Below are positions 1 through 64,000 of a DNA stretch of 64,000 nucleotides, piece after piece. The notes beneath the pieces are model-generated. The model saw only the letters and a program-made list of their open reading frames with translations, was not told the origin of the DNA and ran no database searches. Source of the stretch: Cenarchaeum sp. (GTDB lineage Archaea > Thermoproteota > Nitrososphaeria > Nitrososphaerales > Nitrosopumilaceae); contig CBDESU010000002.1 in the NCBI GenBank assembly GCA_965242695.1, forward strand, positions 448,001-512,000, given 5' to 3'. The translations under genes were made by a program, and so were the position numbers. The first letter of the stretch is position 1. Each line of letters opens with the position of its first letter.

Positions 1-951
1 TGGGCCTCGATCCTGCCGTTGCGGGCCCGTCCAGAGCGGCCAGGGCTGCTGCGCGGTACTCTGCCGGTTTGGTCAGATGCACGGGCGAATTCTCGCGCGG
101 GCCTTACGCCGCAGCATGCGCATTCAACGGCGGGCAGGGACTGCGAAAGCTGGGCATATTTCACTGCGTCTGGCTTTTGAGTGCAATGCTGACAGTATCG
201 TCAATTGCGTGCATGATGACCCTTGAGGATCTAAGCGACGAGGTCTGGCCCATGATGGCGATCACCGGCGACGCGTGGAGGCCCCGCGACGGGCCGCAGG
301 GTGAAGGGGGAGGGGACCGGCTCAACAGGCGCCGCCGGCGCGCACTCCGCGACCTGCGGGCCAAGAAGCGGCGCGCCGGCGTAGCCCGCAGGAAAGCGAG
401 GCGGCGCGCCAGGCGCCGCCGCGTCCATGCGGCACGCTAGGCGCAGGGCAAAGGCGGATCGCAAAAGGCGCCCATGAAGGCCAAAAACCATGCAGGGCAA
501 GGCGAAAAAGCATCCCTGGTGAGTGGCCCCGGTCTTGACAGGGACGCGGCTGTGCCGCCCGCCGTGCGCCGGACGGGGATGCCCAGGCGCGTCAGGTACC
601 GCACCCCGCAGCGAGTGCTGCACATGCTAGACGGCGGCCCGCCTCCGTGAAGGCGGGTGAAAACGGCTCCGGCGAACCTGCGGCGGCGCGGGACGGCGCG
701 GGGGATCCACGCCGTTCGGAGACGGATGGATCGCTGGGCTTGACAGGGAGGATGCCCGACGGCGAGGAGCGATTCGGAAGCGGCGCTGTCGCTCCTGCGC
801 GGACGCGAGGCGGCCGGTGGGCGCCGGCGCCCTGAAGAGGCCCTCCGATGGCGGCGCGAGGCGGTCTGCGCCCCCGTGGAGACAGCGCCCTCCCACTCAG
901 GCCATGCGCCGGGGCGGAGCGATTAAGTAGTGTTCCACGCGGGCGCGCGGC

Positions 952-1458
952 ATGGGCGAACCACCCGCTGACGGCCCAACGAACAAGGCGAATGCCACGC
1001 TAGACAGCGCGGCAAAAACCGCAGCGGCCGCACTAGCCGCACTTGATGCGGCCGATGCGGCCACGCGGGATGCGGCGGCACACCTAGACGACATGTTGGC
1101 GGCGCGCGGAGACACTCTCAATGGTGAACCCGCCAGTGAACTAGACGATGCAACGGGCAGCGCCATGGCCGCCATCGCTCGCGGCGCCCTTGATGCCCTA
1201 GATGACGCCGCGGCGCGAACCGCCGCGGCGCGAACCGCCTTGGCCGCCGCGTCCAACGCCCTGGCCGCCGCGGGCACCGCAGAGCCGCCGCATGTCATGC
1301 GCATCCTGCAGCGCGCCCTAGCCGCGGCCGGCGCCGGCGCCAGCGGCTCCACCGCCCGCAAGGCCGTCAACAGCGCCCGCAAGGCCGTCAACAGCGCCCG
1401 CAAGGCCGTCGATGCCGCTGATGCAAATCATCCAATTGCAGTGTCGACAGGCATGTGA
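952..1458 (+). CDS. Ala-rich helical hypothetical protein
   Basis: 168-aa ATG ORF with ATTAAGTA at 922-929 (TATA-like, 23-30 nt upstream) and internal AAART x2 and ARKAVNS x~2.7 repeats. No family motif recognised. Confidence 0.55.
   Translation: MGEPPADGPTNKANATLDSAAKTAAAALAALDAADAATRDAAAHLDDMLAARGDTLNGEPASELDDATGSAMAAIARGALDALDDAAARTAAARTALAAASNALAAAGTAEPPHVMRILQRALAAAGAGASGSTARKAVNSARKAVNSARKAVDAADANHPIAVSTGM
1353..1410 (+). repeat. 21-bp in-frame tandem repeat (CGCCCGCAAGGCCGTCAACAG x~2.7)
   Basis: Read directly from the sequence; encodes ARKAVNS. A 15-bp tandem (GCCGCGGCGCGAACC x2) lies at 1207-1236. Confidence 0.9.
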
Positions 1459-1459
1459 T

Positions 1460-2130
1460 CGTCCGGCCGCAGGGGCGCCAGCCCGGCGAACGGCACTGGA
1501 GGCGGGGTCCAAGGCGTGGCCCGCGTACCTTTGCGGCCCGAATCGCCTGTTTTTTCGTCATTCTTGGCCCCTTTATGTCCAAGACGTCGCATATCCGCAC
1601 CACCTTCTTGCGGTTGACCCGGCGCCGCATCTCGTACGACGCGGTGTGCGCTAGCATCCTCGTCCCGAGGCGGGCCTCTCGGAGGATATGCAGGTCACGG
1701 CCTTTGCGACTGCCGTGTCGATGCCCTTCTCAACGGGCCTCTTCTTGTGGTAGACGCCTAGCGCGAGACGCTGCAGTACCTTGGCGCCCGGTCAGGCTCA
1801 TCCTGCCCTCCGCTACCCTCTTGACCGCGCTCGCCCTCTCCTCAACTCCCAGCTTTTTTTTAACTCTGTATTGACCAGGGTCGGCTCGCCGACGGCGATT
1901 TTGAGCGACCCGTTCTCCCTGGCCAGCGCCTTGGCCGGATCGCTCCTGCCGTTGCCCCCTATGCCGCCAAGCTCCCTCTTGCCCGCATCCATGAACCTCT
2001 TGCGCCGGTTGTCGAACGTGGTCGGCGAGAGGCCGTGCTTGCGGCATGTCCCGGCCACGCCGATGTTCGTCGAGAGGTACTCGACCACTATGTCCACCCG
2101 CTCCTTGGCGGTCCACCGCTTGTGCGTCAT
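1460..2130 (-). mobile_element. Decayed IS3-family element (orfA HTH plus broken orfB remnant)
   Basis: 1813..2130 encodes KRWTAKERVDIVVEYLSTNIGVAGTCRKHGLSPTTF...ARENGSLKIAVGE (HTH_Tnp_1-like). An A8G slippery run lies at ~1853-1861 on the minus strand. The downstream fragment RRVNRKKVVRICDVL resembles the orfB N-terminus. No DDE core remains and ends were not identified. Confidence 0.7.
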
Positions 2131-2533
2131 TTTTTCGCCTCCCCGGCGCCCCCGGGGCTCCTAACCCCTCCCATTCCAATCGTTCTCACTATACGGGCCC
2201 TCGCCACTGGCCCCTCGGCCGCGCTGGCGCTGCGCGCGCCCTTGTCCCGCGCCGCGTGCGGGCGCGCGTTGCGGCAGCTTCCCGGGCGGCATGCTGTCCT
2301 TCGCCCGGGCGGTGAACCTGCTGCGCCGCGCGGCAAGTGCGGGAAGTAGCGCCGGCGGCACAGGGGCCAGGAGCGGCGGCAGTGAGAGGAGAGGCGCATC
2401 GTGCGGCGCATCCTGCCGGCCGGCCAATAGGCAGGAGTGGGCCGCCGCGCCAGGCGTCAGCGAGGGAAGCTGCAAGGATCCCGGTGCCTCCGCTCTGGAA
2501 TGATCTGCCAGAGCCTGCCGCCGGCCACCCGGA

Positions 2534-3000
2534 TCACCCGTCCCCGGGCTCGGCCCCCTGCATCTCGATGAGGCGGGCGCCGTCCCTGATCGCGGACTCC
2601 AGTGCGTCGATTGTGCCGTCCATGCCGCCCTCGCCGAGCCTTTCGTCCAGGGCGTAGGCAATCCCCCTTTGGTAACCGGACGGGAGCACCACGTTGTGTA
2701 GTCGGCCCCGGGCGCCCCACCCATCCCATGCGCGGAACTTGGACACTCCCTCCAGGACGTTGGCCTCAAGTCGGTCGCGGCGGTGGGGCCCAGTACGACT
2801 AGGGCCTTGCCGCGCCCAGCGAACTTGGCAGGCTCCTTTGATATGTGCGGGTCCCGGAAGGAGTACCCGATGACGATGCACGCATCGAACGAGAGCGCTT
2901 GGCCGAACCGGCGCAGGATTGCAGCGTACGGCCCTTTCCGGGCCGCCTCGCCCTTGGCGTCCAGCGGGGGGCGCATGTACGCGCGGAAGATCTGGGCTGA
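2534..3000 (-). pseudogene. Truncated, frameshifted SIR2-like (SIR2_2) C-terminal fragment
   Basis: PYAAILRRFGQALSFDACIVIGYSFRDPHI...GKALVVLGP matches PYNTTFEAFSTALGLSDACIVVGFSLRDVYI...GKLLIVVDP of the intact SIR2-like gene at 24719-25831. The frame changes near 2765 and the N-terminal GAG and HGS motifs are absent. Confidence 0.65.
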
Positions 3001-3227
3001 GGCGGAAACAGCCCGCCCCTGGGCATCTCCTTGCCTGCCCCCATTTGGCCGGCAGCGCTTTATACCGCGATCCTAGGGTGTCACGGCCCGGGCCGGGGCG
3101 GGGGCGCAGGCCGCTCCCGATCCTGCCCCATTTTCTCACCTCCAACTCGCTCATTGCGGGCGCCGGCATCCGGCGGCCGTGACCGCCGCTTTTTGCACTC
3201 GACATGCAAACTCGGCGGAGGATGCCC

Positions 3228-3695
3228 TTAATGCTCAAGCGCACGATCAAACGCGACAATGACGCGCTTTGCTCCGGCATGGTATGCGCAAATTTCGTCA
3301 AAAGATGTTTGGATCTGCTCTCCATGAGCGCTTTTGTTCCTGTTTACTACAATATTCGCGTACTGGTTCAAGTCCGCCTCACTTGTGTTCTGCGTGAACC
3401 TGCTCAAGCATTCCCCGCCGAATTTCTTCAAAACGCCCTTGAGCGCGTCGGGGTGCACGGGCGCGCGCCGCTCTAGCAGGAATTTTACATACGACGTCAC
3501 GCCGGGGTCTCCCGATTTTTGAACTCTCTTCAATATGATGCCCTTTATTTCCATTTCATAGTGGCCGCATATGTGGACTAGCATGAACCTGGTCAGCTGG
3601 TTTTCAATGATCGTGTACCTAGACTCCGTTTGGTCTAGGTGCTGGCTCCACAGCGCAAGATCGTCGTCAGCTGTGTCGAGGGCCGTGAAGATCAC
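3228..3695 (-). CDS. HEPN-domain RNase (RiboL-PSP/MAE_28990-like)
   Basis: 155-aa helical protein with RxxxxH motif RNKSAH (3324-3341) and a GHYE helix. Its start overlaps the DUF262 stop by 4 nt (GTGA). Confidence 0.75.
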   Translation of the reverse strand: MIFTALDTADDDLALWSQHLDQTESRYTIIENQLTRFMLVHICGHYEMEIKGIILKRVQKSGDPGVTSYVKFLLERRAPVHPDALKGVLKKFGGECLSRFTQNTSEADLNQYANIVVNRNKSAHGEQIQTSFDEICAYHAGAKRVIVAFDRALEH

Positions 3696-4834
3696 CCGAA
3701 CAGAACTTTATTGGCAATTTCTAGGCGTGACTTGACAGCGGACACGTCAGCGGTGGCCACGACCGAGGACTTCGCGAACAGGTCGCTTTCCTTGAGGCTT
3801 TCAACCCGTTCCTTTATGTTGCTGGGAATGCTGCCGGCATTGCGCGCAAACGCTACAAATACAGAGTCTAGGAGGGGGGCCTTGAGGGCTCCGCGCGAAT
3901 TGTGGAACGGGCGCTCGCCGAGGCAGTCGACTATGCTCCTGCACACGTTGCCAAAGCGCTCTTTTTCCTGCAGGATAAACGCATCCGGCGGGTCGCGCAT
4001 GCTGTGCATGAACGCGGACAGGAAATCCTTCATGGGCTGATGGTACTTGTTCCCATTACAGGCAAGCGACATGCAGCGAAGTGCAAGCTGTATGTCGTTC
4101 ATGCGCGGATCGGGGTAGGGCTTGCCCAAGATTTTTCTCCAATCCTTGTCGTTGTTGATCTCGCGAAGAAGGTTGTTGAGCTTGCCATCATATATGCAGT
4201 TCCTAATCTCCTGCTGGGACAACAGGGTGCCGCCCGTGTTAAGACGCTCGAATATGTGGTAGGCCACGCTGCCGTTTGCATCGGGGCGCATGTGCCGGAT
4301 CAGTATGGATCGTAGCACCTGGTTTTTTAGTCTTTTTTGGATGTGCTCGGGAAGATCGTCAAACCCTTTTCCATAAATTTCGTTGTCCTTGTTTATTCCG
4401 ACGATCTTAAACTTTCTGTTTGATTCTTGCCTGCCCTTTTTCTTGAAATAGCCGCCAAAAAAGTAAAATATGGTCAAAAGCCTTTGCATGCCATCTATCA
4501 CCAGCGCGTTCTCGTCCTTGTCCGTCATTAGAAACACGGGCGGTACGGGAAGATCCATCATGAACGACTCTATGAGCCGGGACGCCTGCTTGGATGTCCA
4601 TACATACCCGCGCTGAAATTCCGGTAGGACTATGGACTCATTTTTCCACATTTCATAGAGCGTACTGAGCGTATAGTCGGCCGGCATGTACATAATGTCG
4701 TACTTTTGAGGCGTCGTCTCGCCGTTTTTGTCTTCGTCGATGTCCTCGATCTGAAGCGCATCGTGCGCTGGTTCATTGTGGCTGTCACGCGCATCCTTTT
4801 CCGATACCGTGTGCGGGCTAGGCTGGCCTTCCAC
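3692..4834 (-). CDS. DUF262 (ParB/Srx-like, GmrS-type) protein
   Basis: Motifs PEFQRGYVW, SRLIESFMMDLPVPPVFL, VIDGMQRLLTI and IFERLNTGGTLLSQQEIRN. Confidence 0.9.
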   Translation of the reverse strand: MEGQPSPHTVSEKDARDSHNEPAHDALQIEDIDEDKNGETTPQKYDIMYMPADYTLSTLYEMWKNESIVLPEFQRGYVWTSKQASRLIESFMMDLPVPPVFLMTDKDENALVIDGMQRLLTIFYFFGGYFKKKGRQESNRKFKIVGINKDNEIYGKGFDDLPEHIQKRLKNQVLRSILIRHMRPDANGSVAYHIFERLNTGGTLLSQQEIRNCIYDGKLNNLLREINNDKDWRKILGKPYPDPRMNDIQLALRCMSLACNGNKYHQPMKDFLSAFMHSMRDPPDAFILQEKERFGNVCRSIVDCLGERPFHNSRGALKAPLLDSVFVAFARNAGSIPSNIKERVESLKESDLFAKSSVVATADVSAVKSRLEIANKVLFG

Positions 4835-5225
4835 GCCGCGGAGCGATCGGATTTGTCTTATGAGTGTTTAGTATGCCCAAAGAGGCAAGCCAGATAAGAA
4901 ATTTTTGGGCAAATGACGGCATATCGAGTGATAAATTTGTGCTTATGCGCGCACATTTTCAAATAACTCGCATAATGGCGCAAATACTGGCCTGCTGTGG
5001 ACAAACTGCCGCAAATCCGTGCAGGCATCGGCGGCTCGGGAGGAGAATGGTCTGCGCGCGGTGGGCCCATGCCGCCCCATGTACGAGGCGGCACCGCGTC
5101 TTGCCAGGCGCCCTGCAGCCGAGCAGCTTCGGCTCGGGACCAAAAGCCGGCAGGGTTGTCCCGCGCGCGCCATTCATGGCGGCGGGGGCCTGCGCGTCTA
5201 GATACGACTATGCTACAGGCCGCCG

Positions 5226-8200
5226 CTAGTCGCGCCGCCCCATCTCGGCGAGGAGGTCTAGGGCGGCCGGCCACCCGACGGCGGCGAACGCATCGAGGAC
5301 GTCGATGCAGCGGTTCCACTCGTCGTCGTAGAGGGAGTGGTGCGACAGGAGTCCCCCGAGGATCTTCAGTGAACGGTCCGCCATAGCAGGTTCGGACGCC
5401 GCGGTGCCACCGTGTATTTTTATGATCTTGTCCAAGCAGGCAAGGGCAAATTCTGGAACTTCTGCCCAAAATTTGTCCAGGAATTTTGTCAGTGCATCAG
5501 CAATGAAAATATCAAGAGGTTTTTCGTCTAACAGTAGCATCATGCGTGACAAGTGCCTTGTGATCTTTTTAATATATTTACGGTCGTCTATGTCAGGATT
5601 TTCGTCAAAGTCGCTTAGTGTGAGGAACACCACTTTTCTCCGTACGTTAGAAGAAGAGTCGCCTAGGAGCCGATAGAGGAGGTCAAGGGCTGCATCCGAA
5701 TGCTTCCATGATCTGATATAGTCTTTTTTCAGTACAAACGAAATGTCGATCCGCAGCTGGTCATCAAACTCTCTCTTGTCTACTATGCGGTCGAGCAACC
5801 TTGTCGCATGGGGCTCCTCCAAGCAGATTGCCAACCGTAAGAGTGGGGCGGCAATGCCCATCGGTGCCGGAGTCGATGCAACCAGTATGTTCCCTATCAT
5901 AGCCGATGCCGACGCGGGCTCTTTCGGGATCATATGGGGCAGGAAGGCGGGCAGGTAGAATCTCACGTGCGGATCTGGATCACGGCTATACGCCAGCGCT
6001 ATGGTACGGGCCATATCGTAGTGATCCGGCGACAAGAGGCGGAGTGATCTGGCTACGTCGCTGCGCACTAGGTTGACAGGATCTTCCGACAGCTCGCGTA
6101 TGGCCTCTAGGACATCTCCACTTTTCCTCTCGGCCGAGATCCTAATCAGGCACTCGGCGACCAAGCCGCGCACGTTCGGGACGACTTCGCGGGCGACTTC
6201 AGGCGGGTTTTCTGCGTCTTGCTCTGGGTCCTCGTCGTGCTTGCTACGGAGGAGTAATGCCTCCATTTGTAACAGGAGGGTCTCTTCTAGGCCGCCGTGC
6301 GGCCCGCCGAGCACCTTGGCCATATTCTGTAAGAGTTTGATTTTTTTGTCGCGGCCAAGATCGTCGCCGATCACCGCCCGTACGGCAGCGAGCGGGTCGT
6401 GCTCTGCGGCCTTCTCGTCAGGGAGATCGTAGAGCGTGACGGACGGAGGAGGCACATCCGTTGTAGTCTGCTTGGGAAACTGGTCTACGATTGAGGCATG
6501 CTCGGTGGACAGAACGGCGCGCGGCAGCTCCGAGAAGAATGCGGCGCGCGCCTGGGCAGTTTTCCGCATTTCGGCCCCGGTCAGGTCGCGAGGGGAGTTT
6601 GACCTAGCGATCGCATTGCAGATGCGCTTTGCCTGAGCTTCGTCGAGCATGCCGACGGCGCTTCCAATCGCATCGCGGACGCTGCGTTGGAGTGCGTGTG
6701 ACTCATACACGTGCGGGTCAGATAGGAGGACGGCAAGGTCGTCAGCAAGCCGGGGAGTCCGTATTGCCACGGCGTCGACCAGCATACGGCGAAACGAAAC
6801 AAGCCTCGTGTTTTTGAACGCAGGAATCAGGCATGAAAGGTCTTCATCGCTACACCCGTCAATGTAGTTTCTAACATGGCTTAAAGGATCTTCACCATCT
6901 GAAGGCGCCATCTGCCTATACCGCCACAATGGATCGTTGGCCAAGCCGTTGCCCTGCCTTTCTAGGATGTCATGGTTTATCCGCTCTGCGGCCAGTATTA
7001 CTGCTCTCACCATGACGGTAGGATTGGCCTTCAACAGTCCGGGAAGCATCGTGCAAAGGTCCCATTTGTTGTAAAGGTTGTCTTGCGCCTTTGTACTTGT
7101 CAGTTCTACTGCCCCGTAGCTCCCCATGCTCGTTTTTTCGGAGGATGTCTCCTCGTGCGAATAGAGGTTGCAGAAGACGACAGGGACCGCATCCGGATTG
7201 CTATCCAGCAAGCGAGGGAGGTTGTGCGCAACGCCCGAGCGCACACGCGGATCGCCGTCCCTTGACATCGCCCTTAGCAGCTCGGCCTTGCCGGTGGCAT
7301 CTATGTCGGCAAGCAGCACGACTGCTTCTTTGCGCGCCTGTCCGTTCTTGTTGCTTTTCGCAAGCTCGCGGGCTACGGCAAACACACCGTTGTGGTGCCG
7401 CGCATCGGCAGCGGCCACCTTCAAGCAGTCGACGATAAATGATCCATTGTGGTTGTCTGCATCTGTCGCCCAGCCGGCAAGCGCGCCTCCCCACACGGGA
7501 AACCACGACTCAGAAGGTTGCTTTGCCAGCGCTATGAGAAAATGTCGCTGGAGTATAAAATGGTCAGCCAGCAGTGTCTCAAGCCGGAGGCAGGCGGCGC
7601 ACTTTTCGTCGTGCAGCACGGCGGCGAGTGCTGCGATCGCGGCGTTCTTCCAGTAGTGCCGGATGTCGGCCCGCGCGATCTCCTCCACAAGTGTTGCAAA
7701 TCCTTTCGCATCCCTCTCGTGCGCCATCGCAAACGTGAGGGATAGCGTCGGGAGCAGAAAGATGTTGTGCTCGTCGGCGTGCAAATAGTCCGTCAAGGAC
7801 TGGTGCCGCTCGAGGAGGGCCCGAGACATGACATAGTCCAGGTATGCGTGGTGGAAGTAGCGGATCATGCCCCCGCCCCCGGTGCGCTCTAGCATGTTCG
7901 AGCTCTGCGCGGCCTCGGCCGCCTCTTGGTCGTCCGGGCCGTACGGTATCGTCGTCTTGCGCACCTTGAACATGGCCTCGGCCATGCCGTAGAGCTCGTC
8001 CTTTACGCGTATCTTTAGAGGATCAAGCTCTACATAGTGGTGCCAGTGGGTATCGTACAGGTCTATCTCGCTCCTGATCGACGCAAGGTCTGCCCCAGTC
8101 GACCTTTCCAGCACGAGTGAGAGGATGTGCAGGTTGAGCGGGACGGCGAGCAGTTCCTTCAGTCCGGGAGGCACGGGCGGGCTGCCGATCTCGCCCAGGA

Positions 8201-9740
8201 TTCGGTCGATCTCGGCGCCTGGCAGCGGCCCCAGGTCATACCTTGAGCCCCAGTCGGTCGTCCCGAGAAGGGGAGAGTTCCCGTAGTCGTAGCTTCGCAC
8301 CGTGACGACAGTCCTTGCGCCGGCGCCCCAGACCATCCCGAACAGCAGCTTGAACGCGCGCATGGTCTTTTCGTTGCGCCCGGCCGCATCAAGCGAGTCG
8401 AATATTATCGTCATCTCTCTCACCCCTCCTGGCGGCGCGGCGCGGCTCACAATGTCGACAAGGCTGCGGCCGTGGACGACGGCCCGGTCCAGCTCTTCGG
8501 CCGACTCGATGCCGAGAAAGTCGTCGCATCTGACGAGCAGGGCCGCCTCGGATGCGGCGAGGTCCTCGTATAGCAGGCGCGACAGGACGCTCTTTCCAGA
8601 GCCCCTGTCGCCGACTATGGCCACCCGGCCCTTGTCCTCGAGAAGCTCCTTGATCTCGCCGATCTCCTTGCTCCGGTCGATGACGGTTTTTTCGCCGATC
8701 CTGCTGAAGATGGACTCTGCGGCACCCCTGCCCGCCATGCCCATCAGGTCGCGATCCGTCGCATCGCGACCGGTATCCGCCGCGGGCTCCTGCCCTCCTT
8801 CCCTTGCATCCTTTACAACGCGCGCGATCTCGTTCATGATCGACTCGGGATCGCCCTTGTCCCAGTACCTCATGAAGGTGTCGGCGAGCATCGGAAGCTT
8901 GGGCGCAACTTTGGAATGGCTGGTCTTGTAGAGTATGGGGATGATCCTGTCCTCGAGGCGTCCGCCCAGCATCTTGCCAAGCTCGATCATCGCGTACCGG
9001 CTCTTGTCGTACGCTGGGCTGACGATGGTCACTGCGTATGCGGAGCGTTCCAGTGCGCCCATGATGGTAGAGGACACCTTGTCGCCTATCGACAGGCGGG
9101 CAACGTCGCGCCACACGCGCAGGTCGCGGTGCACAAGCCCCGCCTCCAGCTTGGCCGCCACCTCCTCGCCGTCCTTGTGGGCGTAGGATATGAACACGTC
9201 CCACTTGAAGGCCGACGTTCCCTTGCCCGGCCTATCCGCCTCTGCAACGCGCCCGCCGCGGACGCACACGTCGCCCCGGATTGCAGCAGGGGCGGACTCG
9301 GCCCACTCGGCCCTCTTCCGGGACAGCTCGGACCTCGTCCCGGCCGGCAGGGCCTCGTACGCTTTCCTTATGCGGTCCCGGCCCCTCGGCGTGATGGCGA
9401 TCTCGGCGCCCGGCCCCTCCCCGCCGCCGGCGATCTCTATGTTCCTCGAGAAGAGCAGCTGCTCGGCATCGCCCTCGACGTGGCCGCTGCGCGGGCCGGA
9501 TGCCGTGCCGCAAAACGAGACGGGCTCTACGCGGCATCCGGCAAGGACGGTCGTAAGGGCAAGGAACACCTGCCGGACGAGGGCGGGCAGCCCCTGTACG
9601 GGCCGTGGGTCGGCGCGCAGGAGTATCAGGATCACGTCCTCTACGGTGAGGTCTATGTCGCACGACGTACGGCGGATCGCCTCGTCGATCTCGCCGACGG
9701 TGTAGAGGCGGCGGCCGTCGCCGGGATCGCCCCCGGTCAT
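5226..9740 (-). CDS. wHTH-TIR-STAND NTPase-helical repeat protein (Avs/NLR-like), ~1504 aa
   Basis: Start reassigned to ATG 9740 (ATGA overlap with the upstream gene). TIR_2 motif WDVFISYAHKD...IVSPAYDKSRYAMIEL, Walker A GDRGSGKS, Walker B IIFDSLD, YFHHAYLDY, and HEAT-like C-terminus (VRSGVAHNL, VRSDVARSL). Confidence 0.85.
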   Translation of the reverse strand: MTGGDPGDGRRLYTVGEIDEAIRRTSCDIDLTVEDVILILLRADPRPVQGLPALVRQVFLALTTVLAGCRVEPVSFCGTASGPRSGHVEGDAEQLLFSRNIEIAGGGEGPGAEIAITPRGRDRIRKAYEALPAGTRSELSRKRAEWAESAPAAIRGDVCVRGGRVAEADRPGKGTSAFKWDVFISYAHKDGEEVAAKLEAGLVHRDLRVWRDVARLSIGDKVSSTIMGALERSAYAVTIVSPAYDKSRYAMIELGKMLGGRLEDRIIPILYKTSHSKVAPKLPMLADTFMRYWDKGDPESIMNEIARVVKDAREGGQEPAADTGRDATDRDLMGMAGRGAAESIFSRIGEKTVIDRSKEIGEIKELLEDKGRVAIVGDRGSGKSVLSRLLYEDLAASEAALLVRCDDFLGIESAEELDRAVVHGRSLVDIVSRAAPPGGVREMTIIFDSLDAAGRNEKTMRAFKLLFGMVWGAGARTVVTVRSYDYGNSPLLGTTDWGSRYDLGPLPGAEIDRILGEIGSPPVPPGLKELLAVPLNLHILSLVLERSTGADLASIRSEIDLYDTHWHHYVELDPLKIRVKDELYGMAEAMFKVRKTTIPYGPDDQEAAEAAQSSNMLERTGGGGMIRYFHHAYLDYVMSRALLERHQSLTDYLHADEHNIFLLPTLSLTFAMAHERDAKGFATLVEEIARADIRHYWKNAAIAALAAVLHDEKCAACLRLETLLADHFILQRHFLIALAKQPSESWFPVWGGALAGWATDADNHNGSFIVDCLKVAAADARHHNGVFAVARELAKSNKNGQARKEAVVLLADIDATGKAELLRAMSRDGDPRVRSGVAHNLPRLLDSNPDAVPVVFCNLYSHEETSSEKTSMGSYGAVELTSTKAQDNLYNKWDLCTMLPGLLKANPTVMVRAVILAAERINHDILERQGNGLANDPLWRYRQMAPSDGEDPLSHVRNYIDGCSDEDLSCLIPAFKNTRLVSFRRMLVDAVAIRTPRLADDLAVLLSDPHVYESHALQRSVRDAIGSAVGMLDEAQAKRICNAIARSNSPRDLTGAEMRKTAQARAAFFSELPRAVLSTEHASIVDQFPKQTTTDVPPPSVTLYDLPDEKAAEHDPLAAVRAVIGDDLGRDKKIKLLQNMAKVLGGPHGGLEETLLLQMEALLLRSKHDEDPEQDAENPPEVAREVVPNVRGLVAECLIRISAERKSGDVLEAIRELSEDPVNLVRSDVARSLRLLSPDHYDMARTIALAYSRDPDPHVRFYLPAFLPHMIPKEPASASAMIGNILVASTPAPMGIAAPLLRLAICLEEPHATRLLDRIVDKREFDDQLRIDISFVLKKDYIRSWKHSDAALDLLYRLLGDSSSNVRRKVVFLTLSDFDENPDIDDRKYIKKITRHLSRMMLLLDEKPLDIFIADALTKFLDKFWAEVPEFALACLDKIIKIHGGTAASEPAMADRSLKILGGLLSHHSLYDDEWNRCIDVLDAFAAVGWPAALDLLAEMGRRD

Positions 9741-10201
9741 GCCATGCTCAGCTCCGTGAACACGTAGTATTCGCCGTCCCTGGAACTCCTCTTGACGAAC
9801 GATCCGAATGTCCTGACGCCCCCGCGCCGGAAGCACACGAACAGCTCCCTCTTGGAGACGGACACGGACGCGAGCGAGCGGTAGCGGCTCGCCCTGCGCG
9901 CCATGGCGGTGCGGTGCCTGGCAAGCAGGTCGGACGCGGTCACGCCCTCCCCGTAGTAGAGGCGCATGCGGCCTGCCACGCGCCGCTCCACCCTCAGGCC
10001 GGCGAGTATGTTGCCGACGCCCCTGTCGGCGCGCACAAACTCCATCGTGCAGCCGTGGCAGCGGAGGTACGACTCGGGCCTGCGGATATCCAGGAATCCG
10101 CCCGTTCCTCCCACTGTCACGCCGAGCCTTGCCCAGGCGAGGATCGGCCGTACCCGGTGCGCCCTGCCCCCGCAGAACGGGCAGGTGCGGGAAGAGTCCA
10201 T
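9737..10201 (-). CDS. Zn-ribbon protein (CPFC...CHGC), cassette copy 1, 154 aa
   Basis: ATG at 10201 preceded by TTTATTAC. End-to-end similar to 43785..44258. Its stop overlaps the next start. Confidence 0.8.
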   Translation of the reverse strand: MDSSRTCPFCGGRAHRVRPILAWARLGVTVGGTGGFLDIRRPESYLRCHGCTMEFVRADRGVGNILAGLRVERRVAGRMRLYYGEGVTASDLLARHRTAMARRASRYRSLASVSVSKRELFVCFRRGGVRTFGSFVKRSSRDGEYYVFTELSMA

Positions 10202-10224
10202 GGAGGGGGCGGCCGGGGCCTGTG

Positions 10225-10232
10225 GTAATAAA
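10225..10232 (-). promoter_or_regulatory. Archaeal-type TATA-like box TTTATTAC
   Basis: AT island in GC-rich DNA, 24-31 nt upstream of ATG 10201. The same 8-mer occurs 23-30 nt upstream of paralog start 44258. Confidence 0.6.
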
Positions 10233-10509
10233 CAAGGACGAGTGATGAGGTGGGCGGGCGCTCGGGGAGACGGCAGGGAGGCCACGGCGGCCCGCCCCGC
10301 AGCAGGGGCGGCGCGGCAGGGGCGGCAGGGGCGCCTGTAGAGGCCGCCGCCCCGCATGCGGCCGTGTCGGCGCACCGACGGGAGGGCGTGCCGCAGCCGC
10401 AGCCGCAGCCTCCGCCGCTCCGGCGGCGCGTGGGCGGCGTCATTCCGGCGGGGCGCAAGCAGGGCTGCGCCTATCGCCGGCTTTGGGGCGGCCGCCGCGG
10501 ACGCCCCCC

Positions 10510-12330
10510 TCACCGTCCCTCCACCCCCTTCCTGGCCGACGCAGCGGCGGCCCTGGCGGCGGCACCGGCCGCCACGCGATGCGCCCTGTCCGCGTCGGCC
10601 GCGGCCCGGGCGGCGCCGTCCGTGTCGGCGCGGCGCGCGAGATCGGATGCTCGGGCGACCGCCTCGGCGGACGCGCGGGCGGCTGACCGTGCATGGTATG
10701 CGCTTTCAACGGCAATTGCCGACCCGGTCGGCGCGATTCCCTCGGCGCCATCGACGAGTTCGGCCGCCTCGGACGCAGCGAGGGCAGATTCTGTGGCGCC
10801 GAACGCAGCGCGGGCCGCGTCGCGCGCAGGCCTGAGAGCGGCAGCGTGCGAGGGCGTCGTGCGGCCTGCCTGGTCCCATTCACGGCCGCGCGGCACGGGT
10901 TCGGCGTTGCCCCGTCCGCTCCCTCCGCCCTCGCCGTCTCCGCCTGCGGCGGAAGTGGGGCCGGTTGCGTCGGTAGCGTCGGATTCTTCGGCAAGGACGG
11001 CCGTCCAGGCTTTTTCGTCCCCTCTCTCGTAATGGAAGCGTATCAGCTGGTTTGGGCCGCAACGGATGTCGTACTCCGTGCTCATGCAGCCGGCCCCGCA
11101 GCGCTCGGCGTCGGGCGCGGCATCCCGAGCAGAACCGCCGGCATCGACACCCACGCATCTTACCCGCCCGCAGAATGTTCCGGGCGAATCCACTGCCTCC
11201 TCTAGGCGGCAGTTAATCTGTTCGTGGGGGGACTCTACCGTGAGGCGCCGTCCCTTTCCATCGCCGACGGATTCCCTTCCCGCGCCGCGCGCGCATGCGG
11301 CCGGGTCATCGACCGTGATGCCTATGCAGTCGCCCATCGTGCAGACAATCTTGTCCGCATACATGGTGGGGACTACGCGGTCGATGACGAATGCGGCCTC
11401 GTCGGACAGGCCGCCGCACTTTGCGCGGGCGGTGTATTCTTGTCCGGCATCCAGTTTCTTGCGGCCCATGTCTACGGGTAGGATGAGCGCAGCGGGCAGC
11501 TCTGGCTCTGGCTCTGGCTCCGGCAGCGTTCCGGTCGCCTTGGGCGACAAGCCAAAGATCCCGCCACGGATGGTGACGGTGACCTCCCTGCTCGAGAGCT
11601 GTCCGTAGCCCTCCACCTTTACGCGAACCGCCACGCCAGGCGGATAGGTGTCACGGCAAGGGCGCAGGATCAGGCGGTTCTGCTCCCCGGCCGCGGTGGG
11701 AGGCCGCGACTCAGCGAGGTCGAGGCGGCTCTTCAGCCTGGCCAGCACGGGGCCGAGCAGGTCAGATGCCAGCCCGTACCTTGCCGTGTCGGCCGTCCAC
11801 TTGCCGTCGTCTATGGGTACAGGCCGTTCTGCCCAGCGGATTGCCGCGAGGATGTCGTCGCAGGCCCCGCCGACAAGATGGTCGGCATCGCGGAGGGCCA
11901 GCTTCGACGCGCGGATCGATCTCTCGACGGCATCGCGGAGGGCCAGAAGGTCGCACTCGAACTGAGGCCTGTCCGATGCGCTCACCCCGGACTTGACGCC
12001 CATTCTGGCCAGCATGTCGCAGTAGGACATCAGGGGGCAGACGCTGGCGTGCAGGGCGCGGATTGCGCGCACCTTTCTGGCCTGCCTTGACCTTTTGATG
12101 CTCCCGCGTACAAGGCGGTGGTCGCGCAGGTGGGACCCGATGGTGTGCTCGGCTAGATACGATTGTAAAAACTGAATAAGTACTACTGCAATGGCAAGAC
12201 AGATGCTCAGGTGAAGAATCTCTGGATTGAAGGCAAGAGATTGACCTAGCAGTACGGCGGCGGCAACAAGCACCGATAGCATCGCAGCCATCAGCACATT
12301 CGACAACACTGTCAAAATCCTGTGCAACAA
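10510..12330 (-). CDS. Membrane-anchored hypothetical protein (2 N-terminal TM helices, beta-rich/Ig-like middle, Ala-rich tail)
   Basis: 606-aa ORF with hydrophobic segments LMAAMLSVLVAAAVLLG and ICLAIAVVLIQFL, and a PEPEPEPE linker. Start uncertain. Confidence 0.6.
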   Translation of the reverse strand: MLHRILTVLSNVLMAAMLSVLVAAAVLLGQSLAFNPEILHLSICLAIAVVLIQFLQSYLAEHTIGSHLRDHRLVRGSIKRSRQARKVRAIRALHASVCPLMSYCDMLARMGVKSGVSASDRPQFECDLLALRDAVERSIRASKLALRDADHLVGGACDDILAAIRWAERPVPIDDGKWTADTARYGLASDLLGPVLARLKSRLDLAESRPPTAAGEQNRLILRPCRDTYPPGVAVRVKVEGYGQLSSREVTVTIRGGIFGLSPKATGTLPEPEPEPELPAALILPVDMGRKKLDAGQEYTARAKCGGLSDEAAFVIDRVVPTMYADKIVCTMGDCIGITVDDPAACARGAGRESVGDGKGRRLTVESPHEQINCRLEEAVDSPGTFCGRVRCVGVDAGGSARDAAPDAERCGAGCMSTEYDIRCGPNQLIRFHYERGDEKAWTAVLAEESDATDATGPTSAAGGDGEGGGSGRGNAEPVPRGREWDQAGRTTPSHAAALRPARDAARAAFGATESALAASEAAELVDGAEGIAPTGSAIAVESAYHARSAARASAEAVARASDLARRADTDGAARAAADADRAHRVAAGAAARAAAASARKGVEGR

Positions 12331-12586
12331 GGTTCAACCTCCTAGTGGGATTTTGAGGCAACCATGATGTGCTGCGCTTTCGCGCATGCCTTGCCCACCT
12401 CCCCGCCCATTTGTCCGCCCGAGTGCGCGGCTGGCAGAGCCCAGATAGATAGAGCGTGGCGTGCGGGCGGTTCGTGCGCGATAGACGACATTGTCAAGCA
12501 GGCGGGCGGGCGAGCTAGGCGCCACAGTAGGCGCCCGGGTGATGCGGGCAGGCCTTGCAGCGCGAACGGTGCGACGGCGCGCAGGA

Positions 12587-15500
12587 TTACCCATCCAAGC
12601 CGCCTCCTACGCCGCCGCCTGCTCCCGAGTAGGGGTTTTTCCCCTCGTCCTTGAGGGACTCGGCGACGGGGTCGTTGAGGGCGACCAGGCAGTCGACAAT
12701 CCACGCGTACTTGGCGCGGTGATCCGGGAGGGCGCCGTCCGGCCGTTCGCATGTCGAGGCCCTGTATAGCAGGTGCGACACCATCTTGACAGTGGCATCG
12801 GAGAGTCCCGATGTGTCGGCCTGCTGCAGCACCTGCCAGAGCCAGCCGATTCCGCGGGAAAGCAGGAGCGCGGGGGGTGCGTCGGCCAAGAGGGATGCAA
12901 CGGCCTCGACCGCATCCCTGTTGCCGGCAAGCGCCGCGCACCACGACGATATCTCGGCGGCAAGCCCCTCGACAACCTCAAACCTGCCCTCGTCACCGGC
13001 GGCTTTCGGGAGGTCGGCGAATATGAGCAGGGCAAGGATTGATTTTTTCACCCGGTTGTTGCGGTAGTGCCAGGCCGCAAGCCTGGGCCCGATCACCCGG
13101 GGCAAGAGGTGTTTCCATGCGGCCAGCAGGCCTGCCCCCCGGCCTGCCCGCATGCCCCAGATGACGGTGTGCCGCATAAAGTACTCCAGCAGCTGGGGGG
13201 CCGCCTCCCACTGGGAGGCAATTTTGTCCAGGATGCTGTCGCGAAGCTCGGGCCGGCTCTCAGTGTGCGACTCTAGAACCCTGAAAAAGTCGGGGCACCA
13301 CATGTTGCGGAACAGCGGATAGGCCCCCCCGTAGGCGCGGCTCTCTTCGAGCTCCTTGAACACGGCGATCGTGTCGTCTAGCATGTCGTCGATGATGCGC
13401 TCCAGCTTGCGCTCGGTGCCGTCGTCTACGGGAGGGACGTCGCGCAGTGCGGGCAGCACGGCTGTGCGCCCCGCCCAGTCAGCGTGCGACCGTCCGTCTC
13501 CATCCTTTTTGTCGGGGAACCGCCGCCTCGCCCTTGCGATGCACTCCAGCACAAGCTTGTCTTCGCGGCCCCAGAGGACGCAAAGCCCGCGCATCAGGGA
13601 TTCAAGCACCGCGTCGTTGCGCGCATCGGCAAACTTGCGGATCGCATTCCTCGCGCCGCGGCCGCGGCCGCCCCGAAGGTAGCAGTGCGGGAGGGCGTGC
13701 GCAACCGGCTGGGCGGCACTGTAGCGATAGGACGGCCCGGCCCGCGGGTCGATCGTGTTCGCCATGCCCTCAAGGTACTTTAGGCATGCGTTGGCCACGC
13801 CCATTTTGACCGCCTCGTCCCAGCGGTGGGCGACCATGGCCCCGGCCAGGCCGGCCCTGCCGTGCGCTGCGCCGTCTTCGTTGTATCTGGGCCGGGACGA
13901 CAGGAAGCCGCCCTCCGCGGCCTGCTCGGCGTACTCTAGCGCCGACTCTATGGTGAAGGCTGGCCCGATCTCGTTTTTTTCGATAAATGTGTTCAACCAC
14001 ATTGCAAAATCCGACGCTTTTTTGCGAGCCGTCGCCCGCCTCTCTGCCTCTTTTTCGCCGTCGGTAGGGAACCGCCCCTTGTCGAAGGCCGTCCCTGTGG
14101 CCCCGCCGGAGGCTTGGGCGGAGGCGTAGTTGTCACTGTGTGCTACTTTTGACCATAATTCGCAACGCCTCCGGCGTTCTTTCATGGTTTTTTCGTCATT
14201 GACGTCGTCCTTGAAGAAAACGGGGACACAGCCGGGGAAGGCCTCGAGGCCAGCCTTCATCCTGCTCCGGGCTTTATCGGGGCCGTCAAGGAGCAGTCGA
14301 GGAGCAAAACCGCTCAGATCACCTAGCTTGCATCGTCCGCTCGCATGCTGGATTGCCAAATCAAATTTTCTCTCTGATATTTCTCTCCCGTCCGACTGCA
14401 TTGCACGTGTGCGGAGAATCTCGATGGCCACCATGTCTGCCCTTAGCCGCTCTGCATCCATTATCCAAAACGCCGGGTTTAGCAGTATTGGCAGGATGGC
14501 CTCTGCGGTCTTGTCCATGTGCCCGAGGGCGACAGTGCAGCAGACGCCTACGACGGCCGCAGAGTTGGTCGGCTGCAGGACCCTGTCAAAGAGGGCCGTC
14601 GCCGCTTCCTTGCCGTTCTTGATCTGGCTATCAAGCCACACCTCCAGCGCCATCAGGGCCGATGCCACCAGGTTGGAGGCTCGGGGGGCGTGGCCGCCCC
14701 ATGCGAACGCGTATTCGTCGCCGTAGACGTAGACGGGGCCGGAATCGAGGCTGACGGTCTGGGGCACCGGGATGCGCGGGGGTTGAAGAGGGCCACCCGC
14801 CTCCCGTGCCCTGCGCCACTCGCCGGTGACGTGGTTCAGCAGATTGTGCACGAGCGCCAGGCCGTGCTCTGGATGGAATGCCAAAAAGGGAAGGAATGGC
14901 CCCTCATGCGGAGAGGGCAGATCGGTCCACCCGTCGTCGCATATTTCCGGTATGTCTTTGAGCGGCCCAAGGGAGTCAGGGCCTGTGCACATGGCGCGGG
15001 ACAGGACGTCGACCGCAACGCCTGGCAGGAACTTGCAGAGGTACGCCCAGCCGTATTCTTTGGTCAATCCCCGCTTGAAGTGCTCATTGCCGACGATGGA
15101 GGGGCTACCCGATATGAACTTCTTTACCAGATCCGGCGCGGAGGCGGACGAGTACATGATTGTTGCAGCGACAAGGCCTTTGATCTCGTCCGATTCGCCG
15201 TAGTCCCGGCCGAGGATCGCCTCGCCGCCGCGCAGCCAGCCCGCATGCTGTACGGCATACCCTGCGATGCGCCTTTTCAGATCGTGGTTCGCTCCGTTGC
15301 GCGACCACCAAGCGGCCGTCCTTATGAACTGGGCAATGGCCGCACCGCCAAGGCCCTCCATGTTGTCCAAGGCGAACGAGAGGACGGGCGCAAACCTCTC
15401 GTCCCTAGGAAGCTTGTAGTACGCAGGATGCAGGCCCGGCTCCACAATGCCATGCTCCTTTGCGGCCAGAGCCCAGTACGGGTTATCCCTCAGAAACGCG

Positions 15501-17599
15501 CTCGGCAGCGCCGCAAGCAGCTTTGCCAAGAGATCCCCGCCGTTCCTCAGAAGGACGCCGGAGATGGTGCCCAGGTTTGACCAGGCGACATCAGAGTCGG
15601 CCGCCCCGAGCAGGCACTCGCGCGCCCAGACGTTCCTGTTCCCTAGATGCCGACAGTCCTCAAGGAGGGCATTCCACTCGTCCACCGAGGCGTCCGCCTC
15701 TAGCATCTTGGCGGCGCATATCCGCAGCGGGCGGACCAGCCTGCGGGTGTTCGCGCTCCCCTCAAAGAGGGAACGGCGCGGCCGCGCCCACTCGATCATC
15801 CTCGCCAGTGCATAGTCCTCGATCACGTCGTGCGCAAAGGCGAGGCGGTTGCCGACTATTCTTGCAAGCCCGTCCGTCAAGAGGCCGTCGACCGCGTCTG
15901 GGTCTAGATCGTGCGGGTCCGCGGGCGGGAGCCCCCTGTACGCCCGCTTCGCCATGTCGACCAGGATCTTTTCCCTGTCTCGCCCATGCCCCCTTCCCTC
16001 GCGCATCCCGACGCGCCGCAGGACTGCCTCGTTCCAGAACAGGTCAAAGAGCCGCCCCTCGCCGACGGCCCCGGGCACGCCCTCGGAGGTGGCTGGCAGC
16101 CATCTTGCGATCATGTCCAAGTACCCCGGAAGTAACAGGAGTGCGCCAAGCCGTCCCCTGATGGCGCCGCCGAGCTGCGGCAGCTGCCGGCACACCTCGC
16201 CGATCTCCTCGTCGGTGAGCGGATCGACTTCCAGAAGGGAGGGGCGGACGCCGCCGCACCACTGCGCGATCGTCCCCGCCACGGCCTTCATCTCCGTGTT
16301 CCTAGATGTCGCTATGATTTTCCACGCCGCGCCTTTGTCCGACGCAGCCGACGCGGTGGCCCTTGCGTTGTAGTCCGATATGGCAACGAGCAGGCCCTTG
16401 GCAACCTGCGCCTTTTTGGGCTCATACGAGACGCGGTCTAGGCCGTCGATGACTACGTACCGATGCGGGGCCGTTCCGTGCGTCTCAAGTATATCCTCCA
16501 GGCTGGAACGCACGCCGAGCGAGGTGAGAAGCGCCTCTGGGCTGCCACTACCACCGAGGTATTCCGTCCCAAAGAACATTACCGTGCCCCTGCCCGACAT
16601 CTTCTCTGCAAACAGCCTGGCAAGGGCAGACTTTCCGGCGAACGGCTCGCCGTGGATTATCGTCACTGCGCTGGTTTTGACAACCTCTTCAAGCCTCTCT
16701 AGGAGGGGGGCGCGATCCAGTGCGACTTTATTCCCTACCGCCTTTCCGATTCCCGCCATGACGGTGCGCGAGTGGGCGTCGAGGCGCCCCGCATCCGCCC
16801 CGGTCCCTGCGTGGCCGGCAAGGTCAAAGGCGGAGAGCCGCCCCCTCAGGGCCGCCGGTCCTATGGATCCGCCCGTTGACGCCAGGTCGGCCGCCACCCC
16901 CCTGAGGGCATCGAAGAGCTTTGCCGCCTCGCCCCCGCCCGGCTCTGCTAGAGCCCTGCGGCACATTTCCACTGCATTGGTGTAGCCGGCGGCGTCAGGG
17001 CCGTCCATGTCGAGCTCGATCAGGTGTAGGAGCCTGAGGAATCTCCACATGTCGTCGTCTGTCGCTTCCGATCCGGAGGACTCTGTGACCGTGCCTTTGA
17101 TGGAGTTGGCAAATTCGAGCCGGTGCTTGGAGTGGCCGCCGTCCTTTAGGCTGCCCCAGAAGGCGGCGCTGTCCGCGCTGTCGCGCGCCATTTCGGGGAC
17201 GAGGAGGCGGTGGCGGTAGGAGTCGCCGGGGACGGGGGACATCACTATCCCGAGCAGGTCGGCGGACCGGTCAAATGCGATGCCCTCGCCGCCGATGAAC
17301 ATCTGCCAGCATTCGGCGATCACGCCCCTGAAGTCGGACGACGCGCCAGGCCGCAGGCCGTGCTTTACCTGGAGCGACAGCTTGTGCGCGCCGCCGTCCC
17401 TGTCGAATGCGACTACGAGGTCGTCGAGGAGGTGACCGGCGGGGCGGCGCTGGAAGCGGACCTCGGTTATTGTGCCGGCCGCCCCCGGCGCGCCTTCCCC
17501 GCATGCCATAGCGGCAAGGTACACCGCCGCTACCTTGCGCTCGTACTCGTACCCCCCGCCCCCCGTGGAGAACGGGCTTGCCTTGGCCCCGGCTCCCAT
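12587..17599 (-). CDS. PD-(D/E)xK nuclease-STAND NTPase (Avs-like), ~1670 aa
   Basis: N-terminal SPFSTGGGGYEYERKVAAVYL...LDDLVV...SLQVKH nuclease-like signature, Walker A GEPFAGKS, Walker B VVIDGLD, FAHDVIEDY. Start reassigned to ATG 17599. Confidence 0.85.
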   Translation of the reverse strand: MGAGAKASPFSTGGGGYEYERKVAAVYLAAMACGEGAPGAAGTITEVRFQRRPAGHLLDDLVVAFDRDGGAHKLSLQVKHGLRPGASSDFRGVIAECWQMFIGGEGIAFDRSADLLGIVMSPVPGDSYRHRLLVPEMARDSADSAAFWGSLKDGGHSKHRLEFANSIKGTVTESSGSEATDDDMWRFLRLLHLIELDMDGPDAAGYTNAVEMCRRALAEPGGGEAAKLFDALRGVAADLASTGGSIGPAALRGRLSAFDLAGHAGTGADAGRLDAHSRTVMAGIGKAVGNKVALDRAPLLERLEEVVKTSAVTIIHGEPFAGKSALARLFAEKMSGRGTVMFFGTEYLGGSGSPEALLTSLGVRSSLEDILETHGTAPHRYVVIDGLDRVSYEPKKAQVAKGLLVAISDYNARATASAASDKGAAWKIIATSRNTEMKAVAGTIAQWCGGVRPSLLEVDPLTDEEIGEVCRQLPQLGGAIRGRLGALLLLPGYLDMIARWLPATSEGVPGAVGEGRLFDLFWNEAVLRRVGMREGRGHGRDREKILVDMAKRAYRGLPPADPHDLDPDAVDGLLTDGLARIVGNRLAFAHDVIEDYALARMIEWARPRRSLFEGSANTRRLVRPLRICAAKMLEADASVDEWNALLEDCRHLGNRNVWARECLLGAADSDVAWSNLGTISGVLLRNGGDLLAKLLAALPSAFLRDNPYWALAAKEHGIVEPGLHPAYYKLPRDERFAPVLSFALDNMEGLGGAAIAQFIRTAAWWSRNGANHDLKRRIAGYAVQHAGWLRGGEAILGRDYGESDEIKGLVAATIMYSSASAPDLVKKFISGSPSIVGNEHFKRGLTKEYGWAYLCKFLPGVAVDVLSRAMCTGPDSLGPLKDIPEICDDGWTDLPSPHEGPFLPFLAFHPEHGLALVHNLLNHVTGEWRRAREAGGPLQPPRIPVPQTVSLDSGPVYVYGDEYAFAWGGHAPRASNLVASALMALEVWLDSQIKNGKEAATALFDRVLQPTNSAAVVGVCCTVALGHMDKTAEAILPILLNPAFWIMDAERLRADMVAIEILRTRAMQSDGREISERKFDLAIQHASGRCKLGDLSGFAPRLLLDGPDKARSRMKAGLEAFPGCVPVFFKDDVNDEKTMKERRRRCELWSKVAHSDNYASAQASGGATGTAFDKGRFPTDGEKEAERRATARKKASDFAMWLNTFIEKNEIGPAFTIESALEYAEQAAEGGFLSSRPRYNEDGAAHGRAGLAGAMVAHRWDEAVKMGVANACLKYLEGMANTIDPRAGPSYRYSAAQPVAHALPHCYLRGGRGRGARNAIRKFADARNDAVLESLMRGLCVLWGREDKLVLECIARARRRFPDKKDGDGRSHADWAGRTAVLPALRDVPPVDDGTERKLERIIDDMLDDTIAVFKELEESRAYGGAYPLFRNMWCPDFFRVLESHTESRPELRDSILDKIASQWEAAPQLLEYFMRHTVIWGMRAGRGAGLLAAWKHLLPRVIGPRLAAWHYRNNRVKKSILALLIFADLPKAAGDEGRFEVVEGLAAEISSWCAALAGNRDAVEAVASLLADAPPALLLSRGIGWLWQVLQQADTSGLSDATVKMVSHLLYRASTCERPDGALPDHRAKYAWIVDCLVALNDPVAESLKDEGKNPYSGAGGGVGGGLDG

Positions 17600-19120
17600 G
17601 CGAGGGCGTGGCAGGGCGGCTATTTGTGTCTGTTGCGGAGCTCCATTCTGCGGGCGGGGCCTTGCGGGGGGGCGCGAAGCAGAGTTGCGAGGCTTGGAGG
17701 CGGCCGCGCGGTAGCATCCCCGCACGGTTGCGCATGCGTCTCAATTGAACGATGCCCTTGGACATCCCGCGCCGGCTAGCCGCGGCAGAGATAATGGACG
17801 GGGGCCCGTCCCACGAATGGACGGCGTATCAGGGGCATGCCGGCCCGCATCTGCGGCAGAACCGCTTGTCGCACGCACACCCGGCGCTGCCCATGGGCGT
17901 GCGCACGCCGACGCGGTACTCAGCCGACTCCCCCATGGCCTTCCGCGGGGGCCGAACAGGCTGCGCAGGCGCGAGGCACGCCGCGGGCCAGGGCCTTGAC
18001 ATCCCCTCAAGGCTTGGCACACAAGCTGAGCGCGCCGGTGGACGGGTGGGCATCTATCACAACTGAAACGACCGCCTGCCGTGCTCCCGTGTTGTAAGCG
18101 TCCTGCGGGCGCAGTGCAGGCGGGCTACATTGCACCTTGCCTGCCCGTAATACCAGCCGGTAGTATACCGTGGCGTCTCGCAAAAACCTCGGCCGGTGCA
18201 TGGTACCAGCCAGCGTCTGCCAACGGCATGCAGGGGTTGCGGCCGATCTCCCCCCCTCCCATGTGCCCTATTTGGCTCGACAGAGTGCGATGCAGAACGG
18301 CTCAGACCGAAAGATTCAAAAAGTAAGAGCCAGCGCGGCGCTGTGGCGGCAGGGCGACATCAGCCCCTCTGCCCATATCGCTCGACCCTGTCGCCTGCCT
18401 AGGCAAGATGCCAGGCCGAAGGCGCGAGCGCGGCGTCCTAGACGGGGCGCCCAACAGTCATGCAAGCCGCCGGAGACGGTTCGTCAATCAGGGCGCGGTG
18501 GAGTGTGCCCCCGCACAGGACACGTTTTTTTCAGGCAAGGCATGGGCTACAGCGCGACACGGCGCGGTGGCACCTGCCGCCACTGCCATAACGAGTCGGC
18601 CTGGCGGCAGTTCGACTCGTCAGTGCCCATACTACCGCGCATACTTCCAGCCTCCCCGACATGTACACGTCGGGGGCCAGACCGCGCGGCACGGTACAAT
18701 CGCCAACGACGCAGCAAGGCAGATGATGAGAAAAATATAGGTGGGACAATTTGTTTGTCACCATTGCATCATTCAGTCGCAGATGCATGCCAAAAAACAC
18801 ATCAAGATGATGTGGTCATTGGGCTACATCATTTTGTAGACTGAGTCGACTACTAGCAACGATGCCTTTGCGCGTCGAATGCGGTATTTTGTCATGCGGT
18901 TCAACACCCCCTGCCCCCCGTCGCCCGCCATACTATATAAAGCCTTCAGTGACATCCGGTAAATGGGGATAACCTACGAAAATGAATAAGTCATGACTAT
19001 GGTGGATCAACGAAAATACTACACAACTCAACTATCCTAATGGGCAAGATCGTGTAACGGTTTGTGGATCCCAAAATATAGGTAATTGGTTTAGATAGCA
19101 AATGCATGGAATGCATGAAC

Positions 19121-19264
19121 GGCGGGAATGTGGGGATTGCTGGGAACATCCGAGGGATCTGGGTGGCGGGAATGTGGGGATTGCTGGGAACATCCGAGGG
19201 ATCTGGGTGGCGGGAATGTGGGGATTGCTGGGAACATCCGAGGGATCTGGGTGGCGGGAATGTG
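19121..19264. repeat. 44-bp perfect tandem repeat x3.3 (GGCGGGAATGTGGGGATTGCTGGGAACATCCGAGGGATCTGGGT)
   Basis: Identical copies at 19121, 19165 and 19209, with a partial copy at 19253. No spacers. Confidence 0.95.
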
Positions 19265-19744
19265 ATCATGTTGAAAATGCCGGAAACGTGGGTGACGGGG
19301 CTACCGCGTGCGGCGCAGGCAGGATGCCGTGCGGTGACAGGCACCCGCACATCACGGCCGCATTGCACAGGACGCGCGGAACGTCCGAGCGCCTCGCCGG
19401 GAACACCGGCAATGCGCTGCCACAGGCAGCGCGGAGATGTGCCGGTGCCTGCAGCAGCCGCGAGCCGCCCGCTCCCAGCCGTCGGCACAAATCCGCAAGC
19501 TATTAAGGTTCGGCAGGACGGGCGCCGGCAATGCTCGTCTCTACAGTCCAAGCGTCCACAGGAGGCAATAACTCACTGGCCGCCCATCTCAAAGGCCGCC
19601 CCGAGGCAGGGAGCTGCTCGAGCCGCCGGCCGAAATGGCGCGCGATGGGTAGCCTCAGCGGGTGCGGCGGAAGTCTGCCGCGGATGCGGCCGAGCGAGGG
19701 GGGCCTGGCGGCCGCGCCGCCGGCCGGGTGCGGGTGACGAAGGC

Positions 19745-20755
19745 GTGGATACGTGGACGGATTACATTCACAGGGGGTCGCGGGAGGCGCGCGTGCGCAG
19801 CCTGGGCTTTGGCGGCAGGGAGATTTTAACGCCGGCCTATTTTCCGTCCGTTTCAAGCCTGTCTCTGAGAATGCCGTGTCGGTCCGCGGTAAAAGTGTGC
19901 AAGGACGCAGGCTATCCGCAGATGCTGGTATCCGCGTATGATCTAGGCGGGATGGGCGCGCCAATCCTCGAGATGCTGTGCGAGTACGCCGAGAAAGGCG
20001 TCCTGCTTGTGGACAGCGGCGCGTTCGAAGCACACTACTCGGGCGGGAAGTGGGGCTTTGACCGCTACGAGCGGTGCATCAAGGCAATCCCCTGCTCCAT
20101 CTACGCAAGCTACGACACAATGCCCAGCGCCCAAGACACCTACGACGCCATGCTGGACAGCGCATGCGACTCTCTTGGACGCTCCTCCGGCATCCGCCCC
20201 GAAAGCAGATGCATGGCAATACTGCACGGGAGTAGGCCCGACGAGACGGTCAGGATGGCAAAGGACATCAGCGCGGGCGGCGAGCCGCGCATGTATGCGG
20301 TGCCCGAGAGGGAGATGGGGAGCACTATAGGCAGCAAGATCAGGACCACTGCAAAGATACGCAGAATACTGACCGGCCGGGATCCCGACAACATACTGCA
20401 CGTGCTAGGATGCGGCGACCCCGTGCTGATGGCCTTGCTGTCGTACGCCGGCGCAGACACCTTTGACAGCGTCGACTGGTCGAGGTGGGCGATCGATCCC
20501 TCGACGTACGAGTGGGTCGGCATTGACCGCCTCGAGTTCATAAGGTGCGAGTGCCTTGCATGCCTGGATGGCGACACAACCCGCATGCAGAGTCGGGCGC
20601 TAGAGCACAACCTGCTGTTCTACAGCGAATTCATGGCGCGGCTGAGGGACGCGATTCTGGCGGACCAGGACTTCGGCTCGATCGGACTCGGCGTTGACAG
20701 CGAGGCACTGGCACGCCTGTCCAAGTGCTTTAGGGACGGGGAGGCTCCCGCATGA
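19745..20755 (+). CDS. tRNA-guanine transglycosylase (TGT)-family protein (DpdA/Cap10-like)
   Basis: Motifs ARVRSL...ILTPAYFP, LVDSGAFE, ASYD, AILHG, LHVLGCG, GADTFDS and Zn site CECLAC...HN. About 336 aa with no PUA extension. GTG start 19745 (alternative 19793). Confidence 0.8.
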   Translation: MDTWTDYIHRGSREARVRSLGFGGREILTPAYFPSVSSLSLRMPCRSAVKVCKDAGYPQMLVSAYDLGGMGAPILEMLCEYAEKGVLLVDSGAFEAHYSGGKWGFDRYERCIKAIPCSIYASYDTMPSAQDTYDAMLDSACDSLGRSSGIRPESRCMAILHGSRPDETVRMAKDISAGGEPRMYAVPEREMGSTIGSKIRTTAKIRRILTGRDPDNILHVLGCGDPVLMALLSYAGADTFDSVDWSRWAIDPSTYEWVGIDRLEFIRCECLACLDGDTTRMQSRALEHNLLFYSEFMARLRDAILADQDFGSIGLGVDSEALARLSKCFRDGEAPA

Positions 20756-21230
20756 CGGCCACGTCCGGCGCCTCCCGCCTAGGCGCATGCTCAGCGGCGA
20801 GCGGGGGCGCGGCGCCGAAAAGAGGCGGCAGGGGGGCGCGGCGCGGCGCTTCGCATGTAGGCAGGCGGGGGCGGCCGAATGCCGGATCGCGGAGGTCGCG
20901 GTCGGGGCGGAGTTCGGGCCGGCCGCCAGGCGGCCGAGGGGGCGCACCTACAGCGGGAGGCCGAAGGAAGCAAGGCTCCGGCCGCGCTCGAGTGCGGATG
21001 CGGCAGGGGGGCGCGGGCGGCAGGGCGCTTTGGAATGAGGGAGCGGGAAAGAGGGGGCGGCCGTCGGATCCGGTGTGCGCTGGTGCGGCGGCCGAGTGCC
21101 ACTATTGCACGGCGCTGCCCGCCCTGTGGAAGGGATCGCTCGCCGCAAGGAGGCAAGAAGCATCCCAGGGATGCGGGCGCGAGAGGGGGCACCGGCGATC
21201 TGTCCGGAGCCGACCAAGGAGGGGGCGGCT

Positions 21231-21851
21231 ATGAGGATCGTCTGCCTCACGTCGGGTGGGGTCGACTCTACAGTCATGCTTCACGTGCTATCAAGGCGCA
21301 ACGAGGTGGTTCCGCTGTTCGTCGACTACGGGCAGAGTGCCGCGCGCCGGGAAAAAAGGGCGGCCGTCGCGGCGTGCGCGCCGCTGCGGCTGCGGCCCGC
21401 AGTGGTCGGAATCCGCGGGCTGCGCGCTACACGCGCCGCGTGGGCGCACGAGGCGGCGGGCAAGCGCCAGGCCCCCGAGGCCCCCGGCGTGACCCCCTCC
21501 AGCCCGTACTTTCCCAAGCGGAACATGCTCCTGCTGTCCGCATCGGCGGCATTCGCGAGGCTCAACTCGTGCAGGGTTGTCGCGATCGGGGTCATTGGGG
21601 GGACGGGGTACGGGGACCAGACGGAGGGGTTCGTCAGCAGCGCACAGTCGGCGCTCTCGGCCGACGGCGACATTGCCGTAATGGCCCCCCTTGAGGGCAT
21701 GTCCAAGATAGAGGTTGCGCGCCTCGCAAGGAGCAGCGGCGTAGCGCTGGGAGCCACATACTCGTGCGACAGGGGAGGGGAGAGGCACTGCGGCAGATGC
21801 GACGGCTGCAAGGATCGGCGCGCGGCGCTGAACGAGGCGAGGCGGGCATGA
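21231..21851 (+). CDS. queC: QueC-family 7-cyano-7-deazaguanine synthase-like ATPase
   Basis: Motifs SGGVDS PP-loop, VDYGQ, YFPKRNMLLL, APLEGMSKIEV and YSC...HCGRCDGCKDR. AGGAGG lies upstream of ATG 21231. Confidence 0.9.
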   Translation: MRIVCLTSGGVDSTVMLHVLSRRNEVVPLFVDYGQSAARREKRAAVAACAPLRLRPAVVGIRGLRATRAAWAHEAAGKRQAPEAPGVTPSSPYFPKRNMLLLSASAAFARLNSCRVVAIGVIGGTGYGDQTEGFVSSAQSALSADGDIAVMAPLEGMSKIEVARLARSSGVALGATYSCDRGGERHCGRCDGCKDRRAALNEARRA

Positions 21852-22399
21852 TCCGGGCGCCCCTGCATCGGCGGGCTGCCAGCGCACGCGCTGACTTGGC
21901 GAAAGGTCCGGGCCCGTGATCCCGGTGGCGGGAATCGCTCTACGTACGAGGGGCAGAAGGGCCAGAACGAACCCCGGCGCAGCCCCATGCGTGTGGCTGG
22001 CGCGGACAGGCGGCCATGCAGGTGTGGGGAACGGCTTGAGAGATCCAGAAGGTTGGTGTGCAAGACGCATGGTGTTTGATGCGCCCGCATCGACAGAGAT
22101 CAAATCGCGGCGGGCCTTGCCGCGCCCGGCGCCGTATGCGGCGATCCGGAGCGGCGGGCCCAAGCGGAGGAAGGGCCGGCATTCCTGGCCGCTGCGCCCC
22201 TCCGGCGCCACGGAGCCACTGCGCCAGCGCTACAAGGAGAAAAATCGAGCATGCTGGGCGTCACGGCGTAGGCATCGCCGCAAGGCCGATGGGCAAGGGG
22301 GTTCGGCAAGACAGGCACGGGCACCGTCCTAGCCGTGTCGGGCCCAGGCACGGCATCATGTGGGCGTCCCGCCGCACATGCCGCCCTTCCCGGTGTGCA

Positions 22400-22885
22400 C
22401 TACTCCAATGCCTTGGCGATCTGCTTAGCGTTCCACGGTATGACCTTGTCTCCGTGCTTGCTGATCGCGGTAGGCACCTTGTGATCCACGTCGCTGTGCA
22501 TTCTCACCCCTACGACTTTTTTGCCTTGCCTGTGCGCCTCTTCAATCTCCCATGCGACCGATTTGCTCTTGTGGGTGTGCTCCCCTATGGCCACTATCAT
22601 GGCGCTTGTCTGCTCTAGTTTTTCTGCCACCTTTTGCTTCCACTTTGTCTCGATCCGCTCCTTGACGGAGTAGTCCCTAAAACGGAACGGGAATCTCTCA
22701 TCCTTTGCCTGGCTGGCCAGCAACCGAACCTGGCGCTTGTCCTCATCGACATCAAAGCTTACGAAGACATTGCGCTGCTCAGAGACCCTCTTCCGGGTGG
22801 CATCCTCCCTTGCCCTGACTTCGCGGCGCAGCTCATCGGCGCTCTTGGCATGAAATTGGTCAAGGCCTAGGCCACCTGCGCCCAT
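22400..22885 (-). CDS. ThsB-like TIR protein (MTH538/DUF1863) with Gly-rich N-terminal extension
   Basis: RNVFVSFDVDED...DYSVKE...MIVAIGEHTHKSKSVAWEIEEA...KKVVGV, with the catalytic Glu retained. TTAAAAA lies 24-30 nt upstream. Confidence 0.85.
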   Translation of the reverse strand: MGAGGLGLDQFHAKSADELRREVRAREDATRKRVSEQRNVFVSFDVDEDKRQVRLLASQAKDERFPFRFRDYSVKERIETKWKQKVAEKLEQTSAMIVAIGEHTHKSKSVAWEIEEAHRQGKKVVGVRMHSDVDHKVPTAISKHGDKVIPWNAKQIAKALE

Positions 22886-23223
22886 GCGCCGGGCCGACCA
22901 AAGGCCGGTTTTTAAGTCTTGCCATCGGCCTGTCAGGATCTAGGCCCCACGCATGACGCCTGCGACAGGGCCTGCGGCGAGGCGAAGAGCCACCGCGAGC
23001 GGCAGTCCAAGGCATGGCAGCCTGCCGCCGCGGAATCGGCATGCCTGCCGCCGCTTGAGGCCCAGCTCCCTCACGCGGCAGCTTGCACCGGCATCCTGTT
23101 GAACCACTCTCCCTCATACATCACGGATCCACAACCCAGCCGACGCCGTACGGTAGCGGGCGCCTTGTTAGCGACGGCCCAGCATTTTGCAAGGCCCGCG
23201 GGGTGGCCCAGGAAGCAGGCGCC

Positions 23224-23745
23224 TCAGGGAGTCGCCCCTGCAGACAAAAGACTGGGGTACAGGGCGTATATTACGTAAAGCGCATACAGAATGATGAAGA
23301 TTGCGGGCGTCACCAGCTCGCCCATTGTCAACTCCCTGTATCTAGAGCTCCCTCGCTTTAGAATGTTCCATTCCCTGCTGTAGAGGTCTAGGGGCAGGGT
23401 TTTCTCGACATCTAATGCGACGCTCCACTTTGCCTTGGCCAGCGATCGATACGACAGGATCGTGACCAGCCAGTTGCCTCCAAGCACAAGCCCGATTACG
23501 CCCGCTGGCACCCAAAGGGGAGATGGCCCGCTCAGGGGAAACAGCCCCGCCAGCATCGCCAGTGCGGCCGCAAGGGCCGCATTGGCGCTGAGGTAGAAGT
23601 TGTTGGTGTGGGCGCGCAGCCGTTCTCGGCGGCCTATGTCGTCGACGTACATGCGGTACTGCTCAAACGCCCTGTCTTCGTCTCCCGCCCTGCGTCCTGC
23701 CGCATCCCGCGCGGACGCGTCTGGCTTTGGTGGATCGCCGGGCAT
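23224..23745 (-). CDS. Small multi-TM membrane effector (RipA/8xMP- or SLATT-like)
   Basis: FEQYRMYVD...RAHTNNFYLSANAAL, TM helices, SYRSLAKAKWSVALDVEKTLP...EW and a C-terminal TM helix. Confidence 0.75.
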   Translation of the reverse strand: MPGDPPKPDASARDAAGRRAGDEDRAFEQYRMYVDDIGRRERLRAHTNNFYLSANAALAAALAMLAGLFPLSGPSPLWVPAGVIGLVLGGNWLVTILSYRSLAKAKWSVALDVEKTLPLDLYSREWNILKRGSSRYRELTMGELVTPAIFIILYALYVIYALYPSLLSAGATP

Positions 23746-23754
23746 GAAACAACA

Positions 23755-24231
23755 CTACGATAGCTCTTGGCAGATTAGATCGACGTCCCAGTTGATGACC
23801 TTCAAGCCCTTTAGTGCGGACGGAAGGCCGTGTCCTGCATCGGGGCAGAGTCGAGCCCCCAGAATTTTCATGTTCAGGGCCTGGGCCGCTTTGATCTCCC
23901 AGTCGACTACCGTGCTCTGGTGCGTCCACTCCCCTACGACCACAATCACTGCCCTGGCCTGCGACACCTTCTTGCGGATTTCCTCCCGAAGGTCTGGAGA
24001 CGGCAGCTCTCCTGCAGGATAGTCCCTGTATGCGAATGCAAGCCGCTCGTCTTTAACCTCCGAGACAAGCCGCCTTACGTCCCGCTCGTCGCGCGCATCA
24101 AAGCTGAGAAAGACAGGCCTTCTGGACGCGCGCTTGCGCGCATCCTCCGCGCGCGCGTCAACCACGGCGCCTGCCTCCGCCCCGCCCCTATCCGGCTGGG
24201 CGTTGTTCTGATCGCCCCCAGGTCTCCCCAC
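23755..24231 (-). CDS. ThsB-like TIR protein (paralog of 22400..22885)
   Basis: RPVFLSFD...VIVVVGEWTHQSTVVDWEIKAA...KILG. GTG start with CTATAA 24-29 nt upstream. Confidence 0.85.
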   Translation of the reverse strand: MGRPGGDQNNAQPDRGGAEAGAVVDARAEDARKRASRRPVFLSFDARDERDVRRLVSEVKDERLAFAYRDYPAGELPSPDLREEIRKKVSQARAVIVVVGEWTHQSTVVDWEIKAAQALNMKILGARLCPDAGHGLPSALKGLKVINWDVDLICQELS

Positions 24232-24718
24232 GCCGGCAGGCCGGCAGACCCCCCTTATAGACGATGGTCACGGTAGGGGCGTGCTTCCGATGGGCGGACG
24301 CGCCAATTCTGGCTCCAAGAAGTCCATGTGAGCGTTCGTTTGCAATGTCCAAAGCGAGACCGGCACGTCACGATGCCCTGTGCCTGAAGGTGTGCTGGCC
24401 CGCATTGTCGCAAACCGCCTGCTCTCGCCTACGAGCCTAAGTCGAAGGTAGGACGCAGCAGCAGCCACATCCCAGAAACGCTCCGAAGGCCTAGACCGTA
24501 GCGTGGATTATAGTGTCGGCGGATGGGCGTCGCGGTCTAGGCAAATGCAGTCAGACAGCCCAGGTTCTAGCCCATGTGCATAGTTTGCTGGTGCCGGCGC
24601 GACGCAGCGGGCCCTCTCGCGCCGATTTTGAGCGGTTCAAGCGCCGGCGCGCCGGCAACCACGCGTTGCCTTGCCGCGTTCGGTCGGGATGCCCAGTGCC
24701 AAATGCTGTAAAGCATTT

Positions 24719-25831
24719 TCAGAGCCCAGCTTCCGCATCCCACAGTTGAACATATTCTAATACCCTGTTCGCGATTTTGTGAGATGTGTCTGAATCAAGG
24801 CTTTCCTGTATGACGAGTATCCTGCCACGTCCGCTGCCGTCGTCGTTGCGCAGAAAAAGGTCGCTTGTACTGCCAGGTGCATCAATCAAGACAATATCCG
24901 TGTATTCTGGCATGCTCTTTTCGATTGTGTTTAGAGCGTCGGGATCCACGACAATGAGCAGCTTTCCAGCGTCAAGCAATTCTTTGAATTTGGCTGTAAT
25001 GTACACGTCTCGGAGCGAAAAGCCTACCACAATGCATGCGTCAGAAAGCCCCAGGGCGGTGGAAAACGCCTCGAATGTGGTGTTATAGGGTTCGTCGTCA
25101 ATGAACTTGGGGGATCTTGACGGGTATATGAGCAGATTGCCGTAGTTTTTGTCGCGGGACAGTTCCTCGCTTTCGTTTTTCACTATTCCACCCATCGCAA
25201 GGTTGCTCCTCCACGTAAGCGATCCGTGCAGCTTGTACAGGCGGACACGGCGGGTGCCCTCCTGTTGATCTTCGTCGCTGAACACATTCCCCGGCGGGTA
25301 GGGCCAGCCAGTCCAGACATACTTCCCGCCCGAAGGCACAAACCCGTCCACTAGCTCGATTTGGGGGTCTGCGATGTCGCAGTACTGCTCCACGCTTCGA
25401 TCATAGTTGGTGGTAAAGATGTTGACGGTTTTGCTCAGCCCTTCCAGCATGGCAACCAGCGGGCCAAGCGTGTGTTGAAGGGCGTCGTTATACTCGTGGT
25501 TCCACGCATAGGCCTCGTATAGCTCGTTTACTAGAACATGGTATGCGTTATATATAATATTAATCTCATTTTTAACTTGATTGTTGTACTCGGCATAAAA
25601 TCTCCCCCCGTCGTTCTGTGCCAGCGCGGCTAGATCCTCCACTACGCTGAAAACGGCCTCGACATCCTCGTGCTGGGGTGAAGACAGTACAGCATGCCAG
25701 ATGTCGCCCCGCTCTGTCTGTTGGAGCAGGGCATCTTTGAAGGCCTTGGTCGTCGGCTTGCCGTACGGAGCAGACGCACCCGCGCCTAGGAACAACGAAG
25801 CGTTCACGAATCGGCGGGCGGGGGGCGGCAT
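24719..25831 (-). CDS. SIR2-like (SIR2_2) putative NADase
   Basis: Motifs FLGAGASAPYGKPT, IFTTNYD, LYKLHGSLTW and CIVVGFSLRD. Start set at ATG 25831. Confidence 0.85.
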   Translation of the reverse strand: MPPPARRFVNASLFLGAGASAPYGKPTTKAFKDALLQQTERGDIWHAVLSSPQHEDVEAVFSVVEDLAALAQNDGGRFYAEYNNQVKNEINIIYNAYHVLVNELYEAYAWNHEYNDALQHTLGPLVAMLEGLSKTVNIFTTNYDRSVEQYCDIADPQIELVDGFVPSGGKYVWTGWPYPPGNVFSDEDQQEGTRRVRLYKLHGSLTWRSNLAMGGIVKNESEELSRDKNYGNLLIYPSRSPKFIDDEPYNTTFEAFSTALGLSDACIVVGFSLRDVYITAKFKELLDAGKLLIVVDPDALNTIEKSMPEYTDIVLIDAPGSTSDLFLRNDDGSGRGRILVIQESLDSDTSHKIANRVLEYVQLWDAEAGL

Positions 25832-27073
25832 ATCAAGGTTCGCTCTGGCGTGACCGTCCCAATGGCAGGAGTGCAAGCCCCTAGCAACATGTGCGCCGCC
25901 CTGCGCGCTTCGACGGCGCCATGGGCTGTCGGACGCAGGCCCCTAGCCTTAGGTTCAGGGCGCTGCGGCCAGGCTTGGGCATCCTGCACCCGCCTCCTGC
26001 GCCGGCGCCTCGCGCATAGATCGGCAGGGGCGGGGTCATGCCGCCCGCTGCGGGCCCGTGCGAGGCCTGCAGGGTGGGACCGCAGGGGACGAACAATTGA
26101 CGGCCGCAGGGCGGCGTCGACGCCTCACCGCTCCCACGCCCCGCGGGCGCTCTGCCTGCGCAAAAAGCGGCGGACATCCATGCGGGTGCCCAGGCGCACA
26201 ATGCACGGCCATCAAGGCCGCCTCCATTTGAACGAAAAATTAGTAATTCTAATCAATAATAGTGCTTAAATACAACCTGGATGGAACCCGATGCATGATC
26301 GAGATGGCAGCGGCAGGATTGTTGCTCTGCACAAACGGGCTTGCCGCATTGGAGCCGCATGTGCAGCAGATTCTGGGCGTAATTGCTGGCTGGGATGCCC
26401 ATACGCTTGCCGGCAACCTGGCAGTGGCGTGGATGCTCTGCCGCGCCTGCAGGAAGACGCTGGGGATGGTGCGCCGCTGCGCCTTCTGTGCGCGCCGCTC
26501 GTCAGGCGCCAGGCGCGCCCGACGCCACGCCGGATGCGGGCGTGGGAAGAGGCGGCTCCCGCGATTCAAGAAGAGGCGGAGGAACGTCCCCGGCTCCAAC
26601 AGGGATCGTCGCGGCAAAGGCGGCGGCCGCGTCGCGTGACGCGTGCCATCGCCTTTTTTGTTCATGGCGGACGGGAAGAGTCCCCCGGCACGCAGCCCGC
26701 CGACGGCTGGACGGATCGCGGTTCCGCAGCGGTTCGCAGGACGACTCCTTGCAAGGAGGCGGGGGATGACGGCCCGGGCCTGCCTGCAGGGCCCGCGGGG
26801 ACGGCAAGGGCGCGGATGCGCAATGCAGTTCCAATCTGGCCCGAAGGCGTGCTGTGGGGGCGGCAATCGAACGTAGCGGCAGTCCGGCGGTGGCGATATG
26901 CCCCTTGTGATCTGCCCCCTGTCGGGGATGCCGCTGGTGGCGCCGATCGAAGCGGCTATAACGAGTGCGTGGGGGACTGGGCAGAAGGCTGAAATGATCG
27001 CGATAGAATGCTGCGGCGTCCAAGCGAGCAGGGGGCGTGACCCGCACGGTCTGGATCCCTGTTCGCTACCGTC

Positions 27074-27682
27074 GTGGTGGAGCCGGTCGCAGAAGAGCCT
27101 GCCATAGGACTGCCCGTCATAGACACCGAGTGCGGGCGCTGGATCCACGGGATCAACCGCATGGCGGCAGAGGCAGAGGCCGGCGGCGACAGCTTTCTAG
27201 GGGGCGGCTTTGTGCAGGGTCCCAGCATGGCCATTGCGATCGACAAGCCCCGCGTCTCTGCCAGCACGTCAATCGACGCGGGCGGGCGGATAGAGCACAT
27301 GAGCGAGTACAGGGGCGTGGACGAGTCGGGGGCGGTGTGCTTTCCGCTCATCCGCCACCGCCGTCGCGCTGGGACCGTGATCAAGATTGCGGGAGAGGTG
27401 ATGCTGCGGCACGGGTACGTCGGCAGGTCCAGGGTGGTCATGAACATCGCCTGCGCGCGCAAGAGCCGCATCATGACGGCTAAGGGGTACTGCTTTTACC
27501 GGATGTTGGAGAGCGTCGACAGCAAGGCCTGCCTTGGCTTCAACACGCAGCACGCCTGGGTGTTTACAGGCAGGGAGTTGAGGGACGGTGGCGAGGACAT
27601 TGCAGGGAGTCGAGCAGACGCATTTTTGACGCTGTACCGGGAGCAGGGCGAGTGGGTCAGGGAGGACGGGACGCCCGTGTGA
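27074..27682 (+). CDS. Hypothetical protein (possibly N-truncated)
   Basis: 202-aa ORF with globular, coding-like composition, unlike the Arg/Pro-rich shadow ORFs. No motif recognised. Confidence 0.45.
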   Translation: MVEPVAEEPAIGLPVIDTECGRWIHGINRMAAEAEAGGDSFLGGGFVQGPSMAIAIDKPRVSASTSIDAGGRIEHMSEYRGVDESGAVCFPLIRHRRRAGTVIKIAGEVMLRHGYVGRSRVVMNIACARKSRIMTAKGYCFYRMLESVDSKACLGFNTQHAWVFTGRELRDGGEDIAGSRADAFLTLYREQGEWVREDGTPV

Positions 27683-28014
27683 CGGCGCCCGCGCTACTAG
27701 CCCGGGCGCTGGCGGGGCGGCGTGCTAGCATGTGGGGGGGCGCAGGGGCAGGGCTCCGCGAGCACTCCGATCCTGCCCCTCTATCAGGCGGTCTTCCTGT
27801 CCATGAGGTAAAGTTGACCGTGGTCCATAAAATGTCGAGGTAGGGCATTCGCAGAGGGCCCGTAGCTACAGGCAGGTAGTGCCAAGGATCCCGCGTGTAC
27901 GGTTGCCCGCAGCGTCAGCAGGCGCGGCGGGCCTGGTCACTAAAAAAATTACTAAAAGGATTAATTAGCAAGATCTTATTTAGCAACCTTCCACCCGAAT
28001 CAGCGTAAGGCAAA

Positions 28015-29247
28015 ATGGACAGAAGGAAACCGCGCGGCACGGCAGCTCCAAGCAGGAGCGAGCTTCGCCTGCTGGTGCTCAGAGCGCTTGCTGGGGGCAG
28101 CCCTGTCGGGCTGCCGAACCTGGCAGCCGGCACGGCCGTCTCGTGCTCTGGGCAGGATGCGGGAACCCTCAACGCCTACCTGGCGGGGGCGGGAAGAAAG
28201 AAGATGGACGGAATCGTAGAGCTGGCCGCCAACGACTTGGCGCGGGCGGGGCTTGTGCGACTCACGCCCGCCAACGACATGCGGATCAGCGCGGACGGAA
28301 GGGCGCTGTTGGAGGCAACGGACGAGACGCTAGGCAGGACGAATGCGGCGGGGGGACGAAGCAGGATGCGGTCGGAGATAACCGATGCGCTTCTATGCGA
28401 GCTGAGCCCCGCGTATCAACGGTGGCAGAGCGGGCCGCCGCCGGCCGCGGTGGATGAGCTGCCCCGCAAGGCGGAGGGAAGACCCGAGGAGGCATGCGGG
28501 ATATTCGCCGCGATCGACATGCTTGGAACCAAGGAAGCGTGGAGGAGACGCGGTCAGATAGAACTCCAGAACTTGTGGAAAGATTTGGTGGACTATACTA
28601 GGCAGGTTCTGCGGCCCGAGGACGGGTTTGACGTCACGACATGGTCCGACACGATAGTGGTCATGGGAAGCGGCCGCACCACCGCCGACCTCTTGAAGGC
28701 GTTCGGCATGGCGTCGTGGCGGATAGTGGCCAAGAGCATGCAGGACAACGTGCCGGTGCGCGGCTGCGTTGCGGAGGGGGGCTACTGCACGGGCACCGAG
28801 AGCCTGGTCCTCGGTGAGGCCGTGGACGAAGCCATCGAGTGGTACGAGCGGGCGCAGTGGATCGGAATAATGGCGACGCCGAGCGCTGTGTCTGTACTGA
28901 ATAAAATGGAAAAAATGGATGCGGTGGGGCTAGACGCCATGCACGAGTACTATGCAAGGTACGACATACCGTCGAAGACGGGCGCGGATTCGGCATGGGC
29001 CGTCAACTGGCCGAGGCAGTGCGAGGCGACCGGCGAGGGCGGAGGGGCGGAGGGAATGATGCAGATCGTCAAGGACGGCTTGAGAAGGTCTCCTGACGAA
29101 AGGGCGGAGCGTAAGTGGCTTAACACGGGAAAATTCTGCGACAGTGTGATCCGCGGCTGGGATCCGTACAGGAAGTGGGAATCGCCTGGGCGTCCTGAAT
29201 ATAACCTCGGCTGGTCCGGGTCCGCGAGCTTGGCGGCTAGTTCCTAG
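28015..29247 (+). CDS. Mrr_N-like wHTH fused to class III nucleotidyl-cyclase-like domain
   Basis: N-terminus LRLLVLRALAGG...AANDLARAGLV...ISADGRALL. C-terminus AIDMLG, WSDTIVV, VRGCVAEG, LGEAVDEA...AQWIG. AT-rich upstream region at 27940-27985. Confidence 0.7.
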   Translation: MDRRKPRGTAAPSRSELRLLVLRALAGGSPVGLPNLAAGTAVSCSGQDAGTLNAYLAGAGRKKMDGIVELAANDLARAGLVRLTPANDMRISADGRALLEATDETLGRTNAAGGRSRMRSEITDALLCELSPAYQRWQSGPPPAAVDELPRKAEGRPEEACGIFAAIDMLGTKEAWRRRGQIELQNLWKDLVDYTRQVLRPEDGFDVTTWSDTIVVMGSGRTTADLLKAFGMASWRIVAKSMQDNVPVRGCVAEGGYCTGTESLVLGEAVDEAIEWYERAQWIGIMATPSAVSVLNKMEKMDAVGLDAMHEYYARYDIPSKTGADSAWAVNWPRQCEATGEGGGAEGMMQIVKDGLRRSPDERAERKWLNTGKFCDSVIRGWDPYRKWESPGRPEYNLGWSGSASLAASS

Positions 29248-29297
29248 GTCTCAAAACCAAGGCGGGCGGCAGGGTGCCGGCCTGTCCAGTGGCAGGG

Positions 29298-32200
29298 CTA
29301 GTCCGGGCGCTCCATTGCGGCAAGCAGGGCTAGCACCTCGGGCCATCCGGCCGCCGCGTATATGTCCAGTACGTCAAGGCAGCGCCGCCACTCGCTGTCG
29401 CCGGGATGATACAGCTCGATCATGCCCGATATGATGTTGGTTGTGCACTGTGCAAGGGCCGGCTGGTGGGACAGGTCTGGCCGGCTGCCCGCAACCGCCT
29501 CCAAGCAGGACAGGGCCACCTCGGGGATCGCATGCCAGTGCGCCTCAAGGAATCGAACGGCGTGCTCGGCCGTCTGGAGATCAAACTGCCCGCGGCCGAA
29601 CAGCGATGCTAGTAGGCCCAGGTGTGGCGTAACCTTCCTTGCGTAGGCGTGACTGCCTGCGTGTGCATCGTCGTTGCCGTCAATGCCGTTGAACGCAAAG
29701 AACACGGCCTTTGACCGCACGACGTCCGGCCCCGCCTCGATCATCCTGTAGAGGAGGTCAAGGGCGGCGCCCTGGTGGTCAGGGCTGGACAGGTACGGCT
29801 TTAGCGCAAAGGGCATGTCAAGACGGATGTCGCGGAACTTGACTTCGGCCGCGACCCGGTCCAGCAGGGCGGCGGCGCGCGGATCTTTCTTTTCCAGCGC
29901 AAGGTAGAGGAGGAAGTTGGTGGTGCCCGGCATCGGCGGGCCTCCCGCCACAAGCATGTTCTCTATTACCGCAGAGGCCTGCGCGGGGTCCTTGTTTATG
30001 ACAGCGTCAAAGCGATCGCCTAGGAAGAAGCGGACGCGAAAGTCCGGATCGCGGCTGTATTCCAGCAGTATTGGGTACGCCAGGTCGTAGCGGGCTGGGA
30101 TGAGATGCGCCAGGCCGCGTGCGATGCCTCCGCGGACCAGGTTGGAGGGGTCTTTCGACAGCTCGCGCAGGGCATTCTCTGTGGCCTCGCCGCCCCGCAT
30201 CGCGACAAGTCGTGCAATGCACAGCGCGGCCAGGCTGCGCACGCCCGGGTGATCGGCCAGGAACTTGGACGGCTCATCCGCCACGTCACCCTCAGGATCA
30301 GGATCCCTGCTGCTCTCCAGCAGGCATTGCTCTACCATGGGCAGGAGTCCGGCATCGATTGCGTCGCTGGGGCTTTCTAGGTAGGAGGCAATCGATTCGA
30401 GCAGTGCAATCCTGCCCTTACGATCCTGCCCTTTGCCAATCATTGAACGGATCGTATCTTCGGGGCTTTGCAAGGGCACGTCCGGATCGGGTATTTTATG
30501 AAATTTAAAGTCCTGCGGCAACAGGGGCTGCCGGTCGGCAGCAGCTCGCGGGCGGTGTGCCTTGACAAGCTCCAAGTGCTCGCCTCCGAGCATGTGCTCT
30601 GGAAACACCGCCAGGAACTGCGCCCGCGCCCGGCCGCTCCGCAGCTTGACCGACCTCATCCTGTCCTCTGGAGACTCGTCCGCTCCCAGGGCCGCCAGTA
30701 TGTAGTCTGCCTCCTCGGGGGAGAACATTCCACCGGGCGCGTCGGCGAGCAGCTGCGCCCTCAGCCTATCTGCATCCTCCTCGGTCGGCCCGGGCTCGCC
30801 CGCAGGCGGCTGGTTGGACTTCATTATGGCCCCCAGTATCCGCGACAGCTGGGCGCCGTCAAGCGCCCCCGCAATGCTGCCGATCGCTCCCTTGATGCTC
30901 GCCTGCATCGAGTGCAGCTCATAGACGCGGGGGTCGGACAGCTCGTCGACTAGCCTGTTCAGGTGGGAGGCTCCGCGGAGCGCCATGCCTTCGATGAGCA
31001 TGGAGCGGAAGGGGGCCATGTGGCTGGCGGCAAGCAGGAGCGCAAGCCTGTCGAACTCGGCGCCGTCGCACTCCTCAAGGTGGTGCCGCACTGCCGAGAC
31101 GACAGCGCCCTCTGGCATTAGGATGCGCTGGAATGCGTCGAAGTGGACATCGAACAGTGCGCTTGGATCGGAAGGAGCTGCCGCGCGGGTGCGCTCGGCG
31201 GCCTGCACCGCGGCCTTGATCATTGTGCCGGGGTCGTCTTTTAGCATGTCCGGAAACATGCGTTCAAGGCTCCACTTTATCATTGCATTGTCTTGTACAG
31301 GATTGCCCATAAAACGCATCGAGCCGGCGTCTGCCATGACGGTCGGCTCGCTGGATGTCTCTTCGTACGCGAGTAGGTTGGCGAACATATCGGGTACCGA
31401 GCCTGGAGTGGTACGCAACAGCCCGGGCAGCAGCTGCGCTACCCCGGAGCGCACCTTTACATCGGCAGACTTTGACGCCTCCTTTAGCCATGTCACCTTA
31501 TCTTCCGCGTCGGCCTTAGCCATAGACTCTACCGCTTGTCGTCGCGCAGTGCCGTTCTGGTTGTTCTCTGCGATGAGCCTTAGAAGGTGAAACGCGCTCG
31601 GATTGGCGCCCGAAGCGGCCGACGCCGCCACTACCCGTACGTAGCCAACGATAAAGGCCCCGTTCGGGTTGTCCTTGTCGCCGGCCCAGTCTTTTAGGAA
31701 TGTGTCTCCCCACGCGCCGAGCCAAAAGGCATTTTTCTTCATGGCGGCCTCAATAAGAAAGTGCCTTTGCAGCATGGCCTGTTCGGTCAGCAGCTGGCCC
31801 ACCCCATTGTAGCCGGCCGCGCTGCCGTCGCTCACGCGCGCCAAGGCCGCGGCGGCGGCCATCTTCCAATAGTGCTTGAGGCTGGAGCGGAGGATTCCCG
31901 CGGTGAGCTTGGAAAACTCTCGGGGCGACCTTTCGTGCGCCATGGCAAGCATGAGCGGGAGCGAGGGGCGGACGAACAGGTTGTGCTCGTCCGACCGGAG
32001 GAGACCCATGACGCCGGATTGATCCTCAAGCGTGGCCCGCGACAGGACATAGTCCAGGTAGGCGTGGTGGAAGAACGCGACGCGGCCCGTGTGGCGGACG
32101 CGGCGCAGCAAGGTGGCGCTCTGGGCCAGGTATGATGCGCCCGCATCGCCGAGCTGGCCGAGCGGGACGGCGGTCCTTGCGGCCTTTGCCATGGCCCTTG

Positions 32201-34070
32201 CCGCGTCGTAGAGCAGGACTGCAACCTCGTCGGCGGACGGCCCCTGCTCTACGTACCTGTCCCAGTGCGCATCGTAGAGGTTGATCTCGTTCCTGATCGA
32301 CGTAAAGTCCTTGCCTCTGCCGTCGGGGCCAGCGGCTATCTGGGAAAAGATGTACAGGTTGAGTGGGTTGCCCAGCAGCTGCATGAGCTCGCCCGGCACG
32401 TGCGGGTTTCCCAAGGTTTCCATCACGCCGGCGACCTGGTCTTCGGACAGCTGGCCTAGTTCGTAATCTGCACCCCAGTCCGTAGAGGCGATCGACTCGG
32501 AGTAGCGGTAGTCGTAGGACCTTATGGTGACGACGGTCTTTGCGCCGGCTCCCCACGCCGACTTTATCAGCTGCTTGAACGCGGCCATCGTCCTCTTGTC
32601 CCGCGCTATGCTGTCGAGCGAGTCCACCATGACAACGGCCCCCCTGCCGTCTCGGGCCGCATCTCTCACCAGGTCCACGAACGAGCGGCCCGGCGCTATG
32701 GCTTTGTCCAGTTCGTCGAATGAAACGACTCCCAGAAAGTCGTCGGCCTTTACGAAGACGGTGTTGCACGAGCCTGCCAGGCTCTCGTATACCTGCCGCA
32801 AGAGGGCGGACTTGCCGGATCCCTTGTCGCCGACGACGACGACGCGCCCGTGTTCCTCAAGGAGGCCCCTGATGCCGTCCGATTCGGGCCCCCGCTCTAT
32901 TGTATTTCCGCATATGGTGTTTTCAACGCCGGCGATCGAGCCGCGGCTGGTCTCGTCGAGCGCCTCTTTCCAGCCCTCGCCGCCGTTGTCGTCATGGACG
33001 GGGGTGGCGCCGGTGCCGTGGACGCCGCGCCCTGCCTTGACCTTGCGCGCTATCTCGTCTATGATCGACTTGGGCGAGCCAGCCCAAGGCCGCATCAGGG
33101 CCTCGGAGATTGCGGGCAGCTTTTTCTTGGCGGCCTCGACGTTGACGCCGTGCAGGATGGGGAGTATTGTCAAGTCCTTTCCAAACATGGCTCCCAGCTC
33201 CGTCAGCCCCCAGCCGCTGTCCAAGTACCCCGGGCTGACTACGACAATGCCGTGGCGCGCCCCGCCAATGCCCTCTTTGATCTTGTTGCGCAGAACATCT
33301 CCAATGCCCATTCCGGCCTCGTCCCACCAGACGCTGACTCCTTTCTCCTTCAGGCCCTCGACAAGCGGCCGCGCCACGTCGTCCTTGGAGTCGTGCGAGT
33401 ACGACAGGAATGCATCGTAGGTGTCGCCATCGGCCGCCGCGCTGCCCCCCGCTGCCGCCCCCTCGCCTGCGCCGCCGCGCTTGTCTTCATCGCCCCGCTC
33501 CCCCACATCGCCGTCGTCGGGGGCGGCGCTGCCGGGTTTGTGCATCGTGTCCATCGCCTTCCGCACCGCATCCATGTACGTGGTCGATTCGGCGTTTTTG
33601 TAAGCCGTGTGCCGGTCGACTATGCCTGACATGCGTTCCTTGTATTGCAGGTCTGTGTCTTCAAGGAGGCCGTCGTCGGCGTTTGCCAGTATGACGCGCT
33701 CCTCGATCATGCGGCTGAACTGGGCGCATCGCTGCTTGATGCCGTGGTCCCAGTCTATGTCATCGGTATCCTCCAACTGCAGGCTGTCGACGGGGCGTCT
33801 GTACCTGGCGCGCAGGCCCGCAAGGGAGTGATCTTCGAGCAGTTTTTCTATTTTCAGGCAGAGCCGCAGGTATTCCCGGCCAAAGTCCTCGTCCTCAATG
33901 AGGACGTACCCCGTGTGGTGCGCCTCCAGCATGCTACGCAGAAGCTTCCAATGCATCCTCAGCCGCACGAGCGGGGCCGCGTCGCCGTCCTTGCCGCCGC
34001 CTTCCGGCGGGTTCTGCCGCGGCATGCCGTCCTGGCCGGGCAAGCTAGGATCGCCCTCCCTGGCGGCCAT
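29298..34070 (-). CDS. TIR-STAND NTPase-helical repeat protein (paralog of 5226..9740) with a different N-terminal domain
   Basis: YDAFLSYSHD...VVSPGYLDSGWGLTEL, GDKGSGKS, VMVDSLD, FFHHAYLDY. The C-terminus GWPEVLALLAAMERPD matches GWPAALDLLAEMGRRD of the paralog. Start 34070 or 34025. Confidence 0.85.
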   Translation of the reverse strand: MAAREGDPSLPGQDGMPRQNPPEGGGKDGDAAPLVRLRMHWKLLRSMLEAHHTGYVLIEDEDFGREYLRLCLKIEKLLEDHSLAGLRARYRRPVDSLQLEDTDDIDWDHGIKQRCAQFSRMIEERVILANADDGLLEDTDLQYKERMSGIVDRHTAYKNAESTTYMDAVRKAMDTMHKPGSAAPDDGDVGERGDEDKRGGAGEGAAAGGSAAADGDTYDAFLSYSHDSKDDVARPLVEGLKEKGVSVWWDEAGMGIGDVLRNKIKEGIGGARHGIVVVSPGYLDSGWGLTELGAMFGKDLTILPILHGVNVEAAKKKLPAISEALMRPWAGSPKSIIDEIARKVKAGRGVHGTGATPVHDDNGGEGWKEALDETSRGSIAGVENTICGNTIERGPESDGIRGLLEEHGRVVVVGDKGSGKSALLRQVYESLAGSCNTVFVKADDFLGVVSFDELDKAIAPGRSFVDLVRDAARDGRGAVVMVDSLDSIARDKRTMAAFKQLIKSAWGAGAKTVVTIRSYDYRYSESIASTDWGADYELGQLSEDQVAGVMETLGNPHVPGELMQLLGNPLNLYIFSQIAAGPDGRGKDFTSIRNEINLYDAHWDRYVEQGPSADEVAVLLYDAARAMAKAARTAVPLGQLGDAGASYLAQSATLLRRVRHTGRVAFFHHAYLDYVLSRATLEDQSGVMGLLRSDEHNLFVRPSLPLMLAMAHERSPREFSKLTAGILRSSLKHYWKMAAAAALARVSDGSAAGYNGVGQLLTEQAMLQRHFLIEAAMKKNAFWLGAWGDTFLKDWAGDKDNPNGAFIVGYVRVVAASAASGANPSAFHLLRLIAENNQNGTARRQAVESMAKADAEDKVTWLKEASKSADVKVRSGVAQLLPGLLRTTPGSVPDMFANLLAYEETSSEPTVMADAGSMRFMGNPVQDNAMIKWSLERMFPDMLKDDPGTMIKAAVQAAERTRAAAPSDPSALFDVHFDAFQRILMPEGAVVSAVRHHLEECDGAEFDRLALLLAASHMAPFRSMLIEGMALRGASHLNRLVDELSDPRVYELHSMQASIKGAIGSIAGALDGAQLSRILGAIMKSNQPPAGEPGPTEEDADRLRAQLLADAPGGMFSPEEADYILAALGADESPEDRMRSVKLRSGRARAQFLAVFPEHMLGGEHLELVKAHRPRAAADRQPLLPQDFKFHKIPDPDVPLQSPEDTIRSMIGKGQDRKGRIALLESIASYLESPSDAIDAGLLPMVEQCLLESSRDPDPEGDVADEPSKFLADHPGVRSLAALCIARLVAMRGGEATENALRELSKDPSNLVRGGIARGLAHLIPARYDLAYPILLEYSRDPDFRVRFFLGDRFDAVINKDPAQASAVIENMLVAGGPPMPGTTNFLLYLALEKKDPRAAALLDRVAAEVKFRDIRLDMPFALKPYLSSPDHQGAALDLLYRMIEAGPDVVRSKAVFFAFNGIDGNDDAHAGSHAYARKVTPHLGLLASLFGRGQFDLQTAEHAVRFLEAHWHAIPEVALSCLEAVAGSRPDLSHQPALAQCTTNIISGMIELYHPGDSEWRRCLDVLDIYAAAGWPEVLALLAAMERPD

Positions 34071-35853
34071 CCCGGCCCCGGGTGCCCGAGCCGCCGCCCC
34101 TGCCGTCCCCTGCCTCAAAGTGGGCCGCGGCCGCCCTCAGCGCCGCCCCGATGCCGGGCGGCACCTGCCCGCCGGCGAGGCCGACGACGTGCTCGGCAAG
34201 CCTGACCTTGCTGAAGCGGCCGCACTTTTTCGCGTTCCAGTGCTTTTGGAGCGTTGCCGCCACCGCCTCGCCCTTGTCCCTTGACGCGCGCAGCTTGGCG
34301 GCAGTCAGCGAAAAGCCGCACCCCGCCTCGGCTGCCATCCTATGGGCCGCCCCCACGATCAGGTCGTCGTCGAACTCGTCCTCTATGTTCTTTTCCAGGA
34401 AGTAAAAGTTGCCGGCGAGCAGGCCGTCTGCCTCCAGCTTTTCGGCCAGGCGCCTGGCCTCGTCGTCGTCGTCGAGGATGGCGAACATGCGGCGGCCCTC
34501 CGCCTCTAGGTACCTGATCAGCATCCCGAGGTTCTTGACGTTGTAGGCCCCGTCAAGGCTGTAGATCATCGTAGAGGAGGCGTGTCCCGGGGCGGCGGCC
34601 CCCAGGAACGGCTGGAACGACACCAGGTCGGATCGGCCCTCTACGAACAGGATGTTTGTCGGATGCAGGGCATCGGCGTGCGTTATCCCCATCTCGCGCC
34701 GGATCAGGCCCACGTTGTCGGGGACGATCTCGGTGGCGCTGGACCGGCCCGTGTCCTTTGTCACCAGGACCACGCGCTCGTCCGGGCCGCCCCCCAGAAA
34801 GACGGGAGAGTGCGTCTCTATGACGAACTGCGTGCCGTCCGCCTCGCACTTGTCCCGGATCGTGCGCAGGATCGACCGCTGGCGCTCGGCGTGCAGGTGG
34901 AGCTCGGGCTCCTTGACGATGTAAATCGTGGCGCGGCCGCGGAACATCTGCCACCCGAGGATCAGCGTCTGGCGCTGCCCGCTGCCAAGGTCCGTGTGCA
35001 CGGACCTCCGGGAGAGGCCCCGTTCGCGCACCTCCAGCACCAGATCGGTGCCGACCGTGCGCGGCTCGACCCCGGACGGATCGCCGCGCGTGACGCGCGC
35101 CATGTGCTTGTCGAACTCGGTCTGCTCTGCCCTACGGAGGTCGTTGAGCTCGTTCGGGAGGTTTTGGCCGTCGGGGGTCAGGTCGCCGCTCTGGTGCACG
35201 GGCACCATTGACGGCATTGCCCGGTCCGCCGGGACGGATTGGAGGCCAGAGAACAGTTCTAACACGGCCGGAAATAACGAGTGGTCAAGCAGGCCAAATA
35301 GATCGGACGTTTTGTCCAGCCTTCCGACATGCGGTCGGGAGACAAGACGCGGGAGGGTCAGGCTTTTCGGGTCGGCTATGTCTATGTCTCTAGACACTAC
35401 TGCGTATTTGCCGCCTGCGAGGCCAGCGCGCGCAAAGAGCTCGAATTTGCCGTCGCCGATGGACAGCCAAGCCTCTTCCCTTTGCAGATCTTGACCAGCA
35501 AACGCGGCAATATATTTAATATGTTTGAACAGCATGCCGCCTGCAAGGTTTCCATGCAGGGCGGCGGCTTTTTTTATGTTTGGTCGGTCCAGTAGCACAC
35601 TCTGCTCGATATCGGACAGCTCGAACGTCACGCCCAGGCGCATCTCGGCCGCGTCGTTGTCGTCGAAATAATCGGACTTTGCGGGCTGGTATCGACCTCC
35701 GGACATGATGGCCGCTATCTTTTGCAGGCCGTAGAGCGCGTTGGACTTGCCGGCGCCGTTCGGGCCGATGAGGGCGGTGATCCGGCCTAGCGGGATCTCG
35801 GTCTCGTGCGCAAAGCTCTTGAAGTTGGCAAGTGTGATGCCACGCAGCCTCAT
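34045..35853 (-). CDS. OLD-family ABC ATPase-TOPRIM nuclease (Walker B variant)
   Basis: Motifs GPNGAGKS, LGSGQ, IVKEPELHLH, IETHSP and TOPRIM FVEGRSD...ILDDD. Confidence 0.85.
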   Translation of the reverse strand: MRLRGITLANFKSFAHETEIPLGRITALIGPNGAGKSNALYGLQKIAAIMSGGRYQPAKSDYFDDNDAAEMRLGVTFELSDIEQSVLLDRPNIKKAAALHGNLAGGMLFKHIKYIAAFAGQDLQREEAWLSIGDGKFELFARAGLAGGKYAVVSRDIDIADPKSLTLPRLVSRPHVGRLDKTSDLFGLLDHSLFPAVLELFSGLQSVPADRAMPSMVPVHQSGDLTPDGQNLPNELNDLRRAEQTEFDKHMARVTRGDPSGVEPRTVGTDLVLEVRERGLSRRSVHTDLGSGQRQTLILGWQMFRGRATIYIVKEPELHLHAERQRSILRTIRDKCEADGTQFVIETHSPVFLGGGPDERVVLVTKDTGRSSATEIVPDNVGLIRREMGITHADALHPTNILFVEGRSDLVSFQPFLGAAAPGHASSTMIYSLDGAYNVKNLGMLIRYLEAEGRRMFAILDDDDEARRLAEKLEADGLLAGNFYFLEKNIEDEFDDDLIVGAAHRMAAEAGCGFSLTAAKLRASRDKGEAVAATLQKHWNAKKCGRFSKVRLAEHVVGLAGGQVPPGIGAALRAAAAHFEAGDGRGGGSGTRGRDGRQGGRS

Positions 35854-36020
35854 CTAGACCCCTCCCGTTGCGCCCCTCCCCGCCCGCCGCGGGCGGGGAG
35901 GAGGGCCAGTGCGTCTGCCATTCCCGGCAGCTGCCACCGCCGTGCGCCGCCTCCCTGCGGCGGTCGGCGGCGGCGCTCGGGTGCATCCGGCGCGGGTGAA
36001 ACAAGCGGCGAGACGGGCGG

Positions 36021-38054
36021 TCATATTGGCGTCCCCCCCATCTCCCCCTCCGCCAGCTCTGCGATCTGCCGCACGATCAGCTCGATCGTCTCCAAGCGTA
36101 TGCGCTTTTCCGCAACTTCTTCCATGAGCAGGCGGGCGTCGAGTACCTTCGAGCTCTTCTTGCGCATGCCGTGCAGGGCGTAGCGCTCTTGAAGCATTCT
36201 TTCGTGGTGGGGACCGGACCCTCCCGGGGGGCCGAGCGCCCTTTCTAGGTCAGAATGCACCGTGCTCTCCAAGTCGACATCCAGGCAGGCGAACGTGCCG
36301 CATATCCGGCCGCGCCAGTCGGCCCCGGCATGCCCGAGCGCCGACGCAATGCATTCGCTCTCCCTGTCCTGCCTGCTCTCGCCCCTGTCTGCGTCCCAGA
36401 CCGCGTAGACGGGTATCCCGAACCTGCGAAACAGCGCGATCGGCAGGGGGATTGCAGACTTTGACTCGCACGGTATGACCGACACGCCGAGCGAGTCCAG
36501 GGGAGTCTCCATAGCCTCGGCCACCGCCTCTAGGACGACGCGGTCTGACTGCCCCTCAACCAGCACGACGGCCGTCGAGAAGAACCCCTCGCTCAGGGCG
36601 GGGCCCATGGCCCTCGCGAGGAGGTGGTCTGGCGTTGCGCAGGCCGGGCCGGCCATGCCGCAACGCCGCACATCCTCCAGTATGTCGGACGGCGTTGCGC
36701 TAGCCACGGTCGTCACGCCCGGATCTACAGAGCGCCCGTGCCTCATGCGGACAAGCCGGATCTGCCCCACGCGGTCTGCAAAGACAAAGTGCGGCGAGTG
36801 CGTGGTGTAGAGCACCTGCACGGGGCCGGGCACGCCCGCAAGCCCCTTATCGGGAAGGGATCGCAGGAGCCTCGCCAGGTGGCGCATTCGGGTCGGGTGC
36901 TGGTACAGCTCGGGCTCTTCGATTGCCAGTATGGCCGTGGGGGCGTCCCGGGCGTCGCCGGCGCCGCCCGGTTGCCGGGATGTGGCGGTGCCGGCCCTGG
37001 CGCGGCCGGCCGGACGGCGGTACGTCGTGTCCGCGTAGGATTCGCCGTCGGCCTGGGCCCCGGATATGTGGTAGAGCGCGGCCAGTATGAGTGCCCGCTG
37101 GAGTCCATGCCCCGCGCCGGCCACGGGAGACGGGTACCTGTTCTCGTTGAGGCAGACGCTAAAGCGCGGCCTGCCTATGCTCAGCTCTGGCGGCTCGCCT
37201 ACGATCTCCACCTGCGTGTCGGGAACGAGGCTGCCGAGCGTGCTGTTGAGCGCATCCACGAGCCACGTGATCTCGGGCGGGAGCGAGTGGTCCATGGCCT
37301 CTTCGCAGGCCTTTCTGAGCCTGCCCGGCAGGGCCTTGTATTCCTTCTTTTCGGCGATGGCCTTTTGGATCGTAATGCCCAGAAGCTCGTCAAGGACGGT
37401 GTCGGCGGCGCCGGCGGCGCCGCCCTCGGCCGCGTCGGGCGCCGCGGCGGGCACGTGCAGGAAGCGCACAAGGCCTGAAAGCCGGGCAAGGCCGGGCCCC
37501 GCGGGGCCGAAGAAGCGTCCGCTGTCGAGCATCGGCATACACCGGTCAGGATGGCGGCCCTCCCACTCGGCCAGGGCCTCGAGGGCTCGCTCGATGCCGG
37601 GCCAGGGCAGCGGTAGGCCGGCGTACTCGGGCCGCCCAGCAAGCGACTCGTACAGGGGCTTTGCCATGGCGTCGCGCGTCTCGGATCGTACGGGCGCAAA
37701 GTCCGGGTTCTGCGGGGCGGTTCCGTGGAGCGTCCGCACGGCCCTAGAGCCGTCCGAATGGACTATGCAGGTTATCTCCAGCGTGCCGCCGGGGCCGACA
37801 TACCCCGAGAACGCGTCGCGGGCTGCCGGCCCTAGGCCTCCGAACGTCGCCGCTATTATTATATCCTCCTTGGTGTTTACATTGTGGTAGTCCTCGTCTG
37901 TGACAGGCGCTTTCCCAAAGAGCACCCGCAATGCGAGCAGGATCGTGGACTTGCCCGACCCATTGGCCCCGACAAGGGCCGTCATGCTGTCGAATGAGAC
38001 CACGAGGTCCTTGGCGGCGCGGAGGTTTTGGATGCGGAGCTTTTCGACGCGCAA
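36021..38054 (-). CDS. OLD-family ABC ATPase-TOPRIM nuclease
   Basis: Motifs GANGSGKS, GHGLQR, AIEEPELYQHP, YTTHSP and LVEGQSD...WDAD. TTG start 2 nt after the upstream stop. Confidence 0.88.
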   Translation of the reverse strand: MRVEKLRIQNLRAAKDLVVSFDSMTALVGANGSGKSTILLALRVLFGKAPVTDEDYHNVNTKEDIIIAATFGGLGPAARDAFSGYVGPGGTLEITCIVHSDGSRAVRTLHGTAPQNPDFAPVRSETRDAMAKPLYESLAGRPEYAGLPLPWPGIERALEALAEWEGRHPDRCMPMLDSGRFFGPAGPGLARLSGLVRFLHVPAAAPDAAEGGAAGAADTVLDELLGITIQKAIAEKKEYKALPGRLRKACEEAMDHSLPPEITWLVDALNSTLGSLVPDTQVEIVGEPPELSIGRPRFSVCLNENRYPSPVAGAGHGLQRALILAALYHISGAQADGESYADTTYRRPAGRARAGTATSRQPGGAGDARDAPTAILAIEEPELYQHPTRMRHLARLLRSLPDKGLAGVPGPVQVLYTTHSPHFVFADRVGQIRLVRMRHGRSVDPGVTTVASATPSDILEDVRRCGMAGPACATPDHLLARAMGPALSEGFFSTAVVLVEGQSDRVVLEAVAEAMETPLDSLGVSVIPCESKSAIPLPIALFRRFGIPVYAVWDADRGESRQDRESECIASALGHAGADWRGRICGTFACLDVDLESTVHSDLERALGPPGGSGPHHERMLQERYALHGMRKKSSKVLDARLLMEEVAEKRIRLETIELIVRQIAELAEGEMGGTPI

Positions 38055-38056
38055 TG

Positions 38057-38704
38057 CTAGATCGAACCCCCGTTGCGGCCAGCCGACCGCGCGTCGGAGT
38101 CGTCTTCGGCCCTGCACGGCGCAATAGAAATGTTTCTAACTGTACGTTGGGTCTTGCCGTTCAAGACTTCAAACTGTAGAGATGGTATGATGCATGTTTC
38201 CGCCACGATCGATACCGGGCTGTCAGCCATATGGCAAGTGATTCTCGCAATGTACTCTACATGGACCCGGTACGTGGTGTCCGTCCCTAGCTTTAACACC
38301 GATTCCCTGGAGAACAGATCATCCACAGTTGTGGTTCGATCGAAAAAAGTGCTCGTGGTGCCCACTTTAAGGCAGGTGATTGCCACTTTCTTCCCTACAC
38401 GCTGTCTAAACCACTTGTTCTCAAGGAACTCGACGAGGTCGGACAGCATGGCAGTGCTCTGCATCCGTGCAAGGATCCAGCTGTCGGTCGTCTGCGCTCT
38501 TGTCTTCGGGAAGAGTGTCAGAATGTCACCGAACCTCCCATCGGCGCCAGGCGTGGCGTGCGGGTGTGCCTTGATATGGCAGATCATGTCGTCAAGCCCC
38601 ATGTGCCGGCCACAGATGCAGCACTTCCCCGCCGATTTGGGCTGACGCGTGGGGCTATCGACGGGTGTGGCGGCGCGTGGCACTCCGTGTGTAATTCCTG
38701 TCAT
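38057..38704 (-). CDS. C2H2-like Zn-finger protein with divergent pRiA4b ORF-3-like region
   Basis: CCICG...MICHIKAH, followed by WILARMQSTAMLSDLVEFLENKW. Confidence 0.5.
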   Translation of the reverse strand: MTGITHGVPRAATPVDSPTRQPKSAGKCCICGRHMGLDDMICHIKAHPHATPGADGRFGDILTLFPKTRAQTTDSWILARMQSTAMLSDLVEFLENKWFRQRVGKKVAITCLKVGTTSTFFDRTTTVDDLFSRESVLKLGTDTTYRVHVEYIARITCHMADSPVSIVAETCIIPSLQFEVLNGKTQRTVRNISIAPCRAEDDSDARSAGRNGGSI

Positions 38705-38798
38705 GGTAGATCACCCGTCGCGTGTACATCTGGCCCTAGCGCCGCTTTATGGACAGGACGGTTGATCTGGGAGAGGATCGGCTCAAGCCTCACGAAGA

Positions 38799-40727
38799 TC
38801 ACCGCCCGGCGCAGCACGATGACTGCGTGCGCCCGCCCGAAGCAGATTGGACTGGCCTCGTCGACGTGCATGGTGACGCACTGCTAGGCCCCGCGAGGCG
38901 GGCTACAGATCCGGCTCCATGCGGGGAATAGTGCTGCCTCCCGTCAGAAGCAGAAAAGGGGTTGCTGTTTTCATGTGGGCGGGCAGGCCCGGGCGAGTGG
39001 CCTTTTTCACTACTTGACATAAGGTCAATCGACTTGAATTGTTTGTATGAGAGTACTTCAACGCCCATGTAGAGCGAAATGATCGGTTCGTATTTAGTCA
39101 CTACGAATGTCCGTACGTTGTAGTCTTCAAAAACCGCATTTCGACCAAATCCGAATTTTTGCATGTTGTGAAAATTCTTTCTAAAGAATTCGAGCCGTGA
39201 ATGTTGCTTTTTTACGTGTTCAAGCAGTCCTCGCCGCTTATCAAGCAATAGCTGGTCGACGATTTTAGTCCCAGCTTTTGAGGAAGGAGCCATATCCTCG
39301 TACTTTGCCTCCACAAGGATGACAGTCTTGGTCGCTAAGTCTACCGCCATACAGTCAAACTCTTTGTGCTCGTTGTCAAATGAGATCCGCAACATTCCGT
39401 CGTCCTGTTCAGGGTGGACAACAAAGCCTCGCATGCGAAGGTTATGTCGTATTTCTGATTCAAAATCTCGTGACGCAGCTTGTCTTTTTTTATTGTAGGA
39501 CGTTTGGCCTGTCTCCGCTTGTGTGCCGGAGAGATGGGTGTTGTTCGAGTAGAGGTACACGAGGTACAGCAGAAGTGTGTCGTAGTCGAACCAGTATACG
39601 CCGTCGTTGTGAATTAGGATGGGGGCGTATTTTAGGCCGGACGTGTAGTCGTCCAGGAACTTGTCATAGTGCCCGTGCGTCTCGTTCCTCCTTGATGCAC
39701 GGCGATAAATCTTGCGAAGCATCTCTGCTCGAAGGGTGCCAGTGCCGCTAGGCGGGCACGTCTTCCACACGGAAAGCAGGGCGTTGAAATCTTCCGATCT
39801 AGCAGGGTACGCATGTATTTTTGAAGCTGTGTGCCCCATTTTGAAAGCGTGGTTGAGTGATCTTATGAGGGGGAGAGAATTGTCGTATATTGATTTAAAG
39901 TCGAACCTAGTTTCTACTGGCGTGTTCATTGATTTTTTATCAATAAACCAGAACGAGTGACGATCGGATCGGTCGTGTTTTTTACTTTCGTCGACTATGC
40001 CAAGGTCTTTATGAAACTCGTTGATGGCATATTCGTACTTTATGACGTAAGCCTCTGCCTTACCGTTGGTTATGTAATTTTTTGAGGTGAGTTCGCCTAC
40101 CAGTTGAAGGCGTTTAAAACTGTCGAAGTAGGTGTCAAACGTGTGGCGAAATCCATAGTCGCTTTTTGAGGTGCCCCATGCGGTAATGTATCTTACCTGT
40201 GTCAGTAAATAATCTACGGCGGCAATAATGTCAATGTTAACTCCATCCCTTTGACGCAGTTTTGCACATTCGGCTGCACGTTTTTTGTAGAGTTTTTTAA
40301 ACAAAAATTTGCGCTGAAGCTTAGAAAATGCCCGTATGTTTTTATTGCATTGTTCCCTTGCAAATACGGGTCCGCCATGGTCACCAATATTCCCAGAAAA
40401 TTCTCCCTTGTCAGTATAGACAACGCACTCGCGATTGAAACATGCCTCACTCAAGGTGTCACGATTGACGTACAATGGATCGTAGCAAGACAAGCAAAGG
40501 TAGTCTGAATCGATGCCTTTTAGATCTGACTTGGGGTAGTATGACGATCGCCCATTGCTACGGTCAAGTGATTCTTCGTCCCTCTTCAGACGTTTTATCT
40601 GGGGGAAGGTTCGTGTCCCCAAATCTTTACCATGCCCCTTGGTGGACGCATGTCCTGCCCGTGTCCTGCCAGACTCGTTTGCCGCCTGACCATCACAGCA
40701 GGGGCAAGCCCTCGATTCATCCTGCAT
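38799..40727 (-). CDS. Low-GC protein with Cys cluster and C-terminal NERD/PD-(D/E)xK-like nuclease
   Basis: CLSC...CFNREC near the N-terminus and FESEIR...EFDCMAVD...ILVEAK near the C-terminus. Long open frame in AT-rich DNA; start uncertain. Confidence 0.65.
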   Translation of the reverse strand: MQDESRACPCCDGQAANESGRTRAGHASTKGHGKDLGTRTFPQIKRLKRDEESLDRSNGRSSYYPKSDLKGIDSDYLCLSCYDPLYVNRDTLSEACFNRECVVYTDKGEFSGNIGDHGGPVFAREQCNKNIRAFSKLQRKFLFKKLYKKRAAECAKLRQRDGVNIDIIAAVDYLLTQVRYITAWGTSKSDYGFRHTFDTYFDSFKRLQLVGELTSKNYITNGKAEAYVIKYEYAINEFHKDLGIVDESKKHDRSDRHSFWFIDKKSMNTPVETRFDFKSIYDNSLPLIRSLNHAFKMGHTASKIHAYPARSEDFNALLSVWKTCPPSGTGTLRAEMLRKIYRRASRRNETHGHYDKFLDDYTSGLKYAPILIHNDGVYWFDYDTLLLYLVYLYSNNTHLSGTQAETGQTSYNKKRQAASRDFESEIRHNLRMRGFVVHPEQDDGMLRISFDNEHKEFDCMAVDLATKTVILVEAKYEDMAPSSKAGTKIVDQLLLDKRRGLLEHVKKQHSRLEFFRKNFHNMQKFGFGRNAVFEDYNVRTFVVTKYEPIISLYMGVEVLSYKQFKSIDLMSSSEKGHSPGPARPHENSNPFSASDGRQHYSPHGAGSVARLAGPSSASPCTSTRPVQSASGGRTQSSCCAGR

Positions 40728-41001
40728 GCGTGAACGCGGCATCTTGACAGCCGTGCCTGCCACTTTCGGCTCCACGCCGGCGCCGTGTGTCGGGCTGTTA
40801 AATAGTTGCCCCAGGAGAGTTAGCCGTGCCCGCGTTGGGCGGGGGGTGGCGGCCACACCAAGGAGCGCTGCCTGTTCAAGGGCGCCTTGCGGCCCTTTCG
40901 GGTCAGTGCGGCATGCCAGGGGCAGATCCAACGTCGTCCCGCGCCTAGATGGTGTTGCCGTCCTGACTAGACGATGCGATTCAGCCTTGCCGCCGCATCG
41001 G

Positions 41002-43788
41002 TCAGGGAAGCCACCCCCCGCCCCCAAGATGCCGCTCCGGTTCATCTGTCAAGAGATCCACGCTTCGGCTTTTCATGGCGTTGTCCGTTTCGCTCTTTCG
41101 ATCGTCTGTGGCTCGTCCTATTGGTCGCGGGCTGGGATTTAACGTAGGCCATTTTTTGTTTATGTACATTAACATCTCTCTTGGGCCATGTGCTCTGCAT
41201 GTGCTGCCCACCCTCACAAAAAACTCGTGCTTTCCTTCCAGCTCTTTCTTGAGCGTCACGGGTCCATCCTGAGACATACTGGCGGCACAGTGAAGAACAT
41301 CATGACCTCTGATCTCCACAATGTTGTAGTCAAAATAGCCGTAGCAATCGGCCCCCAAGTATTCTACTATGATGTCTGTCAGGCGTCGCAATGCGTCGTC
41401 CTTTTGTTTATGTGTCATCTTGTCGGCGCCGGGTGTAACTCCCACCACCTTGCCGTCGTCGTCAACGCCAATCAGCAGATGTCCCCCGTCCGTGTTCAAA
41501 AAGCTGCACAGTACTATAGCTATTTTTTCTGATATTTTTTTTGATCTGGCAGACCCTTCTAGATGCGGGGCAGGCCATGTTTTGAATTCTAGCACTTTAG
41601 ATTCGTTCTTGGACAGAAGGGACTCAACCAAGCGTGCTCGGTCGCCGCCGCGTGCAGGCCCTGGCGCAGGAGCGTATCGGCGATCCACGCGGCTCGTTGC
41701 GGCTTCCGTAGCAGGTGTAATCGAAGCGGCCGAAGCGTGCTTCCCCGCGCCGGTAGAAGTTGCCGCTCCTTGCGCCGCTGCGGTCCCAAGTTCCTCTCCC
41801 GCATAGTGTCCGATCGGCTTGTCTGCCAGTTTGAGTTCATCTAGGCAGGAGATGCGCCCTACGTATGCGTCGGAGTTGCCGGGGCTCAGTTCAAGCGCCC
41901 TGTCAAAGTGCGCAAGGGCCTCGCTGATCAGGTTCAGGCGCAGGAGAGAGAGGGCTTTGTTGTAGTGCGCGGCGGCGTTGCCGGGATCGATCCCGAGCGC
42001 CCTGTCAAAGTGCGCGAGGGCCTCGCAGTCCCTGCCCAGCTTTGCGAGCACGGTCCCCATGTTGTTGTATGCACCGGTGCTGCCGGGATCTAGACTAACG
42101 ACCTTTCTGTATTCTCCAAGCGCCCTGCGCAGGCGACCCGTCGACTGCAGGGACAGTGCTCGGTTGTAGCGCGGGACGGGCTGATTCGGATCGATTTGAA
42201 GCGCCTCGTCAAAACATGCAAGCGCCTCTTCGTGGCGGCCCAGGTCAACCAGTATGCCGCCCATGTTCGAGAGCGCGGGCTGGTCTCTAGGCTTTGCCGC
42301 TACGACCGCTTCACAGTGGGGCAGTGCTTCGGCAAAGCGGCCCAGATCGCGCAGCAGATAGGACATAAGTAGGTGGAAGTCCGTGCTGCTGGCGCCAAGA
42401 TCGACCGCCCGGCGGCAGTGCGCCAGAGCCTCTTCCTGGCGCCCCAGCTCGCGCAGGGAGAGCGCCGTGATAAAGTGCGGCCGGGAGTCACCAGAATCGA
42501 CCGCCATGGCCCGGTCGGACCACTTTATGACTTCCTCGTGCGATCTCAGCGCAAACAGCGCGGTTGTAATAGGGAGGTACGAGTCGATGCTGTCCGGCGC
42601 CGCCTCGACCGACTTGCAGGCAGCAGAGACCGCGTCTTCGTGGCGGCCCAACTTCGACAGGCATGCTACCACCCGCGCATGCGCAGCGGGGTTCTTCGGC
42701 GCCAACTTGGCCAACTGTTCTGCGTGCGGCAGGGCCTCTTCGTCGCGCCCCAATTGAAGCAACAAGTCAGACATGCTCTGGCGTGCTTCTATGTTGGCAG
42801 GATCGAGCCGTATAGCCCTCTGATAGTGGGACATAGCCTCAGTGTGGCGGCCGAGCCTGTTCAGAATTGCACCACGCACCATGTATGCTTGGGGGATGTA
42901 AGGCCCCTGTAGTACGGCGCGACTTGAATGCGGCAGGGCCTTTGCGTAGCGACCAAGCTTGTACAGGCAGTAGGCCATGGCGATGTAGCCGCTGGCGTCG
43001 GTGGGATCTACCCTAGTTGCCGCCCTGCAGTGCTTTAGCGCATCCTTGTGCCGTCCCATCTCTGCCAGTGACCGGGCCATCCTGAAATACAGGTCTACAG
43101 AGGGCGCGCCCAGCCCTGCGGCCGTCTTGTAGGCTGCATGTGCCTCTTTGTATTGGCCTTCCTTGAAGAGCTTGTCGCCGCCGTCTACGTATACTTGGCG
43201 CCTTGCCGCATCTACCCCGCTACGGGTGGGCGCCTGTTCTGCAGTCCAGCGCCCGTACTGGCCGCCCGACGGGGCCGCCTGCCGACCGCCCTTCAGGAGG
43301 GTCTCGTTGTGGATGTACAGGGGTTCATCCATGGTTAAGGGCTCTGCTTCATCCCACTTTGCCCTCCCTTGCGCGAGCTTGCGTCTCGAGTCAACCGGAA
43401 GCGCGTCCCACTTTTCCCTGATGCGGGTGCGGCCCCGCGGTGCGATCTCGAACCGAACGGCGGCCGGATCCCCGCCGTCCCCCGTCATCTTTACGCTGTT
43501 CGAAAAGGCCAAGTTGTCTAGGGCAAACTCGACGTCCTCGCTGCGCGGCCCGCCCGGCCCCTTCTCGAACGCGGCCGTCTCGACGTCCGGCCCGCCAAGC
43601 ACCCCCCTCAGGGCCAGGAGGACCTCGCCGGTCAGGCGGCCGAGGCCCTTGACGGGGCGGTCGCCGGCGTTCAGTACCAGCAGGACTACATCCTCGATCG
43701 TCAGCGACACGTCGACCGTGCGCCCAACGAACTCGTCGAACTCGCGCAGTGGAAGGGGCCCCTGGCGGCCCGCGCCGGAGCCCGTCAT
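41002..43788 (-). CDS. wHTH-TPR array-Schlafen AlbA_2 protein, 928 aa
   Basis: Start reassigned to ATG 43788 (ATGA overlap). Many 34-aa TPRs (AYNNMGTVLAKLGRDCEALAHFDRALGIDP). C-terminal ESKVLEFK...SFLNTDGGHLLIGVDDDG...FFVRVGST. Confidence 0.88.
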   Translation of the reverse strand: MTGSGAGRQGPLPLREFDEFVGRTVDVSLTIEDVVLLVLNAGDRPVKGLGRLTGEVLLALRGVLGGPDVETAAFEKGPGGPRSEDVEFALDNLAFSNSVKMTGDGGDPAAVRFEIAPRGRTRIREKWDALPVDSRRKLAQGRAKWDEAEPLTMDEPLYIHNETLLKGGRQAAPSGGQYGRWTAEQAPTRSGVDAARRQVYVDGGDKLFKEGQYKEAHAAYKTAAGLGAPSVDLYFRMARSLAEMGRHKDALKHCRAATRVDPTDASGYIAMAYCLYKLGRYAKALPHSSRAVLQGPYIPQAYMVRGAILNRLGRHTEAMSHYQRAIRLDPANIEARQSMSDLLLQLGRDEEALPHAEQLAKLAPKNPAAHARVVACLSKLGRHEDAVSAACKSVEAAPDSIDSYLPITTALFALRSHEEVIKWSDRAMAVDSGDSRPHFITALSLRELGRQEEALAHCRRAVDLGASSTDFHLLMSYLLRDLGRFAEALPHCEAVVAAKPRDQPALSNMGGILVDLGRHEEALACFDEALQIDPNQPVPRYNRALSLQSTGRLRRALGEYRKVVSLDPGSTGAYNNMGTVLAKLGRDCEALAHFDRALGIDPGNAAAHYNKALSLLRLNLISEALAHFDRALELSPGNSDAYVGRISCLDELKLADKPIGHYAGEELGTAAAQGAATSTGAGKHASAASITPATEAATSRVDRRYAPAPGPARGGDRARLVESLLSKNESKVLEFKTWPAPHLEGSARSKKISEKIAIVLCSFLNTDGGHLLIGVDDDGKVVGVTPGADKMTHKQKDDALRRLTDIIVEYLGADCYGYFDYNIVEIRGHDVLHCAASMSQDGPVTLKKELEGKHEFFVRVGSTCRAHGPREMLMYINKKWPTLNPSPRPIGRATDDRKSETDNAMKSRSVDLLTDEPERHLGGGGWLP

Positions 43789-44258
43789 ATGCGGCTCAGC
43801 CCCCCGAGGGTGTAGCGGGACGCGCCGCCCTGCCCGCCGTCCCTCCTGACTAGCGGGCCGAACGTTCGCACGCCGCCGTGCACGAAGCATGCGATCAGCT
43901 CGTCCCCGTCGACGGACACCGACAGTGCGGATCGGCGGCCGCGAGCCCTCCTCACGACGGCGGTGCAGTGCCGGGCCAGAAGATCGCGGGCCGTCATGCC
44001 CCTGCCGTGGTAGCACTGGATCTGGAGGGCCGCGCGGCGCTCCACCTGCAGACCGGGCAGTAGGGTCCTGGCGTCCCTCCCCGTGTAGATGTACTCGATC
44101 ATGCACCCGTAGCACTTTAGGTACGTCTCGCCGCGGCCCGACAGCCGCAGGGTGGCCCCGATGCCGCCCGCACTGGCGCCCATCTCGACTCCCGCGAGCC
44201 ACGGCCCCCTTTCGACCGGGCGGCCGCCGCAAAAGGGGCACTGGTTCTGGAGGGCCAT
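43785..44258 (-). CDS. Zn-ribbon protein (CPFC...CYGC), cassette copy 2, 157 aa
   Basis: Shares LxVERR, GxGxTAxDLLARHxTA, SVSV, ELxxCFxxGGVRTFG with 9737..10201. TTTATTAC at 44281-44288. Confidence 0.8.
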   Translation of the reverse strand: MALQNQCPFCGGRPVERGPWLAGVEMGASAGGIGATLRLSGRGETYLKCYGCMIEYIYTGRDARTLLPGLQVERRAALQIQCYHGRGMTARDLLARHCTAVVRRARGRRSALSVSVDGDELIACFVHGGVRTFGPLVRRDGGQGGASRYTLGGLSRI

Positions 44259-44785
44259 GGAAGGGAGGCCGGAGGCCGGTGTAATAAAGTGGGCCGGGCG
44301 GCAGCGCAAATGACGAGTTCGGCCGCTCGATGGCGTAAGGGCGCCACAGGGATGCGGCCGCCCTAGGCGGCTGTCGGGTGGACTCCAGCCGGGCACGGGC
44401 GGGGCGTCCGGCGGCAGGGGGATCAGGAATGGCCCGCCCGGCCGCGCACCGCTGCCGATCCGCGTTTTCGGCCGGCCCGAGCGGGAGCTGTTGAGGGCGA
44501 GGATGCGGAGAGAGAGGCCGCGGCCGCGCGCGACGGCGCAGAACGCAGGGTTCCTTGGCCGGCAGCGCGCCCCGTTAGGCCGCTGGACGCGACGCGCGCG
44601 GGGCGTCCCCTGCACGAGCCTGCGCGGCCGCCCCAGGCCCAAGACCCGCCCACGCCCGCACCGAAGGCCCGTGCCGTGAACGCCCCTGTCAAGCCGGGCC
44701 GCGGCGTCAGATTTGAACACCAGAGATGTGGCGGGACGCGGTGCCTTTTCCGGCATGCCGTGGCCATGACAGCCGCCTGCGACCT

Positions 44786-47700
44786 TCATTCGTCTCCGCT
44801 CCTGCCGCCGTTAGTCTCAATGCTGACCCTGTGTTTGATTGAGCCGTCGACAAGGCTGCATGCGGCCCACATGTCAAGCCAGCCCTCCCACTCGTCGTCG
44901 GTCGTCGCAAAATCGCCAAGCATGCGCTTGTTGGCTACCGCCCTCCACACTATTCCATATCCTCTTGCGCGCAGGAAATCCTCCATTGCGTCCCTCCTGA
45001 ACAGCAGCGCTGTGGGCCCGCACTCTGTGGCGCGGGGATCGCGGGCTATTGTCGCGCCGCTCTCGTCGCAAAAAACCCCCCTGCCGTCGTGCCTGAGGCG
45101 CAGGGCGTCCACAAGGAGCCCGCTCGGAACGCTGTGGTCGAAGTGAACGGCCGTTGAGTAGTCGTACTCGCCAAAGCGGGAAACCCTGACGTGCACGTTT
45201 GGGCATGCCATGACGGGGCCGCGCTTTCGCCCAACGAAAACCTCCCTCCAAGGTGAGCCCGGCTTTCCGGCCGGCATGCGGGAGCGTTCCGAGTTGTATA
45301 GCTCGCCTATGAAGGTGAGCCATGGCGCCTCGCTGTCGTGCGCGGCTCCCGTCCACGACTTGGGCGTGGACCATCGCTTGGCCAGTGCGTTCGCATCCCC
45401 GCTCTTGACCAGAAAGCTGTCCATGTAAAAGTCAAGCGATCGGTACGGCGTCGCGTGGACCTCCTGATCGCTGGGGATTCTGCGGTCTGGGTTGAAAAGC
45501 GTGCCGAGTACGAGCCACTCGGCGCCGTCGTCTCCGGCAATCGAGACCATCTTTTTGATGTCGGGAAGGTTCGTGCGCGAGTGTACCCACTCCGCATCGT
45601 CAAGATGCTCGTCCCAGCTGTGCCGGTATCCAATATAGGGCGCATCCATCTCGCCACGCCGTCCCGTGCAGGAGAACGGCCCAGAGAGGAGCTGCGAGGG
45701 ATCTATGTCCCTTCCGCGGTGCAGCTGCTGAGACGAGTGGTACGCGCCGAATCCCTGCAGGGGCGGATCGCCGTTGAACTCGTAGTTGTCGCACAGGCGT
45801 GCGAGCAGCTCGTGGTATGCGATCCACTGGTACTTTTTCCCCACCCGCTCGCGCCCCTCGCCGTGGGGGAACCACGGGTGGCGCCGTACCGCGCCGTCGT
45901 GCTCGCCAAACAGGTCGCTCTTCCAACCCAGCTCAAACACCCTCACCGCAATCCAGCGCGCGACATCCCGCGGATCAAAGCGCGGGCCAAAGGGTGCGTT
46001 CCCCTTCACGGGAAGGTCAAACCACGACAGTGCGCCTCCCAGCGCGGCTCGCTGTTCGGGATCCAACAGCCCCTCGAGCTTTTGCATCTGCAGCCTTGCA
46101 GCTTGTTCCAAGTCAAGTGCACGGGGCGGGGCCTGCCCGCCGCGGATCGGAGGCGGTGCCTCTTCCTCTTCGCGCCCCGCCTTCAGGTAAAGCAGGCGCA
46201 GCAGCTTCTCCCAGTGCGGTTTCTGCTTGGGGGTCATGCTCTGATGCAGTCTGGCGAGGGCCGTCGCCCGAGGCAGGCGGCCCGGCAGGAATGGAGTATC
46301 GGACCAGCTGGGATCCCTCATTCCCTTGTCCAAGATGTAGGTGTAGAAGTCGCCGTGTGTGCCCAGCGACAAAAAAAGCTTCGATGCACCGCGGCGTCTG
46401 GGATCCGTTGACGTGTTTTCAGCTTTCAGCCTGTCCACCTGCTCTTGGGTGGGAAACCGCCCGATCCAATCGCTAGAGTACGGCGGGGCGCATTTGTCGA
46501 GATCAACGCACGGCTTGCAGCCCCTGTGCAGCGCCTCGTCTATGATCAGGCGCGCATAGTCCCTGAGCAGGACGTCGGCGGGGGGACGGCCCTCTTTGAA
46601 CACGGCCTCGTACGTGTGCTGCGCAAGCCTTTCCAAGTCGGCATCCGATCTTGCGTACAGGGCGCATCCATAGGCAACGCAGTAGAGGCGCTCCATCACG
46701 TAGGGATCGTTGCACGCGGAGAACCTGTCAAGTATGCGGATCAGTACGTCCGTGTGGCCCGAGAGCAGCGACACCATGGCCTTGGTGGCCCCGTCCCGGA
46801 CGTTTCTGTTGTGGCACGCCAGGAACCACGCAAGCGCTATGCCGGCAAGCTCGACCACTTCCGGCCGGGCGGCAGACTTGTCGGCATCGCGGCCCCATGC
46901 AATGAGCCTGCGCACGACGCTGTCGTCCTCGTAGTAGTCCGAGTCCAGGAATACGGACCATGTGGCGTCCCTGTCTGCCATTGGGAGGGGCCTGAGGATC
47001 GCATCCAGGCGCTCGGCGTTGAGCCGGTGCGCGGGGACGGCGCAGACGGCGAGCAGCGATCTAAAGGCGGCGTGCGGCTCGATGCGGCGCTTCAGGCACT
47101 TGTCGACTAGGCCTGTGGCGTATGGGCCCACGCTGCGCGGGCTCCTCCAGGCTAGGCTCGCAAGGAACGGCCCATATAGTGCGCTAGCCGCATCGCTCGG
47201 TGCCACTTCGATCAGCTCCCTGCCGAATTTTTCTGGAATCTGGATCGAGAGCGCCTCGATCATGCCCCTGCGCCCCTGCATCCCTTTCAGGCACTTGCCC
47301 AGTCTGCCGCCGCCGGCAAGGAGGCCAGGCAGCTCGCCTGCCGTGGAGCCGGCCAGGGCGGACTGGATCACCAGGTTTTCCGCCAGCCGCTCGTAGGCAA
47401 ATCCGACTATGCGCCGCGGCCTGCCCTCGGCATGCGCGTAGTCTACGCTCAGCACACCCTCGCGAACCAGTAGCGACAGGAGGGACCTTGACTCGCCGGC
47501 CTCGGGGTGGATTTGTACGAGCCTGTCGTAGGCAACCTCGTAGTCTACGCGCCATGAGCCGCCGTCGATCATCAGTTCCGCAATCGCATCCACCGCCCTG
47601 CCGACCAGGAGCTTTTCCCGCGGGCGGTCCAGGTGGTCCGTTCCCGAGAGCTTTTCGTTGACCGAGTCTATGTACATGTTGTAGACCGACATTAGGGAGA

Positions 47701-49288
47701 ATTTGTCCTCTGGCATGCGAGTCAGGCCCATGTTTTTGAGGCCCTTGCACAGGGTGACAAGGAACAGCGGGTTTGAAAACTCCGGCGTCAGCAGGGGCAG
47801 GCCGGGCCTCTCGATCTTGTTTGCATCAAAGAGTGCCTGCACGGCCTTGTAGGTCAGGTCGCCAAACCCCGCATGCGTGATCGATGCCGCCTTGGCCGGC
47901 ACGATGCCGTCCGGGACCACAAGGTTTTCGTACGTAGTCCTGACGCTCAGCGCAATCGCGATCCAGGGATGGCGGCCCACTGCGTCAAGGAGCTCGGGCA
48001 GGTGCCTGGGCCAGACCGAGGGCCCCCCGCCCTCGTTGAGCGCGTCGACGAGTATGAGCGCCCGGGATCTGCTGGCCTCGCCGGCGGCGTCCAGCGCGGA
48101 CAGGAACTCGGACAGTGTCGTGTCCAGGTCAAGCTTGGTCCTGATTCTTTCTAGGGGGTCGCCGCCCTCAAAGTCCGAGCCGTGCAGCAGTATGGTGGGC
48201 ATCGCCTCCTTGCGCCGGCGCTCTGCCACATCGCAAAAGAGGTGGGTCTTGCCGGCCCCGGCGTCGCCGCGCACGACGAGGGCCTTTTTGCTCGCCGATT
48301 CGTACTCGCCGCTGCCGACCCTGGCGCCAAGGCCTAGCAGCAGGTGGCGGAGCTCGTTCAGGTGGTGCAGCTCGCCGCCGAACGGCCGCGGGGCGCTCCC
48401 TGACTGGGCTGTGCCGCCGCCGCCTGCAGGCTCGCTACGCATCTCGCGCAGGCTGTCGATGATCTTCCGCACTAGTTCATCGGCTGTGGAAGAGGACTTG
48501 GCGATCGCACGGTAGTCTAGGGGATCGGCCGGCGACTCCCCCGCGGCCACGGCGCCGGCTATTGCGCGGGCCTTGGCGCCGAGGGACTCCAGATCGCCCG
48601 CTGCGTGCTCGCGGGCGCCCGGCGTGGAGGCCCTGTGGCAGTGCGTCTTGATCCGGTTGGCCGCCTCCCGCAGCGCCTTGCGGAATTCGGGGGTCCGGCA
48701 GAGGCACTCGAACGCAAACGAGACGGGCAGGTCCACGTGCATCTCGGGAGTGTAGCGGGGTCCCGCCCTTTCGATGGCGGTTGCAAGGTTTCTTTCAAAC
48801 CAGGCGGCGGACAGGTACTCCTTATCGAAAAAGTACCTGCGGCGGCCCGTATGCTCTGGTCGGTTCAGCCTTTCGTCGATCTCGGCCGATCCCCAGAACT
48901 CGACGTCCATGCCCGTTTCTTCCCTCCATGCCGCCGTCCACTCGCCCCACTTGTCACGAAATTTCTTGTCACGCCCTTGCCTCTGGTTGACAGGGAGGCA
49001 CACGATATATTTTGTCATGCTCGGGTGGGCCTCATGGGCTTTCCTTATCGATCTGTCGATCTGCTTCTTTTGTGTACTCTGTACTCCTTTTTTGTGGAAC
49101 TTGGCCTGCCAGCCAATCTCGGTTCCGTCTGGCATTATCCAAAAACACTCCACCCCTCCATCCGGCGGGTCCAGCCTTACAAATTTGGTTCCGTTAACAG
49201 CTTTTTCACGCGCCGCCAGCTGGCAACACAACTCCTCAAAGCTTTCCTGCTGGCTTGGGTCGGGCCTTAGCTTGTCCCAGTCTATCAA
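44786..49288 (-). CDS. Mrr-like nuclease-STAND NTPase (Avs2/Avs4-like), ~1500 aa
   Basis: FEELCCQL...DGGVEC...IGWQAKF nuclease, GDAGAGKT, LILVDALNE, NPLFL and ERVGKKYQWIAYHELLARL. TTG start 49288. Confidence 0.88.
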   Translation of the reverse strand: MIDWDKLRPDPSQQESFEELCCQLAAREKAVNGTKFVRLDPPDGGVECFWIMPDGTEIGWQAKFHKKGVQSTQKKQIDRSIRKAHEAHPSMTKYIVCLPVNQRQGRDKKFRDKWGEWTAAWREETGMDVEFWGSAEIDERLNRPEHTGRRRYFFDKEYLSAAWFERNLATAIERAGPRYTPEMHVDLPVSFAFECLCRTPEFRKALREAANRIKTHCHRASTPGAREHAAGDLESLGAKARAIAGAVAAGESPADPLDYRAIAKSSSTADELVRKIIDSLREMRSEPAGGGGTAQSGSAPRPFGGELHHLNELRHLLLGLGARVGSGEYESASKKALVVRGDAGAGKTHLFCDVAERRRKEAMPTILLHGSDFEGGDPLERIRTKLDLDTTLSEFLSALDAAGEASRSRALILVDALNEGGGPSVWPRHLPELLDAVGRHPWIAIALSVRTTYENLVVPDGIVPAKAASITHAGFGDLTYKAVQALFDANKIERPGLPLLTPEFSNPLFLVTLCKGLKNMGLTRMPEDKFSLMSVYNMYIDSVNEKLSGTDHLDRPREKLLVGRAVDAIAELMIDGGSWRVDYEVAYDRLVQIHPEAGESRSLLSLLVREGVLSVDYAHAEGRPRRIVGFAYERLAENLVIQSALAGSTAGELPGLLAGGGRLGKCLKGMQGRRGMIEALSIQIPEKFGRELIEVAPSDAASALYGPFLASLAWRSPRSVGPYATGLVDKCLKRRIEPHAAFRSLLAVCAVPAHRLNAERLDAILRPLPMADRDATWSVFLDSDYYEDDSVVRRLIAWGRDADKSAARPEVVELAGIALAWFLACHNRNVRDGATKAMVSLLSGHTDVLIRILDRFSACNDPYVMERLYCVAYGCALYARSDADLERLAQHTYEAVFKEGRPPADVLLRDYARLIIDEALHRGCKPCVDLDKCAPPYSSDWIGRFPTQEQVDRLKAENTSTDPRRRGASKLFLSLGTHGDFYTYILDKGMRDPSWSDTPFLPGRLPRATALARLHQSMTPKQKPHWEKLLRLLYLKAGREEEEAPPPIRGGQAPPRALDLEQAARLQMQKLEGLLDPEQRAALGGALSWFDLPVKGNAPFGPRFDPRDVARWIAVRVFELGWKSDLFGEHDGAVRRHPWFPHGEGRERVGKKYQWIAYHELLARLCDNYEFNGDPPLQGFGAYHSSQQLHRGRDIDPSQLLSGPFSCTGRRGEMDAPYIGYRHSWDEHLDDAEWVHSRTNLPDIKKMVSIAGDDGAEWLVLGTLFNPDRRIPSDQEVHATPYRSLDFYMDSFLVKSGDANALAKRWSTPKSWTGAAHDSEAPWLTFIGELYNSERSRMPAGKPGSPWREVFVGRKRGPVMACPNVHVRVSRFGEYDYSTAVHFDHSVPSGLLVDALRLRHDGRGVFCDESGATIARDPRATECGPTALLFRRDAMEDFLRARGYGIVWRAVANKRMLGDFATTDDEWEGWLDMWAACSLVDGSIKHRVSIETNGGRSGDE

Positions 49289-49678
49289 GCCGTGATCACC
49301 CCTTGTGGGAGGAGCGGCGGCTGGATGATGCCGCGCCAGCGCGGTCGTCGCCGTCCCCAAGGAGGGCCACATCAGCGCGCGGTACAGCCCCGATGCCAGT
49401 GGTGGGCACGACGGAGTGTGAACGGGCAGGGAGCCGCGCGCGGTGGCTCGATCCAGACTGCCTGCGTTGGCGGGAATGGCATCCTCGGTACGGGGGCTGG
49501 CAGGCCACTGCGACCCCGCCAAAGGCGCGACATCCGGAGCGCGGGCAGGCAAGATCAAAGGGAATGAGCTCGCAAGTGTCAACGCAGAGCCCGACTGCGC
49601 AGTAGAAGGGGTGCGATGCCGGAGCCGCACACGGTTTGCCGCGGAGATGTGCCCGCAATGATGACAAGCGTCGCGGCA

Positions 49679-52000
49679 TCAGAGATCGCCCCCACGCGTC
49701 GCGGCCGCCTCAGGGCCGCCCCACCTGTTCTCAAACCACTTGTCGGTCACTCTCACCCTGCCCGATGCCACGGACTTTAAGCTAATCCAATCTATCTCAA
49801 AATTACCCACGTAGCCAGAGAGGAGACGGTCCTTGATTTTTTCTATTGCCGCCATGACGAGCCCCAGCTGCCTTACAGTCGGGGGCGACTTCATAACAAA
49901 CCCGTATGCCCTGTGGTCCCGTGCGCGGATAATGGCGCTTGGCGTGAGTTGTTCGGCCGAGTCGACAGAATCTATGACAAAAAAGCTTTTGTCTAGTCCC
50001 GGAGGAGGGTTGTCGCCGACCAGCAAGACGACGACTACATTGGCGGCGCTATTGATGTTATCCATGGCGGCCCTGATTGCTTCAGTCACCACTGCATCCT
50101 GCGCATCAATGATGTGGATCCTGATTTGCTGGCCGCTGCACAGCATGTCGGCAAACGTGCTGTTCACACCTTGATTAGCTAGGTTTGCCAGCGGGTCAAA
50201 TCCAGACGGCGGCACAGGGTCAGGGGCGGGGCTTAGCCCCAGGTACAGCTGGAACATCTTGGCCACTAGCTCGACGGAACTTGTGCGCATCATGGCCACT
50301 GCGCGTCGGGCCTGGTCGGTGTGTAGCCTCAGCGTATCGGGGGGATCGGACGGGGTGTCGGGCGAGCCGATCTGAAGACGACACTGCTTCATCTCGTCTG
50401 GCGCCGAGACCGAAGCCACATCCGCTACGACGCCAGACAGGTCTTTCCATTGATCCGCAGCGGCTCGCCGATCAAAGCGCTCGCCGTGCCCGTCCATGCG
50501 GCTCTTGGAGTTGGCGATGTCGACCATGGCGTCTAGCATACTGTCATAGGCGTCGACAAAGGCGCGCTCTTCCTCGACGTGTGTCCCGCCCTTGAACCGG
50601 GATAGTGTCCCCCTTACCGTGAACTCGTCGCCGTTGTTGTCTAGGTAGCCTTCGTCTGTGAGCAGCATGAAAAGATCCCGCGCCGCCGACGCCTCGTGGG
50701 GGCTATACTCTTTCGTGGTTCCACCAACACCTATCTTGCGGCCGCTTATCGTAATTGTCTGGCCTAGCATGGCTTCCGAGCTCTTGGCTAGGTAGTACAT
50801 GATCTCCAGCATGTCGTCGTTGTACTCCTGCCTCGAGAGCGAGCCATAGGCCTTCCTGTCGTACACGTACTTGATGGCCCTCTGCAGGTTGGCGGCGGTC
50901 CTTTCCTTGTCAGTCAGGTCAGCCCGGATGACGGGGCGCCCGAGATTATCGGTGCCTGTTCTCTGGTCGCGTATGGCCCTGTAGAGGGCGAAAAAATCGG
51001 CCTCGGCCTTGTAGCAGAGATAGCACAGGAGATCGGCATATTGCTCGTCGGTAAGATCGGCGCTACGCTCACCGACTATGTCGTCGGTGAACTTCTCCAT
51101 CTCTTCAAACAGCGAGCGCTTGACGTACAGGAGATCGGAAAACACCGTGTAGTCGCTGCTTAATCTGGATTCTATGTCGCCGATCTTGTCGGGGGACGTT
51201 ATGAAGATGTACAGCGCCCCGCCCTGGTTGATGAGCATCTTCAGCGGGGCCATGATGGCGGGGGCGGTCTGCCCGTCCACCTTGTCGAACTCGTCCAAGA
51301 TGAACACGACCTTGTGGGTTGTTGCGTGGGCTTGAAGCATCTGCTCGAAGTCGCACTGCATGTCGGCAAGGCCATAGTCGTGACGTGACGACGTATCACG
51401 TCTGCTGTGCATGCCCAGACCTGCGGCCAGTATCGGCGCAGGGGCCAATGCGGCCAATGCTGTCACCCACCAGAGATCCCCGAGCGGCTGATTCCCGTAC
51501 TGTAGTAAGAACAGAGCTAGGGCTGAGGGAGGTATCATGCCACAGCGAAGCGACCACACCGCCGTCTTTGAAGTATGACTCGTCCTGAATTTTTCTGTTG
51601 CCGTTGCGTTCTCATGCAGTTTGTCGACCTGCTTGCGCAGGGAGTGGGCGCGGCGGTTGCCGGACACCGCCCGCCGCAGGGAGCGTATTAGGCTGACAAG
51701 CAGCTCCTTCTTGTCGATCGGGCCGCCGGACTCGATCGACGTGGCCCTGACAAGGACGGGGAGTACCGTCTTGCTCTGCGGCCTGCGGCCTGCCGCCCGG
51801 TTCACCGCGGTGAACACCAGGCTGGTCTTGCCAGACCCGCGCCGCCCGACTACCAGCATAGACCCTTCGTCGCGCCTCTCGACAAAGTCGGCTACTGCCG
51901 CCAGTTCTTCAAGCCGGCTGGCATGGTGGCCCCTCGGGTCGCCAAGCCTGGGCTGGTAGTCCCAGTCCTGCTTGAGGGTGACGGTGGGGACAGTGCTCAT
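49679..52000 (-). CDS. KAP-like P-loop NTPase with two TM helices inserted
   Basis: Walker A GRRGSGKTS and Walker B VFILDEFDK with a hydrophobic hairpin between them. Confidence 0.75.
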   Translation of the reverse strand: MSTVPTVTLKQDWDYQPRLGDPRGHHASRLEELAAVADFVERRDEGSMLVVGRRGSGKTSLVFTAVNRAAGRRPQSKTVLPVLVRATSIESGGPIDKKELLVSLIRSLRRAVSGNRRAHSLRKQVDKLHENATATEKFRTSHTSKTAVWSLRCGMIPPSALALFLLQYGNQPLGDLWWVTALAALAPAPILAAGLGMHSRRDTSSRHDYGLADMQCDFEQMLQAHATTHKVVFILDEFDKVDGQTAPAIMAPLKMLINQGGALYIFITSPDKIGDIESRLSSDYTVFSDLLYVKRSLFEEMEKFTDDIVGERSADLTDEQYADLLCYLCYKAEADFFALYRAIRDQRTGTDNLGRPVIRADLTDKERTAANLQRAIKYVYDRKAYGSLSRQEYNDDMLEIMYYLAKSSEAMLGQTITISGRKIGVGGTTKEYSPHEASAARDLFMLLTDEGYLDNNGDEFTVRGTLSRFKGGTHVEEERAFVDAYDSMLDAMVDIANSKSRMDGHGERFDRRAAADQWKDLSGVVADVASVSAPDEMKQCRLQIGSPDTPSDPPDTLRLHTDQARRAVAMMRTSSVELVAKMFQLYLGLSPAPDPVPPSGFDPLANLANQGVNSTFADMLCSGQQIRIHIIDAQDAVVTEAIRAAMDNINSAANVVVVLLVGDNPPPGLDKSFFVIDSVDSAEQLTPSAIIRARDHRAYGFVMKSPPTVRQLGLVMAAIEKIKDRLLSGYVGNFEIDWISLKSVASGRVRVTDKWFENRWGGPEAAATRGGDL

Positions 52001-52273
52001 TGAGCCGTGCCGCCCCCTGCCCCTGTCCTGCCGCCCGATCGCACGGTGCCGCGGGCGCCTATGCTAGGCGTGTGCCCAGGAGCCGGCACGACTGCACGAC
52101 GCTGCGCGCGGTTCCGCGCCCGTGCCATGCTCATCGCGGGTATGCAGAGGATGCCGGGGCCGGAATAGCCGCCCGCGTGGCCTGCAGCGTCGGGCTTTGC
52201 CATGCTCGCCAAGCTGGGGCCGCCGTCGGCTACCGTTGCAGGCCCGCACTGGGCGGCCGTTCCCGGCGGGCGC

Positions 52274-53641
52274 CTAGAGTACATCCTTCAGCACCCCCTT
52301 GGTAGCGGCAATCCTAGCCGCGATCTCTTCCCTGTCCGGCTCTTCCCCGCCGAGGACCCGCCTTACGGCCTCGAACAGGACGCAGGAGGGAATGATGCAG
52401 ACGTCGTCGAGTTCCGCCTGCTCCAGCTGGTTCGGCTCTATCTTCATCCTGGCCTCCAGCGACCCGGGGTAGGGCCGCAGGCGGTGCTGGTTGGGGACAA
52501 AGATTCCCTTTGTCGCCCCTCCGCCGGCCGCGGCCCGCTGGTTGGCCCACCTCTTGCACTGGAGGATATGCCGCATCTGGGCTCCCCCGTCCGCGCCCTT
52601 GGCCTCGATGACGCCGCGCGGGTAGGGGGTGTCGCGGCCCATGCCAAGGGCCGCATCCGCCTCGTCGGCGCCCCCCATCGGCTCGATGTCGTCGAACCCC
52701 AGGGCCCTAAAGGCCTCCACGACGGCGTCCTCAAGCTCCCGGCCCCTCGAGTACAGCAGGCGGAAGTGCGATCGAATCCTGTCGCTTGCGGCCGCCAGCT
52801 TGTCAATCTCGCGCTGGATTTTGGTCTTGTCCTCTTCCAGCCTTCCCATCTGCGCCTCGCACTTCGCCAGCGGGGGAAACGCCACTTGTCCGGCCCATGC
52901 GGGAGGCAGCTCCGCGCACGGGGAGGCTTTCCCATAGACGGACAGAATCTTGCCGATTGCGGCGTCCATCGGCTCCGTGGGGGGCGGGAGAAGGACCAGG
53001 CGTCCCGCATCCGGATGCCATCCTCCGAACTGGCCGTTGCGAAGCATCGCTATGGACAGCGTCGACCCAAGATCGTGCCTAGAATTGTCCCTGATCCCCT
53101 GGCCCGTTATATGCGCGAGACCGGCATCGTGGTGCCTGCCGAGCAGTCTTGGGCTGATTTTGGGATGATAGGCCTCGATGTAGAATGAAAAGCTTTTGAT
53201 GCTGCGCGCGTATGCCTTGAAGTCGTGGCTGTCGTCCGTCATTATTCTGGTTCCGGTTGGGACCGGCACGGTCTTTATCGATAGGGGGAGAATGTGGTAG
53301 TTGGTATAGGGCGGAGGGGGCGGGGCGCCGCCAGGCGGCGAGGCGGCAGGCCTAGTCGAAAGGACGGGCTGGGTTATAGTGACAACGACCCCCCCGCTAA
53401 AGAGCCTGTCCTCAAGGAGCTTCCGGGCCTGATCCAGCTTTGCCCTGTCGATCCGGTCCATGACCTGCACGGTCAGTGTCGTTAGATCGACGACCAGCAC
53501 GTCCAAGTCGCTCAGGTTGGGAAACGGATCATCCCATCCGATGGACCTGTCTGCGTTTGGATGGCGGTTTCCCATGAGCCAGACCTGCGAATCCTGCGCG
53601 GCGGGGCGGCCGCCGGCATCGGGCGGCTCATGGCGCAGCAT
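52274..53641 (-). CDS. Coiled-coil + C-terminal restriction-endonuclease-like (PD-(D/E)xK) protein
   Basis: LLYSRGRELEDAVVEAFRALGF...EADAAL...VIEAKG...QCKRW. Start approximate. Confidence 0.7.
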   Translation of the reverse strand: MLRHEPPDAGGRPAAQDSQVWLMGNRHPNADRSIGWDDPFPNLSDLDVLVVDLTTLTVQVMDRIDRAKLDQARKLLEDRLFSGGVVVTITQPVLSTRPAASPPGGAPPPPPYTNYHILPLSIKTVPVPTGTRIMTDDSHDFKAYARSIKSFSFYIEAYHPKISPRLLGRHHDAGLAHITGQGIRDNSRHDLGSTLSIAMLRNGQFGGWHPDAGRLVLLPPPTEPMDAAIGKILSVYGKASPCAELPPAWAGQVAFPPLAKCEAQMGRLEEDKTKIQREIDKLAAASDRIRSHFRLLYSRGRELEDAVVEAFRALGFDDIEPMGGADEADAALGMGRDTPYPRGVIEAKGADGGAQMRHILQCKRWANQRAAAGGGATKGIFVPNQHRLRPYPGSLEARMKIEPNQLEQAELDDVCIIPSCVLFEAVRRVLGGEEPDREEIAARIAATKGVLKDVL

Positions 53642-54310
53642 CCCGATCGCCTCCCGCACATCGCGCAAGGCGGCCCGCAGCCCCTGGTTCGTGTCGCCCT
53701 GCGCGCCTCGCAGGTGCCGCGCCTGGCGGCGGCGCCCCGCGGCCTCTCTTCCGGATGCCGAGCATTGCGCCGGCCGCCGCTCGGGCGCGGGGCGGCCGGG
53801 CCGGCATGTTGCACCGGGCCTGCAGATTCCGGCGCCGATGCGGCGCTGTGCGCCCCGCGAGACAGCGCTTGCGGCAGGCGGCAAGAGCGCCGAGGGCCGA
53901 CGCCATGACGGCAGGCGTTGGCGGCTCAGGCGCGTCCCGGCGCGCTGCGGCGGCGGCGGCATCAGCCGCGAGGCAGCGCCGTGATGCGCATCCGCCTCGC
54001 GCAAGTGCAGGTTGCTGTGGCAGCTGACATGCGATGCCCGGGCAAAAAGACAGCGCCGCATCTGGGCGGCCCGCCAGGCCCGCGGCTGCGCGGCTTTCGG
54101 GCCCGCGTCCCGCGGTTCCGATCGCCTCGCGCCCCGGGCCATAATTGGGATCGAGGCGAGCACAGTGCGCCTGATAGTCGCTAGCGGCCTTGAAGTCCGG
54201 CCTGTCGGCGCAGCGCCGGTTGGGCGCCGAATGCAGCCCCAGACCAAGCATGCCGCTGCCAAGTCTCCCCGTCGTGCGCGGGTTGCGCACGGTTGCGCGT
54301 GCCGCACATC

Positions 54311-54970
54311 TCATGTTCCGCCGCCCCCGCCGGTCGTTTCTTCAAGCAGCGCCATCACATTTGCCGTCTTGTCCCCGCCGGTGCCATAGTGCGTGGCCCT
54401 GAGCTTTTTGTCTCCCGGCTTGTCGACAATTGCCATGTGATTGGCAGCGAATTCCGTGACTGTCTCGGTGCAGTGCCTGCCCATGTAGACGTCCCCGCGT
54501 ATATGGTTGCACTTGTTCGTGGGCGAGCCGCATATGCCGCACTTTGTCTTTGCCAGGATGCTGAGGCTGTTGAATTGTTGCTGCGGAAACAGAGCCTTTT
54601 CCAAAACATCGAGACGGGCGGCAAGCTTGGAGGGCAGGTGATTCAAGGAAGAGTCTTCGTCGCGGCTCCAATTGGCAAAGTTCTGGGCCGCGACAAGCTG
54701 GTTCCATGCGGAGCCGGGCTTGCTCCTCTTTAGATCGCAAAACATCTGGATGGCTAGAATTGCGCCGGAACAGAGGTCTTCCGCGGCAAGCCAGAGGTTG
54801 GCCTTTTCCTCGTCCTGGTCTTCTATGAATGCCTCCTTTGTCGACTCTACGTCGAGCTTGAGCTTGTTGAGCACCTCAAGCTGTGCTTCAAGAACCCGCT
54901 CGTCCCGCGTGGCGTACAGGTACTGGTGCTGTTCGGCAAGCTTGTCGATCACGTCATCCAGGCCGAGCAT
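54311..54970 (-). CDS. Hypothetical protein with C-terminal CxxC-x5-CxH-x10-C metal-binding motif
   Basis: CGICGSPTNKCNHIRGDVYMGRHC. Starts 1 nt after the upstream stop. Confidence 0.7.
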   Translation of the reverse strand: MLGLDDVIDKLAEQHQYLYATRDERVLEAQLEVLNKLKLDVESTKEAFIEDQDEEKANLWLAAEDLCSGAILAIQMFCDLKRSKPGSAWNQLVAAQNFANWSRDEDSSLNHLPSKLAARLDVLEKALFPQQQFNSLSILAKTKCGICGSPTNKCNHIRGDVYMGRHCTETVTEFAANHMAIVDKPGDKKLRATHYGTGGDKTANVMALLEETTGGGGGT

Positions 54971-54971
54971 G

Positions 54972-55457
54972 TCACTTTACCCCCTCGACAAAGTCGCCGA
55001 ACCCCGCGATCGGGCCCTCGTACTCGGCGCTGACGTACCTGCCGCCCTCCGCCTTGGCTATCTTGCACCTGACGTTGCGTTGGTCCCTGTCCGGACCGTA
55101 CCGCGGCCTGCTTCGGAAATGATCAAGTATGATGCTTAGCGTCTGCGATACTATCTCGGGGCGGCGTTCTAGCACGTGCCTCGTGAATGCTAGAAGGGGC
55201 AGCGCTACAGACTCATAGCCCTGCTCGATCAGCTTTGAAGGATCGTCGTCGGCGCTCTCGAGCAGCGAGTACGGCAGGCCGGCCATCCTGAGCAGCTTTA
55301 CGACCAGATCGTAGTCGGCCGCGTACGCAGCCTCGGCGGCCGACTCCATGCTCTCGAAGTTTAAGGGAAGTATCCACACGGCATCGGGGACGGCCAGGCC
55401 AAGCTCGCCCGCCCTGTGCTCTACGTCTATGTATGCCTCACCCTGGACCGTCTTCAC
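54972..55457 (-). CDS. Hypothetical protein, co-oriented partner of 54311..54970
   Basis: 161-aa ORF with GTG start and TTTATCAA about 23-30 nt upstream. Confidence 0.65.
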   Translation of the reverse strand: MKTVQGEAYIDVEHRAGELGLAVPDAVWILPLNFESMESAAEAAYAADYDLVVKLLRMAGLPYSLLESADDDPSKLIEQGYESVALPLLAFTRHVLERRPEIVSQTLSIILDHFRSRPRYGPDRDQRNVRCKIAKAEGGRYVSAEYEGPIAGFGDFVEGVK

Positions 55458-55505
55458 GCATTGGCAAGCCGGCCGGCCCTTGATAAACTTTCAGCATGTA
55501 GGGGC

Positions 55506-55605
55506 CGCGGAGGATCGGCGTGCGTCAAGGCGCGACCGGGGCGGCTTGGCTCGGCGGGCGGGCGGGGGCGGGCGCCGCGCGGAGGATCGGCGTGCGTCAA
55601 GGCGC
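55506..55605. repeat. 28-bp direct repeat (CGCGGAGGATCGGCGTGCGTCAAGGCGC) x2 in divergent intergenic region
   Basis: Copies at 55506-55533 and 55578-55605. Confidence 0.85.
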
Positions 55606-55608
55606 CCC

Positions 55609-56049
55609 ATGGCCAGAGAGGGGAAGAGGTGCGCATAGTGCGGCTCAAGGGACATTAATGCCGGCAAGCGGGCGGGGCTCAAGTTGATGCTGAGCAGATT
55701 GGCAGCCGCGTGGGCATCCCCGGACGAGCCAGAGGTGGCAGTGCGCCCAAAAAACGAAGTGTCGTGCGCCGCCTGCAAGGCCTCCTATACGGTGCAGACG
55801 ATCGGCAACGAAAAGACGCGCGCGCTGCCGGGGACCACCGGGATCCACGAGGTTGCACTGGCCAACTTTACAGACATGTTTGCCGGGCACACGCTTGACG
55901 AGCTAGGCCGCTCGGCTACTGCCGCCGTGCAGCCAGACGCGGACGCCCTCCACATATTTTTTGCGCTAGACGGCAAGAGGGCCTGCCGTGGGTGCGGAAG
56001 GGTCGACGGGCGCTTCGTGGCCGCGTCCGTAGAGGGGGCTGACGGGTGA
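55609..56049 (+). pseudogene. Zn-ribbon protein, cassette copy 3, with in-frame TAG at codon 10
   Basis: ATG 55609 reads MAREGKRCA*CGS...VSCAAC...RALPG...LHIFFALDG, in frame with track ORF 55684..56049. CxxC spacing resembles copies 1 and 2. Confidence 0.65.
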
Positions 56050-56416
56050 TCCAAATGGCCAAGTATGGCGTCCAAAGCATGGGAAACGGAGCCTTTAGGC
56101 TCCCCGACGGATCCATAGCGTACACAATGGAGAGGGCCGTGGAAGAGCAGAAAAAGATCAAGCCCGTCGAGTACACGGCATCGGACCTGATCCTGCTCCT
56201 GCTGCCGTCGCAAGACAAGCCCATCGTCGGCCGAACGCTGCTCTTCAAGGAGTTGTTTATCCTCAAAAAGGAGGTGCCTGCCGAAGAGGATGTCGAGGAC
56301 TGCAAGTTCGTCCCGCACTGCTACGGGCCGTACAGCTTTTACATGGCGTTCAAGGTCCGCGAGATGTCGGGGATGGGGCTGATCGAGGTATCGGGGGCGG
56401 GTGGGACCGCGGCGTA

Positions 56417-57980
56417 TAGGGGTTCTACTAAAGTTGACAAGAATTGACCAGGTGTCAAGATCTCTTCACCCCTGTGGTGGTATAGCAGGGACGACAGAGT
56501 AGGGCATGGGGCGAAAGGGATCGATTCCAGTGGGCAAGGGCTTCATGCCTGGCACGAGCGCCCACAAGCTCAAGCGCCTTGCCAACAAGGAGATGGACGC
56601 GCTGACGGCCAAGAGGTACATGGCCGCGTACCACCGCAAGAAGGGCAGGTCGTTCAACGAGATAGCCGGGATGGTCCTTGCATCGTACGACGCGGTCAGG
56701 GACTGGCTGGTGAAGATGCACAAGGGGGGCCTGAAGGCGGCCCCGCGGGGCAAGAGCCCCGGCAGGCGCCGATCAATTCCGCTCGAGATCCGCTGGGAGT
56801 TGATCATGGATGTCTTCATGGGGCCGCAGGCGGCCGGCTACAAGGCCAACGTGTGGACGTTCAAGCTCCTGCACGACCATCTTGAGAAAAAGTACAAGGT
56901 GAAGATAGCATACTCGACGGCCGCAAAGAACTTCAAGGAGATGGGCATACGGCTCAAGGTGCCCCGCCCCGCACACCCAAAGGCGGCGAGCCTCGAGGAG
57001 CGGCTCGCCTTCCAGGCGGAGGCGCGCGCCAGGATCAAGGAGGCCGCCGCAGCCGGCTACCATACGGTCTTCATCGACGAGGGCCATGCGCAGGGCTACA
57101 AGAACGGGCGCGAGTCGGCGGGGCTGAGGGGGGTCGAGATCGTGCGCACGTCGAGCGTCGGGCGCGCACGCCTGAGCTTCTTCGTAGCCGTCGGCTACGG
57201 GTGGGTCTTCGTCATGGAGTGCCCCGGCCGGGCCAACAGCGAGGCGTACACGAGGTTCCTTGACAGGGTCAGCGCCCTAGTCGGCAAGATTCAGACCATA
57301 GACGACAACGCCGGATACCACACCTCGGACAGGTCCAGCGACCACATCCGGGACAACGCGGACCGCCTGAGGCGCATACCCACGCTTCCTTACACGCCCA
57401 ACGACAACGTCGCCGAGCCGCAGATCCGCGGCATAAAGACCGCCATGTCCAACGTAGGGCTCGACAGCGTCGGGGCCATAAGCGGCGAGCTCGGGTGGTG
57501 CTTTGAGAGCGACCTAGTCGTCCCGGTCGAGTTCTACGACTATGCGACTGCGGTCGACGCGCCGCAGATCAGCCCCCGCAAGGCGGCGGGGATCAAGAAA
57601 AGGCTCAGGCCGGGAGAGCACTTTGCGTACGTGCAGAGGAGAATGCCGGAAGAGGAGATCCCCCTGCCGACCATCGAAGAGATTCAAGCGAAGGAGGACA
57701 AGATACTCCCTCCGGAAAAGCGCGCAAAGTTGCCCCCTGTGCTGGCCAATTCGAACATTCCTGCCAACTTTCTTGCGAGGCTTCCCCCGATATTGCTTGA
57801 GGAATAAAGTGGCATGCCCCGCCTGCGATAAATGTTGCACTTGTGCCGCGCTGCGGAATAACAATTCACGATACAATTGTTTTGTGTAACTATTTTGTGT
57901 AACTGTTTTCTGTGACTTTTTTTCGACCTTAATTGCATGCAATCTTCAATACGTTTTCGTGAACTCAGATAGAACCCCTA
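56417..57980 (+). mobile_element. IS630-family insertion sequence
   Basis: Imperfect terminal inverted repeats TAGGGGTTCTActaaAGTTgAC / GTgAACTcagaTAGAACCCCTA, with duplicated TA at 56415-16 and 57981-82. Confidence 0.9.
56506..57807 (+). CDS. IS630-family transposase
   Basis: HTH region, VPRPAHPKA, VFIDE, DDNAGYH and LPYTPNDNVAE (DDE triad). Confidence 0.9.
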   Translation: MGRKGSIPVGKGFMPGTSAHKLKRLANKEMDALTAKRYMAAYHRKKGRSFNEIAGMVLASYDAVRDWLVKMHKGGLKAAPRGKSPGRRRSIPLEIRWELIMDVFMGPQAAGYKANVWTFKLLHDHLEKKYKVKIAYSTAAKNFKEMGIRLKVPRPAHPKAASLEERLAFQAEARARIKEAAAAGYHTVFIDEGHAQGYKNGRESAGLRGVEIVRTSSVGRARLSFFVAVGYGWVFVMECPGRANSEAYTRFLDRVSALVGKIQTIDDNAGYHTSDRSSDHIRDNADRLRRIPTLPYTPNDNVAEPQIRGIKTAMSNVGLDSVGAISGELGWCFESDLVVPVEFYDYATAVDAPQISPRKAAGIKKRLRPGEHFAYVQRRMPEEEIPLPTIEEIQAKEDKILPPEKRAKLPPVLANSNIPANFLARLPPILLEE

Positions 57981-58046
57981 TACGCCCCGACCCGAAAGGG
58001 GCTCAAAAGGGCAGGGGCGAGGCGCCGGGCCGCGCCCGCCGGCCCG

Positions 58047-59678
58047 GGGGGTTATGCGTATTGGAACCCGGCGATCGCACCCAGAGGAAAATCTCGACCC
58101 GAAACTGGAATTTTGATCGAGTGAAGATCCGGGCGCCAGAAATTGCACCTCCGTCGGGCCGTGGCTCAAAAAACCTTGACTTCTTGTCAATCGGATTTCA
58201 CCCGCCCCGTCTTAGGCGGCGGCCGGGCAACGCCGGCGATGGAGCAGTGCCTGATCGATCCCGAGGTCCTAAAGGTGTACGAGGAGGTCGTCCCCGAGTC
58301 GTGGTTCGAGGCGGATCCGAATCACATCGCGAATATCGGCACTGCGAGGTACAAGAAGTTCCTCAAGGACGCCGACGAGCGGCTTGCCCTGATGATGGAG
58401 GGGTGCAAGGATCCCAAGCTGTGCGGGCAACGCGCCCGGCGCGTCTCGCGGGACGGGACGCTGCGCGACGAGTCGTGGCTGCACGGCGCGACGGGACTGG
58501 ACCACGCCATGTTCTTCTACATCGTCGCCTGCTTCGAGCACGAGATCGAGACCACGCCCGACGTGCCCCTCTTCCGCCACGGCCTTGACCCCGAGAGGGC
58601 ATCCGACCGTGGCAACCGCTGCATCCTGGCCGCGGAGCACATGGTGTGCATGACCCTGTACCACATCTGGACGGGCTGCTCGCAGGAGTCGCTGCAGGGC
58701 ATGTTCTGGATCGACCAGACGACGGCCTCAAGGAACATCCGGCTGGTCAGGGGCATCATGGCCAACTCCGGCATGCTTCCGACCGACCTGGGCCTCATGG
58801 ACGAGCTCAGATCCTTCACCAAGGAAAAGGTCCAGGAGTACGTGGGCAACGTCCTGCTCGTCGACTTGACGCACTACGACATCGAAGATCCCGTCGACAA
58901 GGAGTCCAACAAGGAGGCATACTCGCACAAGGCCGGCACGACCACCTGCAAGTCGGTGCACGCATGCGCCAAGCGGGGCCTGGTCGTCCTCAGCGGCGAG
59001 CTGGAGGGAGGGCGGGGCAGCGAGATAGAGTACCTGCGCCGCCACTTTCCAGACGTGGGAGTCCTGACGGCATCCCTTACGAGCCCCGACACGCCGGCGG
59101 CCGAGCGCACCTCGGTCTACATCGACAACGGCCCCCAGGGGATCAAGGAGCTGCTCAAGGGCGCCAACGTCCTGATGCCGCACCGGAAGCCGATCGGGGG
59201 CGAGCTGACGGAGGAGCAGAAGGCCTACAACTCGCAGCTGGCCGCCGAGCGGGCCCCGGTCGAGAACAGGTTTGCCGAGATAAAGCAGAACAAGATACTC
59301 GCCCACGAGTTCCGCGGCTCGGTCGAGGACCTTCGCGAGACCCGCACCGTCTGCATCGGCTTCGTCAACCTGAAGCTGATAATGAGGGGTGCAGACGGGT
59401 TCGTCCCCGACACCCACGCCAAGGAGTCGGCAGGCGGGCCCGGGCCGCCGGGGCCGCATGGCCGCAAGCCGCGGCAGACGTTCCCGTACCTCGCCAAAGA
59501 GTGACCGCCGCCGCGCTGATCACCGAAAAAGGGCGAATTTCGTGCCTTTTTCGGGCGGCGGCGCGGCATTCGGGCGAGTTTCGGACATCTGGCTGCGCAT
59601 ACTTCGTCGTTTCGCGTTTTGTTTTTCGAGTTTCACAGTGGCAAGGGCGATCGCGGGCATGCAATACGCATAACCCCC
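58047..59678 (+). mobile_element. IS5-family (ISL2/Harbinger-like) insertion sequence
   Basis: 17-bp perfect TIR GGGGGTTATGCGTATTG / CAATACGCATAACCCCC and 3-bp TSD CCG at 58044-46 and 59679-81. Confidence 0.9.
58239..59504 (+). CDS. DDE_Tnp_4-type transposase
   Basis: LLVDLT..IEDP, AYSHKAG, YIDNG.QG and PHRKP...LTEEQKAYN...ERAPVENRFAEIK. Confidence 0.88.
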   Translation: MEQCLIDPEVLKVYEEVVPESWFEADPNHIANIGTARYKKFLKDADERLALMMEGCKDPKLCGQRARRVSRDGTLRDESWLHGATGLDHAMFFYIVACFEHEIETTPDVPLFRHGLDPERASDRGNRCILAAEHMVCMTLYHIWTGCSQESLQGMFWIDQTTASRNIRLVRGIMANSGMLPTDLGLMDELRSFTKEKVQEYVGNVLLVDLTHYDIEDPVDKESNKEAYSHKAGTTTCKSVHACAKRGLVVLSGELEGGRGSEIEYLRRHFPDVGVLTASLTSPDTPAAERTSVYIDNGPQGIKELLKGANVLMPHRKPIGGELTEEQKAYNSQLAAERAPVENRFAEIKQNKILAHEFRGSVEDLRETRTVCIGFVNLKLIMRGADGFVPDTHAKESAGGPGPPGPHGRKPRQTFPYLAKE

Positions 59679-59833
59679 CCGGATGCCAGGATGCGAAAGT
59701 TCCGCAAGGGCCTGGGCCAGCGCGGGGCCACGCATATACTGGGGGCCATATGCCGCAGGGCCGAGTGCGCCGAGTACGTGGTAAAGTCCGGGGTGGCGCA
59801 CCGCTACAAGGCCATCACATGGGGGCGCGGGGT

Positions 59834-61096
59834 GTGACGTTCGAGGTCCGGGTCAGGTCGGTGGACCAAGAGTCGCCGTACGCGTACCCCTCAAGGAGTG
59901 TCGAGATAGCCACCAGCTCGGGCAAGGTGACAACCCCGGACAGGGCGGCCACGCTCTACGAGTACAACAAAAAGGCGTCCGTGCCCACCAACGTGCCCCT
60001 AGACAACGACGTGAGCCTGGCCGTAAAGAGGCCGAATGCGGCCACGCTTGCAAGGTTTCTCGGGGAAAACGGCGTGGCGCGGCGGTGGGGAAGGGAGATG
60101 AGGGGCGCCGCCAGGAGGATGTCATACTCGGCGCTCAGTGCGTACCTGGTCCAGCCGACGACCGCCGACATGCCGGCGAGGAAGAAGGGCGGAAAGGAGG
60201 TTGCGCCGGCCGTGCCCTCTGGCACAAGCTACCTGAGATCCAGCCCCGAAAAGATGGAGGTCTTTTTGCGCATTCTGCTCCGGCTGCAGGTCGACGCCGG
60301 CCTCGGCGTCGTCGCCGTGCCGTACCTCGGGCTGCCCCTGTCGGAGTACAAGAGGACGGTCAGGAAAGTCTGCAAGGCCGCCGCCGGCCTCGGCGCCGAA
60401 CCCATGGTTGCCTTTGACCTAGAGTACCAGAAGGGGGGCAGCGGGTTCAAGGAGGCCATGTCGTTCCTGGTGCGGGACATGGGCGTCAGGCTGGTCGCGT
60501 TCCCTGGCCGCTCGTACGCTGGCGCCCCCGTGTCGTACGACGCGCTGGCAGGGTACGCCGAGTCCGACGTGGCGTTCGTCTCGTTCGACACCGACAGGCC
60601 GTACCAGAGGCTCAACCCCCTCTCCAAGATGCACGCGTTCCCGTTCATCGGCACAGACATCTACGCCATAGGGACGCCGCGGTTCGTGCCAGGGGCGGCC
60701 GAAGCGGGCCCCGGCGGCGCCGGCGCGGGCGGCTCTGGCGGCGCCGGCGCTGGATCTGCCCTTGACAGCGTGAAGTTCTTTGAGCCGTCTAGCCTGACGA
60801 TCCGGCCGTCGGCCGAGCGGGTGGGGGATCCGGCCGCCCTGCTAGACGAGATCGGCGAGCGGGGCAACGCGCAGCTGCGCGGCATGCTCGAGGAATACGA
60901 GTCGGCCCGGGACAATCCCGACAAGGCCGCCGCCCTCTCGTCGCTCTCTAGGGTGCACGAGCTGGTGTCGAGCACCGCCGAGTTCGGAAGCCTCAGGGAC
61001 TGGATCAGAAAGGGCGAGACAGCAGAATACGTCAAGGAAAAGCCAAGGCTGGAGACGACCCTGGCGGATCTAGAACAAAAGCGGAAGGGGCGCTGA
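59834..61096 (+). CDS. Divergent TGT-like/TIM-barrel-like protein, 420 aa
   Basis: GTG start overlapping the wHTH stop (GTGA). N-terminal RSVEIATSSGKVTTP resembles the TGT N-terminal hairpin, and MHAFPFIGTDIY follows later. Canonical DSG and Zn motifs are absent, so the CDS is firm but the fold call is weak. Confidence 0.55.
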   Translation: MTFEVRVRSVDQESPYAYPSRSVEIATSSGKVTTPDRAATLYEYNKKASVPTNVPLDNDVSLAVKRPNAATLARFLGENGVARRWGREMRGAARRMSYSALSAYLVQPTTADMPARKKGGKEVAPAVPSGTSYLRSSPEKMEVFLRILLRLQVDAGLGVVAVPYLGLPLSEYKRTVRKVCKAAAGLGAEPMVAFDLEYQKGGSGFKEAMSFLVRDMGVRLVAFPGRSYAGAPVSYDALAGYAESDVAFVSFDTDRPYQRLNPLSKMHAFPFIGTDIYAIGTPRFVPGAAEAGPGGAGAGGSGGAGAGSALDSVKFFEPSSLTIRPSAERVGDPAALLDEIGERGNAQLRGMLEEYESARDNPDKAAALSSLSRVHELVSSTAEFGSLRDWIRKGETAEYVKEKPRLETTLADLEQKRKGR

Positions 61097-61386
61097 TGCG
61101 GCCCGCGCCGATGGCACCCCGGCGGGCGAAAGCGCGGGGCTGCGCCATCAAAAGCGCCCGCCGCAGTCATGGCAAGTCCGCATGCAAGACACGCATGACC
61201 TGTTCGCCATCCACCGCTGCAGCATTCAACAAAAAAAAACGGCCAAGGTGTGGCAACCAGGGACGAATCTGAGTTGCGCAAGCTTGGCCGCCCGTTGGCC
61301 CGCTCACACAAGATCATATCCAGAGACAACATTGCAGGCGATGCCAAGTGCATTGAACTGCCATCAAGCTTGGAAAGAAATCGATC

Positions 61387-61842
61387 CTATCCGCCAATAT
61401 GTACACATGCCTCAATCAATTTTAATATGGGGCCTATATTTTTAATACCATGTTCTTTTATTAAATCACCCAAGTGCGGGCTTTTGGTACGCAGTGCCTC
61501 TGCAACTTTGTTATCCTGCGCTTCTATCACCGACTCTGGGACTTTGCCTTGGTTGCAGGCCTCCTGTATGTTCGACAGGTTTCTGCGAACATAGTGTATG
61601 CCCTTGTTGGAGATTCTGTACGTTGTTGAGACACGGCCGAACACTGAGTCGGGCGGGCCGCTTTCTATATACCCTGCCGAATGGAGCTTGGAAAGCTCGT
61701 CGTCTTCGGCTCCCTCCGGCAGTGCCATTATTGCAGAATCGCAGCATCTCAGTAGCAGATTCTTGCTGTCGTACAGATTTGACGGGTGTTCAAACATCGT
61801 GAACAGCGTCCACAGCTGGAACGGCGTGAGGGCGGCGCTCAT
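61387..61842 (-). CDS. Winged-helix-like hypothetical protein
   Basis: ELSKLHSAGYIE...YRISNKGIHY. ATATATA lies 22-28 nt upstream. Confidence 0.6.
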   Translation of the reverse strand: MSAALTPFQLWTLFTMFEHPSNLYDSKNLLLRCCDSAIMALPEGAEDDELSKLHSAGYIESGPPDSVFGRVSTTYRISNKGIHYVRRNLSNIQEACNQGKVPESVIEAQDNKVAEALRTKSPHLGDLIKEHGIKNIGPILKLIEACVHIGG

Positions 61843-62385
61843 GAACGAGCGTTCAAGGTCGGCTATATATGCCTACTATTTAGGAGGGTGAGGCATGGCG
61901 CCGGCTGCCGGATGCGCGACGCCTGCAGTACGGTGGCAACAACAGCTGGCACGATGAGGTGCGGCGGGGCATGCCGGATGCGTGCAGGGCAAATCTGGGC
62001 TTGCAGGCATCGCCGGTCTGCGCTACTCGCAGGCGCGTTCGCGCCGCCCCCCTTGAAAGGGTAGTAAGTCGCTAGCCTTCGGAAGGCGGACATGCGACGG
62101 ATCGCCTGCCGCTACGCCCCCCAAGAAGAGAGGTACGCCTGACTCCACGATGCGGCAGCCAGCCTAGCGATGGCGATGTGATTGGCCATGCCACGGGGTA
62201 GCTCCACAACCCCCATACGGCGCTCTGCAACAGAGTCTCGGGCGCTCTTTGATGCGGACTCCCGTCATTCCTGCGGGGACGCCATCCCAAGCCCCGCCTA
62301 GGCAAGCAAGTGAAATTGTGCACCGAGCACAGGCCAAGCTGCATGGCCTGCCGGCCCCTACGGCAGATCCGGGATCAAAGGCGGG

Positions 62386-63015
62386 CTAGGCGCGCACGAG
62401 CAGCAGGCCCAGGCAGTCGGCCACGTTCCGGACTTCGTCGTCGTGGTCAAACGCGGACGAGCAGTGCAGCTCCGACGTGGCGCCTCTGCCGCATATGTTG
62501 AGGATGCACTTGCTGGCGGGTATGGCCTCGGGGCTTGTCGGGATGTGGTATGCGAAGGGGCCGCCGTGCAGCAGCAGGATGCCCAGCGTGTCGTCCGGAA
62601 GCTGCGCGAGCTTCTTGCGGACCTTTGCCCCGTCATGCTCGAGGTGCGTCGGGACACCTCCAAGGTTGGTCGGGACGCCCAGGCGTTGTCCAACGTCGAT
62701 GCTTTGCGGGGTCCCCGGATGCAGCTGGGCCGCCAGTATGTGGCCGTGCGCGTTCATGCCGTGCCACACTTGGATGTTGATCCAGCCGTCCAGCTGTATG
62801 TCGACATCGTGCCCGCCCGTCGACGCCTCGATGTCGGTAATCCGGTAACGCGCGCAGTCGTGTAGCCTCCTTGCATAGTGCGCGTGGACGTAGTGGCCGT
62901 AGGAGCCCCCGCTCGCCATCTTGTCGTAGAGCCTGTCCATGTTCGGCACGCGGGTGCGATTCTCCTTGACCCAGCGGAAGAGATCGCCGGGCGACCACGG
63001 CTGGCCGCTGTGCAT
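62386..63015 (-). CDS. Hypothetical protein, possible degenerate PD-(D/E)xK fold
   Basis: HDVDIQLDGWINIQVW. TAAATA lies 23-28 nt upstream of the ATG. Confidence 0.55.
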   Translation of the reverse strand: MHSGQPWSPGDLFRWVKENRTRVPNMDRLYDKMASGGSYGHYVHAHYARRLHDCARYRITDIEASTGGHDVDIQLDGWINIQVWHGMNAHGHILAAQLHPGTPQSIDVGQRLGVPTNLGGVPTHLEHDGAKVRKKLAQLPDDTLGILLLHGGPFAYHIPTSPEAIPASKCILNICGRGATSELHCSSAFDHDDEVRNVADCLGLLLVRA

Positions 63016-63162
63016 GCTGGCAGGGCGGAACCGGGCCTATTTAGTGAACGCGGGCGGGCTCCAAGGGGGCGGGGCCCCGATCCCCATCCCTCGCCGGCCG
63101 GAGCCCGGGGCGCATCCGCCGCCCGCCGCGGCCCGGCCGCCGGCATCGCGGGCGGGCGGGCG

Positions 63163-64000
63163 CTAGCCGGGCGATCGCCCCGGATCCCGCCGGTTCGGTG
63201 CGCCGAGTACGCTGTTGCAGAACCTGCGCGTGTTCCTCCACTTGAACGCCGACTCGATGTCGGGGGTCGCGTTTGCCCTGTCGTCTATGATCCCGACGAT
63301 GTCCTCTATCGCATCGCCGCCGCCGTCGTCGGCCTCGTCGCACTGCCCCGGCCAGTTCACGGCCCACGCGTCCTGCTCGACCGATGCCTTGAGCGGTATG
63401 TCGTGCATCGCGTACAGGCCGTTGCCGGGGTGGCCCGAGTGCGGTATGGCCCTCGTCAGGACGCCGTTGGCGCTCGGCGCCGCGGATATCCCGATCCACT
63501 GCGGCAGGCCGTGGTACATGGCCGCCTCGTCCACGGCCGGCCCGGTGACCAGGTTCTTGGCGTGCCGCAGGAACCTGCCGCATGCGACGCATCCCCTGAC
63601 CGGTATGTCCTCGCGTATGCTGTGCACTACGACCGGCCACGAGGCGCGGCTGAACGCGAACAAGAGGTCGCCGTAGCTCTTCCCCTCGGCCGTCACGAAC
63701 AGCGTGTCCGAAAAGGCCATGGTGCTCAGGCCGACGAGCGCCTTGTCTCCCTGCAAGAGGCCCCGGGCGTCCCGCAGCAGGCGCTTCCACTTCCTGTGCA
63801 CGGCCCTTCCGTCGCCGCCCCTCCAGGAGCCCTTGACCCCGAGGACGTCTATGATCGCCACTATCCCGTCGCTTTCCATGTCGGCCGGGCCGTCGTCGCG
63901 CGCCGGCCTCGAGTTCTTCTTGCGCTTGTACTCCTCCCACTCGCGGAACGGCGCCGAGGTCCTGCGGAGGAACTCTAGGTCGATCATCTTCGGGTCCCTG
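63163..64000 (-). CDS. Class III cyclase-like protein (paralog of 28015..29247), probably 5'-truncated by the window edge
   Basis: IIDVLG, FSDTLFV, VRGCVACG, GPAVDEAA...QWIG, WAVNWP and KWRNT. The frame stays open to 64000. Confidence 0.75.
   Translation of the reverse strand, partial: RDPKMIDLEFLRRTSAPFREWEEYKRKKNSRPARDDGPADMESDGIVAIIDVLGVKGSWRGGDGRAVHRKWKRLLRDARGLLQGDKALVGLSTMAFSDTLFVTAEGKSYGDLLFAFSRASWPVVVHSIREDIPVRGCVACGRFLRHAKNLVTGPAVDEAAMYHGLPQWIGISAAPSANGVLTRAIPHSGHPGNGLYAMHDIPLKASVEQDAWAVNWPGQCDEADDGGGDAIEDIVGIIDDRANATPDIESAFKWRNTRRFCNSVLGAPNRRDPGRSPG

Follow-up and report, generated by a model that had tools for sequence, protein, structure and literature searches.

The window analysed here, a 64,000-nt stretch of Cenarchaeum sp. 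(GCA_965242695.1, contig CBDESU010000002.1, positions 448,001-512,000 of the forward strand), carries three cassettes, two intact and one decayed, in which the gene of a small zinc-ribbon protein is followed by a gene with a winged-helix (wHTH) domain (Table 1). The setting of these cassettes is an archaeal defence island.

Table 1. Features of the three zinc-ribbon/winged-helix cassettes, in window coordinates.
Feature	Position	Strand	Remarks
TTTATTAC box, copy 1	10225..10232	-	TATA-like; 24 nt upstream of zinc-ribbon ATG
Zn-ribbon protein, copy 1 (P0001)	9737..10201	-	Type A, 154 aa; CxxC-x37-CxxC, then alpha/beta C-terminal domain
Winged-helix domain, copy 1	9246..9740	-	Residues 1-165 of P0003; start ATG overlaps zinc-ribbon stop (ATGA)
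Payload, copy 1, fused to winged helix	5226..9245	-	TIR (residues ~179-305), STAND P-loop NTPase (residues ~350-420 onward), HEAT repeats
TTTATTAC box, copy 2	44281..44288	-	23 nt upstream of zinc-ribbon ATG
Zn-ribbon protein, copy 2 (P0002)	43785..44258	-	Type A, 157 aa
Winged-helix domain, copy 2	43294..43788	-	Residues 1-165 of P0004; ATGA overlap with zinc-ribbon gene
Payload, copy 2	41002..43293	-	TPR array (residues ~190-640), Schlafen/AlbA_2 domain (residues 729-865)
Zn-ribbon ORF, copy 3	55609..56049	+	Decayed, type B-like; in-frame TAG at 55636-55638
Winged-helix gene, copy 3, fragment 1	56046..56413	+	P0005 up to ~residue 122
IS element 1	56414..57982	+	DDE_3/IS630-like transposase ORF 56506-57807
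Winged-helix gene, copy 3, fragment 2	57983..58042	+	The ..APTRKGLKRAG.. part, flanked by the IS elements
IS element 2	58043..59679	+	DDE_Tnp_4 transposase ORF 58143-59504
Winged-helix gene, copy 3, fragment 3	59680..59837	+	C-terminal tail ending ..HRYKAITWGRGV, stop 59835-59837
TGT-fold gene, copy 3	59834..61096	+	Open frame; GTGA overlap with winged-helix stop

In copies 1 and 2, the winged helix forms the N-terminus of a long fusion gene (5226-9740 and 41002-43788, respectively), each overlapped by the zinc-ribbon gene in an ATGA; ATGA or GTGA overlaps were found at every cassette gene junction. The zinc-ribbon cysteines are C7/C10 and C48/C51 in copy 1 (spacing 37) and C7/C10 and C49/C52 in copy 2 (spacing 38). 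Both parts are clearly shared, the zinc-ribbon proteins being 48% identical over 144 aa (E 1e-38) and the first ~165 aa of the fusion proteins 42% identical (E 3e-35). For these two copies, coordinates and identities thus bear out the first-pass annotation, which had described CxxC genes overlapping by 4 nt a gene that starts with a common domain. Its fusions to TIR-STAND-HEAT and TPR-AlbA_2 were recovered with Pfam as TIR_2 (6.9e-16) and HEAT_2 (1.2e-8) in copy 1, with the STAND P-loop matches (AAA_16/nSTAND3) below the cut-off, and as TPR and SLFN_AlbA_2 (2.2e-14) in copy 2. The copy 1 fusion protein also matched the PADLOC model PDC-M54A (3.8e-28). The TTTATTAC box, noted earlier as common to both copies, has exactly two occurrences in the window, both 23-24 nt 5' of the zinc-ribbon ATGs, against a chance expectation of 0.23; two of 100 shuffles reached this count.

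The third copy, previously counted on a par with the others, is related but belongs to a different subtype and has become pseudogenised. The TAG in its zinc-ribbon ORF falls inside the first 'CxxC' and is taken as a stop because the genome has neither a PylS match (pyrrolysine machinery) nor, among its 45 tRNAs, one with a CUA anticodon. The ORF is unlike those of copies 1 and 2 (pairwise similarity not significant, E 0.42; no match by a profile of the two), but it is the genome's top match to the profile of the divergent type B zinc-ribbon genes from other archaea, at only E 0.088. The earlier picture of a free-standing winged helix coupled to a TGT-like gene stands in so far as the former is genuinely, if distantly, homologous (27% over 100 aa, E 3e-9) and the latter is real; the winged-helix gene, however, is broken into three fragments by IS elements 1 and 2, the first with four more genome copies (~98.5% identity) and the second with one more (99%). 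The TGT-fold gene looks to be the sole component of copy 3 still intact.

Profile searches of the whole genome returned four zinc-ribbon matches and, for the wHTH domain, 19 matches at E <= 1, six of them strong (E <= 1e-18). Beyond the cassettes of the window, the genome contains two additional decayed cassettes and two uncoupled genes. The pairing is not obligate, since one zinc-ribbon gene (C2:565 kb, adjoining what by eye is a putative restriction-modification pair) has no wHTH partner and one wHTH gene of 199 aa stands alone.

The unit nevertheless recurs outside its own genome. In the profile-based adjacency search, a zinc-ribbon ORF lay immediately 5' of the wHTH gene in all ten close loci from other archaeal genomes (G169, G447, G143, G145, G518, G498) and metagenomes (L042-L045), as the view of a recurrent unit had anticipated. 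A TGT-fold gene follows in nine of them, L045 being the exception, and these nine have the same order of overlapping genes (zinc ribbon, wHTH, TGT fold) as copy 3. Copies 1 and 2 are without the TGT-fold gene and have TIR-STAND-HEAT or TPR-AlbA_2 fused to the winged helix instead. No zinc-ribbon gene was found near more distant wHTH relatives in four loci (L022, L023, L024, L028), and one of seven TGT-fold loci (G058, a partial match) had, by eye, neither zinc-ribbon nor wHTH neighbours. Across 12 pairs, the pairwise identities of the two proteins are correlated (Mantel r 0.78, a value reached in two of 5000 permutations), which is also expected from plain co-inheritance of adjacent genes.

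The payloads are diverse, in agreement with the earlier proposal that they are interchangeable. The TGT-fold payload, encoded in trans, has TM scores of 0.64-0.71 to TGT families. Among the best 150 of 565 wHTH representatives (matches at E <= 1e-3), 11 were proteins of at least 290 aa in which the domain is N-terminal. Pfam, run on seven of these 11, gave SIR2_2 (8e-10), Peptidase_M78 (2.3e-9) and HEPN (9.6e-5), STAND with TPR in one, TPR in two and no match in one. The metagenomic SIR2, HEPN and M78 fusions were compared as protein sequences. Two representatives (P0067, P0069) join DUF4258, a zinc ribbon and the wHTH in one chain; DUF4258 is described in PMC11980606 as a toxin family of the RelE/ParE superfamily.

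The likeness of the winged helix to SocA/DUF4065, noticed in the first pass, is real, but it is remote and below every curated Pfam threshold. The three window domains matched no Pfam family even at E <= 10; within the family, one of 56 members matched PF13274 (SocA/Panacea, E 0.008) and seven of 56 matched DUF4364 (best 5e-5). The best sequence link was to the C-terminal domain of DarG, where the family profile matched chain 7yk3_B (E 3.3e-4) over the F-x-P-x-x-YGPYS...LT-x-KG segment. Foldseek also placed 7yk3_B/D among the top matches (E 0.045-0.08, probability 0.93-0.96, TM 0.37-0.41); no match reached E <= 0.001, however, and MarR-type DNA-binding regulators matched equally well, so that a role in binding DNA is conceivable. 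The PADLOC models of DarG and PDC-M19A matched weakly. These similarities suggest that the winged helix is distantly related to the toxin-binding domain of DarG, DUF4364 and SocA/Panacea.

The zinc-ribbon protein had no informative match: nothing in Pfam, PADLOC or NCBIfam, and a best Foldseek E of 0.42. In its AlphaFold2 model, helices precede a four-stranded antiparallel sheet, with a weak Foldseek match to 7vd7_A, which belongs to a Salmonella toxin-antitoxin complex (E 0.52, probability 0.57), and the family gave a weak Lar-like signal (18.4 bits against a cut-off of 28.6). Eleven of 12 zinc-ribbon proteins are basic (pI 8.3-11.2), and the wHTH domains, at pI 5.2-9.6, are not consistently positively charged. 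The suggestion that the zinc-ribbon protein binds the winged helix is supported in silico: the predicted complex had an ipSAE of 0.84, a model confidence and not a measurement, compared with 0.01 for the best of three controls, and three runs had at least 86% of contacts in common with partner pLDDT of at least 75. Of 80 solved complexes, 58 reach the ipSAE mark, as do two of 110 mismatched pairs, counts which hold only roughly because the alignments here were self-supplied. The predicted interface comprises the N-terminal leader, helix 86-97 and the next hairpin of the wHTH, and residues 66-93 of the zinc-ribbon protein, spanning the conserved YYGEGV..DLL segment.

The comparison establishes the cassette architecture, its conservation in other genomes and the exchange of payloads. 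The conserved two-protein core with interchangeable payloads is probably a regulatory or sensor switch. Its constant part is a translationally coupled zinc-ribbon protein of ~155 aa (N-terminal Cys4 ribbon plus small alpha/beta domain) and a YGPYS-type winged-helix domain of ~165-190 aa. In the widespread form, the payload is encoded by a third gene of its own, whose product has a tRNA-guanine-transglycosylase fold, and in this genome and metagenomic relatives effector or sensor modules at the winged-helix C-terminus replace it. The bound pair may serve as a sensor or an antitoxin-like safety catch, holding back an effector fused or adjacent to it until a sign of infection disturbs the pair; on this view, a fused form would correspond to a toxin-antitoxin pair encoded in a single gene, to which one small subunit is added. 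To this reading of the window as a whole, with its two intact and one decayed cassettes, coupled core, swappable payloads and safety catch or sensor, we give an even chance. A zinc ribbon and antitoxin-like winged helix that recur with varied effectors point to a portable module, so far undescribed, that would control archaeal immunity. The first-pass annotation knew of no described system with such an architecture, and the literature searches found no published description of the cassette, its three-gene TGT form included. The novelty lies in the fusions of the winged-helix domain to effectors other than the TGT-fold gene.

Several known systems are similar in part. In PanA/PanT (Panacea, DUF4065, SocA), as described by Kurata et al. 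2022 (PMC8832971), a small winged-helix-type antitoxin domain neutralises many unrelated toxic partners by direct binding, with tight gene coupling, in bacteria, archaea and phages. The cassette is like it in its antitoxin-like winged helix, many unrelated partners and tight coupling, the kinship being remote because the window domains have no PF13274 match. Unlike PanA/PanT, it has a constant extra component, the upstream zinc-ribbon protein; its payloads, among them a TGT-fold protein and NLR-like STAND proteins, are often fused to the winged helix rather than separately encoded. The C-terminal DarT-binding domain of DarG (PDB 7yk3), going by the title of Deep et al. 2023 (cited in PMC11825919) a protein-binding ssDNA mimic, is an antitoxin domain gripping its toxin by direct contact; it is the best profile match and among the best fold matches, but the fold match is weak (TM ~0.4), the cassette has neither macrodomain nor DarT, and its partner is a zinc-ribbon protein. 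MqsA joins a toxin-binding Cys4 zinc ribbon to a helix-turn-helix in an antitoxin context, and DUF4258-MqsA fusions are listed in PMC11980606; here, in contrast, two proteins share these parts between them, the one with the ribbon has an extra alpha/beta domain, and XRE-type HTH and MqsR are absent. Copy 1, with TIR, P-loop STAND and repeat sensor, is similar to Avs/NLR-like STAND proteins (PADLOC PDC-M54A; TIR-STAND) but adds the N-terminal winged helix and the coupled zinc-ribbon gene, neither of which the family scans found in the matched STAND models.

A split MqsA-like antitoxin or autorepressor, in which ribbon and winged helix jointly bind DNA to repress their own operon and hold the payloads under transcriptional control, appears unlikely. 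MarR/PadR-type regulators match throughout the Foldseek and profile searches, the zinc-ribbon proteins are mostly basic, a promoter-like box precedes both intact cassettes, and in P0067 and P0069 the order is DUF4258, MqsA-like ribbon, wHTH, so that the wHTH occupies the place of the HTH in MqsA. However, an autorepressor has no need of covalent fusion to the N-termini of at least six unrelated effector architectures, and operator repeats were not identified. Moreover, the predicted interface would put the zinc-ribbon protein on helix 86-97 and the next hairpin, and in canonical winged helices the matching elements contact DNA.

Still less likely is a targeting module whose winged helix and/or zinc ribbon recognises invader DNA or RNA, perhaps at modified bases, and brings in the payload, whether an enzyme of TGT fold that exchanges or binds bases, AlbA_2/Schlafen, HEPN or TIR-STAND. 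The inconsistent charge of the wHTH speaks against it, as does its best sequence relative, the protein-binding DarG domain, and SIR2, TIR and M78 payloads need no delivery to nucleic acid. What recommends it is the base-exchanging enzyme fold of the original payload, AlbA_2 and HEPN payloads that, by their Pfam names, bind or act on nucleic acids, the basic zinc-ribbon proteins, and the Lar-like signal together with the zinc-ribbon gene beside the putative restriction-modification pair. We regard as quite improbable a classical type II toxin-antitoxin system with the alpha/beta domain of the zinc-ribbon protein as toxin, the winged helix as Panacea-like antitoxin and the rest as accessory. Translational coupling, the predicted tight binding and the antitoxin-type kinship of the wHTH are consistent with it, and so are the modelled helices and sheet with their 7vd7_A likeness; the supposed toxin domain, however, has no significant fold or family match. 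Since the fused TIR, SIR2 and HEPN payloads are well-known toxic effectors, a second toxin would be superfluous, and the zinc-ribbon gene at C2:565 kb persists without a wHTH, unexpected for an unguarded toxin.

In a defence island of the host genome (3.89 Mb on two contigs, 67-68% G+C, about 96% complete; the window is C2:448001-512000), two translationally coupled proteins form a conserved core whose payload is exchangeable. Of its copies in the window, the first and second are intact and correspond to the first-pass annotation, which had described a coupled Zn-ribbon gene followed by a shared domain with different payloads. Their Zn-ribbon proteins (P0001 and P0002) are 48% identical (E 1e-38), and the N-terminal ~165 residues of the long genes behind them, covering the winged-helix (wHTH) domain, are 42% identical (E 3e-35). 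In both copies the stop codon of the Zn-ribbon gene and the start codon of the long gene overlap as ATGA. Beyond the shared domain, the long protein of copy 1 (P0003) contains a TIR domain (TIR_2, 6.9e-16), HEAT repeats (HEAT_2, 1.2e-8) and, between them, a P-loop STAND region, while in that of copy 2 (P0004) an array of TPRs is followed by a Schlafen/AlbA_2 domain (2.2e-14). P0003 unites TIR, a STAND NTPase with a P-loop and repeats at its C-terminus, a STAND/NLR-like composition; it matched PADLOC PDC-M54A at 3.8e-28, and AAA_16 and nSTAND3 stayed below their own cut-offs. The octamer TTTATTAC occurs only twice in the 64 kb, 23-24 nt upstream of both Zn-ribbon start codons (0.23 occurrences expected; two reached in 2 of 100 shuffles), consistent with an archaeal TATA box followed by a very short leader. 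Directly upstream of the two intact cassettes lie co-oriented giant genes of ~1,500-1,700 aa with P-loop motifs recognizable by eye and no Pfam match at E <= 0.001; these may be further STAND-type defence genes.

Features of the cassettes and their relatives in the host genome (window positions, or contig positions where prefixed with C2)
Feature	Position	Strand	Description
Zn-ribbon gene, copy 1	9737-10201	-	154 aa, CxxC-x37-CxxC
Long gene, copy 1	5226-9740
Giant gene upstream of copy 1	12587-17725	-
Zn-ribbon gene, copy 2	43785-44258	-	157 aa, CxxC-x38-CxxC
Long gene, copy 2	41002-43788
Giant gene upstream of copy 2	44786-49630	-
Zn-ribbon ORF, copy 3	55609-56049
wHTH gene P0005, copy 3	56046-56413, 57983-58042, 59680-59837		three pieces, split by two IS elements
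IS element 1	56414-57982		IS630-like, DDE_3 transposase; four further near-identical genomic copies
IS element 2	58043-59679		DDE_Tnp_4 transposase; one further near-identical genomic copy
Zn-ribbon gene	C2:334721-335188		second CxxC and other invariant residues lost; wHTH-TPR-AlbA_2 gene next
Open frame at 334 kb	C2:329535-335207		outside the window
Zn-ribbon gene	C2:565276-565704		no wHTH neighbour
Region of this gene and its neighbours	C2:562600-565704

Profile searches with an adjacency check demonstrated that the arrangement recurs outside this genome. The wHTH gene is immediately preceded by an overlapping or abutting Cys4 ORF of 142-187 aa in all ten close readable loci (the archaeal genomes G169, G447, G143, G145, G518 and G498 and four metagenome contigs), a count whose independence has to be judged by how each locus was found: G169 by the Zn-ribbon search, G143 and G145 by the wHTH search, G447, G518 and G498 by the search with the third, TGT-fold (tRNA-guanine transglycosylase) gene, and the four contigs by a wHTH pattern. 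The TGT-fold gene follows downstream in nine of the ten. The Zn-ribbon gene was absent at four loci with more distant winged-helix relatives, and inspection by eye revealed no such neighbours in G058, a genome with a partial TGT-fold match. The components are infrequent: the Zn-ribbon protein was present in 2 and the winged-helix subfamily in 7 of 201 genomes of the order (the latter at E <= 1e-8), the TGT-fold gene in 7 of 401 genomes of the phylum, and a collection of 5.8 billion clusters yielded 13 Zn-ribbon homologues, all from metagenome or run assemblies. The sole productive scan of the contig collections was that of metagenome contigs with wHTH alignment A13 (4 loci); A13 found none in viral contigs, wHTH alignment A12 none in genome contigs, and Zn-ribbon alignment A2 none in genome, metagenome or viral contigs.

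Two Zn-ribbon types can be distinguished, type A (window copies 1 and 2, G169, G447 and the four contigs) and the very divergent type B (G143, G518, G498 and G145). They are linked by profile-profile comparison with a probability of 91% (E 9.7e-7, 128 columns), whereby the type B alignment included copy 3 read with its TAG as Y. Over 12 pairs, the divergence of the Zn-ribbon and wHTH proteins was correlated (Mantel r 0.78, 2 of 5000 permutations), as expected for a co-inherited unit and compatible with co-evolution, of which it is no proof. In G169, about 1.7 kb upstream of the triad of Zn-ribbon, wHTH and TGT-fold genes, there is a stand-alone AlbA_2/Schlafen protein (L018:3537-4706; Pfam 1.5e-22), whose domain recurs in copy 2 as a fusion to the winged helix.

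The third copy was only partly as first described. Its wHTH protein P0005 is truly, albeit distantly, homologous to the shared domain (27% over 100 aa, E 3e-9), but the first two genes are broken. The Zn-ribbon ORF has a TAG at codon 10, within the first Cys pair. Decoding of this codon as pyrrolysine was considered and rejected: PylS was not matched by TIGR02367 anywhere in the 96%-complete genome and none of the 45 tRNAs detected by ARAGORN in the whole genome has a CUA anticodon, so that the TAG is a stop. The ORF has no BLASTP similarity to the Zn-ribbon proteins of copies 1 and 2 (E 0.42), no match by their profile and no paralogue in its own genome. The type B profile, built with copy 3 left out, ranked it at the top of 48,841 genome ORFs, although only at E 0.088. 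Based on this rank, the profile-profile link and synteny, copy 3 is probably a decayed type B cassette. Two different IS elements sit 60 nt apart inside its small wHTH gene, the first with GGGGTTC/GAACCCC ends and TA at both junctions. The third gene is open (420 aa), overlaps the wHTH stop as GTGA and is homologous to the third gene of the other archaeal cassettes, that of G169 included (E 1e-17). The order and overlaps of the triad are kept even though its first two genes are broken; intact triads are found in other loci. The TGT TIM-barrel fold was recognized through the ESM Atlas model of the G169 homologue, which aligned with TGT families at TM 0.64-0.71 over about 320-353 residues. PF01702 gave no Pfam match for either the window or the G169 gene, and nothing was found with the gene's profile among PDB sequences.

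An exhaustive search with the winged-helix profile retrieved 565 representatives at E <= 1e-3 (117 at <= 1e-10 and 20 at <= 1e-30), most of them free-standing proteins of 150-230 aa. The domain forms the N-terminus of a longer protein in 11 of the best 150 of these 565. Pfam assigned the extensions of seven of the 11 to SIR2_2, Peptidase_M78, HEPN, STAND + TPR, TPR (two) and nothing (one). P0033, P0041, P0065 and P0081 were read by eye only, with P0033 showing the TPR-AlbA_2 form again and P0041 being similar to P0024. The proposal of interchangeable payloads was therefore borne out by the diversity of C-terminal fusions, comprising TIR-STAND-HEAT, TPR-AlbA_2, SIR2, HEPN, M78 and STAND + TPR, in addition to the separate TGT-fold gene. 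Two further metagenomic representatives, P0067 and P0069, combine DUF4258 (a RelE/ParE-superfamily toxin family), a short MqsA-like Cys4 ribbon and the wHTH domain in a single chain; this amounts to a fused toxin-antitoxin, with the wHTH domain in place of the usual MqsA XRE HTH.

The suggested resemblance of the shared domain to SocA/DUF4065 holds as a remote superfamily relationship and not as membership. The three window domains matched no Pfam family even at E <= 10, SocA_Panacea/DUF4065 (PF13274, gathering score 25.7 bits) included; among 56 family members, sub-threshold matches were obtained to PF13274 in one (E 0.008) and to DUF4364 in seven. The AF2 model (mean pLDDT 78.7, residues 1-24 disordered) is a winged helix with a helical extension. 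Its Foldseek hits, all similarly weak, included MarR-type regulators and, from the DarTG complex 7yk3, the DarG chain, the latter (E 0.045-0.08, TM 0.37-0.41) scoring no better than the former. The 56-member profile had its best PDB sequence match in 7yk3_B (E 3.3e-4), over ~55 residues spanning the YGPYS motif. These sub-threshold Pfam scores, weak Foldseek hits and the 7yk3_B match together suggest a distant kinship. The DarG antitoxin has an N-terminal macrodomain and a DarT neighbour, whereas only a segment of its C-terminal domain is matched here, and Pfam scans of P0003, P0004 and P0005 contained no macrodomain (ADP-ribosyl glycohydrolase).

The Zn-ribbon protein had no informative family or structure match in Pfam, PADLOC, NCBIfam (where the wHTH core protein likewise matched nothing), ESM Atlas or Foldseek, the best Foldseek E value of its AF2 model being 0.42. 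The restriction alleviation family Lar (PF14354/TIGR03655) came closest to a signal, with P0001 at 18.4 bits versus a cut-off of 28.6 and 15.5 versus 39.6, and P0002 at 13.3 bits. The model (pLDDT 78) consists of a Cys4 ribbon with a disordered insert, followed by three helices and a four-stranded antiparallel sheet. Complex prediction was performed for a single cognate pair, the copy 1 wHTH domain (56-row alignment) and P0001 (13-row alignment). It gave an ipSAE of 0.84 (runs 0.83, 0.84 and 0.84) compared to 0.01 for the best of three controls, with at least 86% of contacts common to the runs and partner pLDDT of at least 75. Among solved complexes, 58 of 80 reach the ipSAE mark, versus 2 of 110 mismatched pairs, a calibration that is only rough because own alignments were used. 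The predicted interface is formed on the wHTH side by helix 86-97, the hairpin behind it and leader residues 10-34, for which the monomer model shows disorder, and on the Zn-ribbon side by the C-terminal strands together with conserved residues 66-93. The earlier idea that the Zn-ribbon partner binds the wHTH "tag" is supported by this prediction.

As to function, our confidence is evenly balanced on a core that would act as an antitoxin-type safety catch or sensor for its payload. The kind of element behind such a pair is known, namely a promiscuous antitoxin-like domain. SocA_Panacea domains lie beside a toxic partner and bind it; here, the genes coupled to the domain are those of a Zn-ribbon protein and of effectors, and binding is predicted for the Zn-ribbon protein. 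It is rather unlikely that the two proteins represent a split MqsA-like autorepressor. A nucleic-acid targeting module is slightly less probable again. A charge analysis of the proteins, intended to tell DNA binding from protein binding, gave an ambiguous result. Least probable of these is a classical toxin-antitoxin pair, in which the Zn-ribbon protein would be the toxin. Returning to the safety catch or sensor, a bolder and more doubtful version would make the pair a universal portable sensor-switch of archaeal immunity: the Zn-ribbon protein would sense the virus or be labile, and its docking on the wHTH "tag" would silence any attached effector, be it the TGT-fold enzyme, a TIR-STAND NLR, SIR2, HEPN, AlbA_2 or a peptidase. 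If true, archaea would have a three-part version of the Panacea principle, extended to the gating of NLR-like proteins.

The linkage of the TGT-fold cassette to conventional immune effectors strengthens the case for the cassette being a defence system. Neither the pair nor the triad was described in the literature searched, supplementary datasets aside; the available portions of PMC8832971, PMC11980606 and PMC4158269 describe neither, that of the last containing nothing on TGT or a Zn ribbon, and a search on '7VD7' gave nothing relevant. New are the predicted contact of the two core proteins and the connection of the triad with fusions to TIR-STAND, AlbA_2, SIR2, HEPN and a peptidase. Bacterial immunity is far better charted than archaeal antiviral immunity, and a two-protein core with at least seven payload architectures would be a search handle for new archaeal effectors, in the way that searching for the Panacea domain reveals bacterial toxins. 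It also raises the question of how a Zn-ribbon protein of ~155 aa can control TIR, SIR2, HEPN, AlbA_2 and NLR-like modules.

Apart from the window, the Zn-ribbon profile detected two more genes in the genome, four in total. The winged-helix profile had 19 matches at E <= 1, six of them strong, namely the window copies (three), those at 334 kb and 389 kb, the latter degraded and preceded by no more than a CPFC remnant, and a 578-kb gene (199 aa, 58% identical to P0005) that stands free and has no Zn-ribbon gene. The different states of decay of these cassettes point to rapid turnover. The wHTH-TPR-AlbA_2 gene of the decayed 334-kb cassette stays open in the same frame across a very extended array of tandem peptide repeats (ARKPAARKPRAGT...-type units), then a TIR domain and more repeats, which is either one giant protein or an open frame resulting from the high G+C. 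The solitary Zn-ribbon gene at 565 kb is located upstream of a putative restriction-modification pair, recognized by eye as a restriction enzyme-like ORF, for which Pfam had no match, and a DNA methyltransferase with an SPPY motif, of interest given the weak Lar signal of the family. The weaker winged-helix matches are free-standing paralogues of ~200 aa, some of them just below the SocA_Panacea threshold (E 0.028 and 0.057; 15.8 and 14.8 bits). The wider superfamily is unusually large for one genome, with paralogue clusters at C1:116-121 kb, C1:601-605 kb, C2:19 kb, C2:1264 kb and C1:2188 kb, several of whose members carry UPF0175-like C-terminal tails.

Follow-up and report, generated by a model that had tools for sequence, protein, structure and literature searches.

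Type IV CBASS uses QueC/TGT helpers to modify its cyclase, a bacterial immune enzyme, with 7-deazaguanine, as described by Wassarman et al. (bioRxiv 10.1101/2025.04.06.647259). A locus in the stretch of Cenarchaeum sp. DNA analysed here (64,000 nt; hereafter the window) raises the question of whether TIR proteins can take the place of the cyclase. At 19745–24231, TGT and QueC genes on the plus strand converge with minus-strand genes for TIR1, the membrane protein 8xMP, and TIR2. Searches of the 26 larger ORFs of the window for CD-NTase, queD/E, and dpd genes found none.

Layout of the locus

The five-gene layout described in an earlier note on this DNA was confirmed, with all five genes at their positions and all five frames intact in this copy. 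The stops of the convergent QueC and TIR1 genes are 548 nt apart. The intergenic region (21852–22399) is bridged without difference by contigs of three runs (X1, X4, and X5) of two studies. It is also spanned by a contig of run X6, from a diverged relative (roughly 85–96% identity), with one 1-nt deletion at 22150. X6 shares exactly 19757–24322 in the identical convergent layout, and its flanks differ.

The gap between TGT and QueC is occupied by an OGG/Cap11 gene in relatives. Here, it is a 475-nt G-rich spacer (20756–21230, plus strand, 46.7% G), and a comparison with 75 Cap11-position ORFs of relatives found no similarity. The spacer contains an Arg/Gly-rich ORF (20752–21234; 34 Gly and 34 Arg among 160 residues) with an ATGA overlap at each end. 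This ORF is probably not a conserved gene, because it is absent from existing gene calls and the stretch is replaced or diverged in X6.

The Cap10-like TGT and the Cap9-like QueC

The TGT-family protein (19745–20755, plus strand, GTG start, 336 aa) matches Pfam TGT (1.1e-6) and PADLOC PDLC00913 (1.7e-18). A GC3 coding signal is seen from near 19800, and gene call P0001 has the identical start. The closest PDB sequence match is Cap10 (9ntn_A, 4.5e-7), against 2.2e-5 for arcTGT, and the score with the NCBIfam arcTGT model is 33 bits, where the cut-off is 350 bits. The top Foldseek matches of its AF2 model (pLDDT 93) are arcTGT (1iq8, 5.8e-17) and Cap10 (9ntn_A, 1.0e-16, 22% identity). As in type IV CBASS, the residues corresponding to Cap10 D73, D122, H226, and D248 are present (D90, D124, H219, and D241; invariant in 40 of 40 homologues), and so is the counterpart of S74 (S91, in 38 of the 40). 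The zinc motif CxCxxC...H (268–273 plus H288) is retained, unlike in the solved Cap10, which is said to be without it in the passages available from Wassarman et al.

The QueC-family protein (21231–21851, plus strand, 206 aa) matches Pfam QueC (1.6e-32) and PADLOC PDLC00911 (3.8e-31). Its closest PDB match is Cap9 (9nto_B, 9.2e-17; 2e-5 for QueC), and it scores 92.7 bits against an NCBIfam QueC cut-off of 150.3 bits. Like the Cap9 of type IV CBASS, it retains SGGxDS, the zinc site (four cysteines), and the Tyr/Asp base-reading pair (Y127/D129, the counterparts of Cap9 Y115/D117), as well as R97. Unlike in type IV CBASS, the SGLT loop is replaced and accompanied by a 10-aa insertion, a remodelling common to seven of seven close relatives.

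A QueC-family enzyme and a partner with a flexible MG N-terminus, which is required for defence, are also reported for QatABCD (PMC13279940). According to that report, QatC has Thr/Thr at the base-reading pair and extra domains, whereas the QueC here retains Tyr/Asp. Its matches to QatC models are weak (PADLOC 1.4e-4; NCBIfam 21 bits vs a 280-bit cut-off), and QatA, QatB, and QatD are absent here.

The earlier note had proposed a comparison with housekeeping enzymes. The QueC and TGT of the locus do not group with them; among solved structures, Cap9 and Cap10 come closest, and the scores are below the NCBIfam cut-offs. Separate housekeeping copies are present elsewhere in the genome: a QueC with an adjoining QueE-like gene, QueD, and a long TGT.

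Glycine tails of QueC-adjacent TIRs

Linkage between TIR and QueC, which the earlier note had suggested seeking elsewhere, is nearly universal among the 80 best loci, drawn from 208 relatives of the TGT. QueC is on the same strand in 76 of these 80, the remaining four being cut contigs, and a TIR lies at most 2 kb behind QueC on the same strand in 75 of the 76. Of these 75 TIRs, 73 start with Met-Gly, mostly as MGG(G/S)(G/S)GG; the others are MSGG and MTAGGGGG. A script that required [GS]G immediately after the start codon counted 72 of 75. These tails fit M(G/S)G(G/S)GG, given by Wassarman et al. as the acceptor motif of the type IV CBASS cyclase. A Gly tail is absent from all 10 of the remaining TIR ORFs at these loci, including those of the TIR-TIR-8xMP cassette of G151, which is without QueC or TGT. 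TIR-TGT fusions account for 19 of 73 TGT homologues.

TIR1 (22400–22885, minus strand, 161 aa) is a ThsB-type TIR (ThsB_TIR 2.4e-17) and shares 57% identity with the QueC-adjacent TIR of locus L001. Its E113, a catalytic-type Glu in WEI, and D71 are invariant across 69 TIRs. TIR2 (23755–24231, minus strand; ThsB_TIR 5.4e-11) retains both residues. It is a diverged duplicate of TIR1, its sister in the tree (support 100/75), and sits on a long branch.

The earlier note held that both TIRs start with MG, and this stands for TIR1. MGAGGLG is read from the first start codon in frame (ATG), the 161-aa sequence matches an existing gene call, and the first 21 residues, tail included, are identical in two relatives; the Met-Gly start is real and conserved. 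For TIR2, the MG start is uncertain and only plausible, because the database gene call P0087 for this gene skips 22 codons and begins with MVDARAED. MGRPGG is read from the first start codon in frame (GTG 24231; 158 aa if used), an in-frame TGA lies 13 codons upstream, and Val-Gly is retained at this position in the relative P0088. The TATA-like box TTAAAA (22910–22915, minus strand) precedes the ATG of TIR1 by 24 nt and may serve a leaderless transcript as an archaeal promoter. A second TATA-like box, TATAAG (24254–24259, minus strand), lies 22 nt upstream of GTG 24231 and may likewise be functional.

Between the TIR genes lies the 8xMP-family membrane protein (23224–23745, minus strand, 173 aa; Pfam PF24838 1.6e-24). 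It has three hydrophobic spans (50–75, 76–99, and 138–170), and its AF2 model (pLDDT 80) shows four long helices; a fold search with it found no match. In 17 archaeal loci, 8xMP follows the TIR, in the effector position, and in locus L104 it follows a TIR pair. Among 15 bacterial 8xMP loci, four have a TIR and then 8xMP, and 11 have no TIR neighbour. By analogy, 8xMP is presumed to be a signal-gated membrane effector. Type VII Thoeris (bioRxiv 10.64898/2025.12.03.692087) likewise has a small multi-pass membrane protein, the SLATT effector ThsH, directly behind a ThsB-type TIR. Unlike ThsH, 8xMP has no detectable profile relation to the SLATT proteins of L070, L073, and L074 (hhalign, probability 0.2%). 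The only link from 8xMP to SLATT is a language-model neighbour at rank 6, a lead rather than a test.

The pairing of TGT with 8xMP exceeds chance. In the order sample, only 3 of 201 genomes, its own among them, carry a homologue of the TGT; in the phylum sample, 4 of 401 have an 8xMP match above the cut-off. The two nevertheless share one cassette here and in the 17 related loci.

The TIR as a candidate client of the helper pair

The locus probably encodes a Thoeris-like defence based on TIR signalling and regulated by a type IV CBASS helper pair. The suggestion of the earlier note that a TIR is the modified signalling enzyme in the cyclase's place is well supported by the comparison, through QueC-TIR linkage and Gly tails; the modification itself is proposed by analogy. 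As in type IV CBASS, the partner's N-terminus is a Met-Gly-rich tail that leads into a helix; unlike there, the partner is a TIR and there is no CD-NTase. The idea is not new. TIR operons with QueC/TGT were reported by Yirmiya et al. (bioRxiv 10.64898/2025.12.03.692087), who make the same proposal, and a literature search for experimental work on TIR-type deazaguanylation systems yielded only this preprint and reviews. Their operons also combine a ThsB-type TIR, an effector, and QueC-like and TGT-like genes, and their example from Pseudomonadales SP163 is our locus L073, with the same TGT family as here. In contrast to these operons, the present locus has no Cap11, an inverted TIR module with two TIR copies, and an archaeal host; the effector is 8xMP instead of the SLATT of L073. 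The available passages of the preprint give AF3 models, and the conserved N-terminal Gly tail is documented here, not in those passages.

The Cap9-like QueC would use ATP to activate 7-carboxy-7-deazaguanine from the host archaeosine pathway. It would couple the compound to the free amine of TIR1 Gly2 after Met removal, and probably to TIR2 likewise. The Cap10-like TGT could then take the tagged N-terminus into its base pocket, and either keep the TIR primed but inactive or hand it to another target. Upon virus infection, the TIR would produce an NAD-derived signal which opens or assembles 8xMP, and the cell would be stopped. Complex prediction for TGT and TIR1 gave a score of 0.39 (best of three controls, 0.00). 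The runs disagree (0.11, 0.57, and 0.39; contact agreement at least 0%, partner pLDDT at least 65) and weakly suggest that TGT may bind TIR1. Of 80 solved complexes, 58 attained the mark for this score, as did 2 of 110 mismatched pairs; only 7 of those 80 complexes and both mismatches attained it with a score of 0.60 or under.

Several features speak against this reading. TGT/QueC converge with the TIR module instead of forming one operon with it, Cap11 is absent, the TIR1 tail MGAGG has Ala where M(G/S)G(G/S)GG has Gly, and the TGT retains its zinc motif. The MG start of TIR2 is at odds with P0087, the complex prediction is weak, and 8xMP has neither a SLATT relation by profile nor a fold match and mostly lacks a TIR neighbour in bacteria. 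At columns at least 90% conserved, QueC deviates at 7 of 39, which ranks it second in divergence among 77, TIR2 at 11 of 28, and 8xMP at 3 of 19. This divergence, the non-conserved spacer at the Cap11 position, the inverted TIR module, and the replaced SGLT loop would also be expected of a drifting, rearranged remnant of a Cap10-Cap11-Cap9-TIR-8xMP operon, which lost Cap11 and whose helpers no longer act on the TIRs. We consider such decay unlikely. The frames are intact and catalytic-type residues are retained, while the QueC loop change is common to seven relatives down to ~60% identity in an otherwise conserved protein. TIR1 is 96–97% identical in relatives in which the TGT and TIR2 homologues are 78–79% identical. 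Indels in X6 are all intergenic except one in-frame 3-nt insertion, and 21 of the 40 differences listed (of 266) are at third codon positions. Besides, Wassarman et al. describe Cap11 deletion as without effect on type IV CBASS defence and Cap11 as present in only ~1/3 of systems.

Convergence is also compatible with chance neighbours, namely a plain TIR-8xMP Thoeris-like module beside a Dpd-like or archaeosine-related QueC/TGT pair that modifies nucleic acids. Stand-alone layouts do exist (TIR-TIR-8xMP in G151 and TIR-8xMP in bacteria), the zinc motif is that of nucleic-acid TGTs, and the TGT fold is equally near arcTGT and Cap10. This is nevertheless very improbable: the same five families form one cassette in the 17 archaeal loci, Gly tails are limited to TIRs next to QueC, the long N-terminal extension is present on TIR1 and TIR2 alike, the genome has its housekeeping copies elsewhere, a PADLOC scan of 11 proteins matched no Dpd model, and the X6 block is conserved as a unit between different flanks.

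Besides TIR1, the helper pair might have further clients, TIR2 and the neighbouring Avs4-like STAND; this addition is compatible with a TIR in the cyclase's place, and we regard it as rather doubtful. The TIR2 extension of 38 residues has the usual length and its Val-Gly is conserved in P0088, and the STAND reads MGAGAK from ATG 17599, which an AAATA box precedes by 21 nt. However, the STAND start is not fixed, as the frame is open back to GTG 17725, Met-Gly is common at the G+C content of this genome, and a scan of the two ORFs that come next after the TIR in the 80 best loci showed no QueC-linked STAND. A SIR2 gene missed by the earlier note lies at 24719–25876 on the minus strand.

Gene order and linkage in relatives

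The cassette consists of five genes. The TGT-family gene (19745-20755, plus strand; 336 aa; PADLOC TGT 1.7e-18, Pfam TGT 1.1e-6) and the QueC-family gene (21231-21851, plus strand; 206 aa; Pfam 1.6e-32, PADLOC QueC 3.8e-31) face TIR1 (22400-22885, minus strand; 161 aa; ThsB_TIR 2.4e-17), a membrane protein (23224-23745, minus strand; 173 aa; Pfam 8xMP, PF24838, 1.6e-24) and TIR2 (23755-24231, minus strand; 158 aa; ThsB_TIR 5.4e-11). This set, obtained from an ORF listing, a plot of G+C by codon position and family scans, confirms the order described in the earlier note, with TGT and QueC converging on TIR, membrane protein and TIR. Between the convergent QueC and TIR1 are 548 nt, and the junction is bridged without difference in three sequencing runs of two studies (X1, X4 and X5); the runs listed for this DNA include no RNA data set. 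Inverted repeats bracketing the inverted TIR module were not found; there are short imperfect pairs only. The nearest named relatives of every cassette gene come from MAGs of Nitrososphaerota and other archaea. The genome also fits the archaeal SSU rRNA model at full length (1450 bits), although bacterial controls score on this model too, which makes it indecisive by itself; the host is taken to be an archaeon.

One genome per species was scanned with a TGT profile; of the 208 relatives detected, the 80 best loci were examined. QueC is on the strand of TGT in 76 of these best 80 of 208 loci, and the other 4 are cut contigs. The TIR-queC linkage on which the earlier note's proposal hinged recurs there: a TIR lies within 2 kb behind QueC in 75 of the 76 QueC-holding loci. 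The exception is L014, a Dehalococcoidia MAG locus with TGT-Cap11-QueC at 6770-9034, where no TIR was found behind QueC. The usual order in the relatives is Cap10-Cap11-Cap9-TIR-effector. They are co-directional, whereas the cassette of the window is convergent. A metagenome scan with TGT found no close relative and a single distant locus, L106.

Which gene follows the TIR differs between loci. In 17 of the best 80 of 208 loci, all archaeal by their titles, it is 8xMP according to Pfam, and L015 is an 18th by tblastn only. The 8xMP gene is on the opposite strand in 3 of the 17 archaeal loci. SLATT is found behind the TIR in the bacterial loci L070, L073 and L074; the Pseudomonadales SP163 system given as an example by Yirmiya et al. 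(bioRxiv 10.64898/2025.12.03.692087) corresponds to L073. Behind the tailed TIR, mostly directly, nine bacterial loci (L020-L024, L033, L062, L075 and L079) encode a TPR-S / MAP3K_TRAF_bd protein (420-500 aa). Further TIR-domain proteins are present in L020, L030 and L062, that of L020 being fused to NB-ARC and TPR repeats.

The run X6, labelled sponge metagenome, contains a diverged relative of the cassette. Its TGT is ~85.5% identical with one in-frame 3-nt insertion, the part from QueC to TIR2 is ~96% identical with indels only between genes, and the TGT-QueC spacer is replaced or diverged. The homology ends at 19757 and 24322, which indicates that the five genes travel as a block. A SIR2 gene absent from the earlier note (24719-25876, minus strand; SIR2_2, 385 aa; PADLOC SIR2 models up to 3.2e-20) is outside this travelling block. 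Its protein scores 38.7 bits against NCBIfam SIR2_antiphage, below the 500-bit cut-off. SIR2 was rejected as a member of the system, because it has no match in the best 80 of 208 related loci and the homology of X6 stops before it.

Helper enzymes and the spacer between them

Judged by their sequences, the QueC and TGT of the window belong with the defence enzymes rather than with the housekeeping ones. The closest solved relative of QueC by sequence is Cap9 (9nto_B, 9.2e-17; canonical QueC, 2e-5), and that of TGT is Cap10 (9ntn_A, 4.5e-7; arcTGT, 2.2e-5). Neither reaches the NCBIfam cut-offs: QueC scores 92.7 against 150.3 bits for the equivalog, and TGT scores 33.2 against 350 bits for arcTGT and 25.7 against 47.6 bits for tgt_general. 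The grouping with housekeeping enzymes that the earlier note had set against its own proposal is thus not seen. The structure model of TGT (pLDDT 93) is equally near arcTGT (Foldseek 5.8e-17) and Cap10 (9ntn_A, 1.0e-16, with the highest identity, 22%), so the fold alone does not tell them apart.

Housekeeping functions have their own genes. The genome (3.89 Mb, 2 contigs) contains a separate QueC (157 bits on the Pfam model) and a separate TGT (256 bits), the latter in a 665-codon frame like archaeosine TGTs. A QueE-like radical-SAM gene adjoins the housekeeping QueC, and a QueD/PTPS gene is found elsewhere in the genome; these housekeeping loci (L081, L085 and L087) were characterised by family searches. 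Since QueC, QueE-like, QueD and TGT genes are all present, 7-carboxy-7-deazaguanine should be available.

The residues of TGT were paired with D73/S74/D122/H226/D248 of Cap10 through the sequence-search alignment and motifs. All 40 homologues have D90, D124, H219 and D241, and 38 of them have S91. The window TGT, with a TGT fold, thus keeps the counterparts of the base-reading and nucleophile residues, the roles of which are those described for Cap10 in the available part of Wassarman et al. (bioRxiv 10.1101/2025.04.06.647259). As far as the same part describes it, the solved Cap10 lacks the TGT zinc site, whereas the clade of the window TGT has CxCxxC...H. The motif is C268-x-C270-x-x-C273 with H288; of the 40 homologues, 28-31 share the cysteines and 39 the histidine.

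QueC keeps S8-G-G-x-D12-S13, Y127/D129 and the zinc cysteines C179/187/190/193. Y127/D129 correspond to Y115/D117, the base-reading pair of Cap9; the residue roles follow the accessible portions of Wassarman et al. and of the QatC-QatB paper (PMC13279940). QueC deviates at 7 of 39 highly conserved columns, and its SGLT loop is replaced, with a 10-aa insertion. All 7 close relatives of QueC, down to ~60% identity, have a variable loop there while the remainder is conserved. This loop change is a trait of the clade rather than private decay. A G+C-rich clade of QueC-like proteins (P0075-P0082 in the alignment A6) has, in place of the otherwise conserved SGLT loop, an insertion rich in Gly/Ala/Arg/Pro that varies in sequence and length.

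The position of Cap11 is different in the window. In the relatives, the TGT-QueC gap contains an ORF of at least 200 aa in 70 of the 76 QueC-holding loci (best 80 of 208), and in 8 of 8 examined cases it was identified as Ogg-HhH, that is, Cap11. The window searched with 75 Cap11-position ORFs of relatives gave no match. Type IV CBASS can do without Cap11, which is dispensable there and often missing according to Wassarman et al. The spacer of the window (46.7% G) contains an Arg/Gly-rich ORF (20752-21234) with 34 Gly and 34 Arg in 160 residues. It has no existing gene call and is not kept in the X6 relative. Despite its ATGA overlaps with the stop of TGT and with the start of QueC, it is probably not a conserved gene.

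Glycine tails of the TIR proteins

The start Met-Gly is seen in 73 of the 75 QueC-adjacent TIRs (best 80 of 208 loci), typically as MGG(G/S)(G/S)GG, and the other two begin MSGG and MTAGGGGG. A scripted count of a start codon followed by [GS]G gave 72 of 75, one from a wrong upstream codon. After the tail come about 27-42 further residues that include a helix. This resembles the CBASS cyclase, in which, in the text seen of Wassarman et al., a helix-bearing extension also follows the tail.

None of the 10 other TIR ORFs of these loci has the tail, which indicates that the tail goes with the helpers. These ORFs include both TIRs of a TIR-TIR-8xMP cassette (L104, 9287-10546) in the genome G151, which belongs to the family of the window genome. 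No QueC or TGT is present there, and its TIRs have no N-terminal extension. Fusions of TIR and TGT account for 19 of the 73 TGT homologues (within P0052-P0072); they are 406-493 aa long with the TIR N-terminal, and are mostly without a glycine tail. Thirteen were retrieved, 11 of them full length: 10 begin directly at the TIR strand and one begins MGTG.

The earlier note had both TIRs of the window beginning with Met-Gly. For TIR1 this holds. Its frame has no start codon before the ATG that gives MGAGGLG, a TTAAAA box lies 24 nt 5' of this ATG, and the TIR1 sequence is identical to an existing gene call. In two relatives of TIR1 the first 21 residues are identical while 5-7 of 161 positions differ; the TGT and TIR2 homologues apparently belonging to those same two relatives are 78-79% identical. 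Compared with the motif M(G/S)G(G/S)GG of the Cap9 partner, TIR1 keeps Gly2 and has Ala at position 3.

For TIR2 the start is less certain. Counted from GTG at 24231, its extension is 38 residues long and begins MGRPGG, and a TATAAG box precedes that codon by 22 nt. The existing gene call P0087 begins 22 codons further in. In the 78% relative, the gene call begins at an ATG further upstream that is missing in the window, and Val-Gly is kept at the position of the window's GTG-GGG. From these sequences, the Gly start of TIR2 is likely, though not certain. In the tree TIR2 is the sister of TIR1 (100/75) on a long branch, and it deviates at 11 of 28 highly conserved columns. E113, which we take to be the catalytic Glu, and D71 are invariant across 69 aligned TIRs, among them TIR1 and TIR2.

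For TGT and TIR1, complex prediction gave a score of 0.39 against 0.00 for the best control; the runs (0.11, 0.57 and 0.39) disagree, agreeing in at least 0% of contacts, with partner pLDDT of at least 65. Of 80 solved complexes, 58 came up to the mark applied, only 7 of the 80 at 0.60 or under; of 110 mismatched pairs, 2 did so, both at 0.60 or under. The models faintly hint that the Cap10-like TGT might bind TIR1.

Relation to known systems

Three known contexts of QueC or TGT homologues can be compared with the cassette. In type IV CBASS, Cap9 attaches 7-amido-7-deazaguanine to Gly2 of the cyclase and Cap10 binds it, as shown by Wassarman et al.; QatC-QatB follows the same logic in the portion seen of PMC13279940. 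The cassette differs in that no CD-NTase is present in the region, and in the relatives it is a TIR that lies behind QueC. The absence of a CD-NTase from the window, claimed in the earlier note, is borne out on the 26 larger ORFs scanned (11 proteins of the region with Pfam and PADLOC, and 15 further large window ORFs). The Dpd system is distinguished by its neighbours. Among the 11 scanned proteins there is no match to Dpd models in PADLOC, whose collection presumably includes them, and TGT and QueC are accompanied by TIR, 8xMP, SIR2 and STAND genes, not dpdB-K. The third is Thoeris. Yirmiya et al., whose figure and tables list 29 putative Thoeris types, describe Thoeris operons that include cap9, cap10 and cap11, and in their AF3 models the TIR docks on Cap10 and on Cap9. 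The cassette shares with them ThsB-type TIRs with a catalytic-type Glu, and QueC and TGT beside the TIR (within 550 nt in the window), and it differs by the absence of Cap11 and by its convergence. The kind is thus already known; what is new here is a Cap11-less, convergent form in a most likely archaeal host, with 8xMP and two TIRs having a Gly tail (likely in the case of TIR2). A literature search found no experimental test of Cap9/Cap10-associated Thoeris, antiviral protection included, in or after Yirmiya et al., and TIR, Thoeris, TGT, Cap10 and SIR2 are not mentioned in the QueC-family preprint PMC13082051.

It is only the gene position that suggests 8xMP as the effector. Three hydrophobic spans are seen, and the model has four helices (pLDDT 80). 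Its profile gave chance-level rows only against PDB sequences, its model has no Foldseek match at E <= 0.001, and hhalign gives no profile link with SLATT (probability 0.2%). A literature search on 8xMP / PF24838 found nothing relevant. The protein deviates at 3 of 19 highly conserved columns. In a sample of the phylum of Methylocapsa acidiphila, the genome with locus L032, 8xMP is above the cut-off in 15 of 401 genomes, and a TIR is directly upstream of it in 4 of these 15. Among Thoeris I-XI, 8xMP is outside the effector families named in the text seen of Yirmiya et al. (SIR2-SLOG, Macro-TM, DUF2270, DUF6650, SLATT, CMP hydrolase and others).

It can be speculated, as a rather improbable extension, that Cap9 and Cap10 form a hub tagging in trans both TIRs and perhaps the STAND, that 8xMP is a so far undescribed class of membrane effector gated by the TIR signal, and that the locus represents an archaeal branch of deazaguanylation. 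The clients of such a hub may be both TIR paralogues, each glycine-tailed and with a promoter of its own, perhaps with the adjoining MGAG-starting STAND, and the Cap11-less, zinc-keeping, loop-remodelled enzymes may mark the archaeal branch.

Protein deazaguanylation was found very recently and has been demonstrated so far for one cyclase. If the TIRs are regulated alike, it would be a general switch of immune signalling enzymes in bacteria and archaea. To this the window locus contributes a variant and no new principle. The family offers natural contrasts: tailed TIRs beside QueC/TGT against the tail-less TIR-TIR-8xMP in a same-family genome, copies with and without Cap11, and the TIR-TGT fusions. 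It also places the uncharacterised 8xMP in the effector position behind TIRs.

The surrounding defence island is G+C-rich (63% G+C). The cassette is flanked by an Avs4-like STAND (12587-17725, minus strand). An internal ATG of this gene, at 17599, reads MGAGAK and is preceded by an AAATA box at a distance of 21 nt. Two giant proteins have internal TIR domains and HEAT repeats: one of 1606 aa with a STAND ATPase (29298-34118, minus strand) and one of 1669 aa (5226-10235, minus strand). Further out in the window are GmrSD (3692-4834), AAA_15/OLD-like ATPases (34045-38117) and a TPR-Schlafen protein (41002-44241). About 480 nt 5' of the TGT start, a 44-nt unit is present in three perfect head-to-tail copies (19121-19264). 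The contigs of X1, X4 and X5 break at this repeat, which adjoins an A+T-rich stretch (18700-19100).
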